This document shows positions 1-64,000 of a DNA stretch of 64,000 nt, piece after piece. Each line of letters begins with the position of its first letter. Position 1 is the first letter of the stretch. The notes under the pieces were generated by a model, which saw nothing but the letters and a program-made list of their open reading frames with translations, was not told where the DNA came from and ran no database searches. The position numbers and the translations under genes were made by a program. Source of the stretch: Candidatus Uhrbacteria bacterium (GTDB lineage Bacteria; Patescibacteriota; Patescibacteriia; UBA9934); assembly GCA_943359325.1 (NCBI GenBank), contig CALRHD010000002.1, positions 4,629 through 68,628 of the forward strand, read 5' to 3'.

Positions 1-23
1 TTAAACCACTCGGCCACCCTTCC
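1..23 (-). tRNA. 5' end of a tRNA, most likely tRNA-Ser (truncated by window edge)
   Basis: Reverse complement reads GGAAGGGTGGCCGAGTGGTTTAA, i.e. acceptor-stem 5' strand, U8 and a D-arm typical of tRNA-Ser; the anticodon lies outside the window. Confidence 0.75.
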
Positions 24-144
24 GTGCGAACAAAGACTAGCGGAAAAATCATTTTTCGTAAAGTTGTCGTCTGCAGATCGGTGCGCTATTTTTCGGCAGT
101 TGCGCTGGACGAATTGTGTGCGGCGATGTAGGATAGGTAATCTT

Positions 145-2217
145 ATGTCGGGTATTTTGCAGGAAATAAAAACCGTGAAGGGCGTGGGGGCATTGAAGGC
201 GCGGGATTTTTCGCGATTGGGTTTGGAGACGTTGTACGATGTGTTGTATGACTTTCCGTTTCGTTACGACGACCTCTCGAATATTTTGCATATTGTGGAA
301 GTGCGATCGGGACAGAAAATTACTGTGCAAGGAAGAATTGCCGCGATTGAAAACAGGAAGAGTCATGCGTCTCGACGGATGATGATTACTGAGGCAGTTG
401 TTGAGGACGGCACGGGGACGATAAAGGCAACATGGTTTCACCAGGGTTTTCTTACAAAACTGTTGCGTCCCGGCGTTATTGTGTCGCTGGCAGGGAAGGT
501 CGACGACAAATATGGGCTTGCTCTCGTGAATCCTGCGTATGAAGTGATCGGCAATGCGCGATCGACAACACACACGGGGCGCATTGTGCCGATTTATCGT
601 TTGGCGGGTGCGTTGACGCAAAAAGTTCGTCGTATTGTTGCCGAGCGTGCGGTGAGTCTTGTTGGTGACATTGCAGAATGGATGCCAAGCGACATCGTGA
701 AAGACGCGCAACTCATTCCGCTTGCGGCAGCGCTTCGTGAAATGCATTTTCCAGAGACGACGACCGCAAAAGAGAAGGCGATTCATCGTCTGAAGTTTGA
801 TGAATTCTTTTTGCATCAATTGCTCCATGCAAAGTCTCGTCGTGAATTGCAATGTCAACGAGCACCAAAAATTACGTTCAACGAGAAGATTGTGAAGGAC
901 GCTGTTGCGTCGTTGCCATTTGTGTTGACCGACGCGCAGAAGAAATCTGCGTGGGCAATTATGAAAGACATGCAGCGTACGGAGCCCATGAACCGTTTGC
1001 TCGAGGGTGACGTGGGGAGTGGAAAAACGGCCGTCGCAGCGCTTGTTGCAGTGAATGCAGCGTCTCAAGGTTGGCAGACGGCAATGCTGGCGCCAACGGA
1101 AATTCTTGCAGAGCAGCACGCAATGACGCTTGAACGACTGTTTGGAAAAACGCTCCGTATTGCGCTCTACACACGAACGAAGCGCCGTGTGAACGGGAGG
1201 GAAGTGACGAAGGAGCAACTGCTTGAGGGTTTGCGAAACGGGAAAGTTGATCTTGCGATTGGAACGCATGCGTTGCTCACCGAGCAAGTACTTTTTGATC
1301 GCCTTGGTTTGATTGTCGTCGACGAGCAGCATCGTTTTGGTGTGCGGCAACGACAGGCCTTAAAAGACAAACAGGGCGACGCCGACGGCATTCCGCACTT
1401 GCTCTCTATGACCGCGACGCCGATTCCGCGTTCGTTGGCGCTGGTGTTATATGGAGATCTCGATCGCTCATTGCTCGACGAATATCCTGCGGGGCGTAAA
1501 CCTATTGCGACGTCGATTGTCGACGTCGGTCGAGAGGGTGAAGCGTACGGCGTCATGAAAAAAGAAATGGACGCAGGGCGGCAAGTATTCGTGGTGTGTC
1601 CGCTTATTGAAGAGTCGGACGCGCTTGGTGTGCAGTCGGTGAATGAAGTATATGCATATTTTGCGGAAGGGCCGTTTAAGGAATATAAAATCGCAATGCT
1701 GCACGGAAAGTTAAAGACGAAAGAAAAGGATGACGTGATGCGTGCATTTGCGCGTGGCGAATTTGACATGCTTATCGCGACGACGGTGGTGGAGGTGGGA
1801 ATAGATGTGCAGAACGCGACGGTGATGTATGTGGAGGGGGCGGAGCGGTTTGGGTTGGCGCAATTGCATCAGCTGCGTGGTCGTGTAGGGCGCGGCGAAC
1901 ATGCGAGTGTGTGCTTTTTGCATCCGAGTGCAATGTTGTCGTTGACGGCACGGGAGCGCTTGCTTGCGTTAGTGGAAAGTCAAAATGGATTTGAACTTGC
2001 AGAGGCCGACTTGCGTTTGCGTGGGCCGGGGGATGTATTTGGGACGCGTCAAAGTGGGTTTGAGCAGTTCAAACTCGGCACCTACGCCGACATCGACGTG
2101 ATTAGCATGGCAAAGGATTACGCAAAAACCATGCTTGACGACGACCCCGACCTCGCCCGTCACCCGCTTCTGCGCGACCGTATGCTCGCCTATGCGCAGG
2201 AGGTGCATTTTGAGTAA
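145..2217 (+). CDS. recG: ATP-dependent DNA helicase RecG
   Basis: Wedge/OB N-terminus, MNRLLEGDVGSGKT, DEQHRFGV, MTATPIPRS, AERFGLAQLHQLRGRVGRG; start moved to ATG 145. Confidence 0.97.
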   Translation: MSGILQEIKTVKGVGALKARDFSRLGLETLYDVLYDFPFRYDDLSNILHIVEVRSGQKITVQGRIAAIENRKSHASRRMMITEAVVEDGTGTIKATWFHQGFLTKLLRPGVIVSLAGKVDDKYGLALVNPAYEVIGNARSTTHTGRIVPIYRLAGALTQKVRRIVAERAVSLVGDIAEWMPSDIVKDAQLIPLAAALREMHFPETTTAKEKAIHRLKFDEFFLHQLLHAKSRRELQCQRAPKITFNEKIVKDAVASLPFVLTDAQKKSAWAIMKDMQRTEPMNRLLEGDVGSGKTAVAALVAVNAASQGWQTAMLAPTEILAEQHAMTLERLFGKTLRIALYTRTKRRVNGREVTKEQLLEGLRNGKVDLAIGTHALLTEQVLFDRLGLIVVDEQHRFGVRQRQALKDKQGDADGIPHLLSMTATPIPRSLALVLYGDLDRSLLDEYPAGRKPIATSIVDVGREGEAYGVMKKEMDAGRQVFVVCPLIEESDALGVQSVNEVYAYFAEGPFKEYKIAMLHGKLKTKEKDDVMRAFARGEFDMLIATTVVEVGIDVQNATVMYVEGAERFGLAQLHQLRGRVGRGEHASVCFLHPSAMLSLTARERLLALVESQNGFELAEADLRLRGPGDVFGTRQSGFEQFKLGTYADIDVISMAKDYAKTMLDDDPDLARHPLLRDRMLAYAQEVHFE

Positions 2218-2231
2218 TTCGTGATGAGCCT

Positions 2232-2254
2232 TGTCCACGACTCAGTTGCGGACA
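2232..2254 (+). repeat. REP family 1 hairpin, copy 1 (contains the RAYT stop codon)
   Basis: TGTCCACGACTCAGTTGCGGACA, identical to the copies at 2999, 17396 and 33634. Confidence 0.9.
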
Positions 2255-2880
2255 CCGCTCCATTCTCGCATAAACTTTTGGTAATCACTTTTTCCTTGAA
2301 ACAGATTACTGAGAATATCCATGCTGACGATAGGATCGTGTACCAGCATCAGATAGTGACTGTAGCTTGACCATGGATATGATGTGAGAAGTGCATTTGC
2401 GACATCCCAGTTTTCTATACCGCGAATCTTCCAGTCGGGGAGAAAGAGCTTGAGTGGATTGAAGTGGATATATCGCGAAATGTGTAGAAGCTGTGCGTCG
2501 CTTTTTATTGGCACAGCCTTATATTCACTTTCCCATAGCCGTCCCGTTCGCTCATTTTGACGATTAAAGTATTGAGCAAAACCAACACCCAACTTCTGCA
2601 TAAAGCGTGATACCCCATTGTCTGATACTTGTTTTAGGAGAAAATGGTAATGATTTGGCATGATCGCGTAACTCATAATTTTCACTAAAGGATTCTTGCT
2701 CGGTGATGGGCGGTGCTGGAGTCTGTGGAGAACGATTCTCCTGTCGCCCGTATCATTGAAGGCGAGCATACTGCGAATGAATCGTTCGCGATCGTTGTCG
2801 TTGCCATACGTCGATCGACGATCAACGCCGCGATTATATACATGATAGTAACCATCATTGACGATTTGTTCCTTGCGCAT
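2242..2880 (-). mobile_element. REP-associated tyrosine transposase (RAYT, Y1 HUH, IS200-like TnpA)
   Basis: YYHVYNRG, HUH motif MPNHYHFL, YFNRQNERTGRLW, catalytic Tyr motif RYIHFNP, YPWSSY; REP hairpins on both sides; start taken at ATG 2880. Confidence 0.92.
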
Positions 2881-2986
2881 AAAAAAGATGTTAAACAGTA
2901 AATAAAAATCTCCCAATGCGCTCATCATAATAGATGAACGTAGGGAGTACGTATTCATTTTCCTGCGAAGCACGACGGACGTCAAG

Positions 2987-3021
2987 TGTGGATAAGTTTG
3001 TCCACGACTCAGTTGCGGACA
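2987..3021 (+). repeat. REP family 1, copy 2, with DnaA-box leader
   Basis: TGTGGATAA-GTT-TGTCCACGACTCAGTTGCGGACA; directly abuts the radA stop codon (3022). Confidence 0.9.
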
Positions 3022-4299
3022 TTACTTCAATAACTGATCGATTGTCTTGATCGTTTTTGGCGTAATGGCGTTTTTGAGTCCGAGGCGTTCGGCCTCTTTG
3101 AGGCGGCGTTCGAGGTGGGGAACGGTGCGTACTTCGCCGCCGAGGCCGAGTTCGCCAAAAATAACCGTGTCGTCAGGGATTATTTTGTTTGACATTGCCG
3201 ACATGATCGCTGCGGCAACTGCAAGGTCAGCCGCCTTTTCTTTGACCTGCATGCCACCGACGACGTTGAGGTAGACATCTTGATCACCAACTTTGACGCC
3301 CGCACGTTTATTCACAATCGCGAGGAGCATTTGTAGCCGACTCGCGTCGTAGCCAGACGTGCGGCGCACAGGGTTTGGGAAAAGGCTGCGATCGATGAGT
3401 GCTTGAATTTCGACGAGAAACGGGCGTGAACCTTCCATGATGCAGGTGACAACAGACCCAGGGCAGGGGATGCGTTCGGCGAGAAATCGTGCTGAGGGAT
3501 TTTCTACTGTTACCATGCCATGTTCGGTCATTTCGAATACACCGACGTCGTCCGTTGCACCAAAACGATTTTTGCTACAGCGCAAAATGCGGTACGCCGT
3601 GTCGGCATCGCCTTCGAGTGTGAGAAGTGTGTCAACGAGGTGCTCGAGCGTTTTTGGCCCTGCGATTGACCCCTCTTTTGTGACTTGTCCGATGATGAGC
3701 ACGGGCACATTCGCAGTTTTTGCGTAGCTGATGAGTTCGCTCGTTGCCGCACGGACCGCTGTCGGCGTCCCCGGAAATGCATCGGCGTCCTCGACCATCA
3801 TTGTTTGTATAGAGTCAACAATGAGAATGCTCGGTGACATGGTTTTCGCTGCGGCAATAATACTGCCGATTTCGACGGCTCCCGAAAACACAATTGATTG
3901 CATACCAATACCGAGGCGTTCAAATCGCATACGCACTTGCCCCTCGCTTTCTTCGCCAGAGACGTAGTATGAAGGCGTCGACGACGACATTGCCACAGCA
4001 ATCTGCGCGACGAGCGTCGACTTTCCAATACCTGGTTCGCCTGCCAACAAAACAACAGCACCTGGAACAATGCCGCCACCGAGCACGCGGTCGAGTTCAG
4101 CAATATCTGTGGGGCGGTGAGTAATTTTGGTGAAGTTGGTGTTGTCGAGCGCGATCATCGCTGCGGGTGCAGCTTTTGCAGATGAAGTTTGGCGACCCGG
4201 CGTCGTACCACCTTCTGCAATAGTTCCCCAATTTCCGCATTCGGTGCAACGCCCCTGCCATTTGTTAAATTGACTGTCGCACTTGGTACAAGAAAACAT
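3022..4299 (-). CDS. radA: DNA repair protein RadA/Sms
   Basis: N-terminal C4 zinc finger, GEPGIGKST, KNRFG motif, Lon-like C-terminus GELGLGGEVR. Confidence 0.97.
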   Translation of the reverse strand: MFSCTKCDSQFNKWQGRCTECGNWGTIAEGGTTPGRQTSSAKAAPAAMIALDNTNFTKITHRPTDIAELDRVLGGGIVPGAVVLLAGEPGIGKSTLVAQIAVAMSSSTPSYYVSGEESEGQVRMRFERLGIGMQSIVFSGAVEIGSIIAAAKTMSPSILIVDSIQTMMVEDADAFPGTPTAVRAATSELISYAKTANVPVLIIGQVTKEGSIAGPKTLEHLVDTLLTLEGDADTAYRILRCSKNRFGATDDVGVFEMTEHGMVTVENPSARFLAERIPCPGSVVTCIMEGSRPFLVEIQALIDRSLFPNPVRRTSGYDASRLQMLLAIVNKRAGVKVGDQDVYLNVVGGMQVKEKAADLAVAAAIMSAMSNKIIPDDTVIFGELGLGGEVRTVPHLERRLKEAERLGLKNAITPKTIKTIDQLLK

Positions 4300-4319
4300 A
4301 TTTTACGCCCCCTTCACAC

Positions 4320-4354
4320 TGTGGATAACTATGTCCTCGACTCAGTTGAGGACA
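4320..4354 (+). repeat. REP family 1, copy 3 (compensatory T-A variant) with DnaA-box leader
   Basis: TGTGGATAA-CTA-TGTCCTCGACTCAGTTGAGGACA; abuts the stop codon at 4355. Confidence 0.88.
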
Positions 4355-5812
4355 CTACCGGCACATCGTTGTTGGTCTGACGCTTTCGCTGATGGGCGTG
4401 ACGCAGCAGTGGTTTTTCGCGTCCCATGTTTTGCAGAGCGCCGTCGAGTACACGGTACCGTTTGCGCCGCCAATGCGATAGCTCGAGTCGCCAAACGCCG
4501 TGTTGCACGACGACGACCCTTGCCCTGCGAGTTCAAAGTGCCACGGCTCGTTCGGAATGCGGCAAAACCCATTCGCGAACAGTGTTTGCGTCATGAGGTT
4601 TTGTAGCGTGACGTCGAATTGAAATCCTGTACCCGACCCCTCTGCCCATAAATCGGCAGCGACGTTGTTCGTATGTGTGCAATTGCGTCCGTCGCCATGG
4701 GCAACGAGCCCCGCGATAACTTCGGATTTGCTTATTCCAGAGTACGCATCGGTGAGCGTCCATTTTCCGCTCACTTTGCTTATCACTGTTTTGTCGCTTC
4801 CGTCGACATTACACGTATCAGGACTGCAGTAGCCATTTTTTGCGACACAATTCTCGTAGAAGAGCGTTGCTTGTTTTTGGATGCTACGACTTCCTGACGT
4901 TACACGAATGTTTTTCGCATTTCCAGGATTCAATGCATTACTCGCGGTGTAAAATTTTCCTGCTGCGGCCGTCAATTTCGTGAGGACATCTTTACCGATA
5001 TACGTGTCCCCTGATTTCACACTAACAATGAGATGAGTGCCCCCCCCTCCTACAAGTTGCGTGACATCGTCGCCTTGCACGATAGCAATCGCAGGCATGT
5101 AGTCTGCGAAGTCTTCGAAATCGGCAGTCGCGACGTATTCGATGGTTTTTATTTTGAGAGTTGCGAATTTTACGGTGTGCGGGTCGATGAGAAACGCAAT
5201 AGTATACGCCGACATGAGGAGGACCATGCCCGTTACTGCGTTCACCATACGGGTTTTTGCTTGCTTTACGGCGTCCGCATGACCGCGCGAAAGAATGTAT
5301 TGGAATCCACCGACCATGAGCATGATAATGGCGACGAGTGCCATGGCGACCATGAGAAACCTGTAGAGCGCATCGACATACGATGCGAGGTAGTTTATGT
5401 TCAGATTGCCGTCGGCGTCGTAGGTAAGACCGTTTGAAAAGTCGAGTCCAGGAATGGCGACGTTGAGATTGGGAATAATCGGATTGCGCTTTTCGCCACC
5501 CTCGGTGTTGTCTTCTGTTTCTGCTACTGCCTCTTGACTTGTGATTGTACCCGCACCAACAGGTGCGTCATTCCCTTCGTTGTCCGTGCAGATGAGCGAC
5601 CAGTTGACATTGCCTTTTGTTGCATATGGCGTGCACGCAGTGATGCAGCTCGACATGAGGTTGTTCGCATTTTCTTCGACGGTTCCTTCACCATTCGACA
5701 GGTCTTGATAGACACACGAACAGGTGTATGAATCCTGCATGCAATAAACCGCCGACGCATGCAGCGGTGCGAAAATGAGCAGTGCGGTGATGACGATGAG
5801 AATGCGTTTCAT
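4355..5812 (-). CDS. Secreted Cys-rich protein: TrbC/VirB2-like pilin segment fused to an M15 (VanY-like) zinc peptidase domain
   Basis: Signal peptide; pilin-like two-helix segment (IIMLMVGGFQYILSRG...AKTRMVNAVTGMVL); M15 motifs SGSRS, H-x6-D (HTNNVAAD) and EPWHFE. Confidence 0.75.
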   Translation of the reverse strand: MKRILIVITALLIFAPLHASAVYCMQDSYTCSCVYQDLSNGEGTVEENANNLMSSCITACTPYATKGNVNWSLICTDNEGNDAPVGAGTITSQEAVAETEDNTEGGEKRNPIIPNLNVAIPGLDFSNGLTYDADGNLNINYLASYVDALYRFLMVAMALVAIIMLMVGGFQYILSRGHADAVKQAKTRMVNAVTGMVLLMSAYTIAFLIDPHTVKFATLKIKTIEYVATADFEDFADYMPAIAIVQGDDVTQLVGGGGTHLIVSVKSGDTYIGKDVLTKLTAAAGKFYTASNALNPGNAKNIRVTSGSRSIQKQATLFYENCVAKNGYCSPDTCNVDGSDKTVISKVSGKWTLTDAYSGISKSEVIAGLVAHGDGRNCTHTNNVAADLWAEGSGTGFQFDVTLQNLMTQTLFANGFCRIPNEPWHFELAGQGSSSCNTAFGDSSYRIGGANGTVYSTALCKTWDAKNHCCVTPISESVRPTTMCR

Positions 5813-6456
5813 GGTGTGTGGGCTAGCGCGGAGCGAATTGCTCCTTCGATTTCCGATGCACTTACGGCGCCCGTGAAGCGCTCGTTGTTTATGAATATCG
5901 TTGGTGTTGCGGTTATTTGGAGTGTGATGCCTTCGTCGTAGCTTTTTTCAATGAGTGGGAGCGTTTCTTGTTTTTCGGTGCAACGGTTAAACGTGCGTTC
6001 GTTGAGCTTCAGCGATTGCGCGATGGACGTGTAGAGTTCACTCCCAAGTGACGCTTGGTTTGCAAAGAGGTACGAGTGGTACGGGAAAAATGCGTCTTGT
6101 TTTCCTGCGCAGCGCGCGGCTATTGCGGCGTTGAGTGCTTCAGGATGCACCGATGTGTTCGGCATGTCTTTCCACACTAATCGGATTTGATTTGGGAATT
6201 TTGCAATGACGTCGACAAGTGTATTTTCGACGTCTGCACAGGTGCCACATGAATAGTCGCCGAAGCTCACGATGGTGACAGGTGCATCGGCGGCGCCTAC
6301 ACTCGGGTCGGCAATGGTGACGGTTGGCGTGGTGATGAGTGTTGTGCTATCGGTAAATGTCACATGGTCGCCACTACCGAGCGAGAATATGAAGAATACA
6401 AAAATGATTGTGGCGACGAACACGATGGCGATAATTGCGTGCCAAAAATAGCGCAT
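5809..6456 (-). CDS. DsbA-family thioredoxin-fold protein (membrane anchored)
   Basis: N-terminal TM, GAADAPVTIVSFGDYSCGTC (CxxC), cis-Pro motif ATPTIFIN; ATGA overlap with the downstream gene. Confidence 0.9.
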   Translation of the reverse strand: MRYFWHAIIAIVFVATIIFVFFIFSLGSGDHVTFTDSTTLITTPTVTIADPSVGAADAPVTIVSFGDYSCGTCADVENTLVDVIAKFPNQIRLVWKDMPNTSVHPEALNAAIAARCAGKQDAFFPYHSYLFANQASLGSELYTSIAQSLKLNERTFNRCTEKQETLPLIEKSYDEGITLQITATPTIFINNERFTGAVSASEIEGAIRSALAHTP

Positions 6457-6460
6457 AGTG

Positions 6461-7681
6461 TTAGTGAAGTTTCATGGATAATAGTCGTCCTGACGCGTCC
6501 TGGAAATAGAGTGTATTGCCGTTTTCGCTGACAGTGAGGTTGAACATTGCAGTTTCGGCAGCCGCGTATCCGAGTGGCGTTGCTTTGCCGGATGGAAGGT
6601 CGATTTGGTAGAGCGTGTCGGGTGATGTCACTAAACTATGATTGTCGCCAGAGCCATCTGCCACTATTCGTGGCACAGCGCAATAGATCGTTGACGCCGA
6701 TGCGAACGTGCATTTCTCGACCCATGTTTCAGGGCCGAGGTGTAAGCGAATGCCACCGTGACGGTCGCCGCGGCTATCGGTGTACCAAAGCGATGGACGG
6801 TAATTGTTGCTTGCGTCGGAAACCGAGTACAAAATATTTGTGCCGTCGGGCGACCAGATCGCGCTGAAATTTGCACCAACAACGGTGACGCTTCCGACTG
6901 CATCGCCTGTTTGTCCGATGAGGTAGAGTTGGTTTTGGTCGAACGACTGCGTGTAGCCTGTCGCCGAGAATGCAACGACGTTGCCTGATGGAGAAAGATT
7001 GACGTCGACCTTGTCGTCGTTCTCGCCGAGCGCCGCGATGACGTCAGTGTGTGAACCGTCGGTCGCGGTTATGACGAGCGAGCGGTTCGACGCGTCGTTC
7101 CCAATGCTCTTTGTTGCGATCTCGCTGCCATCCTCGCTAAATGAAAAGTCTTCCCAGTGCGACGGGAGCGTCGTTTGCTTTGCCGATATGAAGTCGTACA
7201 CAACATTGCTCCCGTCTGGGAATTCTATAACCGCGGCAGTCGCGTTGTTTGCGATGGTCACGTTCTCGGCGTTCGGAAAACGCGCCTGCGACAACAGCGT
7301 GACGTCGCCATGACTGTTGATTGTGTAAAAATGACCATCGGCAGGGTCGTAATAGGCCAATGTGCCGTCGCGCGTCATTGTGGGACTCACAATTTCTGTA
7401 TTCGTAAGGAGTAGTGTCGCCGTTGCGGCTCCGCCTTCTGCAATTTGCGAAATGGGGAGTGCACCTGTGCCCGTTGTTCCATCTGCCGACGTTGGTGTTT
7501 CGCCTGTCCCTCCCGTTGCGTCGCCTGAACCCGTGAGGTTGCTCGCGGTTTCTTGCTCTTCGGGTGTCGTGGTGACGCTTGGCGCTTTGCGTAAAAATGC
7601 GAAGTAGAGCGCGATGCCAATAAGCACAGCGACACAGAGAAACAATGCAAGGCGGAAGAGTATTTTTATACGGTCAGACAT
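6461..7681 (-). CDS. Membrane-anchored beta-propeller (TolB/WD40-like) protein
   Basis: N-terminal TM, Thr/Gly-rich linker, repeated FSEDG/LSPSG/WSPDG blade motifs. Confidence 0.7.
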   Translation of the reverse strand: MSDRIKILFRLALFLCVAVLIGIALYFAFLRKAPSVTTTPEEQETASNLTGSGDATGGTGETPTSADGTTGTGALPISQIAEGGAATATLLLTNTEIVSPTMTRDGTLAYYDPADGHFYTINSHGDVTLLSQARFPNAENVTIANNATAAVIEFPDGSNVVYDFISAKQTTLPSHWEDFSFSEDGSEIATKSIGNDASNRSLVITATDGSHTDVIAALGENDDKVDVNLSPSGNVVAFSATGYTQSFDQNQLYLIGQTGDAVGSVTVVGANFSAIWSPDGTNILYSVSDASNNYRPSLWYTDSRGDRHGGIRLHLGPETWVEKCTFASASTIYCAVPRIVADGSGDNHSLVTSPDTLYQIDLPSGKATPLGYAAAETAMFNLTVSENGNTLYFQDASGRLLSMKLH

Positions 7682-7702
7682 AGATTCAATCATTGCTCTT
7701 GG

Positions 7703-8452
7703 CTATCTGCCAAATGTGATTTCTGCCCATGCCCGAATGCCAAGCATGGGATTTGTGACAATTTCATAGCCGATAACGATGAACATGACGAATACGCCGA
7801 GGATAAAAAACACCCAGAAATACAAGAAAACGGCGTCGACGAGTTGACCCCAGCCGTGCATGCTTCGAAGATCGAATTTTTGCGGCAACATTCTGCCAAG
7901 CGTGCCGCCGTTGATTTTTTCATTGAACGCGGGGAATATCGTTAACAGTAATTGATACATGCTGCCGAGCCAGCCGAATGCGAGCATGACGCCGCCGTCT
8001 GCGGGCAGCATATCAATCGTACCGCTCCCCTGAAACACGGAACCCCACACGGCTTCGTTTGCGAATTGCTCACCTTCGCTTCGTTCGCTCGCTCCTGTGA
8101 CGGTGACGCTACTACGTCCCGCTACTCGTCTGTTTGCAGGCATCTGAAGTTCATAGCTCGCTTCGTTATCTTCTGACGACCTTGCAGGAAATTCGGGAAG
8201 CCGTTGTCGTGTTGCCGACGCGATGCGTGCACGTTGTTGCGCTGCGGCGAATCGGTTTCCTTGCGGCAGCGTTGCTTCCGCGATCATAAATTTTTGATTG
8301 TTCGCGGGGTACTCTTGATTGTTCGCAGACGCGGGGGCTTCACTAGTTTCTGACAATCGCGCTCTTTGGAGCACCACGCGATTACGCAAAAATTCCCCCC
8401 GTGCAATAGCAGGATCGAACGCGGGGAGTCCTCGTGTTGCGGCCAAAGCCAT
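7703..8452 (-). CDS. Hypothetical protein, disordered N-terminus and C-terminal TM helices
   Basis: 249-aa ORF co-oriented with its neighbours; extended -10 TGATATACT at 8471-8463. Confidence 0.6.
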   Translation of the reverse strand: MALAATRGLPAFDPAIARGEFLRNRVVLQRARLSETSEAPASANNQEYPANNQKFMIAEATLPQGNRFAAAQQRARIASATRQRLPEFPARSSEDNEASYELQMPANRRVAGRSSVTVTGASERSEGEQFANEAVWGSVFQGSGTIDMLPADGGVMLAFGWLGSMYQLLLTIFPAFNEKINGGTLGRMLPQKFDLRSMHGWGQLVDAVFLYFWVFFILGVFVMFIVIGYEIVTNPMLGIRAWAEITFGR

Positions 8453-8484
8453 ATCGCGTTTCAGTATATCACAAAACGCCCTGC

Positions 8485-10989
8485 TCAGGCGTTTTGTTTT
8501 ACACGTTTTTTGTGCATGCGCGTTACGCGGAATATTCCATTGCTTTCCGTGACGACAACCTCGCGCGGTAGTTTTGATGTGGTAAGCATGAGGTCGGCAA
8601 TGGGGTGTTCGATGTGTTCTTCAATGATGCGACGAACGTCACGAGCACCGTATTTTTCGGTGACGGTGTGCGCAACGGCGTTGGCGATGTGTTTCGTGGC
8701 GCACAATGTGACGCCAAGTGTGGCAAGGCGTTTCGCAGTATCGGCAAGCGCGATGCGTGCGATGAGGGTGAAGTCATCGAATTCGAGTGGGCGGAATAGG
8801 CAGGTGTGGTCGATACGATTGAGAAGCTCGGGGCGGAAATGGTCTTCGAGGAGCAAACGAATATCGTCGCGGAATTGCGCACTCGATACGGTTTGGTCGC
8901 TCACAAAACCGAGGCCATGTTGGTGGAAGCGTTCGCGCCCTGCATTTGTGGTCATGACGATAACTGCATTGCGGAAAGAGACGCTGCGCCCCGTTGCGTC
9001 GGTCAATACGCCGTCGTCAAGAATTTGGAGGAGCAAGTTATGGACGTCGCCATGTGCTTTTTCGAGTTCATCGAAGAGAATAACCGAGTGAGGGCGTGCG
9101 AGAACGGCATCGGTGAGTTTTGCGCCTTCGCGAAACCCGACGTAGCCCGCAGGAGAGCCGATGAGTTTGCTCACGGAAAAACTTTCTCCGAATTCGGACA
9201 TGTCGAAACGCACGAGCGCGTTCGGGTCGTCGAAGACTTCGGCAGCAATCGCGCGTGCAAGTTCGGTTTTTCCCACGCCCGATGGCCCGACGAAGAGGAA
9301 CGACGCGAGCGGACGTTTGGGCTGCGCCAATCCGAGGCGGGCGCGTTGCAGTGCTGCGGCAACACGAGTCACGGCGTCGTGTTGACCAACAACGCGCGCC
9401 GAAAGTCGCTCGGCAAGCGTACGGAGTGCGGCGGATTCATTCGCGGAAAGTCGTGACACGGGAATGCCGGTCATGTGTGCGACGGCAGCATTGATACGTG
9501 CACGGTCGAGCACAAGCGGTGCGCTCGTTGGTGCCTGTTTCTTGAGCGCGCCGTGTTCTTTTCGGAGTGCAGTCTCTTCGGTTTTGCAGGCAAGTGCTTC
9601 GGAAAAGCGTTCTTCAAAAACGGCCGCAGCTTTTCGCATGCGCAGTGTGTCGAGACATGCGGCAATGTCACGAAGTTGTGCGGCATGTTGCGCATGGCGT
9701 TTACCGTACACTGCTGCCGATCCTGCTTCATCTAAAATGTCGATTGCCTTGTCGGGAAAATGTTTTCCGTGCATGTAGCGTTCAGAAAGTGTGAGCGCAG
9801 CCTCGATCGCGTCTTTCGTAAAACGTACGCCGTGGTACTTTTCGTATGCGGGCTGAATGCCAAAAAGTATCGTGCGCGTTTCGGCGAGTGTTGGTTCGTT
9901 GACGGTAATTTTTTGGAATCGTCGTTCGAGCGCAGCGTCGGGTTCTATTTCTTTTTTATATTCGGCAGGCGTTGTTGCGCCAATGCAGCGCAATTCACCA
10001 CGCGCAAGTGCAGGCTTCAAAATGTTTGCCGCGTCGAGCGATCCCGATGCCGCGCCTGCACCAACCACGGTATGCATTTCGTCGATAAACAAAACGATGT
10101 CGGGATGATCGTAGATTTCGTCCAAGATATGCTGGAGTCGCTGCTCAAAGTCGCCACGATACATCGTTCCCGCGACAAGTGTCGCCATATCGAGGCGGAA
10201 AATGCGTTTGTTTTTGAGCGCGTCAGGAACCTTACCGTCGACGATTGCTTTTGCAAGCCCTTCCACGATCGCGGTTTTACCAACGCCTGTTTCGCCTACA
10301 AGCACAGGATTATTTTTTGTTCGACGTAACAAAACGTGCGCAAGCCGTGCGACTTCGTGTTCGCGACCAATGAGCGGGTCGATGCGTGCGGCTACTTCGC
10401 GTGTCGTTAGTTCGGTTGTAAAAAAGTCGAGCGCAGGAGTTTTCTTCGTTTCCACGTTGCACTCTTTGCATTCGGTGTCGTCGGAGTGCGTGTGCGGTGT
10501 GGTTTCTTCGTCGACGTGAACGTTCGGGAACGACGTCGTCGTGCGAAACACCGCCTGCAAATTTTGTACGAGATTTCTTTCGCGTATGCCGCTGTCGTGG
10601 AAAAATGCACGGATATTTTTCTGTGCGAGCTGCAAAAGTCCTGCGAGCAAGTGTTCGGTGCCGACGTGGTGGTGTTCGTGCATGCTTGCCGTCAACACCG
10701 CTTTTTCTATCGCGGTTTTCGCGTCATTCGACAGGAGCGGCGTTTTGTCATTTACGGTGAGTGGAGAAAATGAAGTCTTTCCTGCAGCCACTTTTGCGAA
10801 TATACGCAATGCCTCTTCCTTCACTCCCGCCTTTGCAAGAACCTCCGCGCCAATACTGCCGCGTTCCGTGCCAAGCGACCACAATAATTCTCGCAGCCCG
10901 ATTTCTTCGCCGCCATGCTCCACGACAAGACACAACGCTCGTGTGAGCACACTTTTTAAGTGCGATGTAAATTTATCCGTCAATTCCAT
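8485..10989 (-). CDS. clpC: ATP-dependent Clp protease ATPase subunit ClpC
   Basis: Clp-N repeats, two AAA+ modules (GETGVGKT; GPSGVGKT), [21 protein letters not shown]; start at ATG 10989. Confidence 0.93.
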
Positions 10990-11078
10990 ATGTAAATTCT
11001 CTCTACGTCTTGTCGCCAATACAGACTGATGTACTATGTGCATGCTACGTTTTTCAGTCATGACTGTCAAAGGAAATT

Positions 11079-11840
11079 ATGTCTATTCGCGGGAAAAAAC
11101 TTGTTGCGTTTGATCTTGATGGCACACTCACGGAAAGTAAGATGCCGATGGACGCCGAGATGGCGGACCTGCTTGACCAATTGTTGCACCATGTGATGGT
11201 CGCAATTATTTCAGGAGGTGCGTACATGCAGTTTGAGCGCCAACTTGCAGTTTTGAAATCTGGACCAGAAGAATTGCGAAAACTTTTTTTCTTTCCTACG
11301 ACCGGTACACGGTTTTTTCGTTACGAAAATGACTGGAAACAGATTTATGCAGATGAGCTGACGGAAGATGAACGTACGAAAATTAAAGATGCGTTCGAAA
11401 AGGCGTTTGTCGACGTACATTATGCGCATCCGAAAAAAGTATACGGCGAGGTTGTCGAAGATAGAGGAACACAGATAACGTTTTCCGCCGTTGGTCAAGA
11501 TGCGCCAATCGAGGCAAAGAAATTATGGAAGGCGACGCAGGATCGGCGTGCAGAAATTGTGCAGGCGCTTGAAAAATATATTCCTGATTTTGAAGTCAAG
11601 ATGCCCGGGCTTTCGTCGATTGATGTCACACGAAAAGGGGTGGATAAAGCCTACGGGATTCAGAAAATTGAGGAACTCCTTGGTGTGGTCGTACCGGAGA
11701 TAGTGTTTGTTGGTGATGCGTTGTACGAGGGCGGGAATGATCATGCGGTTATTCGGACCGGTGTCGAGACTGTTGCGGTGGAGAATGCAGAAGAAACAAA
11801 AATGTTGTTGCGCGGGTGGCTCGCTGAATTTACTGCATAG
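11079..11840 (+). CDS. HAD-IIB family hydrolase, phosphomannomutase-like
   Basis: FDLDGTL, EDRGTQITFSAVGQ, GVDKAYG, FVGDALYEGGND. Confidence 0.85.
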   Translation: MSIRGKKLVAFDLDGTLTESKMPMDAEMADLLDQLLHHVMVAIISGGAYMQFERQLAVLKSGPEELRKLFFFPTTGTRFFRYENDWKQIYADELTEDERTKIKDAFEKAFVDVHYAHPKKVYGEVVEDRGTQITFSAVGQDAPIEAKKLWKATQDRRAEIVQALEKYIPDFEVKMPGLSSIDVTRKGVDKAYGIQKIEELLGVVVPEIVFVGDALYEGGNDHAVIRTGVETVAVENAEETKMLLRGWLAEFTA

Positions 11841-11883
11841 TGCAATTGCCCCTGCTGCATGGGGGGTGTAGAATGGGATAACT

Positions 11884-12375
11884 ATGGCTTCTGATCTCAC
11901 AAAACAGGATCTCATTGATGCACTTCGTGGTTTGGCCACGAAAGAAGATCTGCTTCGATTTGCTACGAAGCAGGATCTTTTGGCGATACGTGAGGAAATG
12001 GCGACGAGTTTTTCATCGGTTCGTGAGGAAATGGAGACGAGTTTTTCATCGGTTCGTGAGGAAATGGAGAAAAATCACGGTGAGGTGCTGCAAATCATCA
12101 ACACGCTTTCGTCAAGTACCGATGCGGGATTTGCTCATATGCATGAAGTTATGGCGACGAAAGAGTATGTGGATAAACGTATCACCCAGTCCGAGCACGC
12201 AATAAAAGATTTTGTAGATCGTCGTGCGAGCAAAATCGAAGATGAACTCTCTGCTCCGCTAAGGGCGGTCGACGAGAAAGACACCGCACTCATCACGCAT
12301 CTCGGTAATAAAAAAGTTATTGCAAAGCCCGACGTTGCGGCTATCGTCGCGCTGTCTCCATTTGCCGCACGGTAG
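11884..12375 (+). CDS. Coiled-coil hypothetical protein with ATKxDL motifs and an 11-aa tandem repeat
   Basis: LTKQDL/ATKEDL/ATKQDL; REEM(A/E)TSFSSV repeats. Confidence 0.75.
   Translation: MASDLTKQDLIDALRGLATKEDLLRFATKQDLLAIREEMATSFSSVREEMETSFSSVREEMEKNHGEVLQIINTLSSSTDAGFAHMHEVMATKEYVDKRITQSEHAIKDFVDRRASKIEDELSAPLRAVDEKDTALITHLGNKKVIAKPDVAAIVALSPFAAR
11989..12070 (+). repeat. In-frame 33-bp tandem repeat (2.5 units)
   Basis: CGTGAGGAAATGG(C/A)GACGAGTTTTTCATCGGTT x2 plus a partial third unit. Confidence 0.9.
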
Positions 12376-12384
12376 TCGTCGCGT

Positions 12385-13455
12385 ATGTTTTCTGTCCTCT
12401 TATTTCTCGTCATTCTTTCTGTCCTCGTGTTGGCGCACGAAGCAGGGCATTATGTTGCGGCACGGATTGCGAAGGTGAAAGTTGAAGAATTCGGACTGGG
12501 CTTCCCGCCGCGTATTTTTTCGTGGAAAAATAAAAATGGGATGACGTGGAGTCTGAACGCCATTCCGCTCGGCGGGTTTGTAAAGCTGAAAGGTGAAAGT
12601 GGCGATGAGCGTGCGGCGCATGACAGTTTTGCGCGGCAGTCGCTTGCAAAGCGTTTTTTTGTGCTTGTGGCAGGTGTCGGCATGAATCTTGTTACCGCAG
12701 CAGTTATTTTTGGTGTGGGATTCGTGATTGGCATGCCGACTATTGTCGACGGCGGCATTGCGGGCGGCACGGTGAGCAATCAGGATATTCGTGTTATCGA
12801 AGTGTTGCCCGATTCTCCTGCGTCGCAGGCAGGCATTCTTGTGGGTGACAAACTTGTTGGCATTGACGGCGTCGCGTACACGTCGAGCACCGCAGCACGA
12901 GACGCACTTTCACTTAGTGCACCACACACGGTAACATTTGCGCGTGGCGACGTGGAAGTCGTCGCGACGCTCGATCCTACGTTCATCCCCTCGCTCAATC
13001 GCGCCGTTGTCGGCCTCGGTCTTGTCGAGACGGGCACGGTGCGGTTCCCATGGTATGCGGCACCGTTCATGGGCATACGTGCTGCGGCGTCGTCGACATG
13101 GCAAGTGCTTTCTGCTTTTGGCGTATTGCTTGCAAGCCCATTCACACACGCAAATATTGGCGCAGAAGTTTCTGGCCCGATCGGCATTGCCGTCCTTACG
13201 GGTGAAGTCGCAAAACTCGGCATTGCCCATGTACTGCAATTCGCCGCCATGCTTTCCATTAACCTCGCGATCATCAACATTCTTCCTATACCCGCTCTTG
13301 ACGGCGGCCGTGTGGCGTTCCTCGCTCTCGAAGCGATTCGCCGAAAACCCACGACGCCGCGCGTGGAACAAATGGTGCATGCCGCAGGCTTCGCGGTGTT
13401 GCTCTTGCTCATTGTTGTGGTAACGTTGAAAGATATTGTGGGGCTGTTCTCTTAG
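12385..13455 (+). CDS. rseP: RIP metalloprotease RseP (M50)
   Basis: HEAGH, PLGGFVKL, PDZ domain, NILPIPALDGG. Confidence 0.95.
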   Translation: MFSVLLFLVILSVLVLAHEAGHYVAARIAKVKVEEFGLGFPPRIFSWKNKNGMTWSLNAIPLGGFVKLKGESGDERAAHDSFARQSLAKRFFVLVAGVGMNLVTAAVIFGVGFVIGMPTIVDGGIAGGTVSNQDIRVIEVLPDSPASQAGILVGDKLVGIDGVAYTSSTAARDALSLSAPHTVTFARGDVEVVATLDPTFIPSLNRAVVGLGLVETGTVRFPWYAAPFMGIRAAASSTWQVLSAFGVLLASPFTHANIGAEVSGPIGIAVLTGEVAKLGIAHVLQFAAMLSINLAIINILPIPALDGGRVAFLALEAIRRKPTTPRVEQMVHAAGFAVLLLLIVVVTLKDIVGLFS

Positions 13456-13458
13456 CGT

Positions 13459-14532
13459 ATGAAAGACGAACTCGAAAAACTCGTTGTCGACCTGACTGCT
13501 GCGCTTTCTTCGGTGCACGACACTGCGGCACTCGAAGTAGTGCGCGTAGAATATGTCGGTCGAAAAGGCAGGCTCGCCGAACTCATGAAGGGGCTGGCGG
13601 CGCTTTCTGTTGACGAGAAAAAAGTTATTGGTCAAATTGCAAACAGCGTGAAGGCGCGCGTCGAAGCGGAATTTGCGCGAGTTGAAAAAATGATTGCTGA
13701 CGCCGACGTCAAAGCGCGAATGACGCGCGAATGGCTCGACGTTACGCTTCCGGGAGCGGCGCCAAGTGTCGGGCATCTTCACTTGGTGTCGCAAGCAATA
13801 GAAGACATTACGGATATTTTTCGGCGGCTTGGTTTTGTACGCGCTCGGCACCCAGAAATCGACGGCGATTATTACGCGTTTGAGGCGTTGAACATGCCGA
13901 AGGATCATCCTGCACGAGATGAATGGGAAACGTTTTTTATACGCGACTCTCACAGTGCGGAAGTGATGCAGGGGCAAAAGGGGAAAATGGTGTTGACGCC
14001 ACACACGAGCAACGGGCAAGTACGAGAAATGGAGAAGGGCGTGTTGCCGATTCGTATGATCAGTATCGGAAAGTGCTATCGACGACAGTCGACGGCGCGA
14101 CATTCGCCGATGTTTCACCAGTTCGAAGGTTTGGTCATTGATAAAAAGTCTTCGGTAACGGAATTGAAGGGCGTGTGCGAATATTTTGCAAAGAGTTATT
14201 TTGGTGCCGACCGCACAACGCGGTTGCGCCCATATCACTTTCGTTTTACGGAGCCAAGTTTTGAGTTGGATATTTCGTGCGGCATTTGTAAGGGCGTAGG
14301 AAGCGTTGGTGGTGTTAAGTGTAAATTGTGCAAAGAGGGCTGGCTTGAGTTGGGCGGTGCGGGCATGGTGCACCCGAACGTCATTAAGGCGGGAGGCCTC
14401 GATCCTGACGTGTACGCAGGATTCGCTTTTGGCTGGGGCGTTGAACGCACGATGATGATGCGTGCAGGCGTAAACATCGACGATATTCGCATTTTGTACA
14501 GAAATGACTTGCGATTCATTCGGCAGTTTTAG
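13459..14532 (+). CDS. pheS: Phenylalanine-tRNA ligase alpha subunit
   Basis: GHLH, HPARD, HSPMFHQFEG, FRFTEPS, GFAFGWGVER. Confidence 0.97.
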   Translation: MKDELEKLVVDLTAALSSVHDTAALEVVRVEYVGRKGRLAELMKGLAALSVDEKKVIGQIANSVKARVEAEFARVEKMIADADVKARMTREWLDVTLPGAAPSVGHLHLVSQAIEDITDIFRRLGFVRARHPEIDGDYYAFEALNMPKDHPARDEWETFFIRDSHSAEVMQGQKGKMVLTPHTSNGQVREMEKGVLPIRMISIGKCYRRQSTARHSPMFHQFEGLVIDKKSSVTELKGVCEYFAKSYFGADRTTRLRPYHFRFTEPSFELDISCGICKGVGSVGGVKCKLCKEGWLELGGAGMVHPNVIKAGGLDPDVYAGFAFGWGVERTMMMRAGVNIDDIRILYRNDLRFIRQF

Positions 14533-14541
14533 TTATGAACA

Positions 14542-14677
14542 ATTTCTCCCACATAACATACTCCGTTCCTTGTGAAGCCCCGCAGCCGCAGTCCGTACAC
14601 AAGGCCTCGGCTTACGCCGGCCACGGACTGACGGGCGGCGCCTCACGACGTCACGAAGTATGTTATGTGGGAGAAAT
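14542..14677. repeat. Palindromic element family 2, copy A
   Basis: 21-bp perfect terminal inverted repeat (ATTTCTCCCACATAACATACT) around a conserved core CAGTCCGT...GGCTTACGCC...ACGGACTG. Confidence 0.9.
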
Positions 14678-14685
14678 CAGTGATT

Positions 14686-17061
14686 ATGAATAATTTCGCT
14701 TCCTACAATTGGCTGAAAGAATATTGTAAAACGACATTGTCGCCAGAGGATTTTAGTAGTGAGATAAGTTTGCGTTCGATGTCGGTCGAAAAAGTTGACC
14801 ATGTGAGTGAGCGTTTTGCACACATCATCGTCGGCTTGGTGAACGAGGTGCGCCCGCATCCCAATGCTGACAAATTGCGGATTGCAACGGTGAGTATGGG
14901 GAGCGCGGCAGTGGAAATCGTGTGCGGCGGCACGAATCTTGTAGAGGGAATGAAGGTCGCACTTGCGCTTCCAGGATCGACGGTCATCGGCCACGATGGG
15001 CAACGTGTGACGCTCGCCGTGAACACGATTCGTGGCGTAGAAAGTCCGGGAATGTTGTGCGGGCCTGACGAACTTGGTTTTGGTGCCCTTAAAAAAGGCG
15101 CACATGAAATTTGGGATTTAGGTGCGGTGACCGATGCAAAGGCGGGTACGCCACTCGCCGAGGCGCTCGGCATCGACGACGTCATGTTCGATGTTGAGAT
15201 TACGACCAACCGCCCCGACGCAATGGGTATTGTGGGTTTGGCGCGCGAAGCAGGTGCGGCGTGTGGCGCACCGTTTGCATGGCAGCCACCCATTTTTCCT
15301 GTCGCTGCGAATGACATTCCGTTTACGGTCGCGATTGAAGACGCGTCGCGCTGTTTGCGTCAAATGGCGGTTGTCATCGACGGTGTCACGGTCGCACCAT
15401 CGCCATGGTGGCTGCAGGCACGACTGTTGTTGGCAGGTTTGCGACCGATTAACAACATTGTCGACATTACAAATTACGTCATGCTCGAGTACGCCCAACC
15501 GCTTCACGCATTTGATTATAAAAAATTGGATGGTGCAGAAATTCGCGTGCGGCAGGGAAGGGCGGGAGAAAAATTGGTTGCACTCAACGGGAAGGAATAT
15601 GACGTTGAGGGTGTGCTTGTGCTTGCCGATGCAGTGAAGCCGCTCGACATTGCGGGGATTATGGGAGGCGAGCATACAGGCACGACGTCAGAAACGACCA
15701 CCGTCGTACTTTCGGCGTCGGCGTTCGACCATGTGGCGCTTCGCCGAACGTCGCGTGCGCTTCATCTGCAAAGCGACGCGCAACTTTTGTTCGAAAAAGG
15801 TTTGTCGACGGAAGCGCCGCCGTTTGCGTTGGCTCGTGCCGTTGAACTTATTGCAAAAATTGCGGGCGGTCGCGTGGCGAGCCCCGTGTGCGATGAACGT
15901 GTTTCGCCGTATGTACCGATCGTGTTGACGTGCAACCCGCAAAAAATTCGTGAGCGTATTGGCATCGACATTTCCGACGTACGCATTCTAGAAATTTTGA
16001 CGCAACTTGGATTTGCCGTTGATCAATTGCATGGAGCGTGGAGTGTCATCGTTCCGTGGTGGCGCGATCATGATATTGAGGACGCGATCGATCTTTCTGA
16101 AGAAGTCGCGCGCATTTACGGTTATCACGAACTACCCGCAATACTCCCGAGTGGAGTTCCTCCTACAACACCTGAAGACGCAACACTTGTGTGGGAGCGT
16201 TGGTGTAAGCGGTTTTTTGCAGGTGCAGGGTACGACGAATTTTTCAGCAACTCGTTTGTGAGTGCTGACGACCTCGCGCGGTACGGTGAAGACGCTGCGC
16301 AGTCGTATGCATTGTTGAATCCGCTCGCAAGTGATTTGTCGCACATGCGAATGTCGCTCATGCCGTCGATATTGCGTGCGGTAGAGTCAAATCAAGGGCA
16401 TATCGCGTCGGCGAAGTTTTTCGAGTTGTCGCGTGTGTACATTCCTCACGGCAATGACATGCCCGAAGAGCGCATGCAGCTTGTGCTCGGCGAATATGGG
16501 CACGACGACGTGGAAAAAGCATTCATGCGTACGCGCGGCGTGCTCGATGTGTTTGCTGCGCGAACCGGTCTTTCGTTGACGCTGCTTCGCGACGAAACTG
16601 ATGCGCGGTGGCACCCTTCGCGCACGGCGAAAATTATGCACGGCGAGGTGTGTGTGGGGCGCATCGGAGAAATCGCTTTTGCAACGCAAATTGCATTCGG
16701 CATTAATCGGCGCGTTATGGTGCTCGCCCTCGACCTCGAGACACTTTTTTCGTCCATGCATCTCACGCATCGGTATGTTCCCGTGTCTGAATTCCCTTCT
16801 GTTGTTCGCGACCTTTCGATTATCCTCGACGAACGAGCGACGTTCGACGACATTGTGCGATGCGCGAAGAACGACATTGTTGCGAGCGCAGCACTTGTCG
16901 ATGTGTATCGCGGTGCGGGCGTTCCCGAAGGAAAAAAGAGCATGACGGTGTCATTCACCATGCAAGTAGAGAGAACGTTGACGTCAGAAGAAGCAGACAC
17001 CGCGCTCGCGGTGATTAGTGAGAAGCTTGTTTCCGAATTATCGGGTATACTCCGTTCATAA
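14686..17061 (+). CDS. pheT: Phenylalanine-tRNA ligase beta subunit
   Basis: SYNWLKEY, HPNADKL, TTNRPD, INNIVDITNY, EEVARIYGY, ferredoxin-fold anticodon-binding domain. Confidence 0.97.
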   Translation: MNNFASYNWLKEYCKTTLSPEDFSSEISLRSMSVEKVDHVSERFAHIIVGLVNEVRPHPNADKLRIATVSMGSAAVEIVCGGTNLVEGMKVALALPGSTVIGHDGQRVTLAVNTIRGVESPGMLCGPDELGFGALKKGAHEIWDLGAVTDAKAGTPLAEALGIDDVMFDVEITTNRPDAMGIVGLAREAGAACGAPFAWQPPIFPVAANDIPFTVAIEDASRCLRQMAVVIDGVTVAPSPWWLQARLLLAGLRPINNIVDITNYVMLEYAQPLHAFDYKKLDGAEIRVRQGRAGEKLVALNGKEYDVEGVLVLADAVKPLDIAGIMGGEHTGTTSETTTVVLSASAFDHVALRRTSRALHLQSDAQLLFEKGLSTEAPPFALARAVELIAKIAGGRVASPVCDERVSPYVPIVLTCNPQKIRERIGIDISDVRILEILTQLGFAVDQLHGAWSVIVPWWRDHDIEDAIDLSEEVARIYGYHELPAILPSGVPPTTPEDATLVWERWCKRFFAGAGYDEFFSNSFVSADDLARYGEDAAQSYALLNPLASDLSHMRMSLMPSILRAVESNQGHIASAKFFELSRVYIPHGNDMPEERMQLVLGEYGHDDVEKAFMRTRGVLDVFAARTGLSLTLLRDETDARWHPSRTAKIMHGEVCVGRIGEIAFATQIAFGINRRVMVLALDLETLFSSMHLTHRYVPVSEFPSVVRDLSIILDERATFDDIVRCAKNDIVASAALVDVYRGAGVPEGKKSMTVSFTMQVERTLTSEEADTALAVISEKLVSELSGILRS

Positions 17062-17075
17062 TAAGTGAATCCACT

Positions 17076-17348
17076 ATGCTCGAATCCACGGACATCCTGT
17101 ACATCGTTCTCGCTTTTTGTGTGTTGTGGTTTACGGCGTTTTTGTGCTGGCTCATGTACCAAGCGGTGTCGATTGTTCGTCATGCACATGACGTTCTCGA
17201 AATGGTCGAACGAAAAATTGACTTGCTTGAACGCTCAGTGACAGGAATAAAAGCGAAGTTTGAATCTGGAACTGCGATTTTCGTAACTCTTGCCGACGGC
17301 CTCCGCCGTGTTGTCGATTTAGTTCGCAAAGATAGACGCGAAGAATAA
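17076..17348 (+). CDS. Small single-TM coiled-coil protein (DUF948-like)
   Basis: 90 aa, hydrophobic N-terminal helix followed by an amphipathic coil. Confidence 0.7.
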   Translation: MLESTDILYIVLAFCVLWFTAFLCWLMYQAVSIVRHAHDVLEMVERKIDLLERSVTGIKAKFESGTAIFVTLADGLRRVVDLVRKDRREE

Positions 17349-17383
17349 AATCGCAGAATAAAAATCCGCTTTGTCAAGCAAAA

Positions 17384-17418
17384 AGTGGATAACTATGTCC
17401 ACGACTCAGTTGCGGACA
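17384..17418 (+). repeat. REP family 1, copy 4, upstream of dnaE
   Basis: AGTGGATAA-CTA-TGTCCACGACTCAGTTGCGGACA. Confidence 0.9.
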
Positions 17419-17465
17419 TAACGCAAACCCGAAAATCTGTTACCATGCGAGCGTATCGTCGTCGT

Positions 17466-20400
17466 ATGGATCCGAAGAATTTTGTTTATCTCCACAATCA
17501 TTCGCATTACTCGCTTTTGGAGGCGCTGCCGAAGCCGAAAAGCCTCGTGAAACGCGCGAAAGAGCTGGGAATGTCGACATTGGCGTTGACGGACAACGGG
17601 GCGCTGTATGGTGCGGTCGAGTTTTTTAAGGCGTGTAAAGATGCCGAAATGAAGCCCATTCTTGGCATGGACACCTACGTTGCGCCGTACCGCATGACCG
17701 ATCGCCGACCGCGTGTCGACGAACGGGCGTTGCGACTCGTGCTCCTCGCCGAGAATGACGAAGGCTACCGTAATCTTCTTCGTATTACGACTGCGGGGTT
17801 TCTTGATGGTTTTTATTACAAGCCGCGCGTTGACAAAGAATTTTTGCGGGAGCATGCACGGGGGTTGATTGCACTTTCGGGGAGTGTGAGCAACGACATC
17901 GCCTTGGCGCTCCTATCCGATGACGTCGACAAAGCGAAGATGCTTGTTGCGAGCTATCAAGATATTTTTGGAAAAGAAAATTTTTATCTTGAACTCATTC
18001 ACCACCCCGACATGCAGCGCCAGCTTGAGGTGAACGAGGCATACAAAAAATTATCGGCGGAAACAGGTGTACCGCTTGTGGCAACACGCAACGTATTTTA
18101 CCTCGACCCCGATGACCGCGAGGGGTATGAGGCGCAGTTGTGCATTATGCGTGGAAGGACGCTCGAAGAATTTCGTCGCACGTCTACCGACGACGTTGAC
18201 TTGTCGTTTGGTACGCCCGAGGAGATTTGCACATATTTTGCCGACGTTCCCGACGCGCTCGAAAATACTGCGAAGATCGCCGAGCGGTGCACGTTTACCA
18301 TGGAGCTTGGAAAAAACTTTCTTCCTGTCTTTCCGCTTCCTCCGGGAAAAACGGACAATGAATATTTTCATGAGTTGTGTATCGCGGGTTTGAAGGAGCG
18401 TTACGCCGACCCCATTCCTGTCGACGTCATGGAGCGATTCGATTTTGAGTACGCGACTATTGAAAAGATGGGATTTGCATCGTACTTTCTTATCGTGCAG
18501 GACTACATCAATTGGGCAAAAAACAACGGCGTGCTCGTAGGGCCCGGCCGTGGAAGTGCAGCGGGAAGTATTGTGGCGTATGCGCTACGCATTACCGACA
18601 TCGAGCCGTTACGTTATGGATTGCTTTTTGAGCGGTTTCTTAACCCCGACCGTGCGTCGCTCCCTGACATTGACACCGACTTTGCCGACCGCGGCCGTGG
18701 AAAAGTCCTCGAATACATCGCACAAAAATACGGCGCTGACCATTGTGCAGGCATTATCACGTTTGGAACCCTCATGCCTCGTGCTGCGGTTCGCGACGCC
18801 GCGCGTGTGCTCGGCCTCACGTTTCAAGAGGCCGACGTTATTGCAAAGGCTGTACCGCCGCCTGTGCAAGGGCGCCACACGCCACTCAAAGAGGCGATTG
18901 TGGAGTCGCCCGACTTGCGGCGTATTGTTGACGGTGACCCGATCGCGCGACGCGTTGTCGACCTCGCCATGAAGCTTGAGGGCAACCCTCGCCACGCCTC
19001 GCAGCACGCATGCGGCATTGTGATTGGTGACAAGCCGCTTGTTGAGCGTGTGCCCCTCCAGAAAGGTCAACATGAAGACATGGCGTTCATTACGCAATAT
19101 TCGCTTAATTCCGCCGAGGCTGCGGGTCTCGTGAAGATGGACTTTCTCGGATTGTCGAACCTCACCGTCATTGAAGACGCACTCGAAATTGTGCGCGCCG
19201 TTCACGGTGTCACTATCGACATCGAGAATGTTCCGTTAGACGACAAAAAAACATTTGCGCTTCTCGGCCGTGGTGATACGACGGGCGTATTTCAGCTGGA
19301 AAGTGATGGCATGAAGCGCTACATTCGCGACCTGAAGCCGACGATGTTTGAAGACATTATTGCAATGGTGTCGCTGTATCGCCCAGGGCCAATGCAGTTT
19401 ATTGAAAGTTTTATTAGTCGCAAACATGGCCGTGAAGCGGTTGCGTACGAACACCCACTTATGGAACGGGCGTTTAAAGAAACGTACGGTATTCCCGTAT
19501 ATCAAGAGCAGGTCATGCAGGTGAGCAAAGACGTTGCAGGTTTTACGGGCGGTGAAGCAGACACGCTTCGTAAGGCGATGGGAAAAAAGATTGCCGAGCT
19601 CATGGCGAAGATGAAAACAAAATTTATCGACGGCGCAGTGAAAAACGGCGTGCGCGCAACTGTTGCAGAAAAGATTTTTCAAAAGTTGGAAGACTTTGCC
19701 GCATATGGGTTCAATAAGTCTCATGCTGCGTGCTATGCAATGATTGCGTACCGCACGGCGTATCTCAAGGCCTACTACCCGGCAGAATTCATGTGTGCCC
19801 TCATGAATAGTGATTCGGGTAATCTCGATCGTATTACTATCGAAGTTGCTGAATGTAGTCGTATGGGGCACGTGGTGTTACCGCCTGACGTCAACGAATC
19901 ATTCCCTGGATTTGCTGTGGTACCGGATACAAAAAACATTCGTTGGGGTTTGCAAGCGATTAAAAATGTCGGCACAGAGATTGCAGAGATTATCGTTCGT
20001 GAGCGTAAGCAAGGCGGAGAGTTTGTCGACCTTCCCGATTTTTTGGGGCGCATCCATGCAAACACATTTAACAAAAAAACGCTTGAGGCGCTTATAAAAA
20101 CCGGTGCGCTCGATCGTTTTGACGACCGTGCAAAACTTTTCACGAACCTTGACCAGCTGCTGTTGTACAACAAGCACATCAACGCATCACGTGAACAAAA
20201 CCAAGTGACACTTTTCGATCTTTCGCCAACGATGGTGACGGAGAAGATTGTGTTGCGCCCGTCCGAAAATATTTCACGGAGCACCATACTTGGGTGGGAA
20301 AAAGAATTACTGGGCTTGTATGTCAGTATGCATCCTGGAGTTCTTTTTGCCGATGCATTTTTGGGTCGTGTCAAAACATGCGCGGAAATTGCTACAATGG

Positions 20401-21017
20401 ACGACGATGTTTTTGTGTCGACTGCAGGAGTTATTGGGAGCGTGAAACAGATTTTCACAAAAAAGAAAAACGATGCAATGGCGTTTGTGCGACTCGAAGA
20501 TAGCTCGGGAAGCATTGAGATGGTCGTGTTTCCGAAAGTGTATGCGCAGATTAAGGAGAAGCTGTTGCCGGATACGCTTGTGCTTGTGAAGGGTAAGGTT
20601 TCGGTGCGCGAAGGTCGTGAAGACGCCGAGGGGAATGTGACGAATGAACATTCGGTGTTGTGCGACGCTATCGTGCCATTTCGCGAGGAAGATGTGCCGC
20701 GCATTGGTGCAATGTTGCAACAGGATATGTGGCCGGAAGAAGGAGGTCCGGCGAAGCCGGATCCGGCTTCGCCAGAAAAGAGAAAAGTGGGAAGTATCGA
20801 AGACGGTATTATGATCACGGCACCAGAAATGCCGTCGCAAGAGATGATTGGGAAGTTGCGCGAAATATTCCAGGCAGCACCGGGGAGGGAGCGGGTGTAC
20901 CTCCTTGTACAGTCGGGCGGGAAATTGCAAACCATCGCAACCGAGTATTCCGTGAAACGCTCGCAAGACCTTCTTGTCCGCATTTCTGCAATTGTCGGTG
21001 CAGAGAATGTGCGGTAG
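17466..21017 (+). CDS. dnaE: DNA polymerase III alpha subunit
   Basis: PHP domain HNHSHYSLLE, GPGRGSAAGS, PDIDTDF, YGFNKSHA, C-terminal OB fold; true start MDPKNF at 17466. Confidence 0.97.
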   Translation: MDPKNFVYLHNHSHYSLLEALPKPKSLVKRAKELGMSTLALTDNGALYGAVEFFKACKDAEMKPILGMDTYVAPYRMTDRRPRVDERALRLVLLAENDEGYRNLLRITTAGFLDGFYYKPRVDKEFLREHARGLIALSGSVSNDIALALLSDDVDKAKMLVASYQDIFGKENFYLELIHHPDMQRQLEVNEAYKKLSAETGVPLVATRNVFYLDPDDREGYEAQLCIMRGRTLEEFRRTSTDDVDLSFGTPEEICTYFADVPDALENTAKIAERCTFTMELGKNFLPVFPLPPGKTDNEYFHELCIAGLKERYADPIPVDVMERFDFEYATIEKMGFASYFLIVQDYINWAKNNGVLVGPGRGSAAGSIVAYALRITDIEPLRYGLLFERFLNPDRASLPDIDTDFADRGRGKVLEYIAQKYGADHCAGIITFGTLMPRAAVRDAARVLGLTFQEADVIAKAVPPPVQGRHTPLKEAIVESPDLRRIVDGDPIARRVVDLAMKLEGNPRHASQHACGIVIGDKPLVERVPLQKGQHEDMAFITQYSLNSAEAAGLVKMDFLGLSNLTVIEDALEIVRAVHGVTIDIENVPLDDKKTFALLGRGDTTGVFQLESDGMKRYIRDLKPTMFEDIIAMVSLYRPGPMQFIESFISRKHGREAVAYEHPLMERAFKETYGIPVYQEQVMQVSKDVAGFTGGEADTLRKAMGKKIAELMAKMKTKFIDGAVKNGVRATVAEKIFQKLEDFAAYGFNKSHAACYAMIAYRTAYLKAYYPAEFMCALMNSDSGNLDRITIEVAECSRMGHVVLPPDVNESFPGFAVVPDTKNIRWGLQAIKNVGTEIAEIIVRERKQGGEFVDLPDFLGRIHANTFNKKTLEALIKTGALDRFDDRAKLFTNLDQLLLYNKHINASREQNQVTLFDLSPTMVTEKIVLRPSENISRSTILGWEKELLGLYVSMHPGVLFADAFLGRVKTCAEIATMDDDVFVSTAGVIGSVKQIFTKKKNDAMAFVRLEDSSGSIEMVVFPKVYAQIKEKLLPDTLVLVKGKVSVREGREDAEGNVTNEHSVLCDAIVPFREEDVPRIGAMLQQDMWPEEGGPAKPDPASPEKRKVGSIEDGIMITAPEMPSQEMIGKLREIFQAAPGRERVYLLVQSGGKLQTIATEYSVKRSQDLLVRISAIVGAENVR

Positions 21018-21163
21018 CGTCGCGGGCGCCTAGGCATTCGGGACGCGGTATTTTTTTGACAAAACGCCCATTTTTTGTTATAAAATAAGGGTTGATCCTC
21101 TTGTTGGATTGACCGTTTCTCGAGCGTTTTGAGATGTTTTTCAAGAAAAAGGAGGACTAGCCG

Positions 21164-21946
21164 ATGTCTCAACCATTGTTCTCGTCCGTAACACTGGACG
21201 ATCCAAAGGGTATCAAGTGTTCTACCATGTTCCGTGAGGTCTATAACGGAATGGAGTTGAATGACGATCGCGCACAGCTCGTTAATGAGCGGGGAGGAGA
21301 GTTCAAGGCAGGAGTGCGCGAGCTTCTTGCACGGCTTTCCGCGGTCGGGAAGATGTTTAACATCACTCACCAGATTGAGCAGCTTATCGCGCTCAATTTC
21401 CAAACAGGGTGCAGCCCGAGCGGCATGAGTGCCGAGGATTATCGCAAGCTCTGGCCAACGTCTGTCGTGCAACCCGTGGAGTACGCGGGTCGTCTCGACC
21501 TACCACTCCTTGTCGATACGACGATCCCGCTCAATCGACTCGTAGTGCTGAACCACAATGTTGTGGAGCACATCAATCTTTTATCCTGTAGGGATATGGT
21601 CAATGCACCATGTCACGCAAGTGGTGCAATGTGTACCCGCTACATTGCGTGGGTGCAGACTCATCGCTGGCTCGGACGAAAGGTTGCCGATGTTCGTAAG
21701 GAGATGGCCGCAGACGAAGTGGGACTCGTGATTGTGGAAGGGCTGCATCTTCCGGGGCAATGCGAATCTCTGCTCCGAAAGCAGGGTGTTGACATCCCTG
21801 GCTCGCGCTGCGGCGAGGCCTACGCGCCGTGCGTCGACTGGTTCGACGATGTTCGGCCGCGCGTTTGCGCCAGCCTCGTCGAGTATGCCAATGCGTTCTA
21901 TGGTTCTGCATCCCGTGGGACTACTGTGGTGCCTGTGACCTGGTAG
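21164..21946 (+). CDS. DUF5701-like / C-type-lectin-fold protein, candidate DGR target
   Basis: Strong SD (AAGGAGG); C-terminus GSR...P...W...P......A...YGSASRG resembles CLec-fold variable proteins; last ~40 codons of the domain are A-poor. Confidence 0.65.
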   Translation: MSQPLFSSVTLDDPKGIKCSTMFREVYNGMELNDDRAQLVNERGGEFKAGVRELLARLSAVGKMFNITHQIEQLIALNFQTGCSPSGMSAEDYRKLWPTSVVQPVEYAGRLDLPLLVDTTIPLNRLVVLNHNVVEHINLLSCRDMVNAPCHASGAMCTRYIAWVQTHRWLGRKVADVRKEMAADEVGLVIVEGLHLPGQCESLLRKQGVDIPGSRCGEAYAPCVDWFDDVRPRVCASLVEYANAFYGSASRGTTVVPVTW

Positions 21947-21957
21947 CCTGAAACCTT

Positions 21958-21984
21958 GATGCCCGCAACTTTGTTGCGGGCATC
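21958..21984 (+). terminator. Perfect 12-bp stem/3-nt loop hairpin (terminator and/or DGR-type cis hairpin)
   Basis: GATGCCCGCAAC-TTT-GTTGCGGGCATC followed by TTTGTATT. Confidence 0.65.
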
Positions 21985-22041
21985 TTTGTATTCTGAAAAC
22001 TTTTGCGTATCGCCGCCATGGTGTCAAAGAAAAATGCACAA

Positions 22042-22162
22042 CTCTCTCCGCACAACATACTTTCGTTGTCATCCTCATAAAAATAGGGATCCATGTTGAT
22101 GCTGTCTGGATTCCCGCCTACGCGGGAATGACAGAAATTGGGAATATGTTGTGGGGGAAGAG
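22042..22162. repeat. Composite palindrome: family-2-like outer arms around a dRS3/RPE-like ATTCCC-N8-GGGAAT pair
   Basis: CTCTCTCCGCACAACATACT...AATATGTTGTGGGGGAAGAG enclosing a degenerate GTCATCCTC..GGGATCCA and CTGGATTCCCGCCTACGCGGGAATGAC. Confidence 0.75.
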
Positions 22163-22192
22163 GTATAGAAAAATGTGCTATAATGCCCTCGT

Positions 22193-23368
22193 ATGGTAAA
22201 AAGCGTGCCCAAAAAGGGTGGGGCAGGGAAGAAGCCGTTATCCCGAAGTTTGCGAATGTATCAACGCATTGCGGTTGCATTTGTTGTAGGAACGCTTGGG
22301 CTTTTGATTGTCGTTCTCTACCTATCCATTTCTCGCGCTACAATTCATATTGTTCCTAAAGCAAAAACCGTCGATGTTACTGTTCCTGTGCATGTTGTGC
22401 CGAATCCGACTGAAGAAGGCGATATGACGGGTGTTGTTGTTGAACAAACGTTTACGAAGGCACAGTCGTTTGCGTTGCCGAGCGAGGGTGGGACGCCTGT
22501 CGAACAAAAGGCGGGTGGTATGGTGACGCTCATTAACAAAACCAACGCACCGCAAACGCTCGTTGCGACAACGCGACTTTTGTCGGAGGAAGGTGTGCTT
22601 TTCCGTATTGATAATTACGTCACTATTCCTGCAAACGGTCAGCTCGACACTACGGTGCATGCCGACGTCACAGGACTTTCGGGCGAAGTGCCGCCTACGC
22701 AGTTCACTATTCCCGGATTGCCCACGTCGCAGCAAAAAGACATTTATGCAGTGAGTGTTGACGCGATGACGGGTGGGGTGAGTTACGTCCGTACATTGTC
22801 GGAACAAGACTTGAACGACGCGGTGACGTCGCTTACCGACAGTATGATTTTGGACAGCAAAGCGACGCTTGCTGCAGGCGTCGATCGTGCGATTTTTCCA
22901 GGCGAAGCATATGTGAGCGACGTTCTTGAGCGTAAAAGTGACACGCAACCCGGAAGCGAGGCGGGGAGTTTTACCGTATCGCTCACTGTGCATGTCGCAG
23001 CGGTGTATTACGACCCTGCGATTCTCACCACCTACGCACAACAAAAACTCGCCGCACAGTTGCCGAGCGAGTACGCTATGGTGACAATGAATACCGAAAG
23101 CATGCAGGTTTCCGTCGACTCTGCTGAAAAGTCGAAAGGTACGGCGACACTTTCGGTGTATCTTGACGGCGTTGGTGCGATTTCGGCAGGCGCAGACGCA
23201 TTTCGCAAAGAGCGTTTCCTTGGCCGTTCGGCACAAGAAGTGATGACGCTGCTCTCTGTTTCGGATGCGATTGCCAGCTCGAGTGTCACTTTCACACCGT
23301 TTTGGCTCAAACGAGTTCCTACGCTTCGTGACCACATCGTTGTTGACATAGAAGAGCCTGCTTCGTAA
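22193..23368 (+). CDS. Membrane-anchored baseplate-J/gp47-like protein (CPR type)
   Basis: Basic N-terminus, TM, KAGGMVTLIN..QTLVATTRL, FTIPGL, MTGG and PFWLKRVP motifs typical of this family. Confidence 0.65.
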   Translation: MVKSVPKKGGAGKKPLSRSLRMYQRIAVAFVVGTLGLLIVVLYLSISRATIHIVPKAKTVDVTVPVHVVPNPTEEGDMTGVVVEQTFTKAQSFALPSEGGTPVEQKAGGMVTLINKTNAPQTLVATTRLLSEEGVLFRIDNYVTIPANGQLDTTVHADVTGLSGEVPPTQFTIPGLPTSQQKDIYAVSVDAMTGGVSYVRTLSEQDLNDAVTSLTDSMILDSKATLAAGVDRAIFPGEAYVSDVLERKSDTQPGSEAGSFTVSLTVHVAAVYYDPAILTTYAQQKLAAQLPSEYAMVTMNTESMQVSVDSAEKSKGTATLSVYLDGVGAISAGADAFRKERFLGRSAQEVMTLLSVSDAIASSSVTFTPFWLKRVPTLRDHIVVDIEEPAS

Positions 23369-23406
23369 TATGAACAAAGTTGGAGTGTCGATTTTTGTAT
23401 TTTTTT

Positions 23407-25146
23407 ATGCAGCCAGAACAACTTGAACATCTTCGCCACTCTCTCGCACACCTTTTAGCCGCTGCGGTCTTGGAGCTGTACCCCGACGCACAGCGGACGA
23501 TTGGTCCTGCGATTGACGATGGGTTTTATTATGACTTCAATTTTTCGTCGCCCGTGTCGGAAGACGATTTGCCAAAAATTGAAGCGAAGATGCGTGAACT
23601 CATGCCCACGTTCACCGCGTTTCAGAGGGACGAAGTTGACGCGAATGCGGCACGAGAAGCGTTCGACGGAAACAAATACAAAATTGAACTTATCGATGAG
23701 TTTAGCAAAGATGGTCAAACGTTGACGTTGTACCGATCGGGGAACTACGTCGACCTTTGTCGCGGCGGTCATGCGGAGCGCCTCGATAACGTCGACCCCG
23801 AATGCTTTACGCTCACAAAAATTGCAGGCGCATATTGGCGTGGTGACGAACACAACGATCAGCTCACGCGTATTTATGCTGTAGCGTTTGCGACAAAGGC
23901 CGAACGTGATGCGCATTTGGCCATGCTCGAAGAAGCGAAGAAGCGCGATCATCGCAAGCTTGGCAAAGAGCTTGGATTGTTTACGCTTATCGAAGAAATT
24001 GGTGGGGGGTTACCGCTCTTTTATCCAAAAGGCGCCATTCTTCGACGTACGATCGAAAATCTCATTACAAACATGCAAGAGAGTCGGGGCTACACGCCGA
24101 TTTGGATTCCGCACATCACCAAGGGAAAACTCTATGAGATGTCTGGGCATTTGCAAAAGTATGATGCGATGTATCCGCCCATGGTGTTGAAAGGTGAGGA
24201 CAATTACTACTTGAAGCCAATGAATTGTCCGCATTTCATGATGCTGTATAAAACGTTAGCGCATTCCTACAAAGATTTACCAGTTCGTTGGGTATGCACA
24301 ACAACGAACTATCGATATGAGAAAAGCGGAGAACTTTCTGGGCTTGCTCGCGTTCGTGCATTGACGCAAGATGACTGCCACGTCTTCGTTATGCCGGAGC
24401 AGATCGAGAGCGAGATCAATATCATGCTTGACATGCTTCAGGATCTTTATAGAATCTTCGACCTCAAAGATTTTTGGGTACGCATCTCAACGCATGATCC
24501 GAAAGATAAAGAAAAATATATCGGTGATGATGACGTTTGGCAAAGCTCTGAAGCCGCACTTGAAAAACTTATCAAGGCACGGGGTTGGAAATTCGATGTT
24601 GGCGTTGGGGAGGCGGCATTCTACGGCCCCAAGCTTGATTTCATGTTCAAGGATGCACTCGGTCGCGAATGGCAATTGTCGACGATTCAGCTCGACATGA
24701 ATCTTCCGGAGAGGTTTGACCTTGAGTACATGGATAGCGATAACAAAAAGAAACGTCCTGTTGTTATTCATCGTGCACTCCTTGGATCCGTTGAGCGATT
24801 TCTCGGTATCATGATTGAGCATTACGCAGGTGCATTCCCTATGTGGCTTGCGCCAGAACAAATTCGCGTTGCAACGGTTGCAGAAGAATTTTTGCCGTTT
24901 GCAACTGCACTCGTTGCACAGCTTTCCGACGCAGGACTCCGCGTTGCGCTTGATGACTCGAGCGAAAAAGTTGGCAAAAAAATCCGTAACGCCGCAATGG
25001 CAAAAGTACCGTGGACGATTGTGGTCGGTGCAAAGGAAGTTGAAGGCGGCGACTACAAAGTAAATGTGTTCGGCCAAACCGAAGATATTCTTATCGCCCA
25101 ATCCGATCTCGTACAGAAAGCGATCGAAAGCGCGAAGCTGCCGTAG
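23407..25146 (+). CDS. thrS: Threonine-tRNA ligase
   Basis: RHSLAHL, DLCRGGH, RDHRKLG, KPMNCP, AAFYGPK, HRALLGSVERF. Confidence 0.98.
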   Translation: MQPEQLEHLRHSLAHLLAAAVLELYPDAQRTIGPAIDDGFYYDFNFSSPVSEDDLPKIEAKMRELMPTFTAFQRDEVDANAAREAFDGNKYKIELIDEFSKDGQTLTLYRSGNYVDLCRGGHAERLDNVDPECFTLTKIAGAYWRGDEHNDQLTRIYAVAFATKAERDAHLAMLEEAKKRDHRKLGKELGLFTLIEEIGGGLPLFYPKGAILRRTIENLITNMQESRGYTPIWIPHITKGKLYEMSGHLQKYDAMYPPMVLKGEDNYYLKPMNCPHFMMLYKTLAHSYKDLPVRWVCTTTNYRYEKSGELSGLARVRALTQDDCHVFVMPEQIESEINIMLDMLQDLYRIFDLKDFWVRISTHDPKDKEKYIGDDDVWQSSEAALEKLIKARGWKFDVGVGEAAFYGPKLDFMFKDALGREWQLSTIQLDMNLPERFDLEYMDSDNKKKRPVVIHRALLGSVERFLGIMIEHYAGAFPMWLAPEQIRVATVAEEFLPFATALVAQLSDAGLRVALDDSSEKVGKKIRNAAMAKVPWTIVVGAKEVEGGDYKVNVFGQTEDILIAQSDLVQKAIESAKLP

Positions 25147-25147
25147 C

Positions 25148-27010
25148 TTACGCCTGTAGTTTTCCGCGTTTTAATTTCGTTTTTCTTTCAGTTTCGAGTC
25201 GTTTAAGTGATGCTTCTGCTGCCTGTTTCATCTTTCTTGTGTACCACCAACGTTCTACAATTCCCGCATTTTTCACGTCCTCTAAACTAAACTTCAATAA
25301 TTTTGGGAATTCTATTTTAAGTTCGTTGTATTGACGAACGAACTCTTTTGCTCCGCCGAAATTGTCGGCCAATCGGCGGAATGAATTCGTTTCCGTAAGC
25401 GCGTTTTTGCGCTCTAAATTTTTGTTGCTTTCGTACGCAGCAGCCCCAATGGGAGTTTTTTCGCCTTCATCAAACCATGTTGACTCAAGATCGACTTTAC
25501 GGTCGGGTGAATATTCCAGGTCGTCTCGACGTCGTTGTGGCTCTATTATTTCTGGTGCGCGATATTGGAGGTCGTCTACAATCTGTTCTTTTTTTAATCG
25601 TTTTGCACCTGCCTTCGAAAGCGCGGGCATTACGATTTTTGGAATTGGCAATACCGCTTTTACTTTTTCCAAAACTGGCTTCTTCCACTTCGGTGTTTCA
25701 GCTGCCGGCCGATCGTCTGCGGACAAAATCTTATTACCGACGCGATATGAGCCGTCGTCAGGGCGAATGACTTTTGCGCGGGACGCTTTCTTCGGGGCGG
25801 GTTCGTCAGCTTCGACTTCCACCGTGACGGGCGTTGGCGTAATAGTCTGTTCCGTAATTTCTTCGCTTTCTGGGAGTTTGAGCTCATCAAGAAGCCGCGC
25901 GACGCCATCTTTTTCATGTTGCGCAAGATCGGGACTCTTCGAAAGCTCGTGCAAATGATCACGCGCTTCGTCAGCGTCGATACGCCCTGTTTCCAGTGCA
26001 CGATGGAGTGAAGATTCGACTTTCGACGGCCGATCTTTTCCTGCGGCAGATTCTGCGAGTTTTGTGAACATTGCTCTTACTGTTTCTCCACCTTCAGAAA
26101 TAAGTAGACTTCGCGATGCCAGAAGTATTTGCTCACGTTCCTGCAATTCAAGAATTCCAAATGGTGCGGCAACGGTATCTTTGTCGACTTTGAGCTTTTC
26201 GATGACATCGTCGCATCGAGCGATGTGTACGTCGAGGTCCTCGAGCGTCATTTGACCGATGTCGAACCCCTTCGTTATCTCGAGCGCAACGAACGGCGAG
26301 AGTTCGCCACGTGCAACGCTGACCACTTCGTTTCCTTCTGTGAGCGCCATGGTTTCCGCCGCTACCATGCGATTGGCAATGTCTTCGTCCTCTTCGATCG
26401 CGTCGACATGAATTTCTCGGAGAAGTCTTTCGTCGTTCGCCTTTATGGCTCGATTGTACATGTCATCGATGCCTTCTGCATCCTGTTTGCGAATTTCGGC
26501 AACGGCATCGAAAAGCAATCGTGCCATGTCGGGCATGTCGTCTACCGAAGCGCTGATCGACGCAATGCGTATTATGTCTTTTTTGTAGCGATCGAGAAAT
26601 GCTTTCTCTGCTTTCGATTCTTCTTTGTCTCCCATGCCTTCGGTTGCTGCAAGCGCGTTATCCCAATGCTCGGCAATGCTTTCGCCGATGTCATTCGTTG
26701 CTGCGCGTTCCTCTATTGCCGCTTCGGAGCGCGTCAACCATGTAACGCTATCGCCGCGCCGCAAATAGAGCGTATCGCCCGTAGCATTGTCGACGACCCA
26801 TTCTTCGTACTGCCCGTCACGGCCGATGCGCTCAACGACACTTCCCTCCTTGTACGTTTCTGCACGACTGGTAACCCAATTTCCCTTTGGCGCGGCCTCG
26901 CGCATTGCTTCTGCCTCGGCGGCGACGTCGATACGCTCGTTGTGCAGCGTTGGTAGCTCGGCCTCTGGTATGTCGTGCTGCAACACTCTTTCTGTGCTTC
27001 GTTTTGCCAT
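25148..27010 (-). CDS. Large acidic helical hypothetical protein
   Basis: 620-aa ORF, E/D/K/R-rich, no recognisable motif. Confidence 0.7.
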   Translation of the reverse strand: MAKRSTERVLQHDIPEAELPTLHNERIDVAAEAEAMREAAPKGNWVTSRAETYKEGSVVERIGRDGQYEEWVVDNATGDTLYLRRGDSVTWLTRSEAAIEERAATNDIGESIAEHWDNALAATEGMGDKEESKAEKAFLDRYKKDIIRIASISASVDDMPDMARLLFDAVAEIRKQDAEGIDDMYNRAIKANDERLLREIHVDAIEEDEDIANRMVAAETMALTEGNEVVSVARGELSPFVALEITKGFDIGQMTLEDLDVHIARCDDVIEKLKVDKDTVAAPFGILELQEREQILLASRSLLISEGGETVRAMFTKLAESAAGKDRPSKVESSLHRALETGRIDADEARDHLHELSKSPDLAQHEKDGVARLLDELKLPESEEITEQTITPTPVTVEVEADEPAPKKASRAKVIRPDDGSYRVGNKILSADDRPAAETPKWKKPVLEKVKAVLPIPKIVMPALSKAGAKRLKKEQIVDDLQYRAPEIIEPQRRRDDLEYSPDRKVDLESTWFDEGEKTPIGAAAYESNKNLERKNALTETNSFRRLADNFGGAKEFVRQYNELKIEFPKLLKFSLEDVKNAGIVERWWYTRKMKQAAEASLKRLETERKTKLKRGKLQA

Positions 27011-27099
27011 ACGTCAATATAAGGTGATATTGAGAACAGTATACTCTATGTTGACGAAACCGTCGTTTTCGGTTACGGTTTTTTGGCTCAGGAGGTTCA

Positions 27100-27711
27100 A
27101 TGTACTTCAATACGGATGCGGAGCGTATTGCAGCGCTTGCACGGAGAGCGCTCGCCCAGCGGGGAATAATTCCTTTGTTGGGTAGAGATGACGATGCGGC
27201 GGAGTCGCTACGACCAGAAGCGCAGTATGTCGTCGACATGTTGAGTTGGCGAGACCCGTGGCATAGGCCACTTCTCGCAGGTTATGCCGCGGCGCTCATG
27301 ACGTACATTTTGAGCGTCAACGAGGAAACGCCGCACGACTTTGGCAGGCTGCAAGTTGTTGCGTGGACGCGGTTTGTTGCGGACTGGCTCGACAGGCACG
27401 AATGCAGCGACGCGCGGTGGGAAGACGTGAAATTCTTACGGCGCATTGCGTGGCAAGAAGAAAACGGGCAGCCGATTGCGAAGAATCTTCTGCTTGAGGC
27501 AGATAGGCGATTACGCGAAACGCAGCGTGCATTGACACCGATATGTCGTTTAGACCGCATTGCACTGTCGAACCACCTCGTGGCGACAGGTGCGGCACGG
27601 AACGGATTTGGATGCAGCATGAGCTACCATGCATTCACCCTAGTGTGGATCGTGATGCACCCGAAGGCAAAAGCGTATTTCCAGAACGTGGCGTTCGGAA
27701 TCGCAGGATAA
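27100..27711 (+). CDS. Hypothetical protein
   Basis: 203-aa ORF preceded by an AGGAGG Shine-Dalgarno. Confidence 0.6.
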   Translation: MYFNTDAERIAALARRALAQRGIIPLLGRDDDAAESLRPEAQYVVDMLSWRDPWHRPLLAGYAAALMTYILSVNEETPHDFGRLQVVAWTRFVADWLDRHECSDARWEDVKFLRRIAWQEENGQPIAKNLLLEADRRLRETQRALTPICRLDRIALSNHLVATGAARNGFGCSMSYHAFTLVWIVMHPKAKAYFQNVAFGIAG

Positions 27712-27793
27712 ATTTTCTCTTGAGTCTCGACGGCTTGTTGCCGTCGTTGTGTTTTATGGGCTACCCCGCTACTATTTTACAAACTCACCGTTT

Positions 27794-28636
27794 ATGCAAA
27801 AGATTCGCGTCATTGCAATTGTCGGGCCAACGGCGTCGGGAAAGTCTGACGTGGCTTTTCGGGTTGCGAAAGCGGTGGGTGGAGAAGTGTTGTGCGTTGA
27901 CTCGCGGACAGTGTATCGAGGAATGGATGTCGGGACAGCCAAAGGAAGTGGGTGGGGAACCGATCTTGTGAATCCCGACGAGGCATTTACCGTTGCAGAT
28001 TTTGTGGAGTATGCGAAAGTGAAAATTGACGAGATTGTATCGTGGGGAAAGGTTCCGGTGCTTGTGGGTGGAACGGGGTTGTATTTTCGTGCGCTTCTCG
28101 ATGGGTTGACGCTCGCCGACGTTGCGCCGAACGAAGTGTTGCGTGCGGAGTGGGAGGGGAAGTCGACCGACGAACTTGTCGAGATGCTTCGCGTACAAGA
28201 TGCGAATGCGGTGAACACGATTGACACGAAAAATCGTCGTCGTGTGCTTCGTGCACTGGAAATTGTCACAGCGACAGGTGCGCCGCTTTCCGAACGTCAA
28301 CAAAAAGTCGCAACGCCCTACGACGTGTGTTGGATCGGCGTTGATGTGCCTACCGATGAGTTGTTTCGCCGTATCGACGCTCGAGTAGATGAAATGATTG
28401 CAAATGGACTCGAAGCTGAAGTGCGTGTGCTTTATGAAAAATACGGCGGGAGTCCTCGTGCTATGTCGGGCATTGGGTACCATCAATTCGTAGAATATTT
28501 TGAGGGAAAAACAACCCTCGACGCCGCAATCGCCCGCATAAAAACCGACACCCGCAGCTACGCGAAGCGCCAGCGAACGTGGTTTAAAGCCGATAAGAGG
28601 ATTCAATGGGTTACGAGCCTAAGATCTCACGAATAA
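27794..28636 (+). CDS. miaA: tRNA dimethylallyltransferase
   Basis: GPTASGKS, DSRTVYRGMDVGTAK, VGGTGLY, YAKRQRTWF. Confidence 0.96.
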   Translation: MQKIRVIAIVGPTASGKSDVAFRVAKAVGGEVLCVDSRTVYRGMDVGTAKGSGWGTDLVNPDEAFTVADFVEYAKVKIDEIVSWGKVPVLVGGTGLYFRALLDGLTLADVAPNEVLRAEWEGKSTDELVEMLRVQDANAVNTIDTKNRRRVLRALEIVTATGAPLSERQQKVATPYDVCWIGVDVPTDELFRRIDARVDEMIANGLEAEVRVLYEKYGGSPRAMSGIGYHQFVEYFEGKTTLDAAIARIKTDTRSYAKRQRTWFKADKRIQWVTSLRSHE

Positions 28637-30122
28637 TCCTTGTTGCTGACTCGGCGTCTGCGTTTCCTTTTGTTGCTTTCATCACGCTCCCGAGAAAGAA
28701 TGGAAGAAGTTTTGTTTCCCCATTTTTGTAGCGGATGACTTCAGTTGGGAGGCCGGCGAGGACGGAGTCGATAATGTTGCGGAGTGCGGTAACGTCGTCC
28801 ATACGTTTTGCGCCCATGTCTTGCATGGCATGTTCGGGATCGCTCCCGTCGTCGAGCATGCGGTTTAGGACTTCGAGCCCTTTTGTGCCTGTCAGCCGAC
28901 CGTCGGCAATGAGCATGACGAATTGCGCGAAGTTTTCGGGCGTGAGTTTTGCGATACGAATATCACTGCCACGCTCCGCGAGCAGGCCACCAAGTTTCGA
29001 GATAAGCCAGCCGCAAAATACTTTCGACATTTTGGTGCGTGCGGCAGGCATGGTTTCTGCGGTGACGTCTGGCTTTGCTTCGAGCCATGCGCCGAGTTCT
29101 GAGAGCGCGTTTTCCGCAAAGTTCGCGAGCGCAGGGTCATCGACAATGTGCGCAGCGTCGCTCCGTTTGAACCCATACTCTTCCATGAGCCGTGCGCGTT
29201 TTGCCGCAGGCAGCTCGGGCATTTTTTGTCGCATTGCTTTCGCGATCGATGCGAGTTCGAGCGGCGGGATGTCTGGTTCGGGGAAGTAGCGGTAGTCGGC
29301 AGAGTCTTCTTTTGTGCGCTGTTCGTCGGTGCGCTGTGCGGTGTCGTTCCAGCCACGTGTTGTGGTGACGGCAGGCGGCGTTCCTGCCTCCCACAGCTTT
29401 GTTTGCCGTGCAGTTTCGTACGCAATGGCACGTTCGACGTGACGGAATGAATTGATATTTTTAATTTCCGTTTTCGTGTTGAGGGGTCCGATAAATGCAC
29501 CGTCGTTGTCGACCTCACGAAGCGAAATATTCACGTCGCAGCGCAGTTGACCTTTTTCCATGTTGCCACCTGAAATACCTAGCGTGCGAACGAGTAGTCG
29601 CAATTCGTGCAGATATGCTTTTGCTTCTGCAGCGCCACGGAAATCTGGCCGTGTCACAATTTCGCACAGCGGCATACCGCCGCGATTAAAGTCGACGTAT
29701 GTTTTTCCATCGTCGCCATGCATATTCTTCGCCGCGTCTTCTTCTAAATGCATGCGTTCAATGCCAATGCGCGGTACGCCTTTTGCGCCCTCAACTTCAA
29801 TGTCGAGCCAACCGTCTGTCATGACGGGAAGGTCGAATTGTGAAATTTGATAGGCCTTCGGAAGGTCGGGGTAGAAATAATGTTTGCGGTCAAATTTTGA
29901 GTGCGGTGTAATTTTTCCATTGAGCGCCAACCCCAAAAGTACCGCCCACCGCACGGCGGTTTCGTTTGGCACAGGCAACACTCCTGGATGTCCCAAACAA
30001 ATTTGGCACACCGATGTGTTCGGCTGCGCGTTCTCACTGCTGACCGCGCATGCACAAAAGAGTTTTGTGTTTGTTGCAAGCTGGATGTGCGTTTCAAGGC
30101 CAATGACAGGAACGAGCTTCAT
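28611..30122 (-). CDS. gatB: Asp/Glu-tRNA amidotransferase subunit B
   Basis: VIGLETHIQL, YFYPDLPKAYQISQ, HLEEDA, LRCDVNIS, DYRYFPEPD; start MKLVP at 30122. Confidence 0.97.
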   Translation of the reverse strand: MKLVPVIGLETHIQLATNTKLFCACAVSSENAQPNTSVCQICLGHPGVLPVPNETAVRWAVLLGLALNGKITPHSKFDRKHYFYPDLPKAYQISQFDLPVMTDGWLDIEVEGAKGVPRIGIERMHLEEDAAKNMHGDDGKTYVDFNRGGMPLCEIVTRPDFRGAAEAKAYLHELRLLVRTLGISGGNMEKGQLRCDVNISLREVDNDGAFIGPLNTKTEIKNINSFRHVERAIAYETARQTKLWEAGTPPAVTTTRGWNDTAQRTDEQRTKEDSADYRYFPEPDIPPLELASIAKAMRQKMPELPAAKRARLMEEYGFKRSDAAHIVDDPALANFAENALSELGAWLEAKPDVTAETMPAARTKMSKVFCGWLISKLGGLLAERGSDIRIAKLTPENFAQFVMLIADGRLTGTKGLEVLNRMLDDGSDPEHAMQDMGAKRMDDVTALRNIIDSVLAGLPTEVIRYKNGETKLLPFFLGSVMKATKGNADAESATRIIREILGS

Positions 30123-30133
30123 ACAGTTCGAGA

Positions 30134-30874
30134 TTATGCCTTTTTGGCCGCAATGTACAGTGTGGTGCGGTACACAAGAATGAGCGGCATGACAACGATT
30201 TCGACGACGCGAAGGAGGAGATCCATGGGGACGGGGAGGGGTGCGGTGGGATCGAGGTGTGCGAGGTCGTAGCCGAGGAGGAGGTCGATGCACACGACAG
30301 CGAGGATATAGAGGAGAAGTATGCACACATCAAAGCCCCAGAGGCGGAGGAGCATAGCAAAAAATCGTCCACGGACAAGTTCGCGACTTTGTGCGAACGC
30401 CACAAACACGCGGCGTTTTTCGAGTGTCACAATGATCGGTGCAAACGCAAACCAAATTGCAAAAAGAATTCCGGGAACAATGAGCACGAATCCGAGAAGC
30501 GTGACGACGCCATAGAGGACGCATGACAAAAAAATTGTGAGGAGTACGTCGCGTGCGGTGCTTGGTGACTCGGGAAGCTTGCCGTCAACGAGAATGTGCT
30601 GTGTAGTCATCACGATGTGTGCGTACATCCAAATGCTGATGACAATCGTGATGATTTGCAAGCCGAGATCGAGCGTGTCAACAATGTCGCCGCTCCCAAA
30701 TGTGATGCGCAAAAGGATGCTGAGGACGAGCGGCATCAAAAGCCAGCCCGAATATCCGAGGAAGGTGAAAAAGTGTTTTTGAAAAATGCGGAGACTGGTG
30801 GCGGCGAGGTTACGAAGACTCGGCAGTCCGCCCGCTGGCGGAGGTGCGAGTGGCAACAAGACTTTGGAAGACAT
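30134..30874 (-). CDS. Integral membrane protein (GDPD-membrane-domain-like)
   Basis: Multiple TMs, LIVPGILFAIWFAFAP...LE......A...S..LV.GR motif; paralog of the upstream gene. Confidence 0.75.
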   Translation of the reverse strand: MSSKVLLPLAPPPAGGLPSLRNLAATSLRIFQKHFFTFLGYSGWLLMPLVLSILLRITFGSGDIVDTLDLGLQIITIVISIWMYAHIVMTTQHILVDGKLPESPSTARDVLLTIFLSCVLYGVVTLLGFVLIVPGILFAIWFAFAPIIVTLEKRRVFVAFAQSRELVRGRFFAMLLRLWGFDVCILLLYILAVVCIDLLLGYDLAHLDPTAPLPVPMDLLLRVVEIVVMPLILVYRTTLYIAAKKA

Positions 30875-31706
30875 AATAATCAGCAATAATGAACACCGGC
30901 GCCGTTACTGCAGCAACGAGTGTTGAGAGAATTTGGCTTATGGCGCCAACGAAAATTTCGAGCGCACTTTGGTCGATAAACTCTGTCGCGGGAACCAGTG
31001 CGGCAGAGAGCACGAACATGAGAAGCGAAATAAGCAGCTGTACGAAAAGAATAATGACGAGGAGCGTGAGTTTCGGCACGAGCACACGAAGCATGGTCGC
31101 CCACCAGCGGCCCTTGACCAGTGCGAATGCGCGGCGAATGCTCGCCACAACACCGCCTTTTTCGAGCATGAGTGAAAGCGGTGCCATGGGGAAGACGACA
31201 ATACAGTATGCGATAAGAATCGCCGATGTGACGCCGCCAAAAAAGAGGAAAAACATGCCAAGCGACGGGAGTACAACGCCGCTGTGTTCCTGTAGAGCAG
31301 AAATGAAAAGCATGCCAACTCCCGGTAGCACGAGTAGACATGCACCGAGTACAAGAATACCGAGCGCAAGACCTTGGAGGAATAGTTTGGCGACAATGTT
31401 TGGAATTTGCGCACGAATACTCGCAGGTTTTTTTCCGACTTCGAATGCGCTGGTTGACAGCACTACGCCGCCAAAAATGCCATACCCAATGCACAGCGCG
31501 AACAGTGCATTGAGGAACATGAGTATGACAACGGCGAGGGTTCCTGCGAATGAGTCAGCAAACAAAGGGAACAGCACCATGCTCACGATAATCAGCGGTA
31601 CGCCGAGCAACATCCACAGCGCAATCCGCATGTAGTCGCCGAAATGTTTTTCGTAGAGGTGAAATGTTTTATCGACGATTTGGCCGATGCTGATGAGTTG
31701 GATCAT
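30810..31706 (-). CDS. Integral membrane protein (GDPD-membrane-domain-like)
   Basis: Multiple TMs, LEKGGVVASIRRAFALVKGRWW motif. Confidence 0.75.
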   Translation of the reverse strand: MIQLISIGQIVDKTFHLYEKHFGDYMRIALWMLLGVPLIIVSMVLFPLFADSFAGTLAVVILMFLNALFALCIGYGIFGGVVLSTSAFEVGKKPASIRAQIPNIVAKLFLQGLALGILVLGACLLVLPGVGMLFISALQEHSGVVLPSLGMFFLFFGGVTSAILIAYCIVVFPMAPLSLMLEKGGVVASIRRAFALVKGRWWATMLRVLVPKLTLLVIILFVQLLISLLMFVLSAALVPATEFIDQSALEIFVGAISQILSTLVAAVTAPVFIIADYYVFQSLVATRTSASGRTAESS

Positions 31707-31790
31707 AATAAATAGAGTATATCAAACTTTCCTCTTCTTTGTCCCCAATGCCCGTTGACCGACGGGGTAAGGCGGGTAAGATGCCGATGT

Positions 31791-33614
31791 ATGACAAATG
31801 CATCGCGGTATAGAAAACTTGAGTCGAGCGATCGCAAGGCGACGTTTGCCGTTGCGAACGGTAGCGAAGAAACGCGGCAAGTAGCGTACGGAGACGGCGA
31901 CATGTTGCCGTACCGTTCGTTCGTAGCCGAAGAGGCGTTTTCGCTTGTTGAGCCGTATATTTTGTCGCCCGAGAGCAACATCACTGCCCTCAACATGCAG
32001 AAATTGAGTGGCGTTGCAGGTGCCATGCTTGCACGTCAAAGTCGCATTCAGGGTACTGTCGTTGACGTACTCATGAAGGAATTTTTGGTGACCAGCCCAG
32101 ACGAAGCGGTTGAGTTGGGCGTCGAGATTGGTGATTTGAAACGCGCAAAGCTCGACGGGATTATTGAGCGCATTCTTATTCAGTACGGCGATGACTCGGT
32201 GCAGGAGCTCGAAACCGCAACTGTGCTTTTTAATTCCGTAAGCAATCTTGCGACGAAAGTCATTGAAGACCGTCGGCTTGGTGGGTACATCGAACAGTCG
32301 AGTCGGTATGTGTACTACACGGATCGCGACCCTGTCACAGGACGATGGTGGTATGTGCGCGAGCCGCGGATTATGGCGAGCCGTTTGGGTGGGAGCTATG
32401 TCGTGCTCATGGACAAAGCGTTCGATGTGTATGCCCGGCTTGCAGACGCGTTGACTGCACACTACGAAATCATCAAACCCGTTGACGGCGCGGAATACGC
32501 CGTGCGGCCGAACGATGCAACGAAATATCGGTTGGCGGATTTAACAGACGAAAAAGAAATCAAAGAATTCAAGCGCGTCTATAAGTTTGACCTGAAAACA
32601 AAAGCGTGCGACACGGCGCGCATCGTGTTGCCTGCGTCGACATTGACGAATGTGGCAATGGTTGCGAACGGCCGCACGTTTGAGCATTTGCTCAAGCGAC
32701 TCTACGCAACCGATAATGCAGAGTTTCAGGACATCGCGGAACGGTTACACGCAACGCTCAATAAAGTTATTCCGAAGTATGTGAAGCGTGCGTCGAAAAA
32801 CGGCGAGGCGTACACGAAGGGCGTTGACGCACGAACCGTGACGCAAATTGCGCGCGAATTTCCCGAATTGCTGCAGTTCGTCCGATCGAAGAGCGAAGTT
32901 GAGTGGGTCATAGACCCTGAGTCAGATCGAAGAGTCGAAGAGGTTGTGCAATATTTGGCGACAACGTATTACCCGTTTTGTCGTGTATCGTTCGCAACGA
33001 TCATTTCGACGCTTGCTGCGTGTCCGTACGAACGTCTTGTGTCGCTCGTCAAAGAAATTATCGGCGAGCGCATGACGCGTCGCGATAGGCTCGGTCGTGG
33101 GTTTGAAGCGGGTTATCCGTTTACGTTCGACATTACGGGGAACTTTGGAATTTTTCGTGATTTGCATCGGCATCGTATGCTCACGCAGCAGCGTCAACTG
33201 CTGAACCCACATATTGGTTTTACGGTGCCGCAAGATGTGGAGGACATTGGCATGGGCGACGAAGTGCGAAGCTTGGAGGCAGAAATTCGCGGCTTGTACG
33301 ACGAGCTCGCCAACGAAGTGAGCCACGAGGCGGCGCAGTACTGCGTGTTGTTTGGGCACCATATTCGTTTTACGATGGGCTTTAATTTGCGTGAAGCGCA
33401 GCACTTCCTCGAACTTCGCACTGTGCCGCAGGGGCACCCAGACTACCGTCGCGTGTGCCAAACGATGCACAACATGATCATTCGTCGTACGCCATGGCTT
33501 CATGACACCGGGATTTTTACATTCGTCGATCACAATGACTACCCTTGGAGCCGCGCCGACGCCGAAGCCCGTCAATCGCAAAAACGCATCGCAAAGGGGT
33601 TGACGGAGGAGTAA
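31791..33614 (+). CDS. thyX: Double-domain flavin-dependent thymidylate synthase ThyX
   Basis: Two Thy1 repeats: IEDRRLGGYIEQSSRY...DTARIVLP and FRDLHRHRMLTQQ...ELRTVPQGHPDYR. Confidence 0.88.
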   Translation: MTNASRYRKLESSDRKATFAVANGSEETRQVAYGDGDMLPYRSFVAEEAFSLVEPYILSPESNITALNMQKLSGVAGAMLARQSRIQGTVVDVLMKEFLVTSPDEAVELGVEIGDLKRAKLDGIIERILIQYGDDSVQELETATVLFNSVSNLATKVIEDRRLGGYIEQSSRYVYYTDRDPVTGRWWYVREPRIMASRLGGSYVVLMDKAFDVYARLADALTAHYEIIKPVDGAEYAVRPNDATKYRLADLTDEKEIKEFKRVYKFDLKTKACDTARIVLPASTLTNVAMVANGRTFEHLLKRLYATDNAEFQDIAERLHATLNKVIPKYVKRASKNGEAYTKGVDARTVTQIAREFPELLQFVRSKSEVEWVIDPESDRRVEEVVQYLATTYYPFCRVSFATIISTLAACPYERLVSLVKEIIGERMTRRDRLGRGFEAGYPFTFDITGNFGIFRDLHRHRMLTQQRQLLNPHIGFTVPQDVEDIGMGDEVRSLEAEIRGLYDELANEVSHEAAQYCVLFGHHIRFTMGFNLREAQHFLELRTVPQGHPDYRRVCQTMHNMIIRRTPWLHDTGIFTFVDHNDYPWSRADAEARQSQKRIAKGLTEE

Positions 33615-33621
33615 TGAAGTT

Positions 33622-33656
33622 TGTGGATAACTATGTCCACGACTCAGTTGCGGACA
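33622..33656 (+). repeat. REP family 1, copy 5, between convergent thyX and dcd
   Basis: TGTGGATAA-CTA-TGTCCACGACTCAGTTGCGGACA; abuts the dcd stop codon (33657). Confidence 0.9.
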
Positions 33657-34769
33657 TCACATCTTAAAGTGTTTGCTGAGCCGTGGACCACGTTGCCGAT
33701 AGTAGTTTGAGGCAAGTTTGGCGTCGCCGTAGAGAAGTTCGGCGGGGGCGGCGAGGCGTTCGTAGATCATTTTGCAGATGGGTTGGCCGTCGCGCAGCAC
33801 GAAGTCGATGTCGTGGGTGAAAATTTCGAGAACACCCGGCGTGCCACGTATGGCACCTTCTGCACCATACCCAAATCCAGGGTCGAAAAACCCTGCGTAG
33901 TGCGAACGAAATTCGCCTTTGCTCGGGTCGTACGCAGCCATTTCTGCGGCGTACCCGTCGGGAACGCGAAGACATTCTTTTGTTGCGAAGATGTAGAAAT
34001 CTCCTCGGCGCATCATAAATTGGCCGTTCTTTGGGCGCATGATAGGTTCAAAGAATTCTGCAGGGTCATAATCGCGTTTTGCAAAGTCGAGCACGCGACA
34101 CGCGGTCGGGGAGCTTGAGTACCCAATTATGTCTTCGCTTGAAAGGTCAACAGACATCACCACACCGTCTTTGTCGACTGTAGCGCGATCGGCACGATAG
34201 GCGTTTCCCGCAAGGTCGCAGAGCAATTGCGACTGGTCGACGAGTCGGAAATGGTCGGCGTCAGAAAGCCGCGCGTCGCACGTGGCAAAACGCATCTGAT
34301 TGACTCGCTCTCCTGCATCGAGCTTCACAGGAAATGATTTTGGAATAACTTCGAGCCATAACTCGCCCTTGTATCCGCTTGGCACCATGTCGAATCGTGA
34401 AACACCGTCAATGAGAAGACGTGTTTGCAAATTGATACGGCCGGAGGACGACTTGTTGTTTGTGTATGCGTGGACAGCGTCGGGGAGCGACAGCATTTCG
34501 TTTAGCCGCACCAAATAAATGCCGAACAGCTCGAGGGGGTGCTGTAAGTCGCAGCGATACAGCATACCGTCTTTGATAAGTTCGCGAATTGTTTCGCCAC
34601 GGCGTGGAAGAAACGTACCCCGCATGCGGTATACTTCTCCCGAGAGCGACAGGTCGAGTGACGACGGCTGAAGGTGCTCAGTTTTCGCGCCATGAATGTG
34701 CCCCTCGGCCATGAGGGTACGGATATATTGGAGGGGAAGTGCGCCACGAACGTCGATCCAGTTGGTCAT
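33657..34769 (-). CDS. dcd: dCTP deaminase (long, two-domain form)
   Basis: QPSSLDL, NKSSSGR, GEFRSHYAGFFDPGFG, NYYRQ...LSKHF. Confidence 0.9.
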   Translation of the reverse strand: MTNWIDVRGALPLQYIRTLMAEGHIHGAKTEHLQPSSLDLSLSGEVYRMRGTFLPRRGETIRELIKDGMLYRCDLQHPLELFGIYLVRLNEMLSLPDAVHAYTNNKSSSGRINLQTRLLIDGVSRFDMVPSGYKGELWLEVIPKSFPVKLDAGERVNQMRFATCDARLSDADHFRLVDQSQLLCDLAGNAYRADRATVDKDGVVMSVDLSSEDIIGYSSSPTACRVLDFAKRDYDPAEFFEPIMRPKNGQFMMRRGDFYIFATKECLRVPDGYAAEMAAYDPSKGEFRSHYAGFFDPGFGYGAEGAIRGTPGVLEIFTHDIDFVLRDGQPICKMIYERLAAPAELLYGDAKLASNYYRQRGPRLSKHFKM

Positions 34770-34827
34770 ACCGCTACACGCTACCAGCTACACGCTACTT
34801 CGAAAAGGGGATAAACTGATGATAATT

Positions 34828-35334
34828 ATGCACATCACGATTCTTGCCGCCATGAGCGCTGACGGCCGTATTGCAACGAGCCGTGACGAGCTCGTTGACT
34901 GGACAAGTCCGGAAGACAAGCAGTTTTTTGTATTAAAAACAAAGGAGGCAGGCGTCGTCGTTATGGGGCGTCGCACATTTGAAACGCTCGGCGAACCATT
35001 GTCGGAGCGCCTGAACGTCGTCATGTCGCACCAGCAAGCATTGTTTCCTGACGTTCCTGGAGTCGTTGAATGTACAAGCGAATCGCCGCACGGTGTGGTG
35101 CACTCGCTCGAATCTCGCGGGTATATGAAGGCAGTCGTTATTGGCGGCCACGAAATTTATTCTGCGTTTCTTTCGGCAGACTTGGTGACGGATATGTATC
35201 TCACTATCGAACCACGTATTTTTGGCGACGGCGTTCCGTTCGTTGAGGGGATCGCAGCAAAAAAATTGCAGCTGATGTCTGCAGAAAAACTTGGTGGGCA
35301 GTCGGTGCTGTTGCACTACGTTGCGCTTTCATGA
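34828..35334 (+). CDS. Dihydrofolate reductase / RibD C-terminal-like reductase
   Basis: AAMSADGRIA, WTSPEDKQFF, VMGRRTF, IGGHEIY, TIEPRIFGDG. Confidence 0.85.
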   Translation: MHITILAAMSADGRIATSRDELVDWTSPEDKQFFVLKTKEAGVVVMGRRTFETLGEPLSERLNVVMSHQQALFPDVPGVVECTSESPHGVVHSLESRGYMKAVVIGGHEIYSAFLSADLVTDMYLTIEPRIFGDGVPFVEGIAAKKLQLMSAEKLGGQSVLLHYVALS

Positions 35335-36552
35335 CTGATCGTTCGTGGATGACTTGTGAAAAATAAGTGTGTTGCCAATCACGGGAAGTATTTCGATAAT
35401 CGTGCCGTCGATTTCCGTTCCTCCAGACGTTCCGTCGGACCAAACGAGTGCGTTCACATCCATACCAAGTGCGGAAAGTTCCGTTTCTGAAGGGAGCGCC
35501 GCAGACATGGAATCGGATTGTAGCGCGCTTGCGCGAACAGTCTGAACGTGGAGTGCGTAGGGTGTTGTCGTTCCTGCAGGAATAGTTTCGGCTGTGGTGA
35601 GTGTCGCAGAAAGAAAAGCAACATCGTCTCTGTTTGGTGTGCATGCGTTGCCATTTGCGCGATATGCAACCCATGTTGCGGGGACTTCCGTGTTCGTAAG
35701 CGTGTTCACAAGTTTGAAATTGCTTGTATCCGCGCCGAGCGTTTTGCAGGTATTCCACACGGTGCCCGCATTATCGGTTGTGGTGAGAGAAAAGACGACG
35801 CTGTTAAACGTGATGTCGCCCGCCGCTTCAGCAGTTGCGTCGACGCGGAGCACCTCAAGAAAACTCGGTTCAACGTAACCCATCGGCGAAAGTGTCGACA
35901 GGGTGAGTGTCGGCTTTGTGTTGCGGAGTGTCATGCCGTTTGCGGCGTAGTTTTTGTTGACGTCCGTCTGTGTAATGACTCTTCCTGAAAACAGCGTTGC
36001 CGAAAATTCTTTTGTGCGCGCATTGATTGCTACCTGGAATTGCATGCCGGACGTTACCGCTGTGTCGTCGATTGCGGCAGTTGAAATATTGACGTCGACG
36101 GTTGCCGTGAGGCTATGCGCGACAAGAAGTGAAAGGTCAGAAAACGTCAGCGACCCGTCGACGAATACACCCGTGACCACCTGCGTGTTGCCGTTGCTGC
36201 TCGTTGCAGTAAGCGTGACGAGTGGTGCAACAAGGTCGGAACCGAGTGCCTCTGTACCGTCGATGCAATCGCCATCGCTATCTTTTGGTGTTGCGACACA
36301 ATTGTGCAGCGTGAGCGTGTGGATAGTCATGTCTTCACGACCGCCACGAAAAGTGAAGTGTGCAACGTGAACGTCGGGTTGGCTGTCGAGTATGATTGCG
36401 GCTTGTGGGCTGTCTACAGCAGAGACGCTAAAAAAGGGAAGCGGCGTTGCAGCACGTGATGGCTGCGTGAGCGTGACGGCGCTCATGGTGCCGATCGCGA
36501 GTCCCATTGCGCTGAACACCATTGCGGCATGAAAGTGAAAGTGGCGGTGCAT
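35329..36552 (-). CDS. Secreted Thr/Ser-rich beta-sandwich surface protein
   Basis: Signal-peptide-like N-terminus, beta-rich composition, paired Cys. Confidence 0.65.
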   Translation of the reverse strand: MHRHFHFHAAMVFSAMGLAIGTMSAVTLTQPSRAATPLPFFSVSAVDSPQAAIILDSQPDVHVAHFTFRGGREDMTIHTLTLHNCVATPKDSDGDCIDGTEALGSDLVAPLVTLTATSSNGNTQVVTGVFVDGSLTFSDLSLLVAHSLTATVDVNISTAAIDDTAVTSGMQFQVAINARTKEFSATLFSGRVITQTDVNKNYAANGMTLRNTKPTLTLSTLSPMGYVEPSFLEVLRVDATAEAAGDITFNSVVFSLTTTDNAGTVWNTCKTLGADTSNFKLVNTLTNTEVPATWVAYRANGNACTPNRDDVAFLSATLTTAETIPAGTTTPYALHVQTVRASALQSDSMSAALPSETELSALGMDVNALVWSDGTSGGTEIDGTIIEILPVIGNTLIFHKSSTNDQS

Positions 36553-36584
36553 ACAAAGAAGTTGAATTTTTTTTAGTATAACAC

Positions 36585-36609
36585 AAAAGCTCGGGACATT
36601 CCCGAGCTT
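36585..36609 (-). terminator. Intrinsic terminator after rplA
   Basis: AAGCTCGGGA-CAT-TCCCGAGCTT stem with a T-tract on the minus strand. Confidence 0.75.
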
Positions 36610-36617
36610 CTGCCTTT

Positions 36618-37304
36618 TTACAAACTTCCTACGTCGAGCATGACTGCTGGCCCCATGGTGGACGTGAGCGTTGCCGACTTGATGAAGATGCCTTTGCTTG
36701 ATGCAGGTTTTGCTTTCTTGACTGCGTCGAGTGCGGTTTGCACATTGAGTACGAGCTTCTCGGCACTAAACGATGCTTTGCCGAGGATCATGTGGAGATT
36801 ACTCGTGTTGTCGTTTTTGAATGCGACCTTTCCACCCTTTTGCTCCTCGATAATTTTTGCGATGTTCGGACCGACGGTGTCAGTTTTTGGGTTCGGCATG
36901 AGTCCGCGTGGGCCGAGAATTTTTGCGGCCTTCGCGAGTTTCGGCATCATGAGCGGGATTGCCACGGCAACGTCGAAGTCGATTTTTCCTGTTTTCGCGA
37001 TTGTGTCGATGACTTCTTCGGTACCAATAATGTCGGCACCTGCGGCCTTTGCGGCAGCTTCGTTGTTTGCGTCAACGAACGCGATGACGCGTTTTATTTT
37101 ACCCGTACCGTGTGGCAGAGTGACGGTGGCACGAATTTGCTGGTCACCTTGCTTTGGGTCGATGCCGAGCGCAAGGTGCATCTCCACGGTTTCGTCGAAC
37201 TTTGCGGTCGCGGCGCCTTTGACGAGCTCAACTGCGGCTGCGATAGAGTACGTCGTCTTATTGTCGATTGCTTTTTTTGCCGCGGTGAATCGTTTGCTTG
37301 TCAT
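36618..37304 (-). CDS. rplA: 50S ribosomal protein L1
   Basis: AKFDETVE, LPHGTGK, ILGPRGLMPNPK, TSTMGP. Confidence 0.98.
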   Translation of the reverse strand: MTSKRFTAAKKAIDNKTTYSIAAAVELVKGAATAKFDETVEMHLALGIDPKQGDQQIRATVTLPHGTGKIKRVIAFVDANNEAAAKAAGADIIGTEEVIDTIAKTGKIDFDVAVAIPLMMPKLAKAAKILGPRGLMPNPKTDTVGPNIAKIIEEQKGGKVAFKNDNTSNLHMILGKASFSAEKLVLNVQTALDAVKKAKPASSKGIFIKSATLTSTMGPAVMLDVGSL

Positions 37305-37313
37305 AATATTTTT

Positions 37314-37344
37314 GTGGTGATGGCGACCCGTTTGAGTCTCCCAC
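37314..37344 (-). promoter_or_regulatory. Putative L1-binding autoregulatory RNA site
   Basis: Minus strand GTGGGAGACTCAAACGGGTCGCCATCACCAC: two helices with a GGAG internal loop, like known L1 operators. Confidence 0.6.
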
Positions 37345-37354
37345 GCATTAAAAT

Positions 37355-37783
37355 TTATTTTTCATCTTTCTCATTTTTCCAGTCGCGATACACGACGCGG
37401 AAGTGAATGACGAAGAGGGGGAGTGACACGAGGATGAGTGCGAGGTTGCGCACGGCTTGGTTTGCTTTTTGTGTTTTGTAGTTTAGGAGGTTCGTTGCAT
37501 TGCTTGCCTCGCAGCGTGCTTTTGTTTCTTCTGGCGTCAACGTAACATTCTCTGCTATCGACGGGTCGGCCTTTGTCGGACGCGACAATGTACCGAACTG
37601 GTAGCCTGCGTCAGGACTGTCGCAGTTGACTATTCCATATTCTGGAACGTCTGCTGCAGTGAAGATGTACGTCTTGAGGCCGATCGACAAAAAGTCGATA
37701 GCGCCGTACATGAGCGTGAAGAGCGTGACTGCGGCAACAACTCCGAAGTACAGGCGAAGAATGAGCGAGCTACCTTTTGTCAT
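37355..37783 (-). CDS. DUF5671-like two-TM membrane protein between rplK and rplA
   Basis: RLYFGVVAAVTL...LILVSLPLFVIHF pattern. Confidence 0.7.
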   Translation of the reverse strand: MTKGSSLILRLYFGVVAAVTLFTLMYGAIDFLSIGLKTYIFTAADVPEYGIVNCDSPDAGYQFGTLSRPTKADPSIAENVTLTPEETKARCEASNATNLLNYKTQKANQAVRNLALILVSLPLFVIHFRVVYRDWKNEKDEK

Positions 37784-37810
37784 ACGAAGAGATTAATGAT
37801 GATGTGAGGA

Positions 37811-38239
37811 TTATACCTCAACATCCACTCCCATCTGTCGGCATGTTCCCGCAATAATACGCATTGCTGCGTCGATATCCTTCGTGTTCAAGTCGGGCAG
37901 TTTGCGTTCTGCGATGTCCTTTAGCTGTGCTTTTGTCAGCTTGCCCTTTTTTTCCGTGTTCGGTTTCCCGCTGCCACGTTCAATGCCGAGCGCCTTTTTG
38001 ATCATGTCGGATGCAGGAGACGTTTTGAGCACGAATTCGAAGCTGCGGTCTTCGTAGATGGTGACAATCGCAGGGACGACTTCGCCGCGGCGGTCTTGCG
38101 TTGCGGCGTTAAATTGCTGACAGAACTGCGCGATGTTTGCACCGTGTTGGCCGAACGTTGGACCGAGCGGTGGTTGCGGGGTTGCAGCACCACCGGGAGC
38201 CTGCACCTTAATAATCGCCTTAATGGGTTTCTTTGCCAT
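37811..38239 (-). CDS. rplK: 50S ribosomal protein L11
   Basis: ATPQPPLGP, FCQQFNA, IAGTCRQMG. Confidence 0.98.
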   Translation of the reverse strand: MAKKPIKAIIKVQAPGGAATPQPPLGPTFGQHGANIAQFCQQFNAATQDRRGEVVPAIVTIYEDRSFEFVLKTSPASDMIKKALGIERGSGKPNTEKKGKLTKAQLKDIAERKLPDLNTKDIDAAMRIIAGTCRQMGVDVEV

Positions 38240-38308
38240 ACGACTTCTTTTTATAGTGGACTCCTCGAAAACTACGAAGTAACCACGTCGTGAATGAAGT
38301 GAGCGCTA

Positions 38309-38854
38309 CTATATCTTCTTTACCTGCAAAAAGTCCAGTTCCAAGGGTGTTTCGCGGCCAAAGAGGGAAACGAGCACACGAATCTTCCCGCGGCCTTCGT
38401 CGACCTTATCGACCTTGCCTTGCTGGCCTTTGAACGGCCCGTCGATGATCGAAATGGGGTCGCCTTTGCTCACATCGATGGTGAATTCTGGTTCGTCGAC
38501 GTGTCCGCGCTTAATTGTTTCGTCCATCTGCTCTTGTGGAATTGGCGTTGGTGTTGTGCCTGTGCCAATGAAGCCGGTGACGTTTGGCGTGTTGCGCACG
38601 ACATACCAAGAGTCGTCAGTCACGATCATTTCAATAAACACGTAGCCCGGAAAGAGTTTTTCTTCCATGACGCGGCGTTTGCCGTTTTTGATTTTGATCT
38701 TTTTTTCCTTCGGCACGAGGATGCTGAAAATTTTGTCACCCATGTCCATGGTCTCAATGCGTTGTTTGAGACTGTCGAGCACACTTTCTTCGTAGCCCGA
38801 GTAGGTATGAATTGCATACCAGCGGCGGCCGTAATTTGCGGTTTGTTTTGCCAT
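38309..38854 (-). CDS. nusG: Transcription termination/antitermination factor NusG
   Basis: WYAIHTYSGYE, FPGYV, VRNTPNVTGF, KOW GPF, FGRETP. Confidence 0.98.
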   Translation of the reverse strand: MAKQTANYGRRWYAIHTYSGYEESVLDSLKQRIETMDMGDKIFSILVPKEKKIKIKNGKRRVMEEKLFPGYVFIEMIVTDDSWYVVRNTPNVTGFIGTGTTPTPIPQEQMDETIKRGHVDEPEFTIDVSKGDPISIIDGPFKGQQGKVDKVDEGRGKIRVLVSLFGRETPLELDFLQVKKI

Positions 38855-38858
38855 ATGT

Positions 38859-39065
38859 TTAGGACGTGAGGTTTACGAGTGCGGCAAGTCCGCGCGTCAT
38901 GAGCCAGTCAAAGAGTCCGAAGTATGCGCCGAGCACGACACTCATTACCATGATAGCGACGCTATAGCGCACAGTATCTTGGCGCGATGGCCATGTGACT
39001 TTTTTTAATTCTTCGTATGCCTCACGGAAGTACCGTACGGCAGCGTTATTGGTGAGTGCGGACAT
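38859..39065 (-). CDS. secE: Preprotein translocase subunit SecE
   Basis: ELKKVTWPSR plus TM; upstream of nusG. Confidence 0.95.
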   Translation of the reverse strand: MSALTNNAAVRYFREAYEELKKVTWPSRQDTVRYSVAIMVMSVVLGAYFGLFDWLMTRGLAALVNLTS

Positions 39066-39074
39066 ACTATATTT

Positions 39075-39200
39075 CAGGACTTTCCCAGTTGTGACGAGTT
39101 TCGATGAACGACGAGTAAAGCTTTCGAGGCGTACAACATGCGTACGTCGAGGAAGTTTACGATGGCGTGAGTCGAAAATCGGCCAACAGGGGAAGTCCTG
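39075..39200. other. 126-nt imperfect rod-like palindrome upstream of secE
   Basis: CAGGACTTTCCC/GGGGAAGTCCTG, GTTG/CAAC, TTTCGA/TCGAAA, GTAAA/TTTAC, TCGA..GTAC/GTAC..TCGA nested stems. Confidence 0.65.
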
Positions 39201-39331
39201 TATTTAAAAAGCCCCTCGCGGGGAACAGAGAAAACTATAAACGATTCATGTTTTTTATGCAAGGGGTTGCGAAAAATGCGGGGGATAACCAGCTGGAAGG
39301 TGATGAATCGATAGGGTAGTATGTTTTTACT

Positions 39332-41083
39332 ATGTCCGAAGCAAATTTTTTAAAGAATTTCTCTAAGAAAGAGCATGCGGAGGAACGAAAGAAAAAAGCA
39401 GAAGAAATTATTGAGGCTCGGAATAGCGCACAGGAAGCAAAGGGAGAGAAGCCAGAGGTGGAGAGGGCGCACGTTGAAGGGAGCGCTGAGCTGACTGAAG
39501 CTATCGCCCGCTTGGAAAAATTAGCCACAGATATTGATGCAGGGAGAGAAAAAATAGAAAAGATGTCCAGCGAACGGTTCGGGGAAATTCGAAATTTCTT
39601 TGCATTAATGAAGGTGCGACAAGAACTCGCGAACATTGAAGGGATGCAGGCGGTGGAGACACCGACCGTTACACACCTGCGTCAACTTGTCGACGCGCAC
39701 CGCATGCAGATTGACGATTTATCAAAACGCATCGAAGATCCCGCGCATATTCTTGCAACATTTTACGAAGAAGAAAAAAAGGCGTGGCAGGAAGCGCTGA
39801 TCAGTGAACAGGATATTAAAGAACATTTTACCGCAGAGCATCTCGCAGGACTTTCCACGGAGGAATATATCCTCCTCATGAAACGGTTTCCGAACGAGAT
39901 GGTCACGCATGTGAGTCGTCGCGGCATTCGCGACCACACAGGTTTTATGTATCACTCTGCCGGCGTGGATGAATTTCACGATTCATTCGACCGTGTGCTT
40001 GAGAGTGGAAAACTTCAGTCTGCACTTGCGACAAAACTTGAGGCAGGGAAAGCGGAAGAAATGATTCGTCAGTACGTGCAGCTTGATAATGCGGATAATC
40101 GACAAGACGCCATTGCGATGCTTGACGCAGAAATGGAGAAGCAGGGTTTTGCGAGTGTTGCCGATGTCGCCGCGTTTCATGTTGCAACGGAAGATGTTGC
40201 GGACGTGTACTATGGCGCAGAGAGTCAAAATGAAGTTTTTGTTGCGCACCCCTCTGCATTGATTGCAGCAGAATATATGTTTAGTGGCTCGTTGACTGAT
40301 GCGGGCGGGGACGCGTCGCATAACGACACATGGATTTGGATGAAGGAAGAAGAGGGCATTCCTCTTGATGCGGGTTTTGTGTTTCTCCCAAAAGATACGA
40401 TGGTTGATCCGGAAACGGGTTCTCGTTATGCAACCGACGCAGAGAAGAAGCCCATTGTTGCACAGGAACGCATTGACGAATTGTTTGCGCTTGTGGGGCG
40501 AGAAGACTTTGCGAAATTTATTCTTGCGGCAGCGGAAGAGCGTCGTAATAATCCTGCGTACAAAGCATATGAGGTGCGACAAAAAATTACCGAGCAATTT
40601 GGTGTGACGAATGAGCGTCTTGCGAAAAAAATAGAAGAGTATGTAGGTGCGGAATTGGTAGAGGCGCTGTCTGGAGAGTATGCGATGAAAAAATCGCTCG
40701 AAGAGCGTACGCGAGTGACAGGTGCGATGATAGAGCGATATTTACGTGAAGAGCATCTCTATTTTAAAGAGGCAAAAAGCGCTGTTCCTGCAGAAGAGTT
40801 TTGGAATGCATATTTTGTTGCTCATCCCGAACGGAAACCAAAACACATCGTGATGTACGAAGGGGGAAGTCCTGCGGCAGCGCTTATAAAGTGGAAACAG
40901 GATAACGGTTTAACAAAGCGTGGAAAAGATCTCGGTATCGATCTTAATCGCACAAAAGAATTGCAGCAGCGTCCGGGACAGTCGACACGAGAAGTGGAAA
41001 GCGGCGAACGTTTCCGTGCTATTATCATGGCGGAGATTGACAAACGTTTTCCAGAGGAGGAAGAAATACCGCCAGATGTGTAA
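39332..41083 (+). CDS. Large hypothetical protein, N-terminal coiled coil, possible ART-like core
   Basis: 583-aa ORF; THVSRR...VLESGKLQS pattern (function speculative). Confidence 0.7.
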   Translation: MSEANFLKNFSKKEHAEERKKKAEEIIEARNSAQEAKGEKPEVERAHVEGSAELTEAIARLEKLATDIDAGREKIEKMSSERFGEIRNFFALMKVRQELANIEGMQAVETPTVTHLRQLVDAHRMQIDDLSKRIEDPAHILATFYEEEKKAWQEALISEQDIKEHFTAEHLAGLSTEEYILLMKRFPNEMVTHVSRRGIRDHTGFMYHSAGVDEFHDSFDRVLESGKLQSALATKLEAGKAEEMIRQYVQLDNADNRQDAIAMLDAEMEKQGFASVADVAAFHVATEDVADVYYGAESQNEVFVAHPSALIAAEYMFSGSLTDAGGDASHNDTWIWMKEEEGIPLDAGFVFLPKDTMVDPETGSRYATDAEKKPIVAQERIDELFALVGREDFAKFILAAAEERRNNPAYKAYEVRQKITEQFGVTNERLAKKIEEYVGAELVEALSGEYAMKKSLEERTRVTGAMIERYLREEHLYFKEAKSAVPAEEFWNAYFVAHPERKPKHIVMYEGGSPAAALIKWKQDNGLTKRGKDLGIDLNRTKELQQRPGQSTREVESGERFRAIIMAEIDKRFPEEEEIPPDV

Positions 41084-41091
41084 CGCGTACT

Positions 41092-42069
41092 ATGTCTCAT
41101 ATCGCTATCAAGAATTTACGTAAAGTTTTTACGACTACACTACGTAATCCCGAGAAGGGATTTTGGGGCAATTTTTTTCGTCCTGAAAAGAAGGCGATAA
41201 TTGCGGTTGACGATATTTCTTTTTCGATTGAAAAGGGCGAGCGCGTCGCATTTATTGGCCCGAACGGTGCAGGAAAGTCGACGACAATTAAAATGCTTGC
41301 GGGTATTTTGCAGCCAACGAGCGGGAGCATGATGGTGTGCGGACTGAACCCGACGACAGAACGTCGCACGCTTGCAGCAAAAGTCGGCACATTGTTTGGC
41401 CAGCGTTCGCAGCTGTTGCCGAATTTGCCGTTACTCGATGGGTTTGAACTTTTTGGTGCGCTGTATGGGCTCACGGCGTCGACTGTATTGCGTCGCCGTA
41501 AAGAGCTTATGGGGCGGTTCAGTCTTGAAGACTTTGCGACGCAACCTGTGCGCAAACTTTCGCTTGGTCAACGCATGCGTGCCGAAGTCGCCGTGTCGCT
41601 TTTGCATAAACCAGAAGTATTGTTTCTCGACGAACCAACGATTGGTCTCGATGTTGTTGCGAAGCGGGCACTTCGCGAAACGTTGCTCGAATATAATCGC
41701 GACGAAGGCGTGACAATTTTGCTCACGTCGCACGACCCATCGGACGTCGAAGCCTTGTGTCCGCGAACGATTGTTATTAACCACGGCCGCCTCGTGATTG
41801 ACGCACGAACGGACGAATTACGCAGTCGTTATTTTACAACGAAGCATGTGGCGTTCGACTTGCCCGTAGGTGAGGCGCCGCATGTCGTCGAAGGGCTGCA
41901 AATTGTAGAGCGCGATGGCACACGTGTCGAAGCGACTATTGATATCGAAAAATATGAATTGCGTGATGTACTCACTGCGCTGCTCGCCTGTCACAAAGTC
42001 AACGACCTCGACGTTGCCGACCCATCGATGAACGAGGTTATCGAAGCGATTTATGCCCACACGACATAG
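41092..42069 (+). CDS. ABC-2 type exporter ATP-binding protein
   Basis: GPNGAGKST, LSLGQRMR, LDEPTIGLD. Confidence 0.93.
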   Translation: MSHIAIKNLRKVFTTTLRNPEKGFWGNFFRPEKKAIIAVDDISFSIEKGERVAFIGPNGAGKSTTIKMLAGILQPTSGSMMVCGLNPTTERRTLAAKVGTLFGQRSQLLPNLPLLDGFELFGALYGLTASTVLRRRKELMGRFSLEDFATQPVRKLSLGQRMRAEVAVSLLHKPEVLFLDEPTIGLDVVAKRALRETLLEYNRDEGVTILLTSHDPSDVEALCPRTIVINHGRLVIDARTDELRSRYFTTKHVAFDLPVGEAPHVVEGLQIVERDGTRVEATIDIEKYELRDVLTALLACHKVNDLDVADPSMNEVIEAIYAHTT

Positions 42070-42850
42070 GGCACGCCGCTACGGAAAAATTATTGTGCTG
42101 ACGCTGCGCGAACAATACAGCCGCGCCATGTTTATGGTGCCGTGGCTATTGGCAACGTTGGTAGTGACGGGGGTGACGATGACGTTATATGCGACGGCGT
42201 ATAAGGCGACATCAATACACACGGTGTCGCTCGCTGCAGCGCTGTGGTCGCTCGGCATTGCTGCGTTGTTGCGGTTGTCATGGCGGCATCTTTCGAATGG
42301 TATCGGAGAAGACGTTGTGCAGGGAACTATTGCGCTCAAAGTTCGTTATCCGTTGCCGTATCTCGGCGTCGTTGTCGCCGACCACATCGGGCGAAGCACC
42401 CCGTGCTTTATGGCGTTGCCGTTCTTTGTGCTGTTTGCCGTTGTCATGGGTGGCGTGCCACACGTCGAAGCACCAGTGTTGTCGACGTTCCTCGGCTTGC
42501 TCCTCTTTTGTGGCGGCGCCGTGCTTTCAGGCATGGTGTACATTATGCTTGGCCTCAATGCATTTTGGATCGAGAACGCAGAACCCGTGTTGTGGATTTT
42601 CGAAAAAACAACACTTGTGCTCGGCGGGTCGGTCATTCCACTCGCGCTTCTTCCATCAACTGCTCGTAATATTATTGAATTTACTCCGTTTGCTGCAACA
42701 GGTTTTGCGGCGCGTGCGGTTAACGCCGACTTTCTCGCCGTTGCGCCAAAACTTATTATGGTGCAGGCGGTGTGGCTCATACTTTTCGGCGGACTCCTGT
42801 TCGTTATATGGCGCAAAGCAGTGAGACGACTTGATGTGAATGGGGGATGA
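42053..42850 (+). CDS. ABC-2 family permease
   Basis: Six TMs, GTIALKVRYP, LGGSVIPL, C-terminal NGG. Confidence 0.85.
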   Translation: MPTRHRARRYGKIIVLTLREQYSRAMFMVPWLLATLVVTGVTMTLYATAYKATSIHTVSLAAALWSLGIAALLRLSWRHLSNGIGEDVVQGTIALKVRYPLPYLGVVVADHIGRSTPCFMALPFFVLFAVVMGGVPHVEAPVLSTFLGLLLFCGGAVLSGMVYIMLGLNAFWIENAEPVLWIFEKTTLVLGGSVIPLALLPSTARNIIEFTPFAATGFAARAVNADFLAVAPKLIMVQAVWLILFGGLLFVIWRKAVRRLDVNGG

Positions 42851-42851
42851 C

Positions 42852-42888
42852 TATGGATAACTCTGTCCACGACTCAGTCGTGGACAGA
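42852..42888 (+). repeat. REP family 1, copy 6 (perfect stem), inside the ABC operon
   Basis: TATGGATAA-C-TCTGTCCACGACT-C-AGTCGTGGACAGA. Confidence 0.88.
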
Positions 42889-42896
42889 TAGTATTT

Positions 42897-45772
<2,876 letters not shown>

Positions 45773-45776
45773 TCAT

Positions 45777-46670
45777 ATGGAAGGACAGGAGTTTCACGAG
45801 ATCGAAAAAGATTTTAAGCGTGAGTTGGCCATTACCGCCGCGCGTCCAAGGTTGGCGCGGTTTGGATTGCTCGTGTGGTTGCTCGTCGACGTTGGCCTCA
45901 TGATCTTTTTCTTTGCGACGGTTGTTTTGTATCTCGTCAACGGCACATTTGGTGAACAGCGCGTCATCGCGACGCTCGGCAATAATGTTGCAGCGCTGCA
46001 CGACGCTGCGGCGGCACGAGCGGCAGAGCCACTTTTAGTTGGCGATGCAAAAGTGTTGACGCGGGACGTCGGTTCGTACGATTTTTACGCTACGCTCGAG
46101 AACCCGAACAGCGAATGGTACGCAACATTTTCCTACACGTTTGACGGCGTAACACCGATGACGGCAAGCATTATGCCAAGTGAACAACGTTATGTGTTTG
46201 CATTAAACGTGCAGGCCGACGCACGTCCATCGGCGACGATTGATGTGCGCGACGTTGTCTGGCACCGCGTCGATCGTCACGCCATTCCGAATACTGCGGA
46301 GTTTCTTGTCGCGCACAATAATTTTGTTGTAGAAAATGCGACGTATGCCGACACGATCACCATCGACTCTCAACATGTCGGAGACGCCTCATTCACTATT
46401 GACAATGCAACGTCGTATAGTTTTTACAACCCTACATTTTTCGTTGTGCTCGAACGTGCAGGCGGTATAGTCGGCATAAACCAACTAACGATCCCACAAT
46501 TTTTAGCGGGCGAAAGGCGTGACGTCAGTGTGCATTGGTTTGGACAAATTCCGACGACGGGTTCCGTTGTTATCATCCCCGTGATCGATTATTTCGACAC
46601 AAACAGCTATATGGATCCTCAGGGTGAGATGGGGGCGGACGTGCGAGACACATCCGAAAAAAGGCGGTAA
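45777..46670 (+). CDS. Single-TM extracytoplasmic protein with FxLYD-like beta domains
   Basis: TM near the N-terminus, ENPNSEW motif; extended -10 TGGTATACT 9 nt upstream. Confidence 0.7.
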   Translation: MEGQEFHEIEKDFKRELAITAARPRLARFGLLVWLLVDVGLMIFFFATVVLYLVNGTFGEQRVIATLGNNVAALHDAAAARAAEPLLVGDAKVLTRDVGSYDFYATLENPNSEWYATFSYTFDGVTPMTASIMPSEQRYVFALNVQADARPSATIDVRDVVWHRVDRHAIPNTAEFLVAHNNFVVENATYADTITIDSQHVGDASFTIDNATSYSFYNPTFFVVLERAGGIVGINQLTIPQFLAGERRDVSVHWFGQIPTTGSVVIIPVIDYFDTNSYMDPQGEMGADVRDTSEKRR

Positions 46671-46681
46671 GCTGATGTTGT

Positions 46682-47782
46682 ATGCAGTCGCTTTTGCGGT
46701 TTCTCCAGCGTTTTGATTGGAAGTTGCTTGTTGCCGCGTTTGTCTTGTTTGTTTTTGGTATTGCGGCGATGTACTCCGTGGAGTTATCGCACGGGACGGG
46801 CACATTTGTGCTTTTGCGCAAGCAGTGCATTGCGCTTTTGCTCGGCATCGTACTCGCGACGGCTATCGCGCGAACGAACTATCAAATTTTTCGTAACTAC
46901 GGGAAGGGGCTGTACATGCTCGGTATTGTGCTGCTGATTGCCGTTCTCGTATTTGGTGCAGAGTACAATGGTGCACGCGGGTGGTTCGTACTTGGCGGCT
47001 TTGCGTTTCAACCGATTGAGTTCATGAAGCTCGGGCTTGTGTGTCAGTTGGCGCGATATTTTGGCGAGCATGCTGCGCGACGTTTTGGTTGGCGCGACTT
47101 TGCAAAGAGTGGCGTCATGACTGCGGTGCCGATTGGTCTCGCTATGTTGCAGCCAGACTTGGGCGGTGCAACATTGCTCGCAGGCATTTGGCTTGTCATG
47201 GTATTTTCTGCAGGAGCACGGTGGCAGCATTTTGGTGCGCTCGTGTTGGCGGGTGTCGCGGTTGCGCTTTTGGGATGGTTTTTGGTGTTCCACGATTACC
47301 AGCGCGAACGCCTCGTCACTTTTCTTCACCCGTCGTCCGATCCGCTCGACACGGGCTATAACGTGACGCAAGCAACTATTGCCATTGGTGCGGGCGGCGT
47401 GTTTGGGCGAGGACTTGGTGCGGGGTCGCAAAGTCAACTACGATTTTTGCCGCAGGCGCAGGCCGACTTTGTGTTCGCAGTTATTGCCGAGGAACTAGGA
47501 TTTATCGGTGTTGTTGCAATTTTACTTTTTTTAACGATGCTCCTTGCGAGACTTCTCGGCATTGCGCGCATTTCTCACGACAGTTTCGCGGCGTTTCTTG
47601 TGCTCGGCGTTTTTGCGTCGTATGCAACGCAAGCTGCAGTCCACGTTGGCACAAACCTTGCTGTTCTTCCTGCAACCGGTGTTGCACTTCCGTTCGTGAG
47701 CTACGGCGGCACGTCGCTCGTGCTTTCTTGCGTCTTTCTCGGTATCGCAGAGAGCATTGCGGTGCGAAATGTACGGGAGTAA
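46682..47782 (+). CDS. rodA: SEDS family rod shape-determining protein RodA
   Basis: GARGW, FQPIEFMK, LQPDLG, DFVFAVIAEELG, LPFVSYGGTS. Confidence 0.92.
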   Translation: MQSLLRFLQRFDWKLLVAAFVLFVFGIAAMYSVELSHGTGTFVLLRKQCIALLLGIVLATAIARTNYQIFRNYGKGLYMLGIVLLIAVLVFGAEYNGARGWFVLGGFAFQPIEFMKLGLVCQLARYFGEHAARRFGWRDFAKSGVMTAVPIGLAMLQPDLGGATLLAGIWLVMVFSAGARWQHFGALVLAGVAVALLGWFLVFHDYQRERLVTFLHPSSDPLDTGYNVTQATIAIGAGGVFGRGLGAGSQSQLRFLPQAQADFVFAVIAEELGFIGVVAILLFLTMLLARLLGIARISHDSFAAFLVLGVFASYATQAAVHVGTNLAVLPATGVALPFVSYGGTSLVLSCVFLGIAESIAVRNVRE

Positions 47783-47805
47783 CGGTCGTGCTACACTCTA
47801 TCTAT

Positions 47806-48102
47806 ATGGATCTCTTCATGGACGGATTGCCGATGCCGAATTGCCTGTTTTGTGGTGCGTTGTATGGCATGGCGGCGAGAGAGCGTATTGGTGGGGAAAA
47901 AATGGAGGGTGAGGAGTTGCTGCATGTGACGTGCGGCGAATGCGATCGGTTTCTTGTTTTGTCGACCGTTCATACACCGACAAAAATGCTGAGTGTGGGG
48001 ATGATCACCGATTGTAATGCTGCGGATTATGCAAAGTTCCATGCAAGAAAAAAAGTCTGTATTGACGACGTTATTCGTGTGCACGAGCGACTCCGCATAT
48101 AG
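47806..48102 (+). CDS. Small Zn-ribbon protein
   Basis: CxxC...CxxC (CLFC, CGEC), IDDVIRVH tail. Confidence 0.7.
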   Translation: MDLFMDGLPMPNCLFCGALYGMAARERIGGEKMEGEELLHVTCGECDRFLVLSTVHTPTKMLSVGMITDCNAADYAKFHARKKVCIDDVIRVHERLRI

Positions 48103-48147
48103 TGTGTGTTGACAGGCTTCTGCTTTTCCTGTGAAATACTGTCCGAT

Positions 48148-48837
48148 ATGATACATACAACACTTCACGCCGAGGCTCGCACAGTCATGGGTCGCAAGAC
48201 CGACCAATTGCGTGCTGACGGCCTTTTCCCTGCGGTTATCTATGGTTTCGGTATTGAACCGACGAATGTGACCATCGACCGCAACGCATTTATTAAAACG
48301 TACGCTGCGTCAGGCGAGAGCACGGTTGTCGACCTTGATGTCGGCGGCACGGTTCATCCTGTTATTATCGTTGACGTGCAACGCAATCCGTTGAACGACT
48401 TTGTGACACATGCCGACTTCCATCGTGTCGACCTTTCAAAGAAGATCGAAGCGAAAATTCCGTTGAAGCTTATCGGTATTTCTTCGGCAGTGAAGGACAT
48501 GGGTGGAACGCTTGTGCAGTCGCTCGAAGACATTGAAGTGCTTTGTCTTCCGAATGCGCTTGTGCACGATATTACCGTCGACATTGCCGCACTCAAAACA
48601 TTTGATGATGTTATTCGCGTGGCCGATATTACCATCCCCGATGGCATCGAAGTTATTACGCCTGCAACAAACGCTGTTGCATCGGTACAGCCGCCACGCT
48701 CCGAGGCTGAAATTGCTGCGCTCGATGCTGCGGTTGACACTGACGTGAGCAAGGTCGAAGTGACAACCGAGAAGAAAGACGAACCTGCGGCAGAGGGTGA
48801 TGCGAAGGACGTAAAGAAAGATGCGAAAAAAGAGTAA
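48148..48837 (+). CDS. rplY: 50S ribosomal protein L25/Ctc
   Basis: LRADGLFPAVIYG, HADF, C-terminal beta domain. Confidence 0.95.
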   Translation: MIHTTLHAEARTVMGRKTDQLRADGLFPAVIYGFGIEPTNVTIDRNAFIKTYAASGESTVVDLDVGGTVHPVIIVDVQRNPLNDFVTHADFHRVDLSKKIEAKIPLKLIGISSAVKDMGGTLVQSLEDIEVLCLPNALVHDITVDIAALKTFDDVIRVADITIPDGIEVITPATNAVASVQPPRSEAEIAALDAAVDTDVSKVEVTTEKKDEPAAEGDAKDVKKDAKKE

Positions 48838-48841
48838 GTAC

Positions 48842-49963
48842 ATGACGCATAAAAAAGTCTCAGGGGGAGGGAAAGAGACGAAGACCCGCATGTCGGGTCT
48901 CGTCTCTTTTCTTTCACGTATAAAAAAATCTGATCGCACAACAAAAATGTTTTTTGGTTCTGTGGTGCTTGCATGTGCAGTGATGGTTGTCGTTGTTGTA
49001 GCGATTGTGACGCAGCCGCCGACATTGAACAGCACGCCAGTGGGTGTCATACCTATTTTTCGTCACCCATTAACAGGTGCAGTGATTGATGCGCCGATGC
49101 AGTCGCTTCCGCAGGTTTTTGCCGTGATGATCGAAAATTCCGCCGACGCATGGCCGCTGGCAGGACTGCAAGATGCGTTTCTCGTAATTGAAGCACCTGT
49201 TGAAGCGGGCATTCCGCGGTTCGAAGCGTTTTTCAGCGACGATGCGGCAACGGAAAAAATCGGCCCCGTGCGCTCTGCACGACCATACTACTTGGACTGG
49301 GCGTCGGAGTTCGATGCAGTATATGCACATGTCGGCGGCAGTCCTGAGGCGCTCGATCTCATCCCGTCGATGTCACTTACTGATTGCAACGAATTTTTTA
49401 ACGGCACATACTTTTACCGCTGGTCGGCGCGGTATGCACCGCACAATGTTTATACAACAATGCGTGAGCTCTTGCTGTTTGCGAACAATGCAGATCTCGA
49501 GACTCCTCACTACGACTCGTGGCAATTCAAGAGTGACGCAGCAGGTGACGATGCGCAGTCGCTTTCTCTCGACTGGTCGTCTGGGACGACGTATGACGTT
49601 GACTGGAATTATGACGCGATAACGAATGCGTATGTTCGCGATCAGCGAGGTGTGAATGTTTTTTTGGAAAAGGGTGAACAAACGAGGGCGAACAATGTTG
49701 CGGTCATGGAGAGTGATATTGAGATTGTTGATGAGATGGGCAGACGACACATTCGAACGATAGGTGAAGGGAGGGCGATGATTGCGCAGGACGGTCGGGT
49801 GATTTTTGGGACGTGGAAAAAAGCGTCCCAAGCAGAACGGCTGCGATTTTATGATGAGGCAGGGAACGAAATGATGATGAACGCGGGAAAGACGTGGGTT
49901 GAAGTTGTGTCGTCGCTTGGGCAGGTAAGAGTAACGAGTAGGCGAGTAGCTAGTAAAGAGTAG
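48842..49963 (+). CDS. DUF3048 domain-containing protein
   Basis: AVMIEN, EAGIPRF, GPVRSARPYY, HVGGS, APHNVY. Confidence 0.88.
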   Translation: MTHKKVSGGGKETKTRMSGLVSFLSRIKKSDRTTKMFFGSVVLACAVMVVVVVAIVTQPPTLNSTPVGVIPIFRHPLTGAVIDAPMQSLPQVFAVMIENSADAWPLAGLQDAFLVIEAPVEAGIPRFEAFFSDDAATEKIGPVRSARPYYLDWASEFDAVYAHVGGSPEALDLIPSMSLTDCNEFFNGTYFYRWSARYAPHNVYTTMRELLLFANNADLETPHYDSWQFKSDAAGDDAQSLSLDWSSGTTYDVDWNYDAITNAYVRDQRGVNVFLEKGEQTRANNVAVMESDIEIVDEMGRRHIRTIGEGRAMIAQDGRVIFGTWKKASQAERLRFYDEAGNEMMMNAGKTWVEVVSSLGQVRVTSRRVASKE

Positions 49964-50825
49964 CGAGGACAACGCGAGGTTTGCCAGTGAGGTCGTTGAT
50001 GACTGTTGTTGCGGCACCGGGAAAATGTTTTTTCATGAGCGACGGCGCGGAGATTTTTTGCGATGAGTCGATCTCAATGAGCACGTCGAGTTTTTGGGGG
50101 AACGCATGTCGGCGTAACATGAGTTGTGTAAAGAGCGCATCGTAGTGGTCGAGCCCATCAACGCCAGAAACGAGCGCACGTGTTGGTTCGAATATGCGGA
50201 CGTCCGCATCGAGGGCGTCGAATTGTCGTGCGGAAAGGTAGGGGAGGTTTGCGACAATCACGACGTGTTCGCCGAGTGACTCGCCGTTGCTTTCAGAAAA
50301 GAGTGGTGTAAGCAGATTGCCACCGAGGAATGCGATGAGTTCGGTGGGTGCAAGACGAATTGCGTTTGTCTTGGCGACGGCAAGGGCGTCTTCGCTTTCG
50401 TCGATTGCAACAACCGGTCGGTGCGTTTCGCACGCAAGCGTCACCGCAATTGCGCCGCTTCCTGTACCAACATCAACAATGAGCGTTGTGTTTGTGATGA
50501 CTTTTTTTGCTTCGTCGATAAGTGTCTCGGTGTCGGGGCGAGGAATAAGCGTTACGGGTGTCACGAAAAATTCGCGTCCGTAAAATTCTTTTTTGCCGAG
50601 GAGATACGCGACAGGTTCGTGTTGTGATCGGCGTTCTACGAGGCGACGAAACTGTTCCTCTTTTGGTGGCGACAACATGTCATCGCCATGTGCAAAAAGA
50701 TACGCAGTCCCTTTCTCAAGTACGAACGCCAAAAGTGTCTGTGCATCCAGTTTTGGATTCTGCACAGGGTTGAGATGTTTTTTTAATATGTCATCTGCCC
50801 ATGCGAGGGCTTCAAAAATCGTCAC
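49950..50825 (-). CDS. prmC: Release factor glutamine methyltransferase PrmC
   Basis: EPVAYL, LIPRPDTE, DVGTGSG, ANLPY; probable GTG start just after the prfA stop. Confidence 0.93.
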   Translation of the reverse strand: MTIFEALAWADDILKKHLNPVQNPKLDAQTLLAFVLEKGTAYLFAHGDDMLSPPKEEQFRRLVERRSQHEPVAYLLGKKEFYGREFFVTPVTLIPRPDTETLIDEAKKVITNTTLIVDVGTGSGAIAVTLACETHRPVVAIDESEDALAVAKTNAIRLAPTELIAFLGGNLLTPLFSESNGESLGEHVVIVANLPYLSARQFDALDADVRIFEPTRALVSGVDGLDHYDALFTQLMLRRHAFPQKLDVLIEIDSSQKISAPSLMKKHFPGAATTVINDLTGKPRVVLATLY

Positions 50826-50826
50826 A

Positions 50827-51915
50827 TTACTCCTCGTCATCTTCGCTTACCGACGCCGCCAGTTTTCCGTCGCGTTCTGCCAGACGTAACGTCGTGATGA
50901 CGTCGTCTATATCGCCATCGAGAATGCCGGGCAGGTTATGCCAGCTTTGGCCGACGCGGTGATCGGTGACGCGGTCCTGTGGAAAATTGTATGTGCGAAT
51001 TTTCTCGCTGCGGTCACCGCTTCCGATTTGACTGCGACGTTCTGCGGTCAGTGCCGCATTCTTTTTTTCTTCCTCGTACGCACACACACGCGCGCGCATG
51101 ACGTCCATCGCCTTTGCCTTGTTTTGTGACTGCGAACGTTCGTCTTGGCAGTACACGGTAATACCTGTCGGAATATGTACCATGCGAATGGCGGAGTACG
51201 TCGTGTTGACTGACTGTCCGCCTGCGCCCGTTGACGTTGTCGCTTCAATCGTGAGGTCTTGCGGGTTCAGCGTGAAGTCGCTTTCTTCGATTTTCGGCAA
51301 CACGGCAACGGTAATCGTCGACGTGTGAATGCGTCCGGCTTTCTCTGTTGACGGCACGCGCTGCACACGGTGGACGCCTGATTCGTATTTCATTGTGCCA
51401 TACGAACCAAGACCGACGACTTCAAAAATGATTTCTTTGAATCCACCGAGGTCGTTTTGACTCTGTGACACGAGCGATATTTTCCAGCCATGACTTTCTG
51501 CGAAGTGTGTGTACATGCGGAATAAATCTGCAGCAAAGAGCGCGGCTTCGTCGCCACCTGCGCCTGCACGAATTTCGATAATTGCGTCGTTGTCGTCACG
51601 AGGGTCGCGAGGAAGGAGCGCGAGTTCGAGGGCGTTTTCCGCGGCAGGGAGTTTTTGCGCGATGTCGTCGAGTTCGGTTTGTGCCATTGTGCGAACGTCG
51701 ACGTCGCTATCGGCAAGCGCAGCAGTTGCGCCAGTTTGATCGCGCAATAATGTTTCGTGGAGTTCAGCCGCATCAAGTGTGCGCTTCAGTTGCTGGAATG
51801 CAATGTTCGTTTCGCGTAGTTTTTTTTGATTACCAAAAATCGCAGGGTCGGCGAGATCCTGTTCGAGTTGCTGAAACGTCTTTCGTTTTTCGTCGATGAT
51901 TTTTTTGTAGTCCAT
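50827..51915 (-). CDS. prfA: Peptide chain release factor 1
   Basis: [17 protein letters not shown] (PxT), [15 protein letters not shown]. Confidence 0.97.
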
Positions 51916-51932
51916 ATTTTATGTTGTACATG

Positions 51933-52069
51933 GCTTTTCCTGCATGGCATGCTCCACTCCTTGTTCAGCCCCGCAGCCGCAGTCCGTACAGCAAGGCCTC
52001 GGCTTACGCCGGCCACGGACTGACGGGCGGTGCCGAACGACGTCGCAAAGCATGCCATGCAGAAAGAGC
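51933..52069. repeat. Palindromic element family 2, copy B
   Basis: Same core as copy A, different outer stem CTGCATGGCATGCT/AGCATGCCATGCAG. Confidence 0.9.
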
Positions 52070-52099
52070 GTTACGCCCAGTGTATCCGAACTTCGTGCG

Positions 52100-52137
52100 A
52101 AACAAAAACACCCACGCGCTGTGCACGGGGTGCTTTG
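52100..52137 (-). terminator. Intrinsic terminator after rpmE
   Basis: Minus strand GCACCCCGTGCACAGCGCGTGGGTGTTTTTGTTT. Confidence 0.65.
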
Positions 52138-52143
52138 CTGTAG

Positions 52144-52437
52144 CTATTTTTCGGTGGAGGTCTTTTTTGCGGCGCGGGCCTTGGCGCGCGTTGCCTCCTT
52201 TTTCGCTTTGTCGGCGCTCGTAAGCACTGTTGCCGACTTCTTTTCGGTGCGACCAGTGAACTTTTCAACGCGGCGAGCGCTGTCAATAATCTTCTGCTTG
52301 CCCGTAAAGAACGGGTGGCATGCGGCACACAACTCAATATCGATGCGTTCGTTTACCGAACCCGTCGTGTACGTTGCGCCACAGGCACAGACGATTTTTG
52401 CTTCTGGGAAATAGGTGGGGTGGATACCAGACTTCAT
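52144..52437 (-). CDS. rpmE: 50S ribosomal protein L31 (Zn-binding type)
   Basis: [26 protein letters not shown], basic tail. Confidence 0.97.
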
Positions 52438-52547
52438 AGTCGAAGGTAGACGCCGCTATGATACGGGGTCGATGATTTATGGGCAGAAAGTTATCAGTGA
52501 GGGGCGTTTTTGTCAAACGTCAGCAAGATTGCTACGCTCTCACCATT

Positions 52548-53570
52548 ATGCGAACGCCAATCTCCGATTTTGATTATATTCTTCCTTCCGAGTTCATCGC
52601 GCAAACTCCTTTAACGCCGCGTGACGCGTCGAAGCTCCTCGTGATGGACCGTGAGAGTGGCGCAGTCTCGCACCATATTTTTCGCGATATTGTCGATTTC
52701 CTTCGACACGACGACGTCCTTGTTTTTAACCAGTCAAAAGTTTTTAACGCTCGACTTACATTTTTTTTCCTTTCCAAAGAGATTGAAATTTTCGTTCTCC
52801 GCATTCGCGACAACGAAATGGATGCGCTCGTTCGTCCTCTTAAGAAAATTATTTTTGACGGAATATGGACGATCGGATGTTTTACTCCTATAGCAAAAAC
52901 TACTGATGGCATTGTGACGTTTCACACAGGAATGACCGCAGCAGAGATGTTTGCGTATTGCGATGAGCACGGCAGCGCGCCAACGCCGCCGTATGTCACG
53001 AGACCACTCGCTGATGCGTCGCAGTACCAAACGGTGTATGCAAAAGATGCCGGCTCTGTTGCCGCACCGACGGCGGGGCTGCACTTTACGCCGGAATTGC
53101 TCGAACGCATTCGCGCAAAAGGTGTGCAAATGGAATGTGTGACGCTTCATGTGGGTATTGGCACGTTTCGTCCTATGCAATCGGCAACGATTGAGGAGCA
53201 TGTAATGCATAGCGAGTGGGTGTCGATCGACGATGCGACCGCACAGCGTATTGTGGAAGCAAAAAAATCCGGCCGCCGCATTATTGCCGTTGGCACAACA
53301 ACGGTGCGAGTGCTGGAAGGAGTCACGCTGCGTCGCGGTCAGCTTGAGGGCTATACGGAGGAGGTCGACATGTTCATCACTCCCGGTTTTTCATTTCGTA
53401 TTGTCGATGGTCTTATTACAAACTTTCATCTCCCAAAGTCGACGTTACTCGTTCTCGTTTCCGCCTTCGCCGGCCGTGAACACGTTCTCGCTGCATATAA
53501 AGAGGCAAAACGTCAGAATTATCGGTTCTTTTCGTTCGGAGATGCGATGTTTGTCGTCCCAGACGCCTAG
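52548..53570 (+). CDS. queA: S-adenosylmethionine:tRNA ribosyltransferase-isomerase
   Basis: DFDYILP, YQTVYA, AAPTAGLHF, AVGTT, TNFHLPKST, FFSFGDAM. Confidence 0.96.
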   Translation: MRTPISDFDYILPSEFIAQTPLTPRDASKLLVMDRESGAVSHHIFRDIVDFLRHDDVLVFNQSKVFNARLTFFFLSKEIEIFVLRIRDNEMDALVRPLKKIIFDGIWTIGCFTPIAKTTDGIVTFHTGMTAAEMFAYCDEHGSAPTPPYVTRPLADASQYQTVYAKDAGSVAAPTAGLHFTPELLERIRAKGVQMECVTLHVGIGTFRPMQSATIEEHVMHSEWVSIDDATAQRIVEAKKSGRRIIAVGTTTVRVLEGVTLRRGQLEGYTEEVDMFITPGFSFRIVDGLITNFHLPKSTLLVLVSAFAGREHVLAAYKEAKRQNYRFFSFGDAMFVVPDA

Positions 53571-53604
53571 CGTCTGGGACGAGGGGCGTCTGGGACGCCT
53601 CCTC
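53554..53604. repeat. Tandem GC-rich hairpins built from a GCGTCTGGGACG motif at the queA 3' end
   Basis: TCGTCCCAGACGC-CTA-GCGTCTGGGACGA (13-bp stem) then GAGGGGCGTC-TGG-GACGCCTCCTC. Confidence 0.7.
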
Positions 53605-53825
53605 GATTGACGTCCTCATGTGATTCCGCTACTCTTTCTGCACTTATCCCACTCTGCCCCCAGGGCTTTGTTTGGGATAACCCCCAACAAAGTGCCCAAC
53701 GAAGCCGAAGGCGTAGTGGTACGAAGTGGGGTTTATTCATCTTTCAGATCCGAATTTCGCTGTCGGCCCTTGCCCTGTTTACGGGGTTCCGTCAGTCCGG
53801 ATCGTTGTAAAAAAGGATTTACATT

Positions 53826-54659
53826 ATGGCACTTCCCGAACTCCTCGACATGTTGAAGGCTGGCGTTCACTTCGGCCACCAGTCGTCCCGTTGGCACCCC
53901 AAGATGGCTCCGTACATTTACGGTGTTCGCGGTGGTGTCCACGTCATGGACCTTGAAAAAACACGCGAACAAATTGCAAAAACGACGAGCTACGTCGAAG
54001 CGCTTGTTGCGCGCGGCGGCAGTGTGATGTTCGTTGGCACAAAACGTCAGGCGCAGGACATCGTCGCAAAGTACGCATTGTCGTGCGGCATGCCGTATGT
54101 CAACACCCGTTGGCTCGGTGGAACGTTTACGAACTTTCCACAAATTTCAAAGCTCATTAAAACGTACTTGGAATTGAAAGACAAAACGGAAAAAGGTGAG
54201 TTGAAAAAATATACAAAACTCGAGCAGTTGCAGTTTGCGCGCCAGATTGTTGAGCTCGAAGAAAAAATCGGCGGCATTTCGACCATGATGCGCTTGCCAG
54301 AAGTCGTGTTCATGTTCGACGCACGTCACGACAAAACCGCAGTGCGTGAAGCGCTTGCGATGAAGGTGAAAATTATTGCGATTTGCGATACGAATGTGAA
54401 CCCTGTGGGCATCGACTATGTCATTCCTGCGAACGACGACGCTGTTGGTTCTCTCGATATGATTGCACATTGCATTGCCGACGCGGTGAATGCAGGCAAG
54501 GCAAAAGGCATTGCGTCGCGCGCCGCAGCCGCAGCAGTGCTCGCACGACCATCGGCGGAAGAAGACGTGAAGGTGGCAGCGAAGGACCAGGAGGCAGTCG
54601 AGGATATGGACGACGCCATGAAAGAAAAACTCGTCGCAGAAGCCCAAGATAAAAAATAA
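53826..54659 (+). CDS. rpsB: 30S ribosomal protein S2
   Basis: AGVHFGH, FVGTKRQA, RWLGG, DTNVNP, PANDD. Confidence 0.98.
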   Translation: MALPELLDMLKAGVHFGHQSSRWHPKMAPYIYGVRGGVHVMDLEKTREQIAKTTSYVEALVARGGSVMFVGTKRQAQDIVAKYALSCGMPYVNTRWLGGTFTNFPQISKLIKTYLELKDKTEKGELKKYTKLEQLQFARQIVELEEKIGGISTMMRLPEVVFMFDARHDKTAVREALAMKVKIIAICDTNVNPVGIDYVIPANDDAVGSLDMIAHCIADAVNAGKAKGIASRAAAAAVLARPSAEEDVKVAAKDQEAVEDMDDAMKEKLVAEAQDKK

Positions 54660-54660
54660 T

Positions 54661-55257
54661 ATGAACATTACCGCAAGCGACGTCATGAAACTTCGTGAGA
54701 TGACGGGTGCCGGCATGATGGAGGCAAAAGGTGCCTTGGCGCAGGCCGATGGCAACATGGAAAAAGCGGTCGATATTTTGCGCGCAAGCGGTGCGGCAAA
54801 GATGGCAAAGAAGGCCGAACGCACAACGGCAGAAGGTCGTGTCCATGGGTACGTGCATAGCAACGGCAAGTTAGCCGTGCTTGTCGAAGTCATGTGTGAA
54901 ACCGACTTTGTGGCGCGTAACGAACAGTTCGTCGACTTCTGTGGCGACTTGGCCATGCACATTGCCGCAAGCGCTCCGCAATATGTCACCCGCGAACAAG
55001 TGCCGAGCGAAATTGTTGAAAAAGAACGTGCGATCATTGCCGAAAGTCTCGCAAGCGAAAACAAACCGGCAGAAATCATGGCGAAAATTGTCGAAGGCCG
55101 TTTGAGTAAGTTCTACGCCGACGTTTGCCTTATGGAACAGGCATTCGTAAAAGACGACAGCATGACGATCACCCAACTTCTCGAACAACGTATTACCCAA
55201 ATTGGAGAAAACATTCGCATCGGGCGATTTACGCGCATGCAGTTGGGGGTTGAGTAG
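54661..55257 (+). CDS. tsf: Elongation factor Ts (short form)
   Basis: LREMTGAGMM, CETDFVA. Confidence 0.97.
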   Translation: MNITASDVMKLREMTGAGMMEAKGALAQADGNMEKAVDILRASGAAKMAKKAERTTAEGRVHGYVHSNGKLAVLVEVMCETDFVARNEQFVDFCGDLAMHIAASAPQYVTREQVPSEIVEKERAIIAESLASENKPAEIMAKIVEGRLSKFYADVCLMEQAFVKDDSMTITQLLEQRITQIGENIRIGRFTRMQLGVE

Positions 55258-55268
55258 CAAAAAATAAC

Positions 55269-55296
55269 AAGCGGAGCCGCGGTGGTTCCGCTTTTG
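55269..55296 (+). terminator. Intrinsic terminator after tsf
   Basis: AAGCGGAGCC-GCGGT-GGTTCCGCTT-TTG. Confidence 0.7.
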
Positions 55297-55330
55297 TGTT
55301 ATACTCACAGCAGAAATTTTCATGGGGGCT

Positions 55331-56329
55331 ATGGCGCGGATTGCGATAAATGGTTTTGGGAGGATTGGGCGGAGTACGCTTAAGGCGGGGTGGGGGCGGA
55401 GCGGTTTTGACGTTGTGGCGATCAATGACTTGACCGACGCTGCGACGTTGGCGTATTTATTGCAGCACGATACGAATTACGGCATGTGGGACGTTGATGT
55501 GAAAGTGGGCAAAAATATGCTCGTTATCGACGGTGTAAAAATTCCCATTTACGCGGAGAAAGATCCGTCAACGCTTCCGTGGAAAAAGCTCAAAGTTGAC
55601 GTGGTTATTGAGTCGACAGGTTTTTTTGTCACCGAAGAAGGTGCAATGGCACACATAAAAGCAGGTGCAAAGCGTGTTGTGATTTCTGCTCCTGCAAAAG
55701 GCGGCAATGTGCCGACGTATGTGCTCGGCGTGAACGGTGACCATCTCGCACACGAATCGGCAGCAATACTGAACAATGCGTCATGCACCACAAACAGCGT
55801 TGCTCCTGTTACAGAAGTGATGGATCGTGTGTTTGGTGTCAAAAAGGCGATGTTGACGACTGTGCATGGCATGACGGCGTCGCAGTCTCTTGTCGACAGT
55901 CCAAAAAAAGATGTGCGCGAAGGGCGTGCGGCATCGCAGAATATTATCCCGACGACAACCGGTGCGGCCATCGCGGTTACACAAACGCTTCCACAGCTTG
56001 TGGGTAAGTTCGACGGGCTGTCGATTCGTGTGCCGATTTCTACGGTGTCACTTTCCGACATGACGTTTGTGCTGAAAAAGAAAGTCACGAAGGAAGACGT
56101 CAACAACGCACTCATCGCCGCGTCGAAAAGCAAGCGCTACCTTGGCATTCTTGGCGTCTCTCACGAACCGCTTGTGTCGAGCGACTATATTGGCGACCCG
56201 CATTCATGTATTGTCGACCTTGCGCTCACGAATGTTGTCGACGGTGACCTCGTAAAAGTTGTTGCGTGGTACGATAATGAATGGGGTTACGCGAACAGGC
56301 TGTGTGAATTAGCATTAACGATTGGATAA
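55331..56329 (+). CDS. gap: Glyceraldehyde-3-phosphate dehydrogenase type I
   Basis: INGFGRIGR, NASCTTN, WYDNEWGY. Confidence 0.97.
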   Translation: MARIAINGFGRIGRSTLKAGWGRSGFDVVAINDLTDAATLAYLLQHDTNYGMWDVDVKVGKNMLVIDGVKIPIYAEKDPSTLPWKKLKVDVVIESTGFFVTEEGAMAHIKAGAKRVVISAPAKGGNVPTYVLGVNGDHLAHESAAILNNASCTTNSVAPVTEVMDRVFGVKKAMLTTVHGMTASQSLVDSPKKDVREGRAASQNIIPTTTGAAIAVTQTLPQLVGKFDGLSIRVPISTVSLSDMTFVLKKKVTKEDVNNALIAASKSKRYLGILGVSHEPLVSSDYIGDPHSCIVDLALTNVVDGDLVKVVAWYDNEWGYANRLCELALTIG

Positions 56330-56333
56330 CTAT

Positions 56334-56828
56334 ATGCGAACAGAATCTTTTTTCGACCGTCTTGGAAGCACCGCACAGCAACGTTTTTTTGGAGTCAGTT
56401 TTATTGCATTACGCATTGCACTCGGCGGCATGTTCTTTTTTTCAGGGCTTGCAAAGTTCGGCGAGTGGAGCGCGGAGAGTTATTTACTGAAAGCATCGGG
56501 TCCTTTTGCTGCGTGGTTCCAGTCGCTTGCGGGGAATGGTGTTGTTGACGCACTGAACGCGTGGGGCATGGTGCTCATTGGCCTTGCGCTCGTTATTGGC
56601 TTCTTGGTTCGGCCTGCGGCGATTGCAGGTATCGCAATGATGACACTTTACTATTTTGCACATTTTGTGGAGAACACGGCCTATGGCTACATCGACCAGC
56701 ACGTCATTTTTGCCCTCGTATTTTTCCTATTCGCTGCAGGTGGTGCGGGTAATGTGTTTGGACTAAACGCACTTGCCCTCCGTTCGTTGCGCCACCCGAA
56801 CGCATTTGCAAAATATATGTTGGGGTAG
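56334..56828 (+). CDS. DoxX-family membrane protein
   Basis: LRIALG.MF..SG..K, IGLALVIG...R.A, four TMs, AGNVFGLN. Confidence 0.85.
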   Translation: MRTESFFDRLGSTAQQRFFGVSFIALRIALGGMFFFSGLAKFGEWSAESYLLKASGPFAAWFQSLAGNGVVDALNAWGMVLIGLALVIGFLVRPAAIAGIAMMTLYYFAHFVENTAYGYIDQHVIFALVFFLFAAGGAGNVFGLNALALRSLRHPNAFAKYMLG

Positions 56829-56837
56829 TGGTCTACT

Positions 56838-58082
56838 ATGGAACATCGTCCCCGCGTCGTTATTATCGGTGGAGGGTTTGGGGGTTTGCGCACAGCGTTG
56901 TTGTTGTCGCGTCAGCGCATGCCACTCGAAATCATTCTTGTTGATGCGAACGACGTGCATGTGTACACGCCGTGGTTGTACGAAGTTGCGTCGGGGCGTA
57001 CGGATGGTGTTTCCGAGCGTCATCGCCGACGCTTGCGCCACTCGGCGAGTTTTCCGTTTATCGATATTCTGCGCGGCACGAATGTGATGTTTCGTAAGGC
57101 AGTTTTGAAGAACGTCGACGCAGAACGCCGTCACGTACTTTTTGCGGACGGGAGCACACTTGCATTCGACTCACTCGTGCTTGCAGTAGGGAGTGAATCC
57201 GCAATATTTGGCATTCCCGGACTTGAGCGTCACGCCTTGCAACTCAAAACGGTTACAGATGCTATTGCCATTGAAAACAATATTACCTCACAACTCAAGA
57301 ATGACAACGCTCTCCATATTTTCGTCGCAGGTGCAGGTTCGAGTGGCGTTGAACTTGTTGCTGAGTTGGCAACAATGGTCGGTGCGCGGCAACGGCGCGG
57401 GTCGTTGCCAAAGGGTGAGGTGAAATTTTCGCTTGTCGACGCGGCGAGCAGCGTGCTTTCGATGTGTAGTCACGGTGTGCAGGTTGCAACGCTTCGGCGC
57501 TTGCAAAAACTCGGCATCACCGTGTTGCTCGACACGATGGTAACGAAAGTGGCAGAGGACATGGTGACGCTTGCACCGAGGCAGCGCTTGCCACTTTCTT
57601 CGTCGCGCGAAGTGCCGTACACCTGTTTTGTGTGGTGCGGCGGTGTTGCGCCGAACCATGTGACGTTGGCGTTGCCTTTCACGAAGGACGCCCGCGGCCG
57701 CATTGCCGTTGATGTGTCGTTCGAAATATTGGGACATGCAAACATTTTTGCACTGGGAGATGCGGTTGCGATGGCGGATTTCGACCTTCCCGCCACCGCA
57801 CAGGCGGCAGATGAAACCGCAAAGACTGTTGCGGAAAATGTCGTGCGTGGTTTGCGGCGTCGCGCACTTAAAAAATATGTGCCGCCACGTCGGTGGCCAT
57901 TTGTTGTCGCAGTCGGCGGTGCGTATGGTGTTGCTGATGTGTTTGGATTGACGCTGACAGGTTGGCCTGCGTATGCACTTCGTCGTCTTGCAGATTTGCG
58001 GTACTGCGTTCGTACATTTCGATTTTTTACTGCGCTTCGTGTGTGGCGATTGCGTATGAAATTTTATGGCAAAAACGATTAG
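56838..58082 (+). CDS. NAD(P)/FAD-dependent oxidoreductase, type II NADH dehydrogenase-like
   Basis: GGGFGG, YTPWLYEVASG, FGIPG, GAGSSGVELVAE, FALGD, ATAQAA. Confidence 0.85.
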   Translation: MEHRPRVVIIGGGFGGLRTALLLSRQRMPLEIILVDANDVHVYTPWLYEVASGRTDGVSERHRRRLRHSASFPFIDILRGTNVMFRKAVLKNVDAERRHVLFADGSTLAFDSLVLAVGSESAIFGIPGLERHALQLKTVTDAIAIENNITSQLKNDNALHIFVAGAGSSGVELVAELATMVGARQRRGSLPKGEVKFSLVDAASSVLSMCSHGVQVATLRRLQKLGITVLLDTMVTKVAEDMVTLAPRQRLPLSSSREVPYTCFVWCGGVAPNHVTLALPFTKDARGRIAVDVSFEILGHANIFALGDAVAMADFDLPATAQAADETAKTVAENVVRGLRRRALKKYVPPRRWPFVVAVGGAYGVADVFGLTLTGWPAYALRRLADLRYCVRTFRFFTALRVWRLRMKFYGKND

Positions 58083-59133
58083 TGGACTTCGCACGTGGAC
58101 TGCCGCCGACATTCCTACAGGATGCCGTGTGCTTGTGCGTGTTGATGCGAATGTCACCATAAAAAATGGTCGAGCAGATATTTCAGCGAGCGGAAGAATT
58201 GCGCGGAGCATTCCCGAAATAAAAAAACTGCTCAAACGTCATGCGCGGATTATTTTAATGACGCATCTCGGAAGTGATACGGAATCAACTGCGCCGATCG
58301 CAAAAGCTTTCTCACAATTGCTTGATCGCCCTGTTCTTCTTGCGAAGGACGTTGTCGGGAAAGACGCGTCACAACTTTCCGCACTGCTTGAGCCGGGTAG
58401 CGTCATGATGCTCGAGAATTTGCGTAGCGATAGAGGGGAGGAAGAGAACGATGTCGCGTTTGCAAGACATCTTGCCCTCCTCGGCGACGTATATGTGAAC
58501 AACGCATTTGGTGTATGTCACCGAAAACATGCGTCTGTTGTTGCAATGACGAAGTGTCTCCCGAGTTTTGCGGGAGAGCTATTGGTGCGTGAAGTCAGTG
58601 AGTTGACGCAGCCGATCGCAAAACCATTTGTTCTTGTTGTCGGTGGGGTGAAAATAGATACGAAACTCCCGTTGCTTGAAAAGCTTGGTGTGCATGCTTC
58701 CTGTGTTGTCGTTGGCAGCGCGCTTGCCGACGAACTTGCGCATCATCCAAAACTTTCAAAACACGTTCACAGCCTTCTCGGTGATAAACTTCAATTGCCT
58801 ATCGATCTTCGCCGTGATGCGGATCATCATGCATTCGACGTTGGAGCGAAAACTGAAAAAATGTTTGCAACGTGGCTTGAGGGCGCTGCGACAATTTTGT
58901 GGAACGGCCCCGTTGGTGTCGTTGAGCACGCGGCTGGCCGTCATGGTACTACGGCGCTCGCCAATGCGATCATGGCGTCGTCCGCCCGCACTATTGTTGG
59001 CGGCGGCGATACGGTTGCATTCCTCGAGTCAATGAAGATAACAAAACAATTCTCGTGGGTCTCAACAGGCGGCGGCGCGATGCTTGCTCTTTTGGCTGGT
59101 GAAAAACTTCCGGGGCTTGAGGTGTTACGGTGA
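58066..59133 (+). CDS. pgk: Phosphoglycerate kinase (compact)
   Basis: VRVDANV, THLG, LENLR, NNAFGVCHR, WNGPVG, GGGDT, STGGGA. Confidence 0.93.
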   Translation: MAKTISGLRTWTAADIPTGCRVLVRVDANVTIKNGRADISASGRIARSIPEIKKLLKRHARIILMTHLGSDTESTAPIAKAFSQLLDRPVLLAKDVVGKDASQLSALLEPGSVMMLENLRSDRGEEENDVAFARHLALLGDVYVNNAFGVCHRKHASVVAMTKCLPSFAGELLVREVSELTQPIAKPFVLVVGGVKIDTKLPLLEKLGVHASCVVVGSALADELAHHPKLSKHVHSLLGDKLQLPIDLRRDADHHAFDVGAKTEKMFATWLEGAATILWNGPVGVVEHAAGRHGTTALANAIMASSARTIVGGGDTVAFLESMKITKQFSWVSTGGGAMLALLAGEKLPGLEVLR

Positions 59134-59200
59134 AAGATTTTTCTGCACGGCCGCTTTGTTTTCTGCTATACTTCAGACAATTGCTTTTCATATTTATTTT

Positions 59201-59980
59201 ATGGCAACAAACGGGGGAGGTTTTTGGCCGCGATGGGACGAGCATAAATTATTTTTTGTATTGCTCGCGATATTGATGGTGTATGCAACGGTGCTCGTAT
59301 TTGTACACATTGAGAAGACGATTGTTGAAGTACGTGGCGTGGGGTTTGCCGATCAAACTGCGCCAACGATTTCGGTGACCGGTGAAGGTAAAGCAAGTGC
59401 GGTGCCCGACATTGCAAAAGTCGATATGATCGTGACGAATAAGGCGGCAAACACGTCGGCGGCACAAAGTGTAAACACCACGGTTATGAATGGGCTTATT
59501 GCGGCTATGCGGAATGCGGGGGTTGCGGAGAAGGATTTGAAAACGTCATCGTATAGTGTGTATCCCGTGTACGATTATGACGTGAGTCCTGCAACGATTA
59601 CCGGCTACGAAGCGTCGCAAACATTGAGTGTGACAATCCGCGATACTGAAAAATCGGGTGCAATTTTGGAAGCGGCAGGCAGCAATGGTGCGACGCAGAT
59701 TGGGAGTCTTCGTATGGAGGTTGACGATGAAACTGACGTGAAGAGCGAAGCGCGAAAGGCGGCGATTGCGGATGCACGCGCTGAGGCCGAGAGTATCGCA
59801 GCGGCGATGGATGCACGTCTTGGACGTGTCGTAAGTTATTACGAGTCAGAAGGTGGAAGTATGGGCTTTTATTACGAAGGGGCGATGTTGTCCGATAGCA
59901 TGAAAGTGGGCGCACCCGACATTGCAGAAGGGGAAAACGAAACGAACATTACGGTGACAATGACATACGCCATTCAGTAA
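59201..59980 (+). CDS. SIMPL (DUF541) domain protein
   Basis: TISVTGEGKASAVPD, ARKAAIADAR. Confidence 0.9.
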   Translation: MATNGGGFWPRWDEHKLFFVLLAILMVYATVLVFVHIEKTIVEVRGVGFADQTAPTISVTGEGKASAVPDIAKVDMIVTNKAANTSAAQSVNTTVMNGLIAAMRNAGVAEKDLKTSSYSVYPVYDYDVSPATITGYEASQTLSVTIRDTEKSGAILEAAGSNGATQIGSLRMEVDDETDVKSEARKAAIADARAEAESIAAAMDARLGRVVSYYESEGGSMGFYYEGAMLSDSMKVGAPDIAEGENETNITVTMTYAIQ

Positions 59981-59988
59981 ATCTGCAA

Positions 59989-60123
59989 CTCTCCCATCAC
60001 AACATACTCCGCTCCTTGTGAAGCCCCGCAGCCGTAGTCCGTACAGCAAGGCCTCGGCTTACGCCGGCCACGGACTGACGGGCGGTGCTACACTGCGTCG
60101 CAAAGTATGTTATGACGGGAGAG
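59989..60123. repeat. Palindromic element family 2, copy C
   Basis: Outer arms CTCTCCCATCACAACATACT/AGTATGTTATGACGGGAGAG around the conserved core. Confidence 0.9.
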
Positions 60124-60146
60124 ATCGGAGAAAATTAGAAGGAGTT

Positions 60147-61415
60147 ATGAAAGAACGTATTGACGTTATTCATGCACACGAAATTCTCGATTCGCGTGGA
60201 AACCCCACGTTGAACGTGACGGTGATGCTCAAAAACGGCCTGCGAGGGAGTGCATCGGTGCCGAGTGGAGCGTCGACGGGAGTTCATGAGGCGCTTGAAT
60301 TGCGAGACGGCGACATGTCGCGGTACCGTGGCAAAGGTGTGCGAAAGGCAGTAAAGAATGTAAATGTGACGATTGCAAAAGCGCTGCGTGGCATGGACGT
60401 TTTTGACGTTCGAGCGCTCGACGACGCAATGCGTATTATCGATGGTACGGAGAATAAGCATGTGCTTGGCGCGAACGCCATTCTCGGCGTGTCGCTTGCG
60501 TGCGCACATGCGGGTGCACGGAGGGCGAACACGCCGCTTTACGAACACATTCGCAATGTGTTCGGGTTACGCTACAACGGGTTTACGCTGCCAACGCCGT
60601 TCATGAACGTGTTTAACGGCGGCCTGCATGCCGACACGAATCTCGACATGCAGGAATTTATTATTATTCCCCACGGATTTAAAAAGTATTCTCGAAAAGT
60701 ACAGGCGGGGAGTGAGATTTTTCATGCGCTTGGTGACGTGCTGCACGCTGATGGGCTCGACACGGATGTGGGGAACGAAGGCGGCTACGCACCAAACGTC
60801 GGCAAAACAGAAGTTGCGCTCGAGTATTTGGCAAAGGCGACAAAAAAAGCAAAATATAAACTTGGTGGTGAAATTGGATTCGGCATCGACGTTGCAGCGA
60901 GTGAGTTCTATGACGCCAAAAAGGACAGGTATATTTTACGGACAGACAGACGGAAATTGAATGGGGGAGAGATGATTGATTTGTATGAGCAGTGGCTGAA
61001 GAAATATCCACTCATGTCGGTTGAAGACGGGCTCGACCAAGACGCATGGGTGGACTGGGCGATGCTCACCAAGCGTCTTGGCAAAAAAATGCTGCTCGTC
61101 GGGGATGATCTTTTTGTAACGAATGTAGAACGAGTGAAAATGGGACTTTCGCAAAAAGTTGCGAACGCCGTGCTCATAAAGCCAAACCAGATTGGTACGC
61201 TCTCGGAAACGATCGATACTATTCTGCTTGCGCAGAAGCACAAATATAAAATAGTTATCTCGCACCGTTCAGGAGAAACAAGCGACACAACGATTGCCGA
61301 CCTCGCCGTTGCGGTGAACGCGCAGTACATCAAGTCGGGCGCACCTTCGCGTTCGGAGCGGCTTTCGAAATATAATCGACTGCTTGAAATTGAGGAGGAG
61401 CTAGATGGAATTTGA
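60147..61415 (+). CDS. eno: Enolase
   Basis: EILDSRGNPT, VPSGASTG, GDDLFVTN, KPNQIG, SHRSGET; SD GAAGGAG before ATG 60147. Confidence 0.98.
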   Translation: MKERIDVIHAHEILDSRGNPTLNVTVMLKNGLRGSASVPSGASTGVHEALELRDGDMSRYRGKGVRKAVKNVNVTIAKALRGMDVFDVRALDDAMRIIDGTENKHVLGANAILGVSLACAHAGARRANTPLYEHIRNVFGLRYNGFTLPTPFMNVFNGGLHADTNLDMQEFIIIPHGFKKYSRKVQAGSEIFHALGDVLHADGLDTDVGNEGGYAPNVGKTEVALEYLAKATKKAKYKLGGEIGFGIDVAASEFYDAKKDRYILRTDRRKLNGGEMIDLYEQWLKKYPLMSVEDGLDQDAWVDWAMLTKRLGKKMLLVGDDLFVTNVERVKMGLSQKVANAVLIKPNQIGTLSETIDTILLAQKHKYKIVISHRSGETSDTTIADLAVAVNAQYIKSGAPSRSERLSKYNRLLEIEEELDGI

Positions 61416-61416
61416 C

Positions 61417-61504
61417 GCCCCCGCAGCCGCAGTCCGTACGGCAAGGCCTCGGCTTACGCCGGCCACGGACTGACGGGCGGTGCCGAACGACGTCGCAAAG
61501 CATG
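61417..61504. repeat. Palindromic element family 2, copy D (left arm missing)
   Basis: About 85 nt identical to copy B except for one base. Confidence 0.9.
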
Positions 61505-61541
61505 TAGTATAGGGATATACACCATGCTAGTCGCTCGATCG

Positions 61542-62765
61542 CTACGCGGCGAGTTCGTGATCGTAATGCCAGCCGCTTGTGCGTTCGAGGAGCATGGTAC
61601 CTGCGGTTGTGGCACGCTGCCAAGCATGTTGGCCGAAGCGTTTTTGTATGGTGTTGAGTGCGCCAAGTACAGAATGCATTTTTTCGGTTTTGCGAAAGAG
61701 TGATGGGGGTACACTATTTTTTTGCAGTGCGCTGACGGTAACGCCGATGAGTCGAACACCGCGTGCATAGTCGATGTTTGGCAGCAAAATACTCCACGCA
61801 CTTTTTGCAATGCCAAGCCCGTCACGCAAGGGTTCCTTGAATAGTTTGTCGCCGCCCATCTGTGAAAAGTCCCCGTAACGAACGAATGCGTTCACGCGAA
61901 AGCCGACAACATAGCCGTGCTGCATTCGTGAGGCGACGCGGTCGGAAAGTGCTAAGAGATTTTTCCATACGTCATGTTTGGTTAGGAGATTGGCAGGAAA
62001 AGTGTACGAATGACCAATAGACTTTGCAGGGGCGTCGACGGCGAGCGGTGTGTTGTCTTTTCCATGTGCGGCATTTGAGAGCCATGCACCATGACTCTTG
62101 AACCGCGCAACGAGTTGTTCTCGTGAAATTGCGCGAAGTGTGGCGACTGACGTTGCACCCATTGTTTCGAGTGCGCGTTCGGTTTGCCTGCCAATGCCAC
62201 AAAACTCTTTGAGCGGCCGCGTGGCAACAAACGCTGCAACATTTTCTGGTAGTACAACGGTGAGGCCATTTGGTTTTACTGATTCGCTCGCAAGTTTTGC
62301 AACAAGTTTGTTTGGCGCAACGCCGATGGACGCCGTGCACGCACTTCCACACGCCGCTTTGAGTTCCGCACGAATCGTCTGCGCCAGAAGTGTCGCGCCG
62401 AAATAATCTTGCGCGCTCTGTGTAACGTCGAGAAAGACTTCGTCGGTGCTGAATTGTTCAAGCTGATCCGCATATTTTGTACAGATAGTAATAAGACGAT
62501 TGGTAATGTCGCTATATTTTTGAGGGTCTCCGGGGAGAATAATGAGTTCGGGGCATATTTTTTTCGCTTCCCATGTGGACATTGCAGTTTTGACACCGCG
62601 CGCTTTTGCTTCTCGTGATGCCGTCGCCACTACAGAGCGCGTCGACCCTCCCAATCCCTTACCCTTTCCACCAACCGCAATTGCTTTCCCGCGTAGAAAC
62701 GGATTCGCCTGCTGCTCGACGCTCGCAAAGTAGCTATTGAAATCGATGTGCATGAGTATGGGCAT
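61542..62765 (-). CDS. dinB: Y-family DNA polymerase IV
   Basis: HIDFNSYFASVEQ, SREAKARG, STDEVFLD, NKLVAKLAS, KPNG, little-finger domain. Confidence 0.93.
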   Translation of the reverse strand: MPILMHIDFNSYFASVEQQANPFLRGKAIAVGGKGKGLGGSTRSVVATASREAKARGVKTAMSTWEAKKICPELIILPGDPQKYSDITNRLITICTKYADQLEQFSTDEVFLDVTQSAQDYFGATLLAQTIRAELKAACGSACTASIGVAPNKLVAKLASESVKPNGLTVVLPENVAAFVATRPLKEFCGIGRQTERALETMGATSVATLRAISREQLVARFKSHGAWLSNAAHGKDNTPLAVDAPAKSIGHSYTFPANLLTKHDVWKNLLALSDRVASRMQHGYVVGFRVNAFVRYGDFSQMGGDKLFKEPLRDGLGIAKSAWSILLPNIDYARGVRLIGVTVSALQKNSVPPSLFRKTEKMHSVLGALNTIQKRFGQHAWQRATTAGTMLLERTSGWHYDHELAA

Positions 62766-62778
62766 ATGGAGAGTGCTT

Positions 62779-63024
62779 TTAATCCGTATAGATCTCCACC
62801 AGTCTCCATTCGAGTGTCTCGGTGTCGAAGCGTAGCTTCATGAAATTAGTTTTGTCGGACACGGAGAAGTAAAAAATGCGTTTTGCACCTTCAAGAGCGC
62901 CGTGCACCAAATTGACGCATTGCAATGGGTACCGACGGTTACTCCACCGTACTTCGCGAGGGCGAATACGGTGGCCAAAGAAATCCACCGTCACCTCGAT
63001 GGGGTCGTTCATGTAGGTATGCAT
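62779..63024 (-). CDS. Small beta-strand protein (DUF6504-like) in the lexA-dinB cassette
   Basis: P..V.W..RRY...F.V.......L.FD.....W.L pattern; between lexA and dinB. Confidence 0.7.
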   Translation of the reverse strand: MHTYMNDPIEVTVDFFGHRIRPREVRWSNRRYPLQCVNLVHGALEGAKRIFYFSVSDKTNFMKLRFDTETLEWRLVEIYTD

Positions 63025-63205
63025 AAGTGTAAAAAATGTATTTTTATGTATGCAATAGTCCCCTCAATTTTTGCCTCATCATGCGTCGATTGAAGAGCAG
63101 ACGGAACGTCGAACGGAGGTTTTGATTGCGACGCGCAGAAGCAAGAGTGCGATAACCGAGCGTCACATTGTAGTGACGAGCAATGAGTGATGTCATATTT
63201 CGTAG

Positions 63206-63826
63206 TTAAAATTTTCTTATTACTGCGCGGACGATGCCCTGAATGTTTATGTCGCCTTTAATAATGATAGGTTTCATGGTGCTGTTTGCAGGCTGGAGGC
63301 GAATGTGATTTTTTTCGCGGTAGAAACGTTTGAGTGTTGCATAAGCGTTGTCGAGGAGCGCGACAACGATGTCGCCGTTTTTGGGAGAATGTTTGCGTTC
63401 AACGACGACCATGTCGCCGTCAAAGATGCCATCTTCGATCATGGATCTGCCCTTGACTTTAAGTACGTACGAATTCATGGCGTCGACCACATAATTTGCA
63501 GGAACGGCGATGGCTTCGTTTTCTTCGATTGCTTCGATGGGCTCGCCTGCGGTGATGAGTCCTGCAAGCGGGAGCATGATGGCAAGCGGCGACAGCGGTT
63601 CAGTTTCGACGACCTCGATGCTGCGTGCGCTGCCGTTCTCGCCCGTATTGATAATGCCCTTTTCACACAGCGCCTTAATGTGTTGGTGAACCGTTGCGGG
63701 CGAACACAGCCCGAGTTCTTTTGCGATTTCGCGGTACGACGGAGTGTACCCATTTGCGCGAACAAATGTTGCCACGCAGTCGAGCACCTGACGTTGTTTT
63801 TTCGTAAGGGGAGGAAGCGGACTCAT
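63206..63826 (-). CDS. lexA: SOS repressor LexA
   Basis: LTKKQ..PSYREI wHTH, Ala-Gly cleavage site (ITAGEP), catalytic Ser (GRSM) and Lys (TLKRF). Confidence 0.96.
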   Translation of the reverse strand: MSPLPPLTKKQRQVLDCVATFVRANGYTPSYREIAKELGLCSPATVHQHIKALCEKGIINTGENGSARSIEVVETEPLSPLAIMLPLAGLITAGEPIEAIEENEAIAVPANYVVDAMNSYVLKVKGRSMIEDGIFDGDMVVVERKHSPKNGDIVVALLDNAYATLKRFYREKNHIRLQPANSTMKPIIIKGDINIQGIVRAVIRKF

Positions 63827-63832
63827 ATGTAC

Positions 63833-63874
63833 GTTCGTTATCTGTTCGTATTATCTCGCGAACAAAAACCGAAC
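63833..63874. promoter_or_regulatory. Two putative LexA operators, GTTCG-N6-GTTCG direct repeats in opposite orientation
   Basis: GTTCG-TTATCT-GTTCG (63833-63848) and CGAAC-AAAAAC-CGAAC (63859-63874) just upstream of lexA. Confidence 0.75.
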
Positions 63875-63886
63875 GCAAGAGCAAGG

Positions 63887-63926
63887 TGGGGATAAGTATG
63901 TCCACGACTGAGTCGTGGACATACTT
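63887..63926 (+). repeat. REP family 1, copy 7 (16-bp perfect stem), upstream of lexA
   Basis: TGGGGAT-AAGTATGTCCACGACT-G-AGTCGTGGACATACTT. Confidence 0.88.
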
Positions 63927-64000
63927 GCACAAGAGATTCTTCGTCGCGTAGAGTAGGGGCACAAACATAAAAGCTGTATGCTAAAAATCGTCGAAGCGCC

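Follow-up and report, generated by a model that had tools for sequence, protein, structure and literature searches.

Does the RAYT-like transposase encoded in a stretch of 64,000 nucleotides of a Candidatus Uhrbacteria genome (hereafter the window; the genome is G000) spread DnaA boxes, or does it target them? The initial annotation of the window had proposed one or the other, and we found signs of both, with apparent targeting at lexA and uvrB, and apparent spread at radA, mreB, thyX, and xseA. On balance, we consider it probable that a REP-type hairpin, likely copied by the transposase, docks at existing candidate DnaA boxes and also carries boxes to new sites.

All seven hairpins previously noted in the window are present (starts 2232, 2999, 4332, 17396, 33634, 42864, and 63899), and none of 100 dinucleotide shuffles gave any match to the hairpin. 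As the first three copies form a single locus, the window holds five separate loci. As described before, a 9-mer lies 3 nt upstream of six of the seven, perfect at 2987, 4320, and 33622 and with one mismatch at 17384, 42852, and 63887; the copy at 2232 is the only one in the window without it. The hairpin is 23 nt long and occurs 21 times genome-wide (family A). A box with 0-1 mismatch stands at exactly 3 nt in 15 of these 21 copies and in 6/6 copies of a sister family (family B), while the chance of a box at the hairpin spacing is 57/91,834 intergenic positions (0.06%). The earlier account of stem pair 6 can be refined: the full tally of the 21 copies is A.C 15, A-T 5, and T-A 1. Pair 8 varies as well (G.T 17, G-C 4), and the loop of the 63899 copy is flipped in orientation relative to the box.

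Family A copies are single, with two exceptions, a tandem pair and a pair in the same orientation separated by 111 nt, and we found no inverted doublets of the REPIN kind among them. The three letters preceding the stem are GTA in 12, CTA in 8, and others in 7 copies (n = 27), followed by T; no GTAG/GTGG tetranucleotide was seen at the foot of these 27 copies. Five copies lie in frame within genes. One in-gene box shows differences at two synonymous positions, two in-gene copies have the first half of the box already present in orthologues, and the recJ copy has no box-like flank. Cousins apart, family A was found in no other of 68 genomes of the taxonomic family, exact matches in JGI metagenome contigs numbered 0, and Rfam family models gave 0 matches in the window. 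A loose family A pattern recovered 25 stretches in GTDB, of which the useful ones were all of the type found in genome G052 and the rest were treated as chance.

The transposase (212 aa; 2242..2880, minus strand) matches Pfam Y1_Tnp (E 1e-9) and carries H77-x-H79 and Y137-x-H-x-NP as invariant columns of the alignment, and Pfam gave no C-terminal HTH. There was no sequence match in PDB; the structure model (pLDDT 93) had TnpA-REP (4ER8) as its top PDB match (E 5e-7), and the protein reaches 52.4 bits with the NCBIfam RAYT model NF047646, under the cut-off of 80. The model suggests that the protein is RAYT-like and folds like TnpA-REP. Two of the 21 family A copies bracket its gene in the same orientation: the boxless hairpin at 2232..2254 (plus strand), within which the transposase stop codon falls, and the hairpin at 2999..3021 (plus strand), immediately after the radA stop codon. 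The putative transposase promoter contains the perfect 9-mer at 2987..2995 (minus strand) and, one base past it, a -35-like TTGAC at 2981..2985 (minus strand), an arrangement that is the same in G052. Between promoter and gene start lies a leader hairpin (2910..2948, minus strand), with a similar element in the G052 orthologue and in many relatives.

The genome has six Y1 genes, each bracketed by its own repeat. The other five are 25-42% identical to that of the window and are single-copy diverged paralogues, unlike multi-copy insertion sequences. For family B, the assembly (94% complete) contains no cognate Y1 gene. The G052 orthologue (57% identity) occupies the same radA-recG site, with a cousin hairpin of the same foot and loop and a box 10 nt from it. 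G004 has a different Y1 gene at the radA site, and no Y1 gene was found there in the other 27/29 loci (some incomplete) or in the close relative from run X5. Our metagenome protein scan found no close transposase relative beyond the G052 type.

The 9-mer matches the DnaA-box consensus TT[AT]TNCACA quoted in PMC6006769 as well as the boxes found in the origin region of this genome, and the lexA variant differs by one mismatch. The same 9-mer occurs upstream of dnaA, where GC skew flips. Judged by sequence, the hairpin-linked 9-mers are likely to bind DnaA. It is less easy to believe, and we consider it quite unlikely, that a non-DnaA factor reads the 9-mer, either as a recognition tag of the transposase or as the site of another promoter factor. 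Such a reader would fit the invariance of GGATA among intergenic boxed copies and a predicted alternative fold of family A, in which the box pairs with the 5' arm (-3.8 kcal/mol); an arm acting as a guide in this way is plausible for families A and P, but not for the other docked families. It fits poorly with the six of 21 copies, including that at the gene's 3' end, that have no box with 0-1 mismatch, with the 10-nt distance in G052, and with the presence of the 9-mer in the origin region by dnaA and in genomes devoid of Y1 genes. The DnaA of this genome also retains the domain-IV recognition motif.

Docking is indicated at lexA, where a family A hairpin (63899..63921) stands against an ancestral promoter box (63887..63895; both on the plus strand, together 63887..63921). 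This box was found in 27/30 genomes among the loci fetched, including 9/10 loci from a genus in which no Y1 gene was found (0/19 genomes). Repeat hairpins lie 1-3 nt from it in G000, G001, G003, and G004, and its site-specific variant, with one mismatch, is retained while the hairpin differs. The lexA promoter also contains two GTTC-N7-GTTC direct repeats (63833..63874), which are conserved in relatives and are likely LexA operators separate from the hairpin. In the Y1-less genomes G062 and G066, hairpins by the lexA box resemble ordinary terminators, so the place may simply tolerate hairpins.

At uvrB, a box with 0-1 mismatch lies within 210 nt in 17/30 genomes (one at an off position and one reversed). 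The site is empty in G001, and G000 has exactly 24 extra letters after the box and GT; this filled-empty pair agrees over 11+7 letters, with about 12 further letters in G000 before the promoter. G003, G004, and G005 have other hairpins at the site, and in four species hairpins stand within a few letters of one old box. Some of these differences between hairpins at the same site may reflect divergence of a single old insertion. Upstream of dnaE (one-mismatch box and hairpin at 17384..17418, plus strand), the box is also found in G006, with a cousin hairpin, and in G008, with no hairpin; the G006 hairpin looks like one old insertion that diverged. From their distribution, the candidate boxes at lexA and uvrB are older host promoter elements, existing without a hairpin or a Y1 gene, and they mark a conserved DnaA-box element at these promoters across the taxonomic family. 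The proposal that hairpins wired repair genes to DnaA is thereby mostly reversed, since the lexA and uvrB boxes predate the hairpin and occur without a Y1 gene.

More broadly, G003 has a box at 5/15 testable A/B sites, compared with 10/102 plain gaps (p 0.02). Hairpins favour the 3' side of the box, by 12 vs. 5 of 44 in G000 and 29 vs. 3 of 79 in G003. At sites shared by G003 and G004, the box and outer arms are constant and the inner stem differs by subfamily, and boxes stay perfect or take the lexA-type variant while inner stems change. Docked hairpins vary in sequence and in spacing (1-10 nt), and no single cut motif is readable from them.

Other boxes appear to have come with the hairpin. 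Upstream of radA, a box (4320-4328) and hairpin (4332-4354; together 4320..4354, plus strand) were probably gained together: the box was found in 0/29 relatives, and the close relative in run X5 is without 4307-4361, which includes both. The mreB site is empty in X5 and G003, with neither hairpin nor box. Since a close relative lacks both elements, the box at radA and mreB most likely arrived with the hairpin. Hairpins and transposase are both absent from X5, a comparison that excludes the lexA, xseA, pyrH, and rplL copies, near which its contigs end; the relatives besides X5 are distant. The box between the thyX and dcd stop codons (with its hairpin 33622..33656, plus strand) was found in 0/8 relatives, and that at xseA in 3/30, always with a hairpin. 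A one-mismatch box and hairpin between two ABC-2 permease genes (42852..42886, plus strand) has no box counterpart in G003. For the P family, comparison of G003 with G004 gave no clean empty site among 13 G004 stretches: 10 are shared with G003, one has no recognisable hairpin, one belongs to another family, and one has neither box nor hairpin.

The empty sites at radA and mreB already largely refute the idea that the palindromes are operators (of LexA, for example) or plain terminators with no tie to the transposase, which we regard as highly improbable. Several copies do neighbour SOS-type genes or directly follow stop codons, as that idea would have it, but the family is restricted to G000 among the 68 genomes, cousins apart; the LexA-like direct repeats are conserved separately, five copies are in frame inside genes, and X5 lacks the hairpins along with the transposase.

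A rival account is pure hitch-hiking, in which the box of the transposase promoter, 3 nt from the source hairpin, was copied passively, and the coincidence with old boxes reflects promoter gaps that tolerate inserts. A perfect box lies within 200 nt upstream of 27/85 Y1 loci, a count that includes close relatives, vs. 9/277 control genes of G000, and boxed promoters of RAYT genes occur in several clades of a quick tree (83 rows; L003, L149, and one duplicate excluded). Among the fetched loci, which are part of each family, the fraction of boxed copies drops as the gap at the copy nearest the transposase widens, from 14/15 at 1 nt and 15/21 at 3 nt to 5/18 at mostly 3-10 nt, and families without a box at that copy are boxed in 0/12 and 0/15. 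Boxes between stop codons were found only beside repeats, as with the 33634 copy, which is not in a promoter; several newly gained boxes lie between stop codons or beside unrelated genes. Passive copying alone does not explain why the lexA variant is kept while the hairpin changes, or why hairpins in four species lie near the old uvrB box that stands empty in G001, and we consider it rather unlikely.

The combined reading, docking plus carriage, suggests the following mechanism. The transposase would bind the folded single strand, and its cutting and rejoining would take place at a short motif immediately 3' of the box as read on the TGTGGATAA strand. Cutting next to the box would make boxes and partial boxes preferred landing places and would allow a resident hairpin to be overwritten. 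Enzymes of this kind also make cuts some way off the hairpin, so a box 1-3 nt from it would often be copied along. New boxes are probably mostly tolerated passengers.

The neighbouring genes recG, radA, dnaE, thyX, dcd, and lexA were confirmed, and the window itself is rich in DNA-metabolism genes, dinB-type and DHFR genes too. The suggested enrichment beside repair genes persists weakly outside the window (4/12 loci vs. 2/45 control gaps, small numbers). Docking at boxes already present best explains this lean towards DNA-repair genes, which would then stem from DnaA-box promoters that the host already had. By Pfam, 0/16 scanned loci of the unboxed families C/D/E, all inside fetched stretches, lie beside a replication/repair gene, a control not counted as a contrast with the boxed families. 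At unscanned C/D/E loci, N-termini suggest neighbours that we take to be topA-, uvrD-, and uvrA-like.

Families A and B account for 16/39 perfect boxes of the genome. The possibility, raised earlier, that the 9-mer is equally common without hairpins and at no fixed spacing is half borne out, in that the 9-mer is common away from hairpins too (17 perfect intergenic sites vs. 0.8 expected for all intergenic DNA), but the spacing is fixed. Host benefit, in which selection would keep the system for the extra DnaA sites it supplies, as regulators of repair genes or for titration of DnaA, would fit this share and the perfect or lexA-variant boxes kept despite changing inner stems. It would also fit the rise of box density with Y1 number (rho 0.60 over 68 genomes; median 13 vs. 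25 per Mb). In E. coli, chromosomal DnaA titration and DnaA/LexA control of uvrB have been shown (PMC12371093, PMC6015884). Within genera, however, a reversed-motif control correlates (r 0.37) as well as the box itself does (r 0.48) in being positive, the orientation of new boxes relative to gene starts varies, and an in-gene box has the two synonymous differences. Genomes without Y1 genes manage with few boxes, and G054 has 47 boxes and no Y1 match. The proposed datA-like DnaA sink found no backing: no cluster was seen, a second box lies within 100 nt of 5/22 hairpin-linked boxes, and most stand alone. datA is a cluster of several DnaA boxes at one locus; extra boxes outside the origin are shared with such titration, but here they are single and dispersed. 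We judge host benefit to be improbable. A replication-strand bias was considered and rejected: the box is on the G-rich strand in 20/27 copies in G000, but likewise in 13/17 hairpin-free intergenic boxes, and the G003 count is 14/25.

The closest known system is E. coli TnpA-REP (REPtron, BIMEs; 4ER8; PMC3333891, PMC8266576), with which the transposase shares the Y1 HUH fold, one gene lying between copies of a short, dispersed hairpin whose stem has a mismatch, several genes per genome with a repeat each, and possibly long residence at one site. The system here differs in that the foot carries no GTAG tag, the hairpins stand singly instead of as inverted doublets, a 9-mer with the DnaA-box sequence is found at a constant distance, and the protein scores below the NCBIfam cut-off. 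The NHYH, WE, YIHxNP, and SS motifs fit TnpA-Y1 class 2 (Quentin et al. 2018, PMC6006769), a likeness by motifs to subclasses 2.1 (TIRYT) and 2.6/2.8 rather than a formal subclass assignment. The sixth of the Y1 genes appears to be a true TIRYT (subclass 2.1), with 285 aa and GGGGTCAG inverted ends, whereas the window transposase, at 212 aa, has no HTH tail and no GGGGWSAS terminal inverted repeats; Quentin et al. found no hairpin flanks for subclass 2.1. IS200/IS605 elements (IS608, ISDra2) share the catalytic fold, and their polar mode of insertion, 3' of a target motif, would be in keeping with one-sided hairpins at boxes, but here the gene is not multi-copy and has Y-x-x-x-NP rather than Y-x-x-x-Q. 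Intragenic REPs in repair genes share the in-frame gene copies and a reported lean to replication/repair genes, and the consulted part of that report does not mention a DnaA box (Di Nocera et al. 2013, PMC3733652). We found no description of DnaA-box-bearing RAYT repeats in the literature.

The findings bear on three unsettled matters, namely how REPs spread, what unit moves, and why hosts retain RAYT genes. The natural filled and empty sites point to a single 24-nt hairpin, with or without flank, as candidate moving unit and, as candidate target, to the sequence immediately 3' of a DnaA box. In these small genomes, mobile repeats inflate the number of DnaA boxes counted and with it the predictions of origins and regulons, given their share of perfect boxes here. 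A bolder and doubtful reading is that patescibacterial RAYTs are DnaA-site-directed editors, writing and overwriting hairpins on DnaA-bound promoters (lexA, uvrB, dnaE, and that of the RAYT gene itself) and, by copying boxes outward, setting how many DnaA sites a chromosome has, a number about three times as high in lineages with many RAYT genes. If so, domesticated RAYTs would tune replication initiation and the damage response at the host level.

The seven hairpins and six adjoining 9-mers placed in the window by the initial annotation were found at their positions, and they recur across this genome (790,734 bp, 24 contigs, 51% GC, the window being C2:4629-68628; 795 genes from a simple in-house gene caller). 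Family A, the 23-nt hairpin repeat bracketing the window's Y1 (HUH) transposase gene, has 21 copies genome-wide, with the 9-mer exactly 3 nt upstream as a perfect match in 10 and with one mismatch in 5. A second family, B, is identical to A in length, loop and foot and differs in the stem; all 6 of its copies are boxed. The background for such a box at 3-nt spacing is 57 of 91,834 intergenic positions. The 9-mer is also the most frequent intergenic 9-mer, with 32 perfect intergenic sites where base composition predicts 0.8 (in coding DNA, 7 where it predicts 4.8). Counting copies with and without the 9-mer upheld the fixed spacing (15/21 A, 6/6 B); 15 of the perfect intergenic sites lie at A or B and 17 elsewhere.

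The 9-mer fits the DnaA-box consensus quoted in PMC6006769. It also matches the two perfect boxes that precede dnaA, in the region where the GC skew switches sign. The DnaA protein of this genome retains RDHTT, the recognition motif of domain IV. These features make the 9-mer a candidate DnaA box. Clusters of two to four boxes without hairpins were also observed on contig C4, at distances of about 8 and 22 kb from dnaA (L044:2530-2620 and L046:1540-1590).

The initial annotation proposed that the transposase spreads or targets such boxes, and comparison of orthologous loci revealed both. Targeting is seen at lexA and uvrB. The lexA gene is present in 68 genomes of the family, and in 27 of 30 fetched loci its upstream region has a -35-like motif preceded at about 8-11 nt by a box, which is either perfect or a single recurrent variant; the remaining three comprise an off-position hit, a locus cut short and one without a box. 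The box occurs in 9/10 loci of genus g2, in whose 19 genomes zero Y1 genes were found. Against this lexA box lie family A here and three other repeat hairpins in the relatives G001, G003 and G004. At uvrB, 17/30 loci have an upstream box with 0-1 mismatch. In G001 box and promoter adjoin without intervening sequence, our genome has 24 additional letters (hairpin plus one base) directly after box+GT, and G003, G004 and G005 have different hairpins at the same place. The dnaE box is also present in G006, beside a cousin hairpin, and in G008, which lacks a hairpin there; the remaining 12 of 14 have none at this position.

Six copies lie in frame inside genes: ksgA (L033:1724), a comF-like gene (L034:2396), recJ (L035:2219), a deacylase (L038:1985 and 2096) and an unknown gene (L041:2038). 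They often substitute for codons of a variable loop. In orthologues of two copies the first half of the box is already present at the left junction; some other copies replace codons instead of adding them, and no box-like flank was found at the recJ junction. Family-wide, the lexA promoter overlaps with direct repeats of the form GTTC-N7-GTTC (window 63833-63874; L427-L456), with related repeats at uvrB (L487-L516); they are likely a direct-repeat LexA operator.

Spread is seen at radA, mreB, thyX and xseA. No box occurs within 130 nt upstream of radA in 29 relatives, and a close relative in sequencing run X5, which stems from a different study than the runs that possibly yielded this DNA, lacks 55 letters there, in which the hairpin, its box and the outer flank lie. 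X5 and G003 both lack the family B copy that follows mreB, and the box is absent as well. After thyX, none of 8 relatives has a box; before xseA, 3/30 do, each with a hairpin. The boxed share of dispersed copies tracks the gap at the gene-proximal copy (14/15, 15/21, 5/18, 0/12, 0/15). In G003, 22/23 copies of hairpin family P are boxed regardless of inner-stem divergence, and at sites common to G003 and G004 the inner stem changes by whole subfamily while box and arms are kept. Directly upstream of radA, nearly all fetched relatives encode a Cys-rich protein with a T4SS-pilin-type domain (window 4355-5812).

The hairpin is tandemly duplicated with a 30-nt period at C3:79465-79517; a comparable partial duplication is present after the P hairpin of the G003 uvrB locus. 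A purine-rich flank past the box is common to one A copy, the B copies and one hairpin-less box (L035:1700-1740, L036:360-400, L046:1570-1610), which suggests copying of longer flanks.

The E. coli enzyme TnpA-REP cleaves single-stranded DNA at a short motif flanking its hairpin on each side, even some way off, and carries out strand transfer; flank capture was proposed (PMC3333891). In a group 3 enzyme, the foot motif chooses the cut site (PMC8266576). By analogy with these enzymes, hairpins would insert in a polar manner just 3' of a box, the side on which they sit, could overwrite resident hairpins, and would co-copy a box 1-3 nt away. Boxes may serve as landing places through sequence, DnaA occupancy or mere tolerance.

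The 212-aa transposase ORF (2242-2880, minus strand) has NHYH and YIHFNP motifs, with H77, H79 and Y137 invariant across 25 aligned relatives. Its predicted model (pLDDT 93) best matches E. coli TnpA-REP, then the ISDra2 and IS608 transposases; the protein scores under the NCBIfam RAYT cut-off. Each of the six Y1 genes of the genome is bracketed by its own repeat; the other five (C14:9866, C3:49878, C5:43346, C5:21164, C19:6125) have about 9, 3, 22, up to 26 and 9 sites, respectively. The C5:21164 gene is longer, of TIRYT-like type, and its inverted ends read GGGGTCAG. At ≤3 mismatches, only 3/67 other genomes of the taxonomic family yield family A, in the form of cousins or isolated hits. The window's transposase has an orthologue (57% identity) in G052, again at the radA-recG site, where a cousin hairpin is present and the box is 10 nt distant; in the X5 relative recG joins radA without transposase gene, either hairpin or box. 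A perfect box lies ≤200 nt upstream of 27/85 Y1 loci, mostly directed at the gene, versus 9/277 control genes, the related loci not being independent. A conserved leader hairpin (CCCC...GGGG, then A/T-rich letters) stands just before the start codon at window 2910-2948, at uvrB (L487-L516) and at many RAYT-like/Y1 genes, and may be a 5' UTR control element common to these genes.

The proposed enrichment beside replication/repair genes persisted in weaker form. Outside the window, 4/12 family A loci adjoin such a gene (xseA, uvrB, inside recJ, an RNase_H_2-type exonuclease), and the others adjoin pyrH, rplL, rsmI, ksgA, the comF-like gene, the deacylase and unknown genes; classes and some names were assigned by hand from Pfam or sequence. 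For comparison, 45 gaps drawn at random from 172 plain ones (≥40 nt, from about 370 kb beyond the window) gave 2 strict and 6 broad replication/repair neighbours (one-sided Fisher p about 0.015). Family B gave 1/6, and G003 gave 6/25, four being the same sites as here and the background taken from our genome. The lean is modest but real-looking, and much of it is due to old boxes.

The initial annotation also suggested a DnaA sink or rewiring of genes, which our data do not favour. A/B-linked boxes make up 16/39 perfect boxes, are mostly single and showed no fixed orientation to genes; we read them as tolerated passengers that may nevertheless affect free DnaA. Box density increases with Y1 count over 68 genomes (rho 0.60), over 15 genera (rho 0.63) and within genera (r 0.48, permutation p 0.001), where a reversed-motif control likewise increases (r 0.37). 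G054 is a clear exception, with 47 perfect boxes and zero Y1 match at E 1e-5; it has either another box-bearing repeat or lost its transposase.

Taken at the sequence level, the hairpins appear both to dock at and to disperse DnaA-box sequences, a behaviour we consider real and new within the REP/RAYT system. We found no published description of such repeats in a search covering few subscription journals, and similar ones may be listed in the supplementary repeat tables of PMC6006769 and PMC3733652. In the sections covered, PMC6006769 does not describe TIRYT ends as resembling DnaA boxes. Between pheS and pheT (window 14555-14620), summed contig depth is very high in all runs compared, and another repeat, common to many organisms, is located there.
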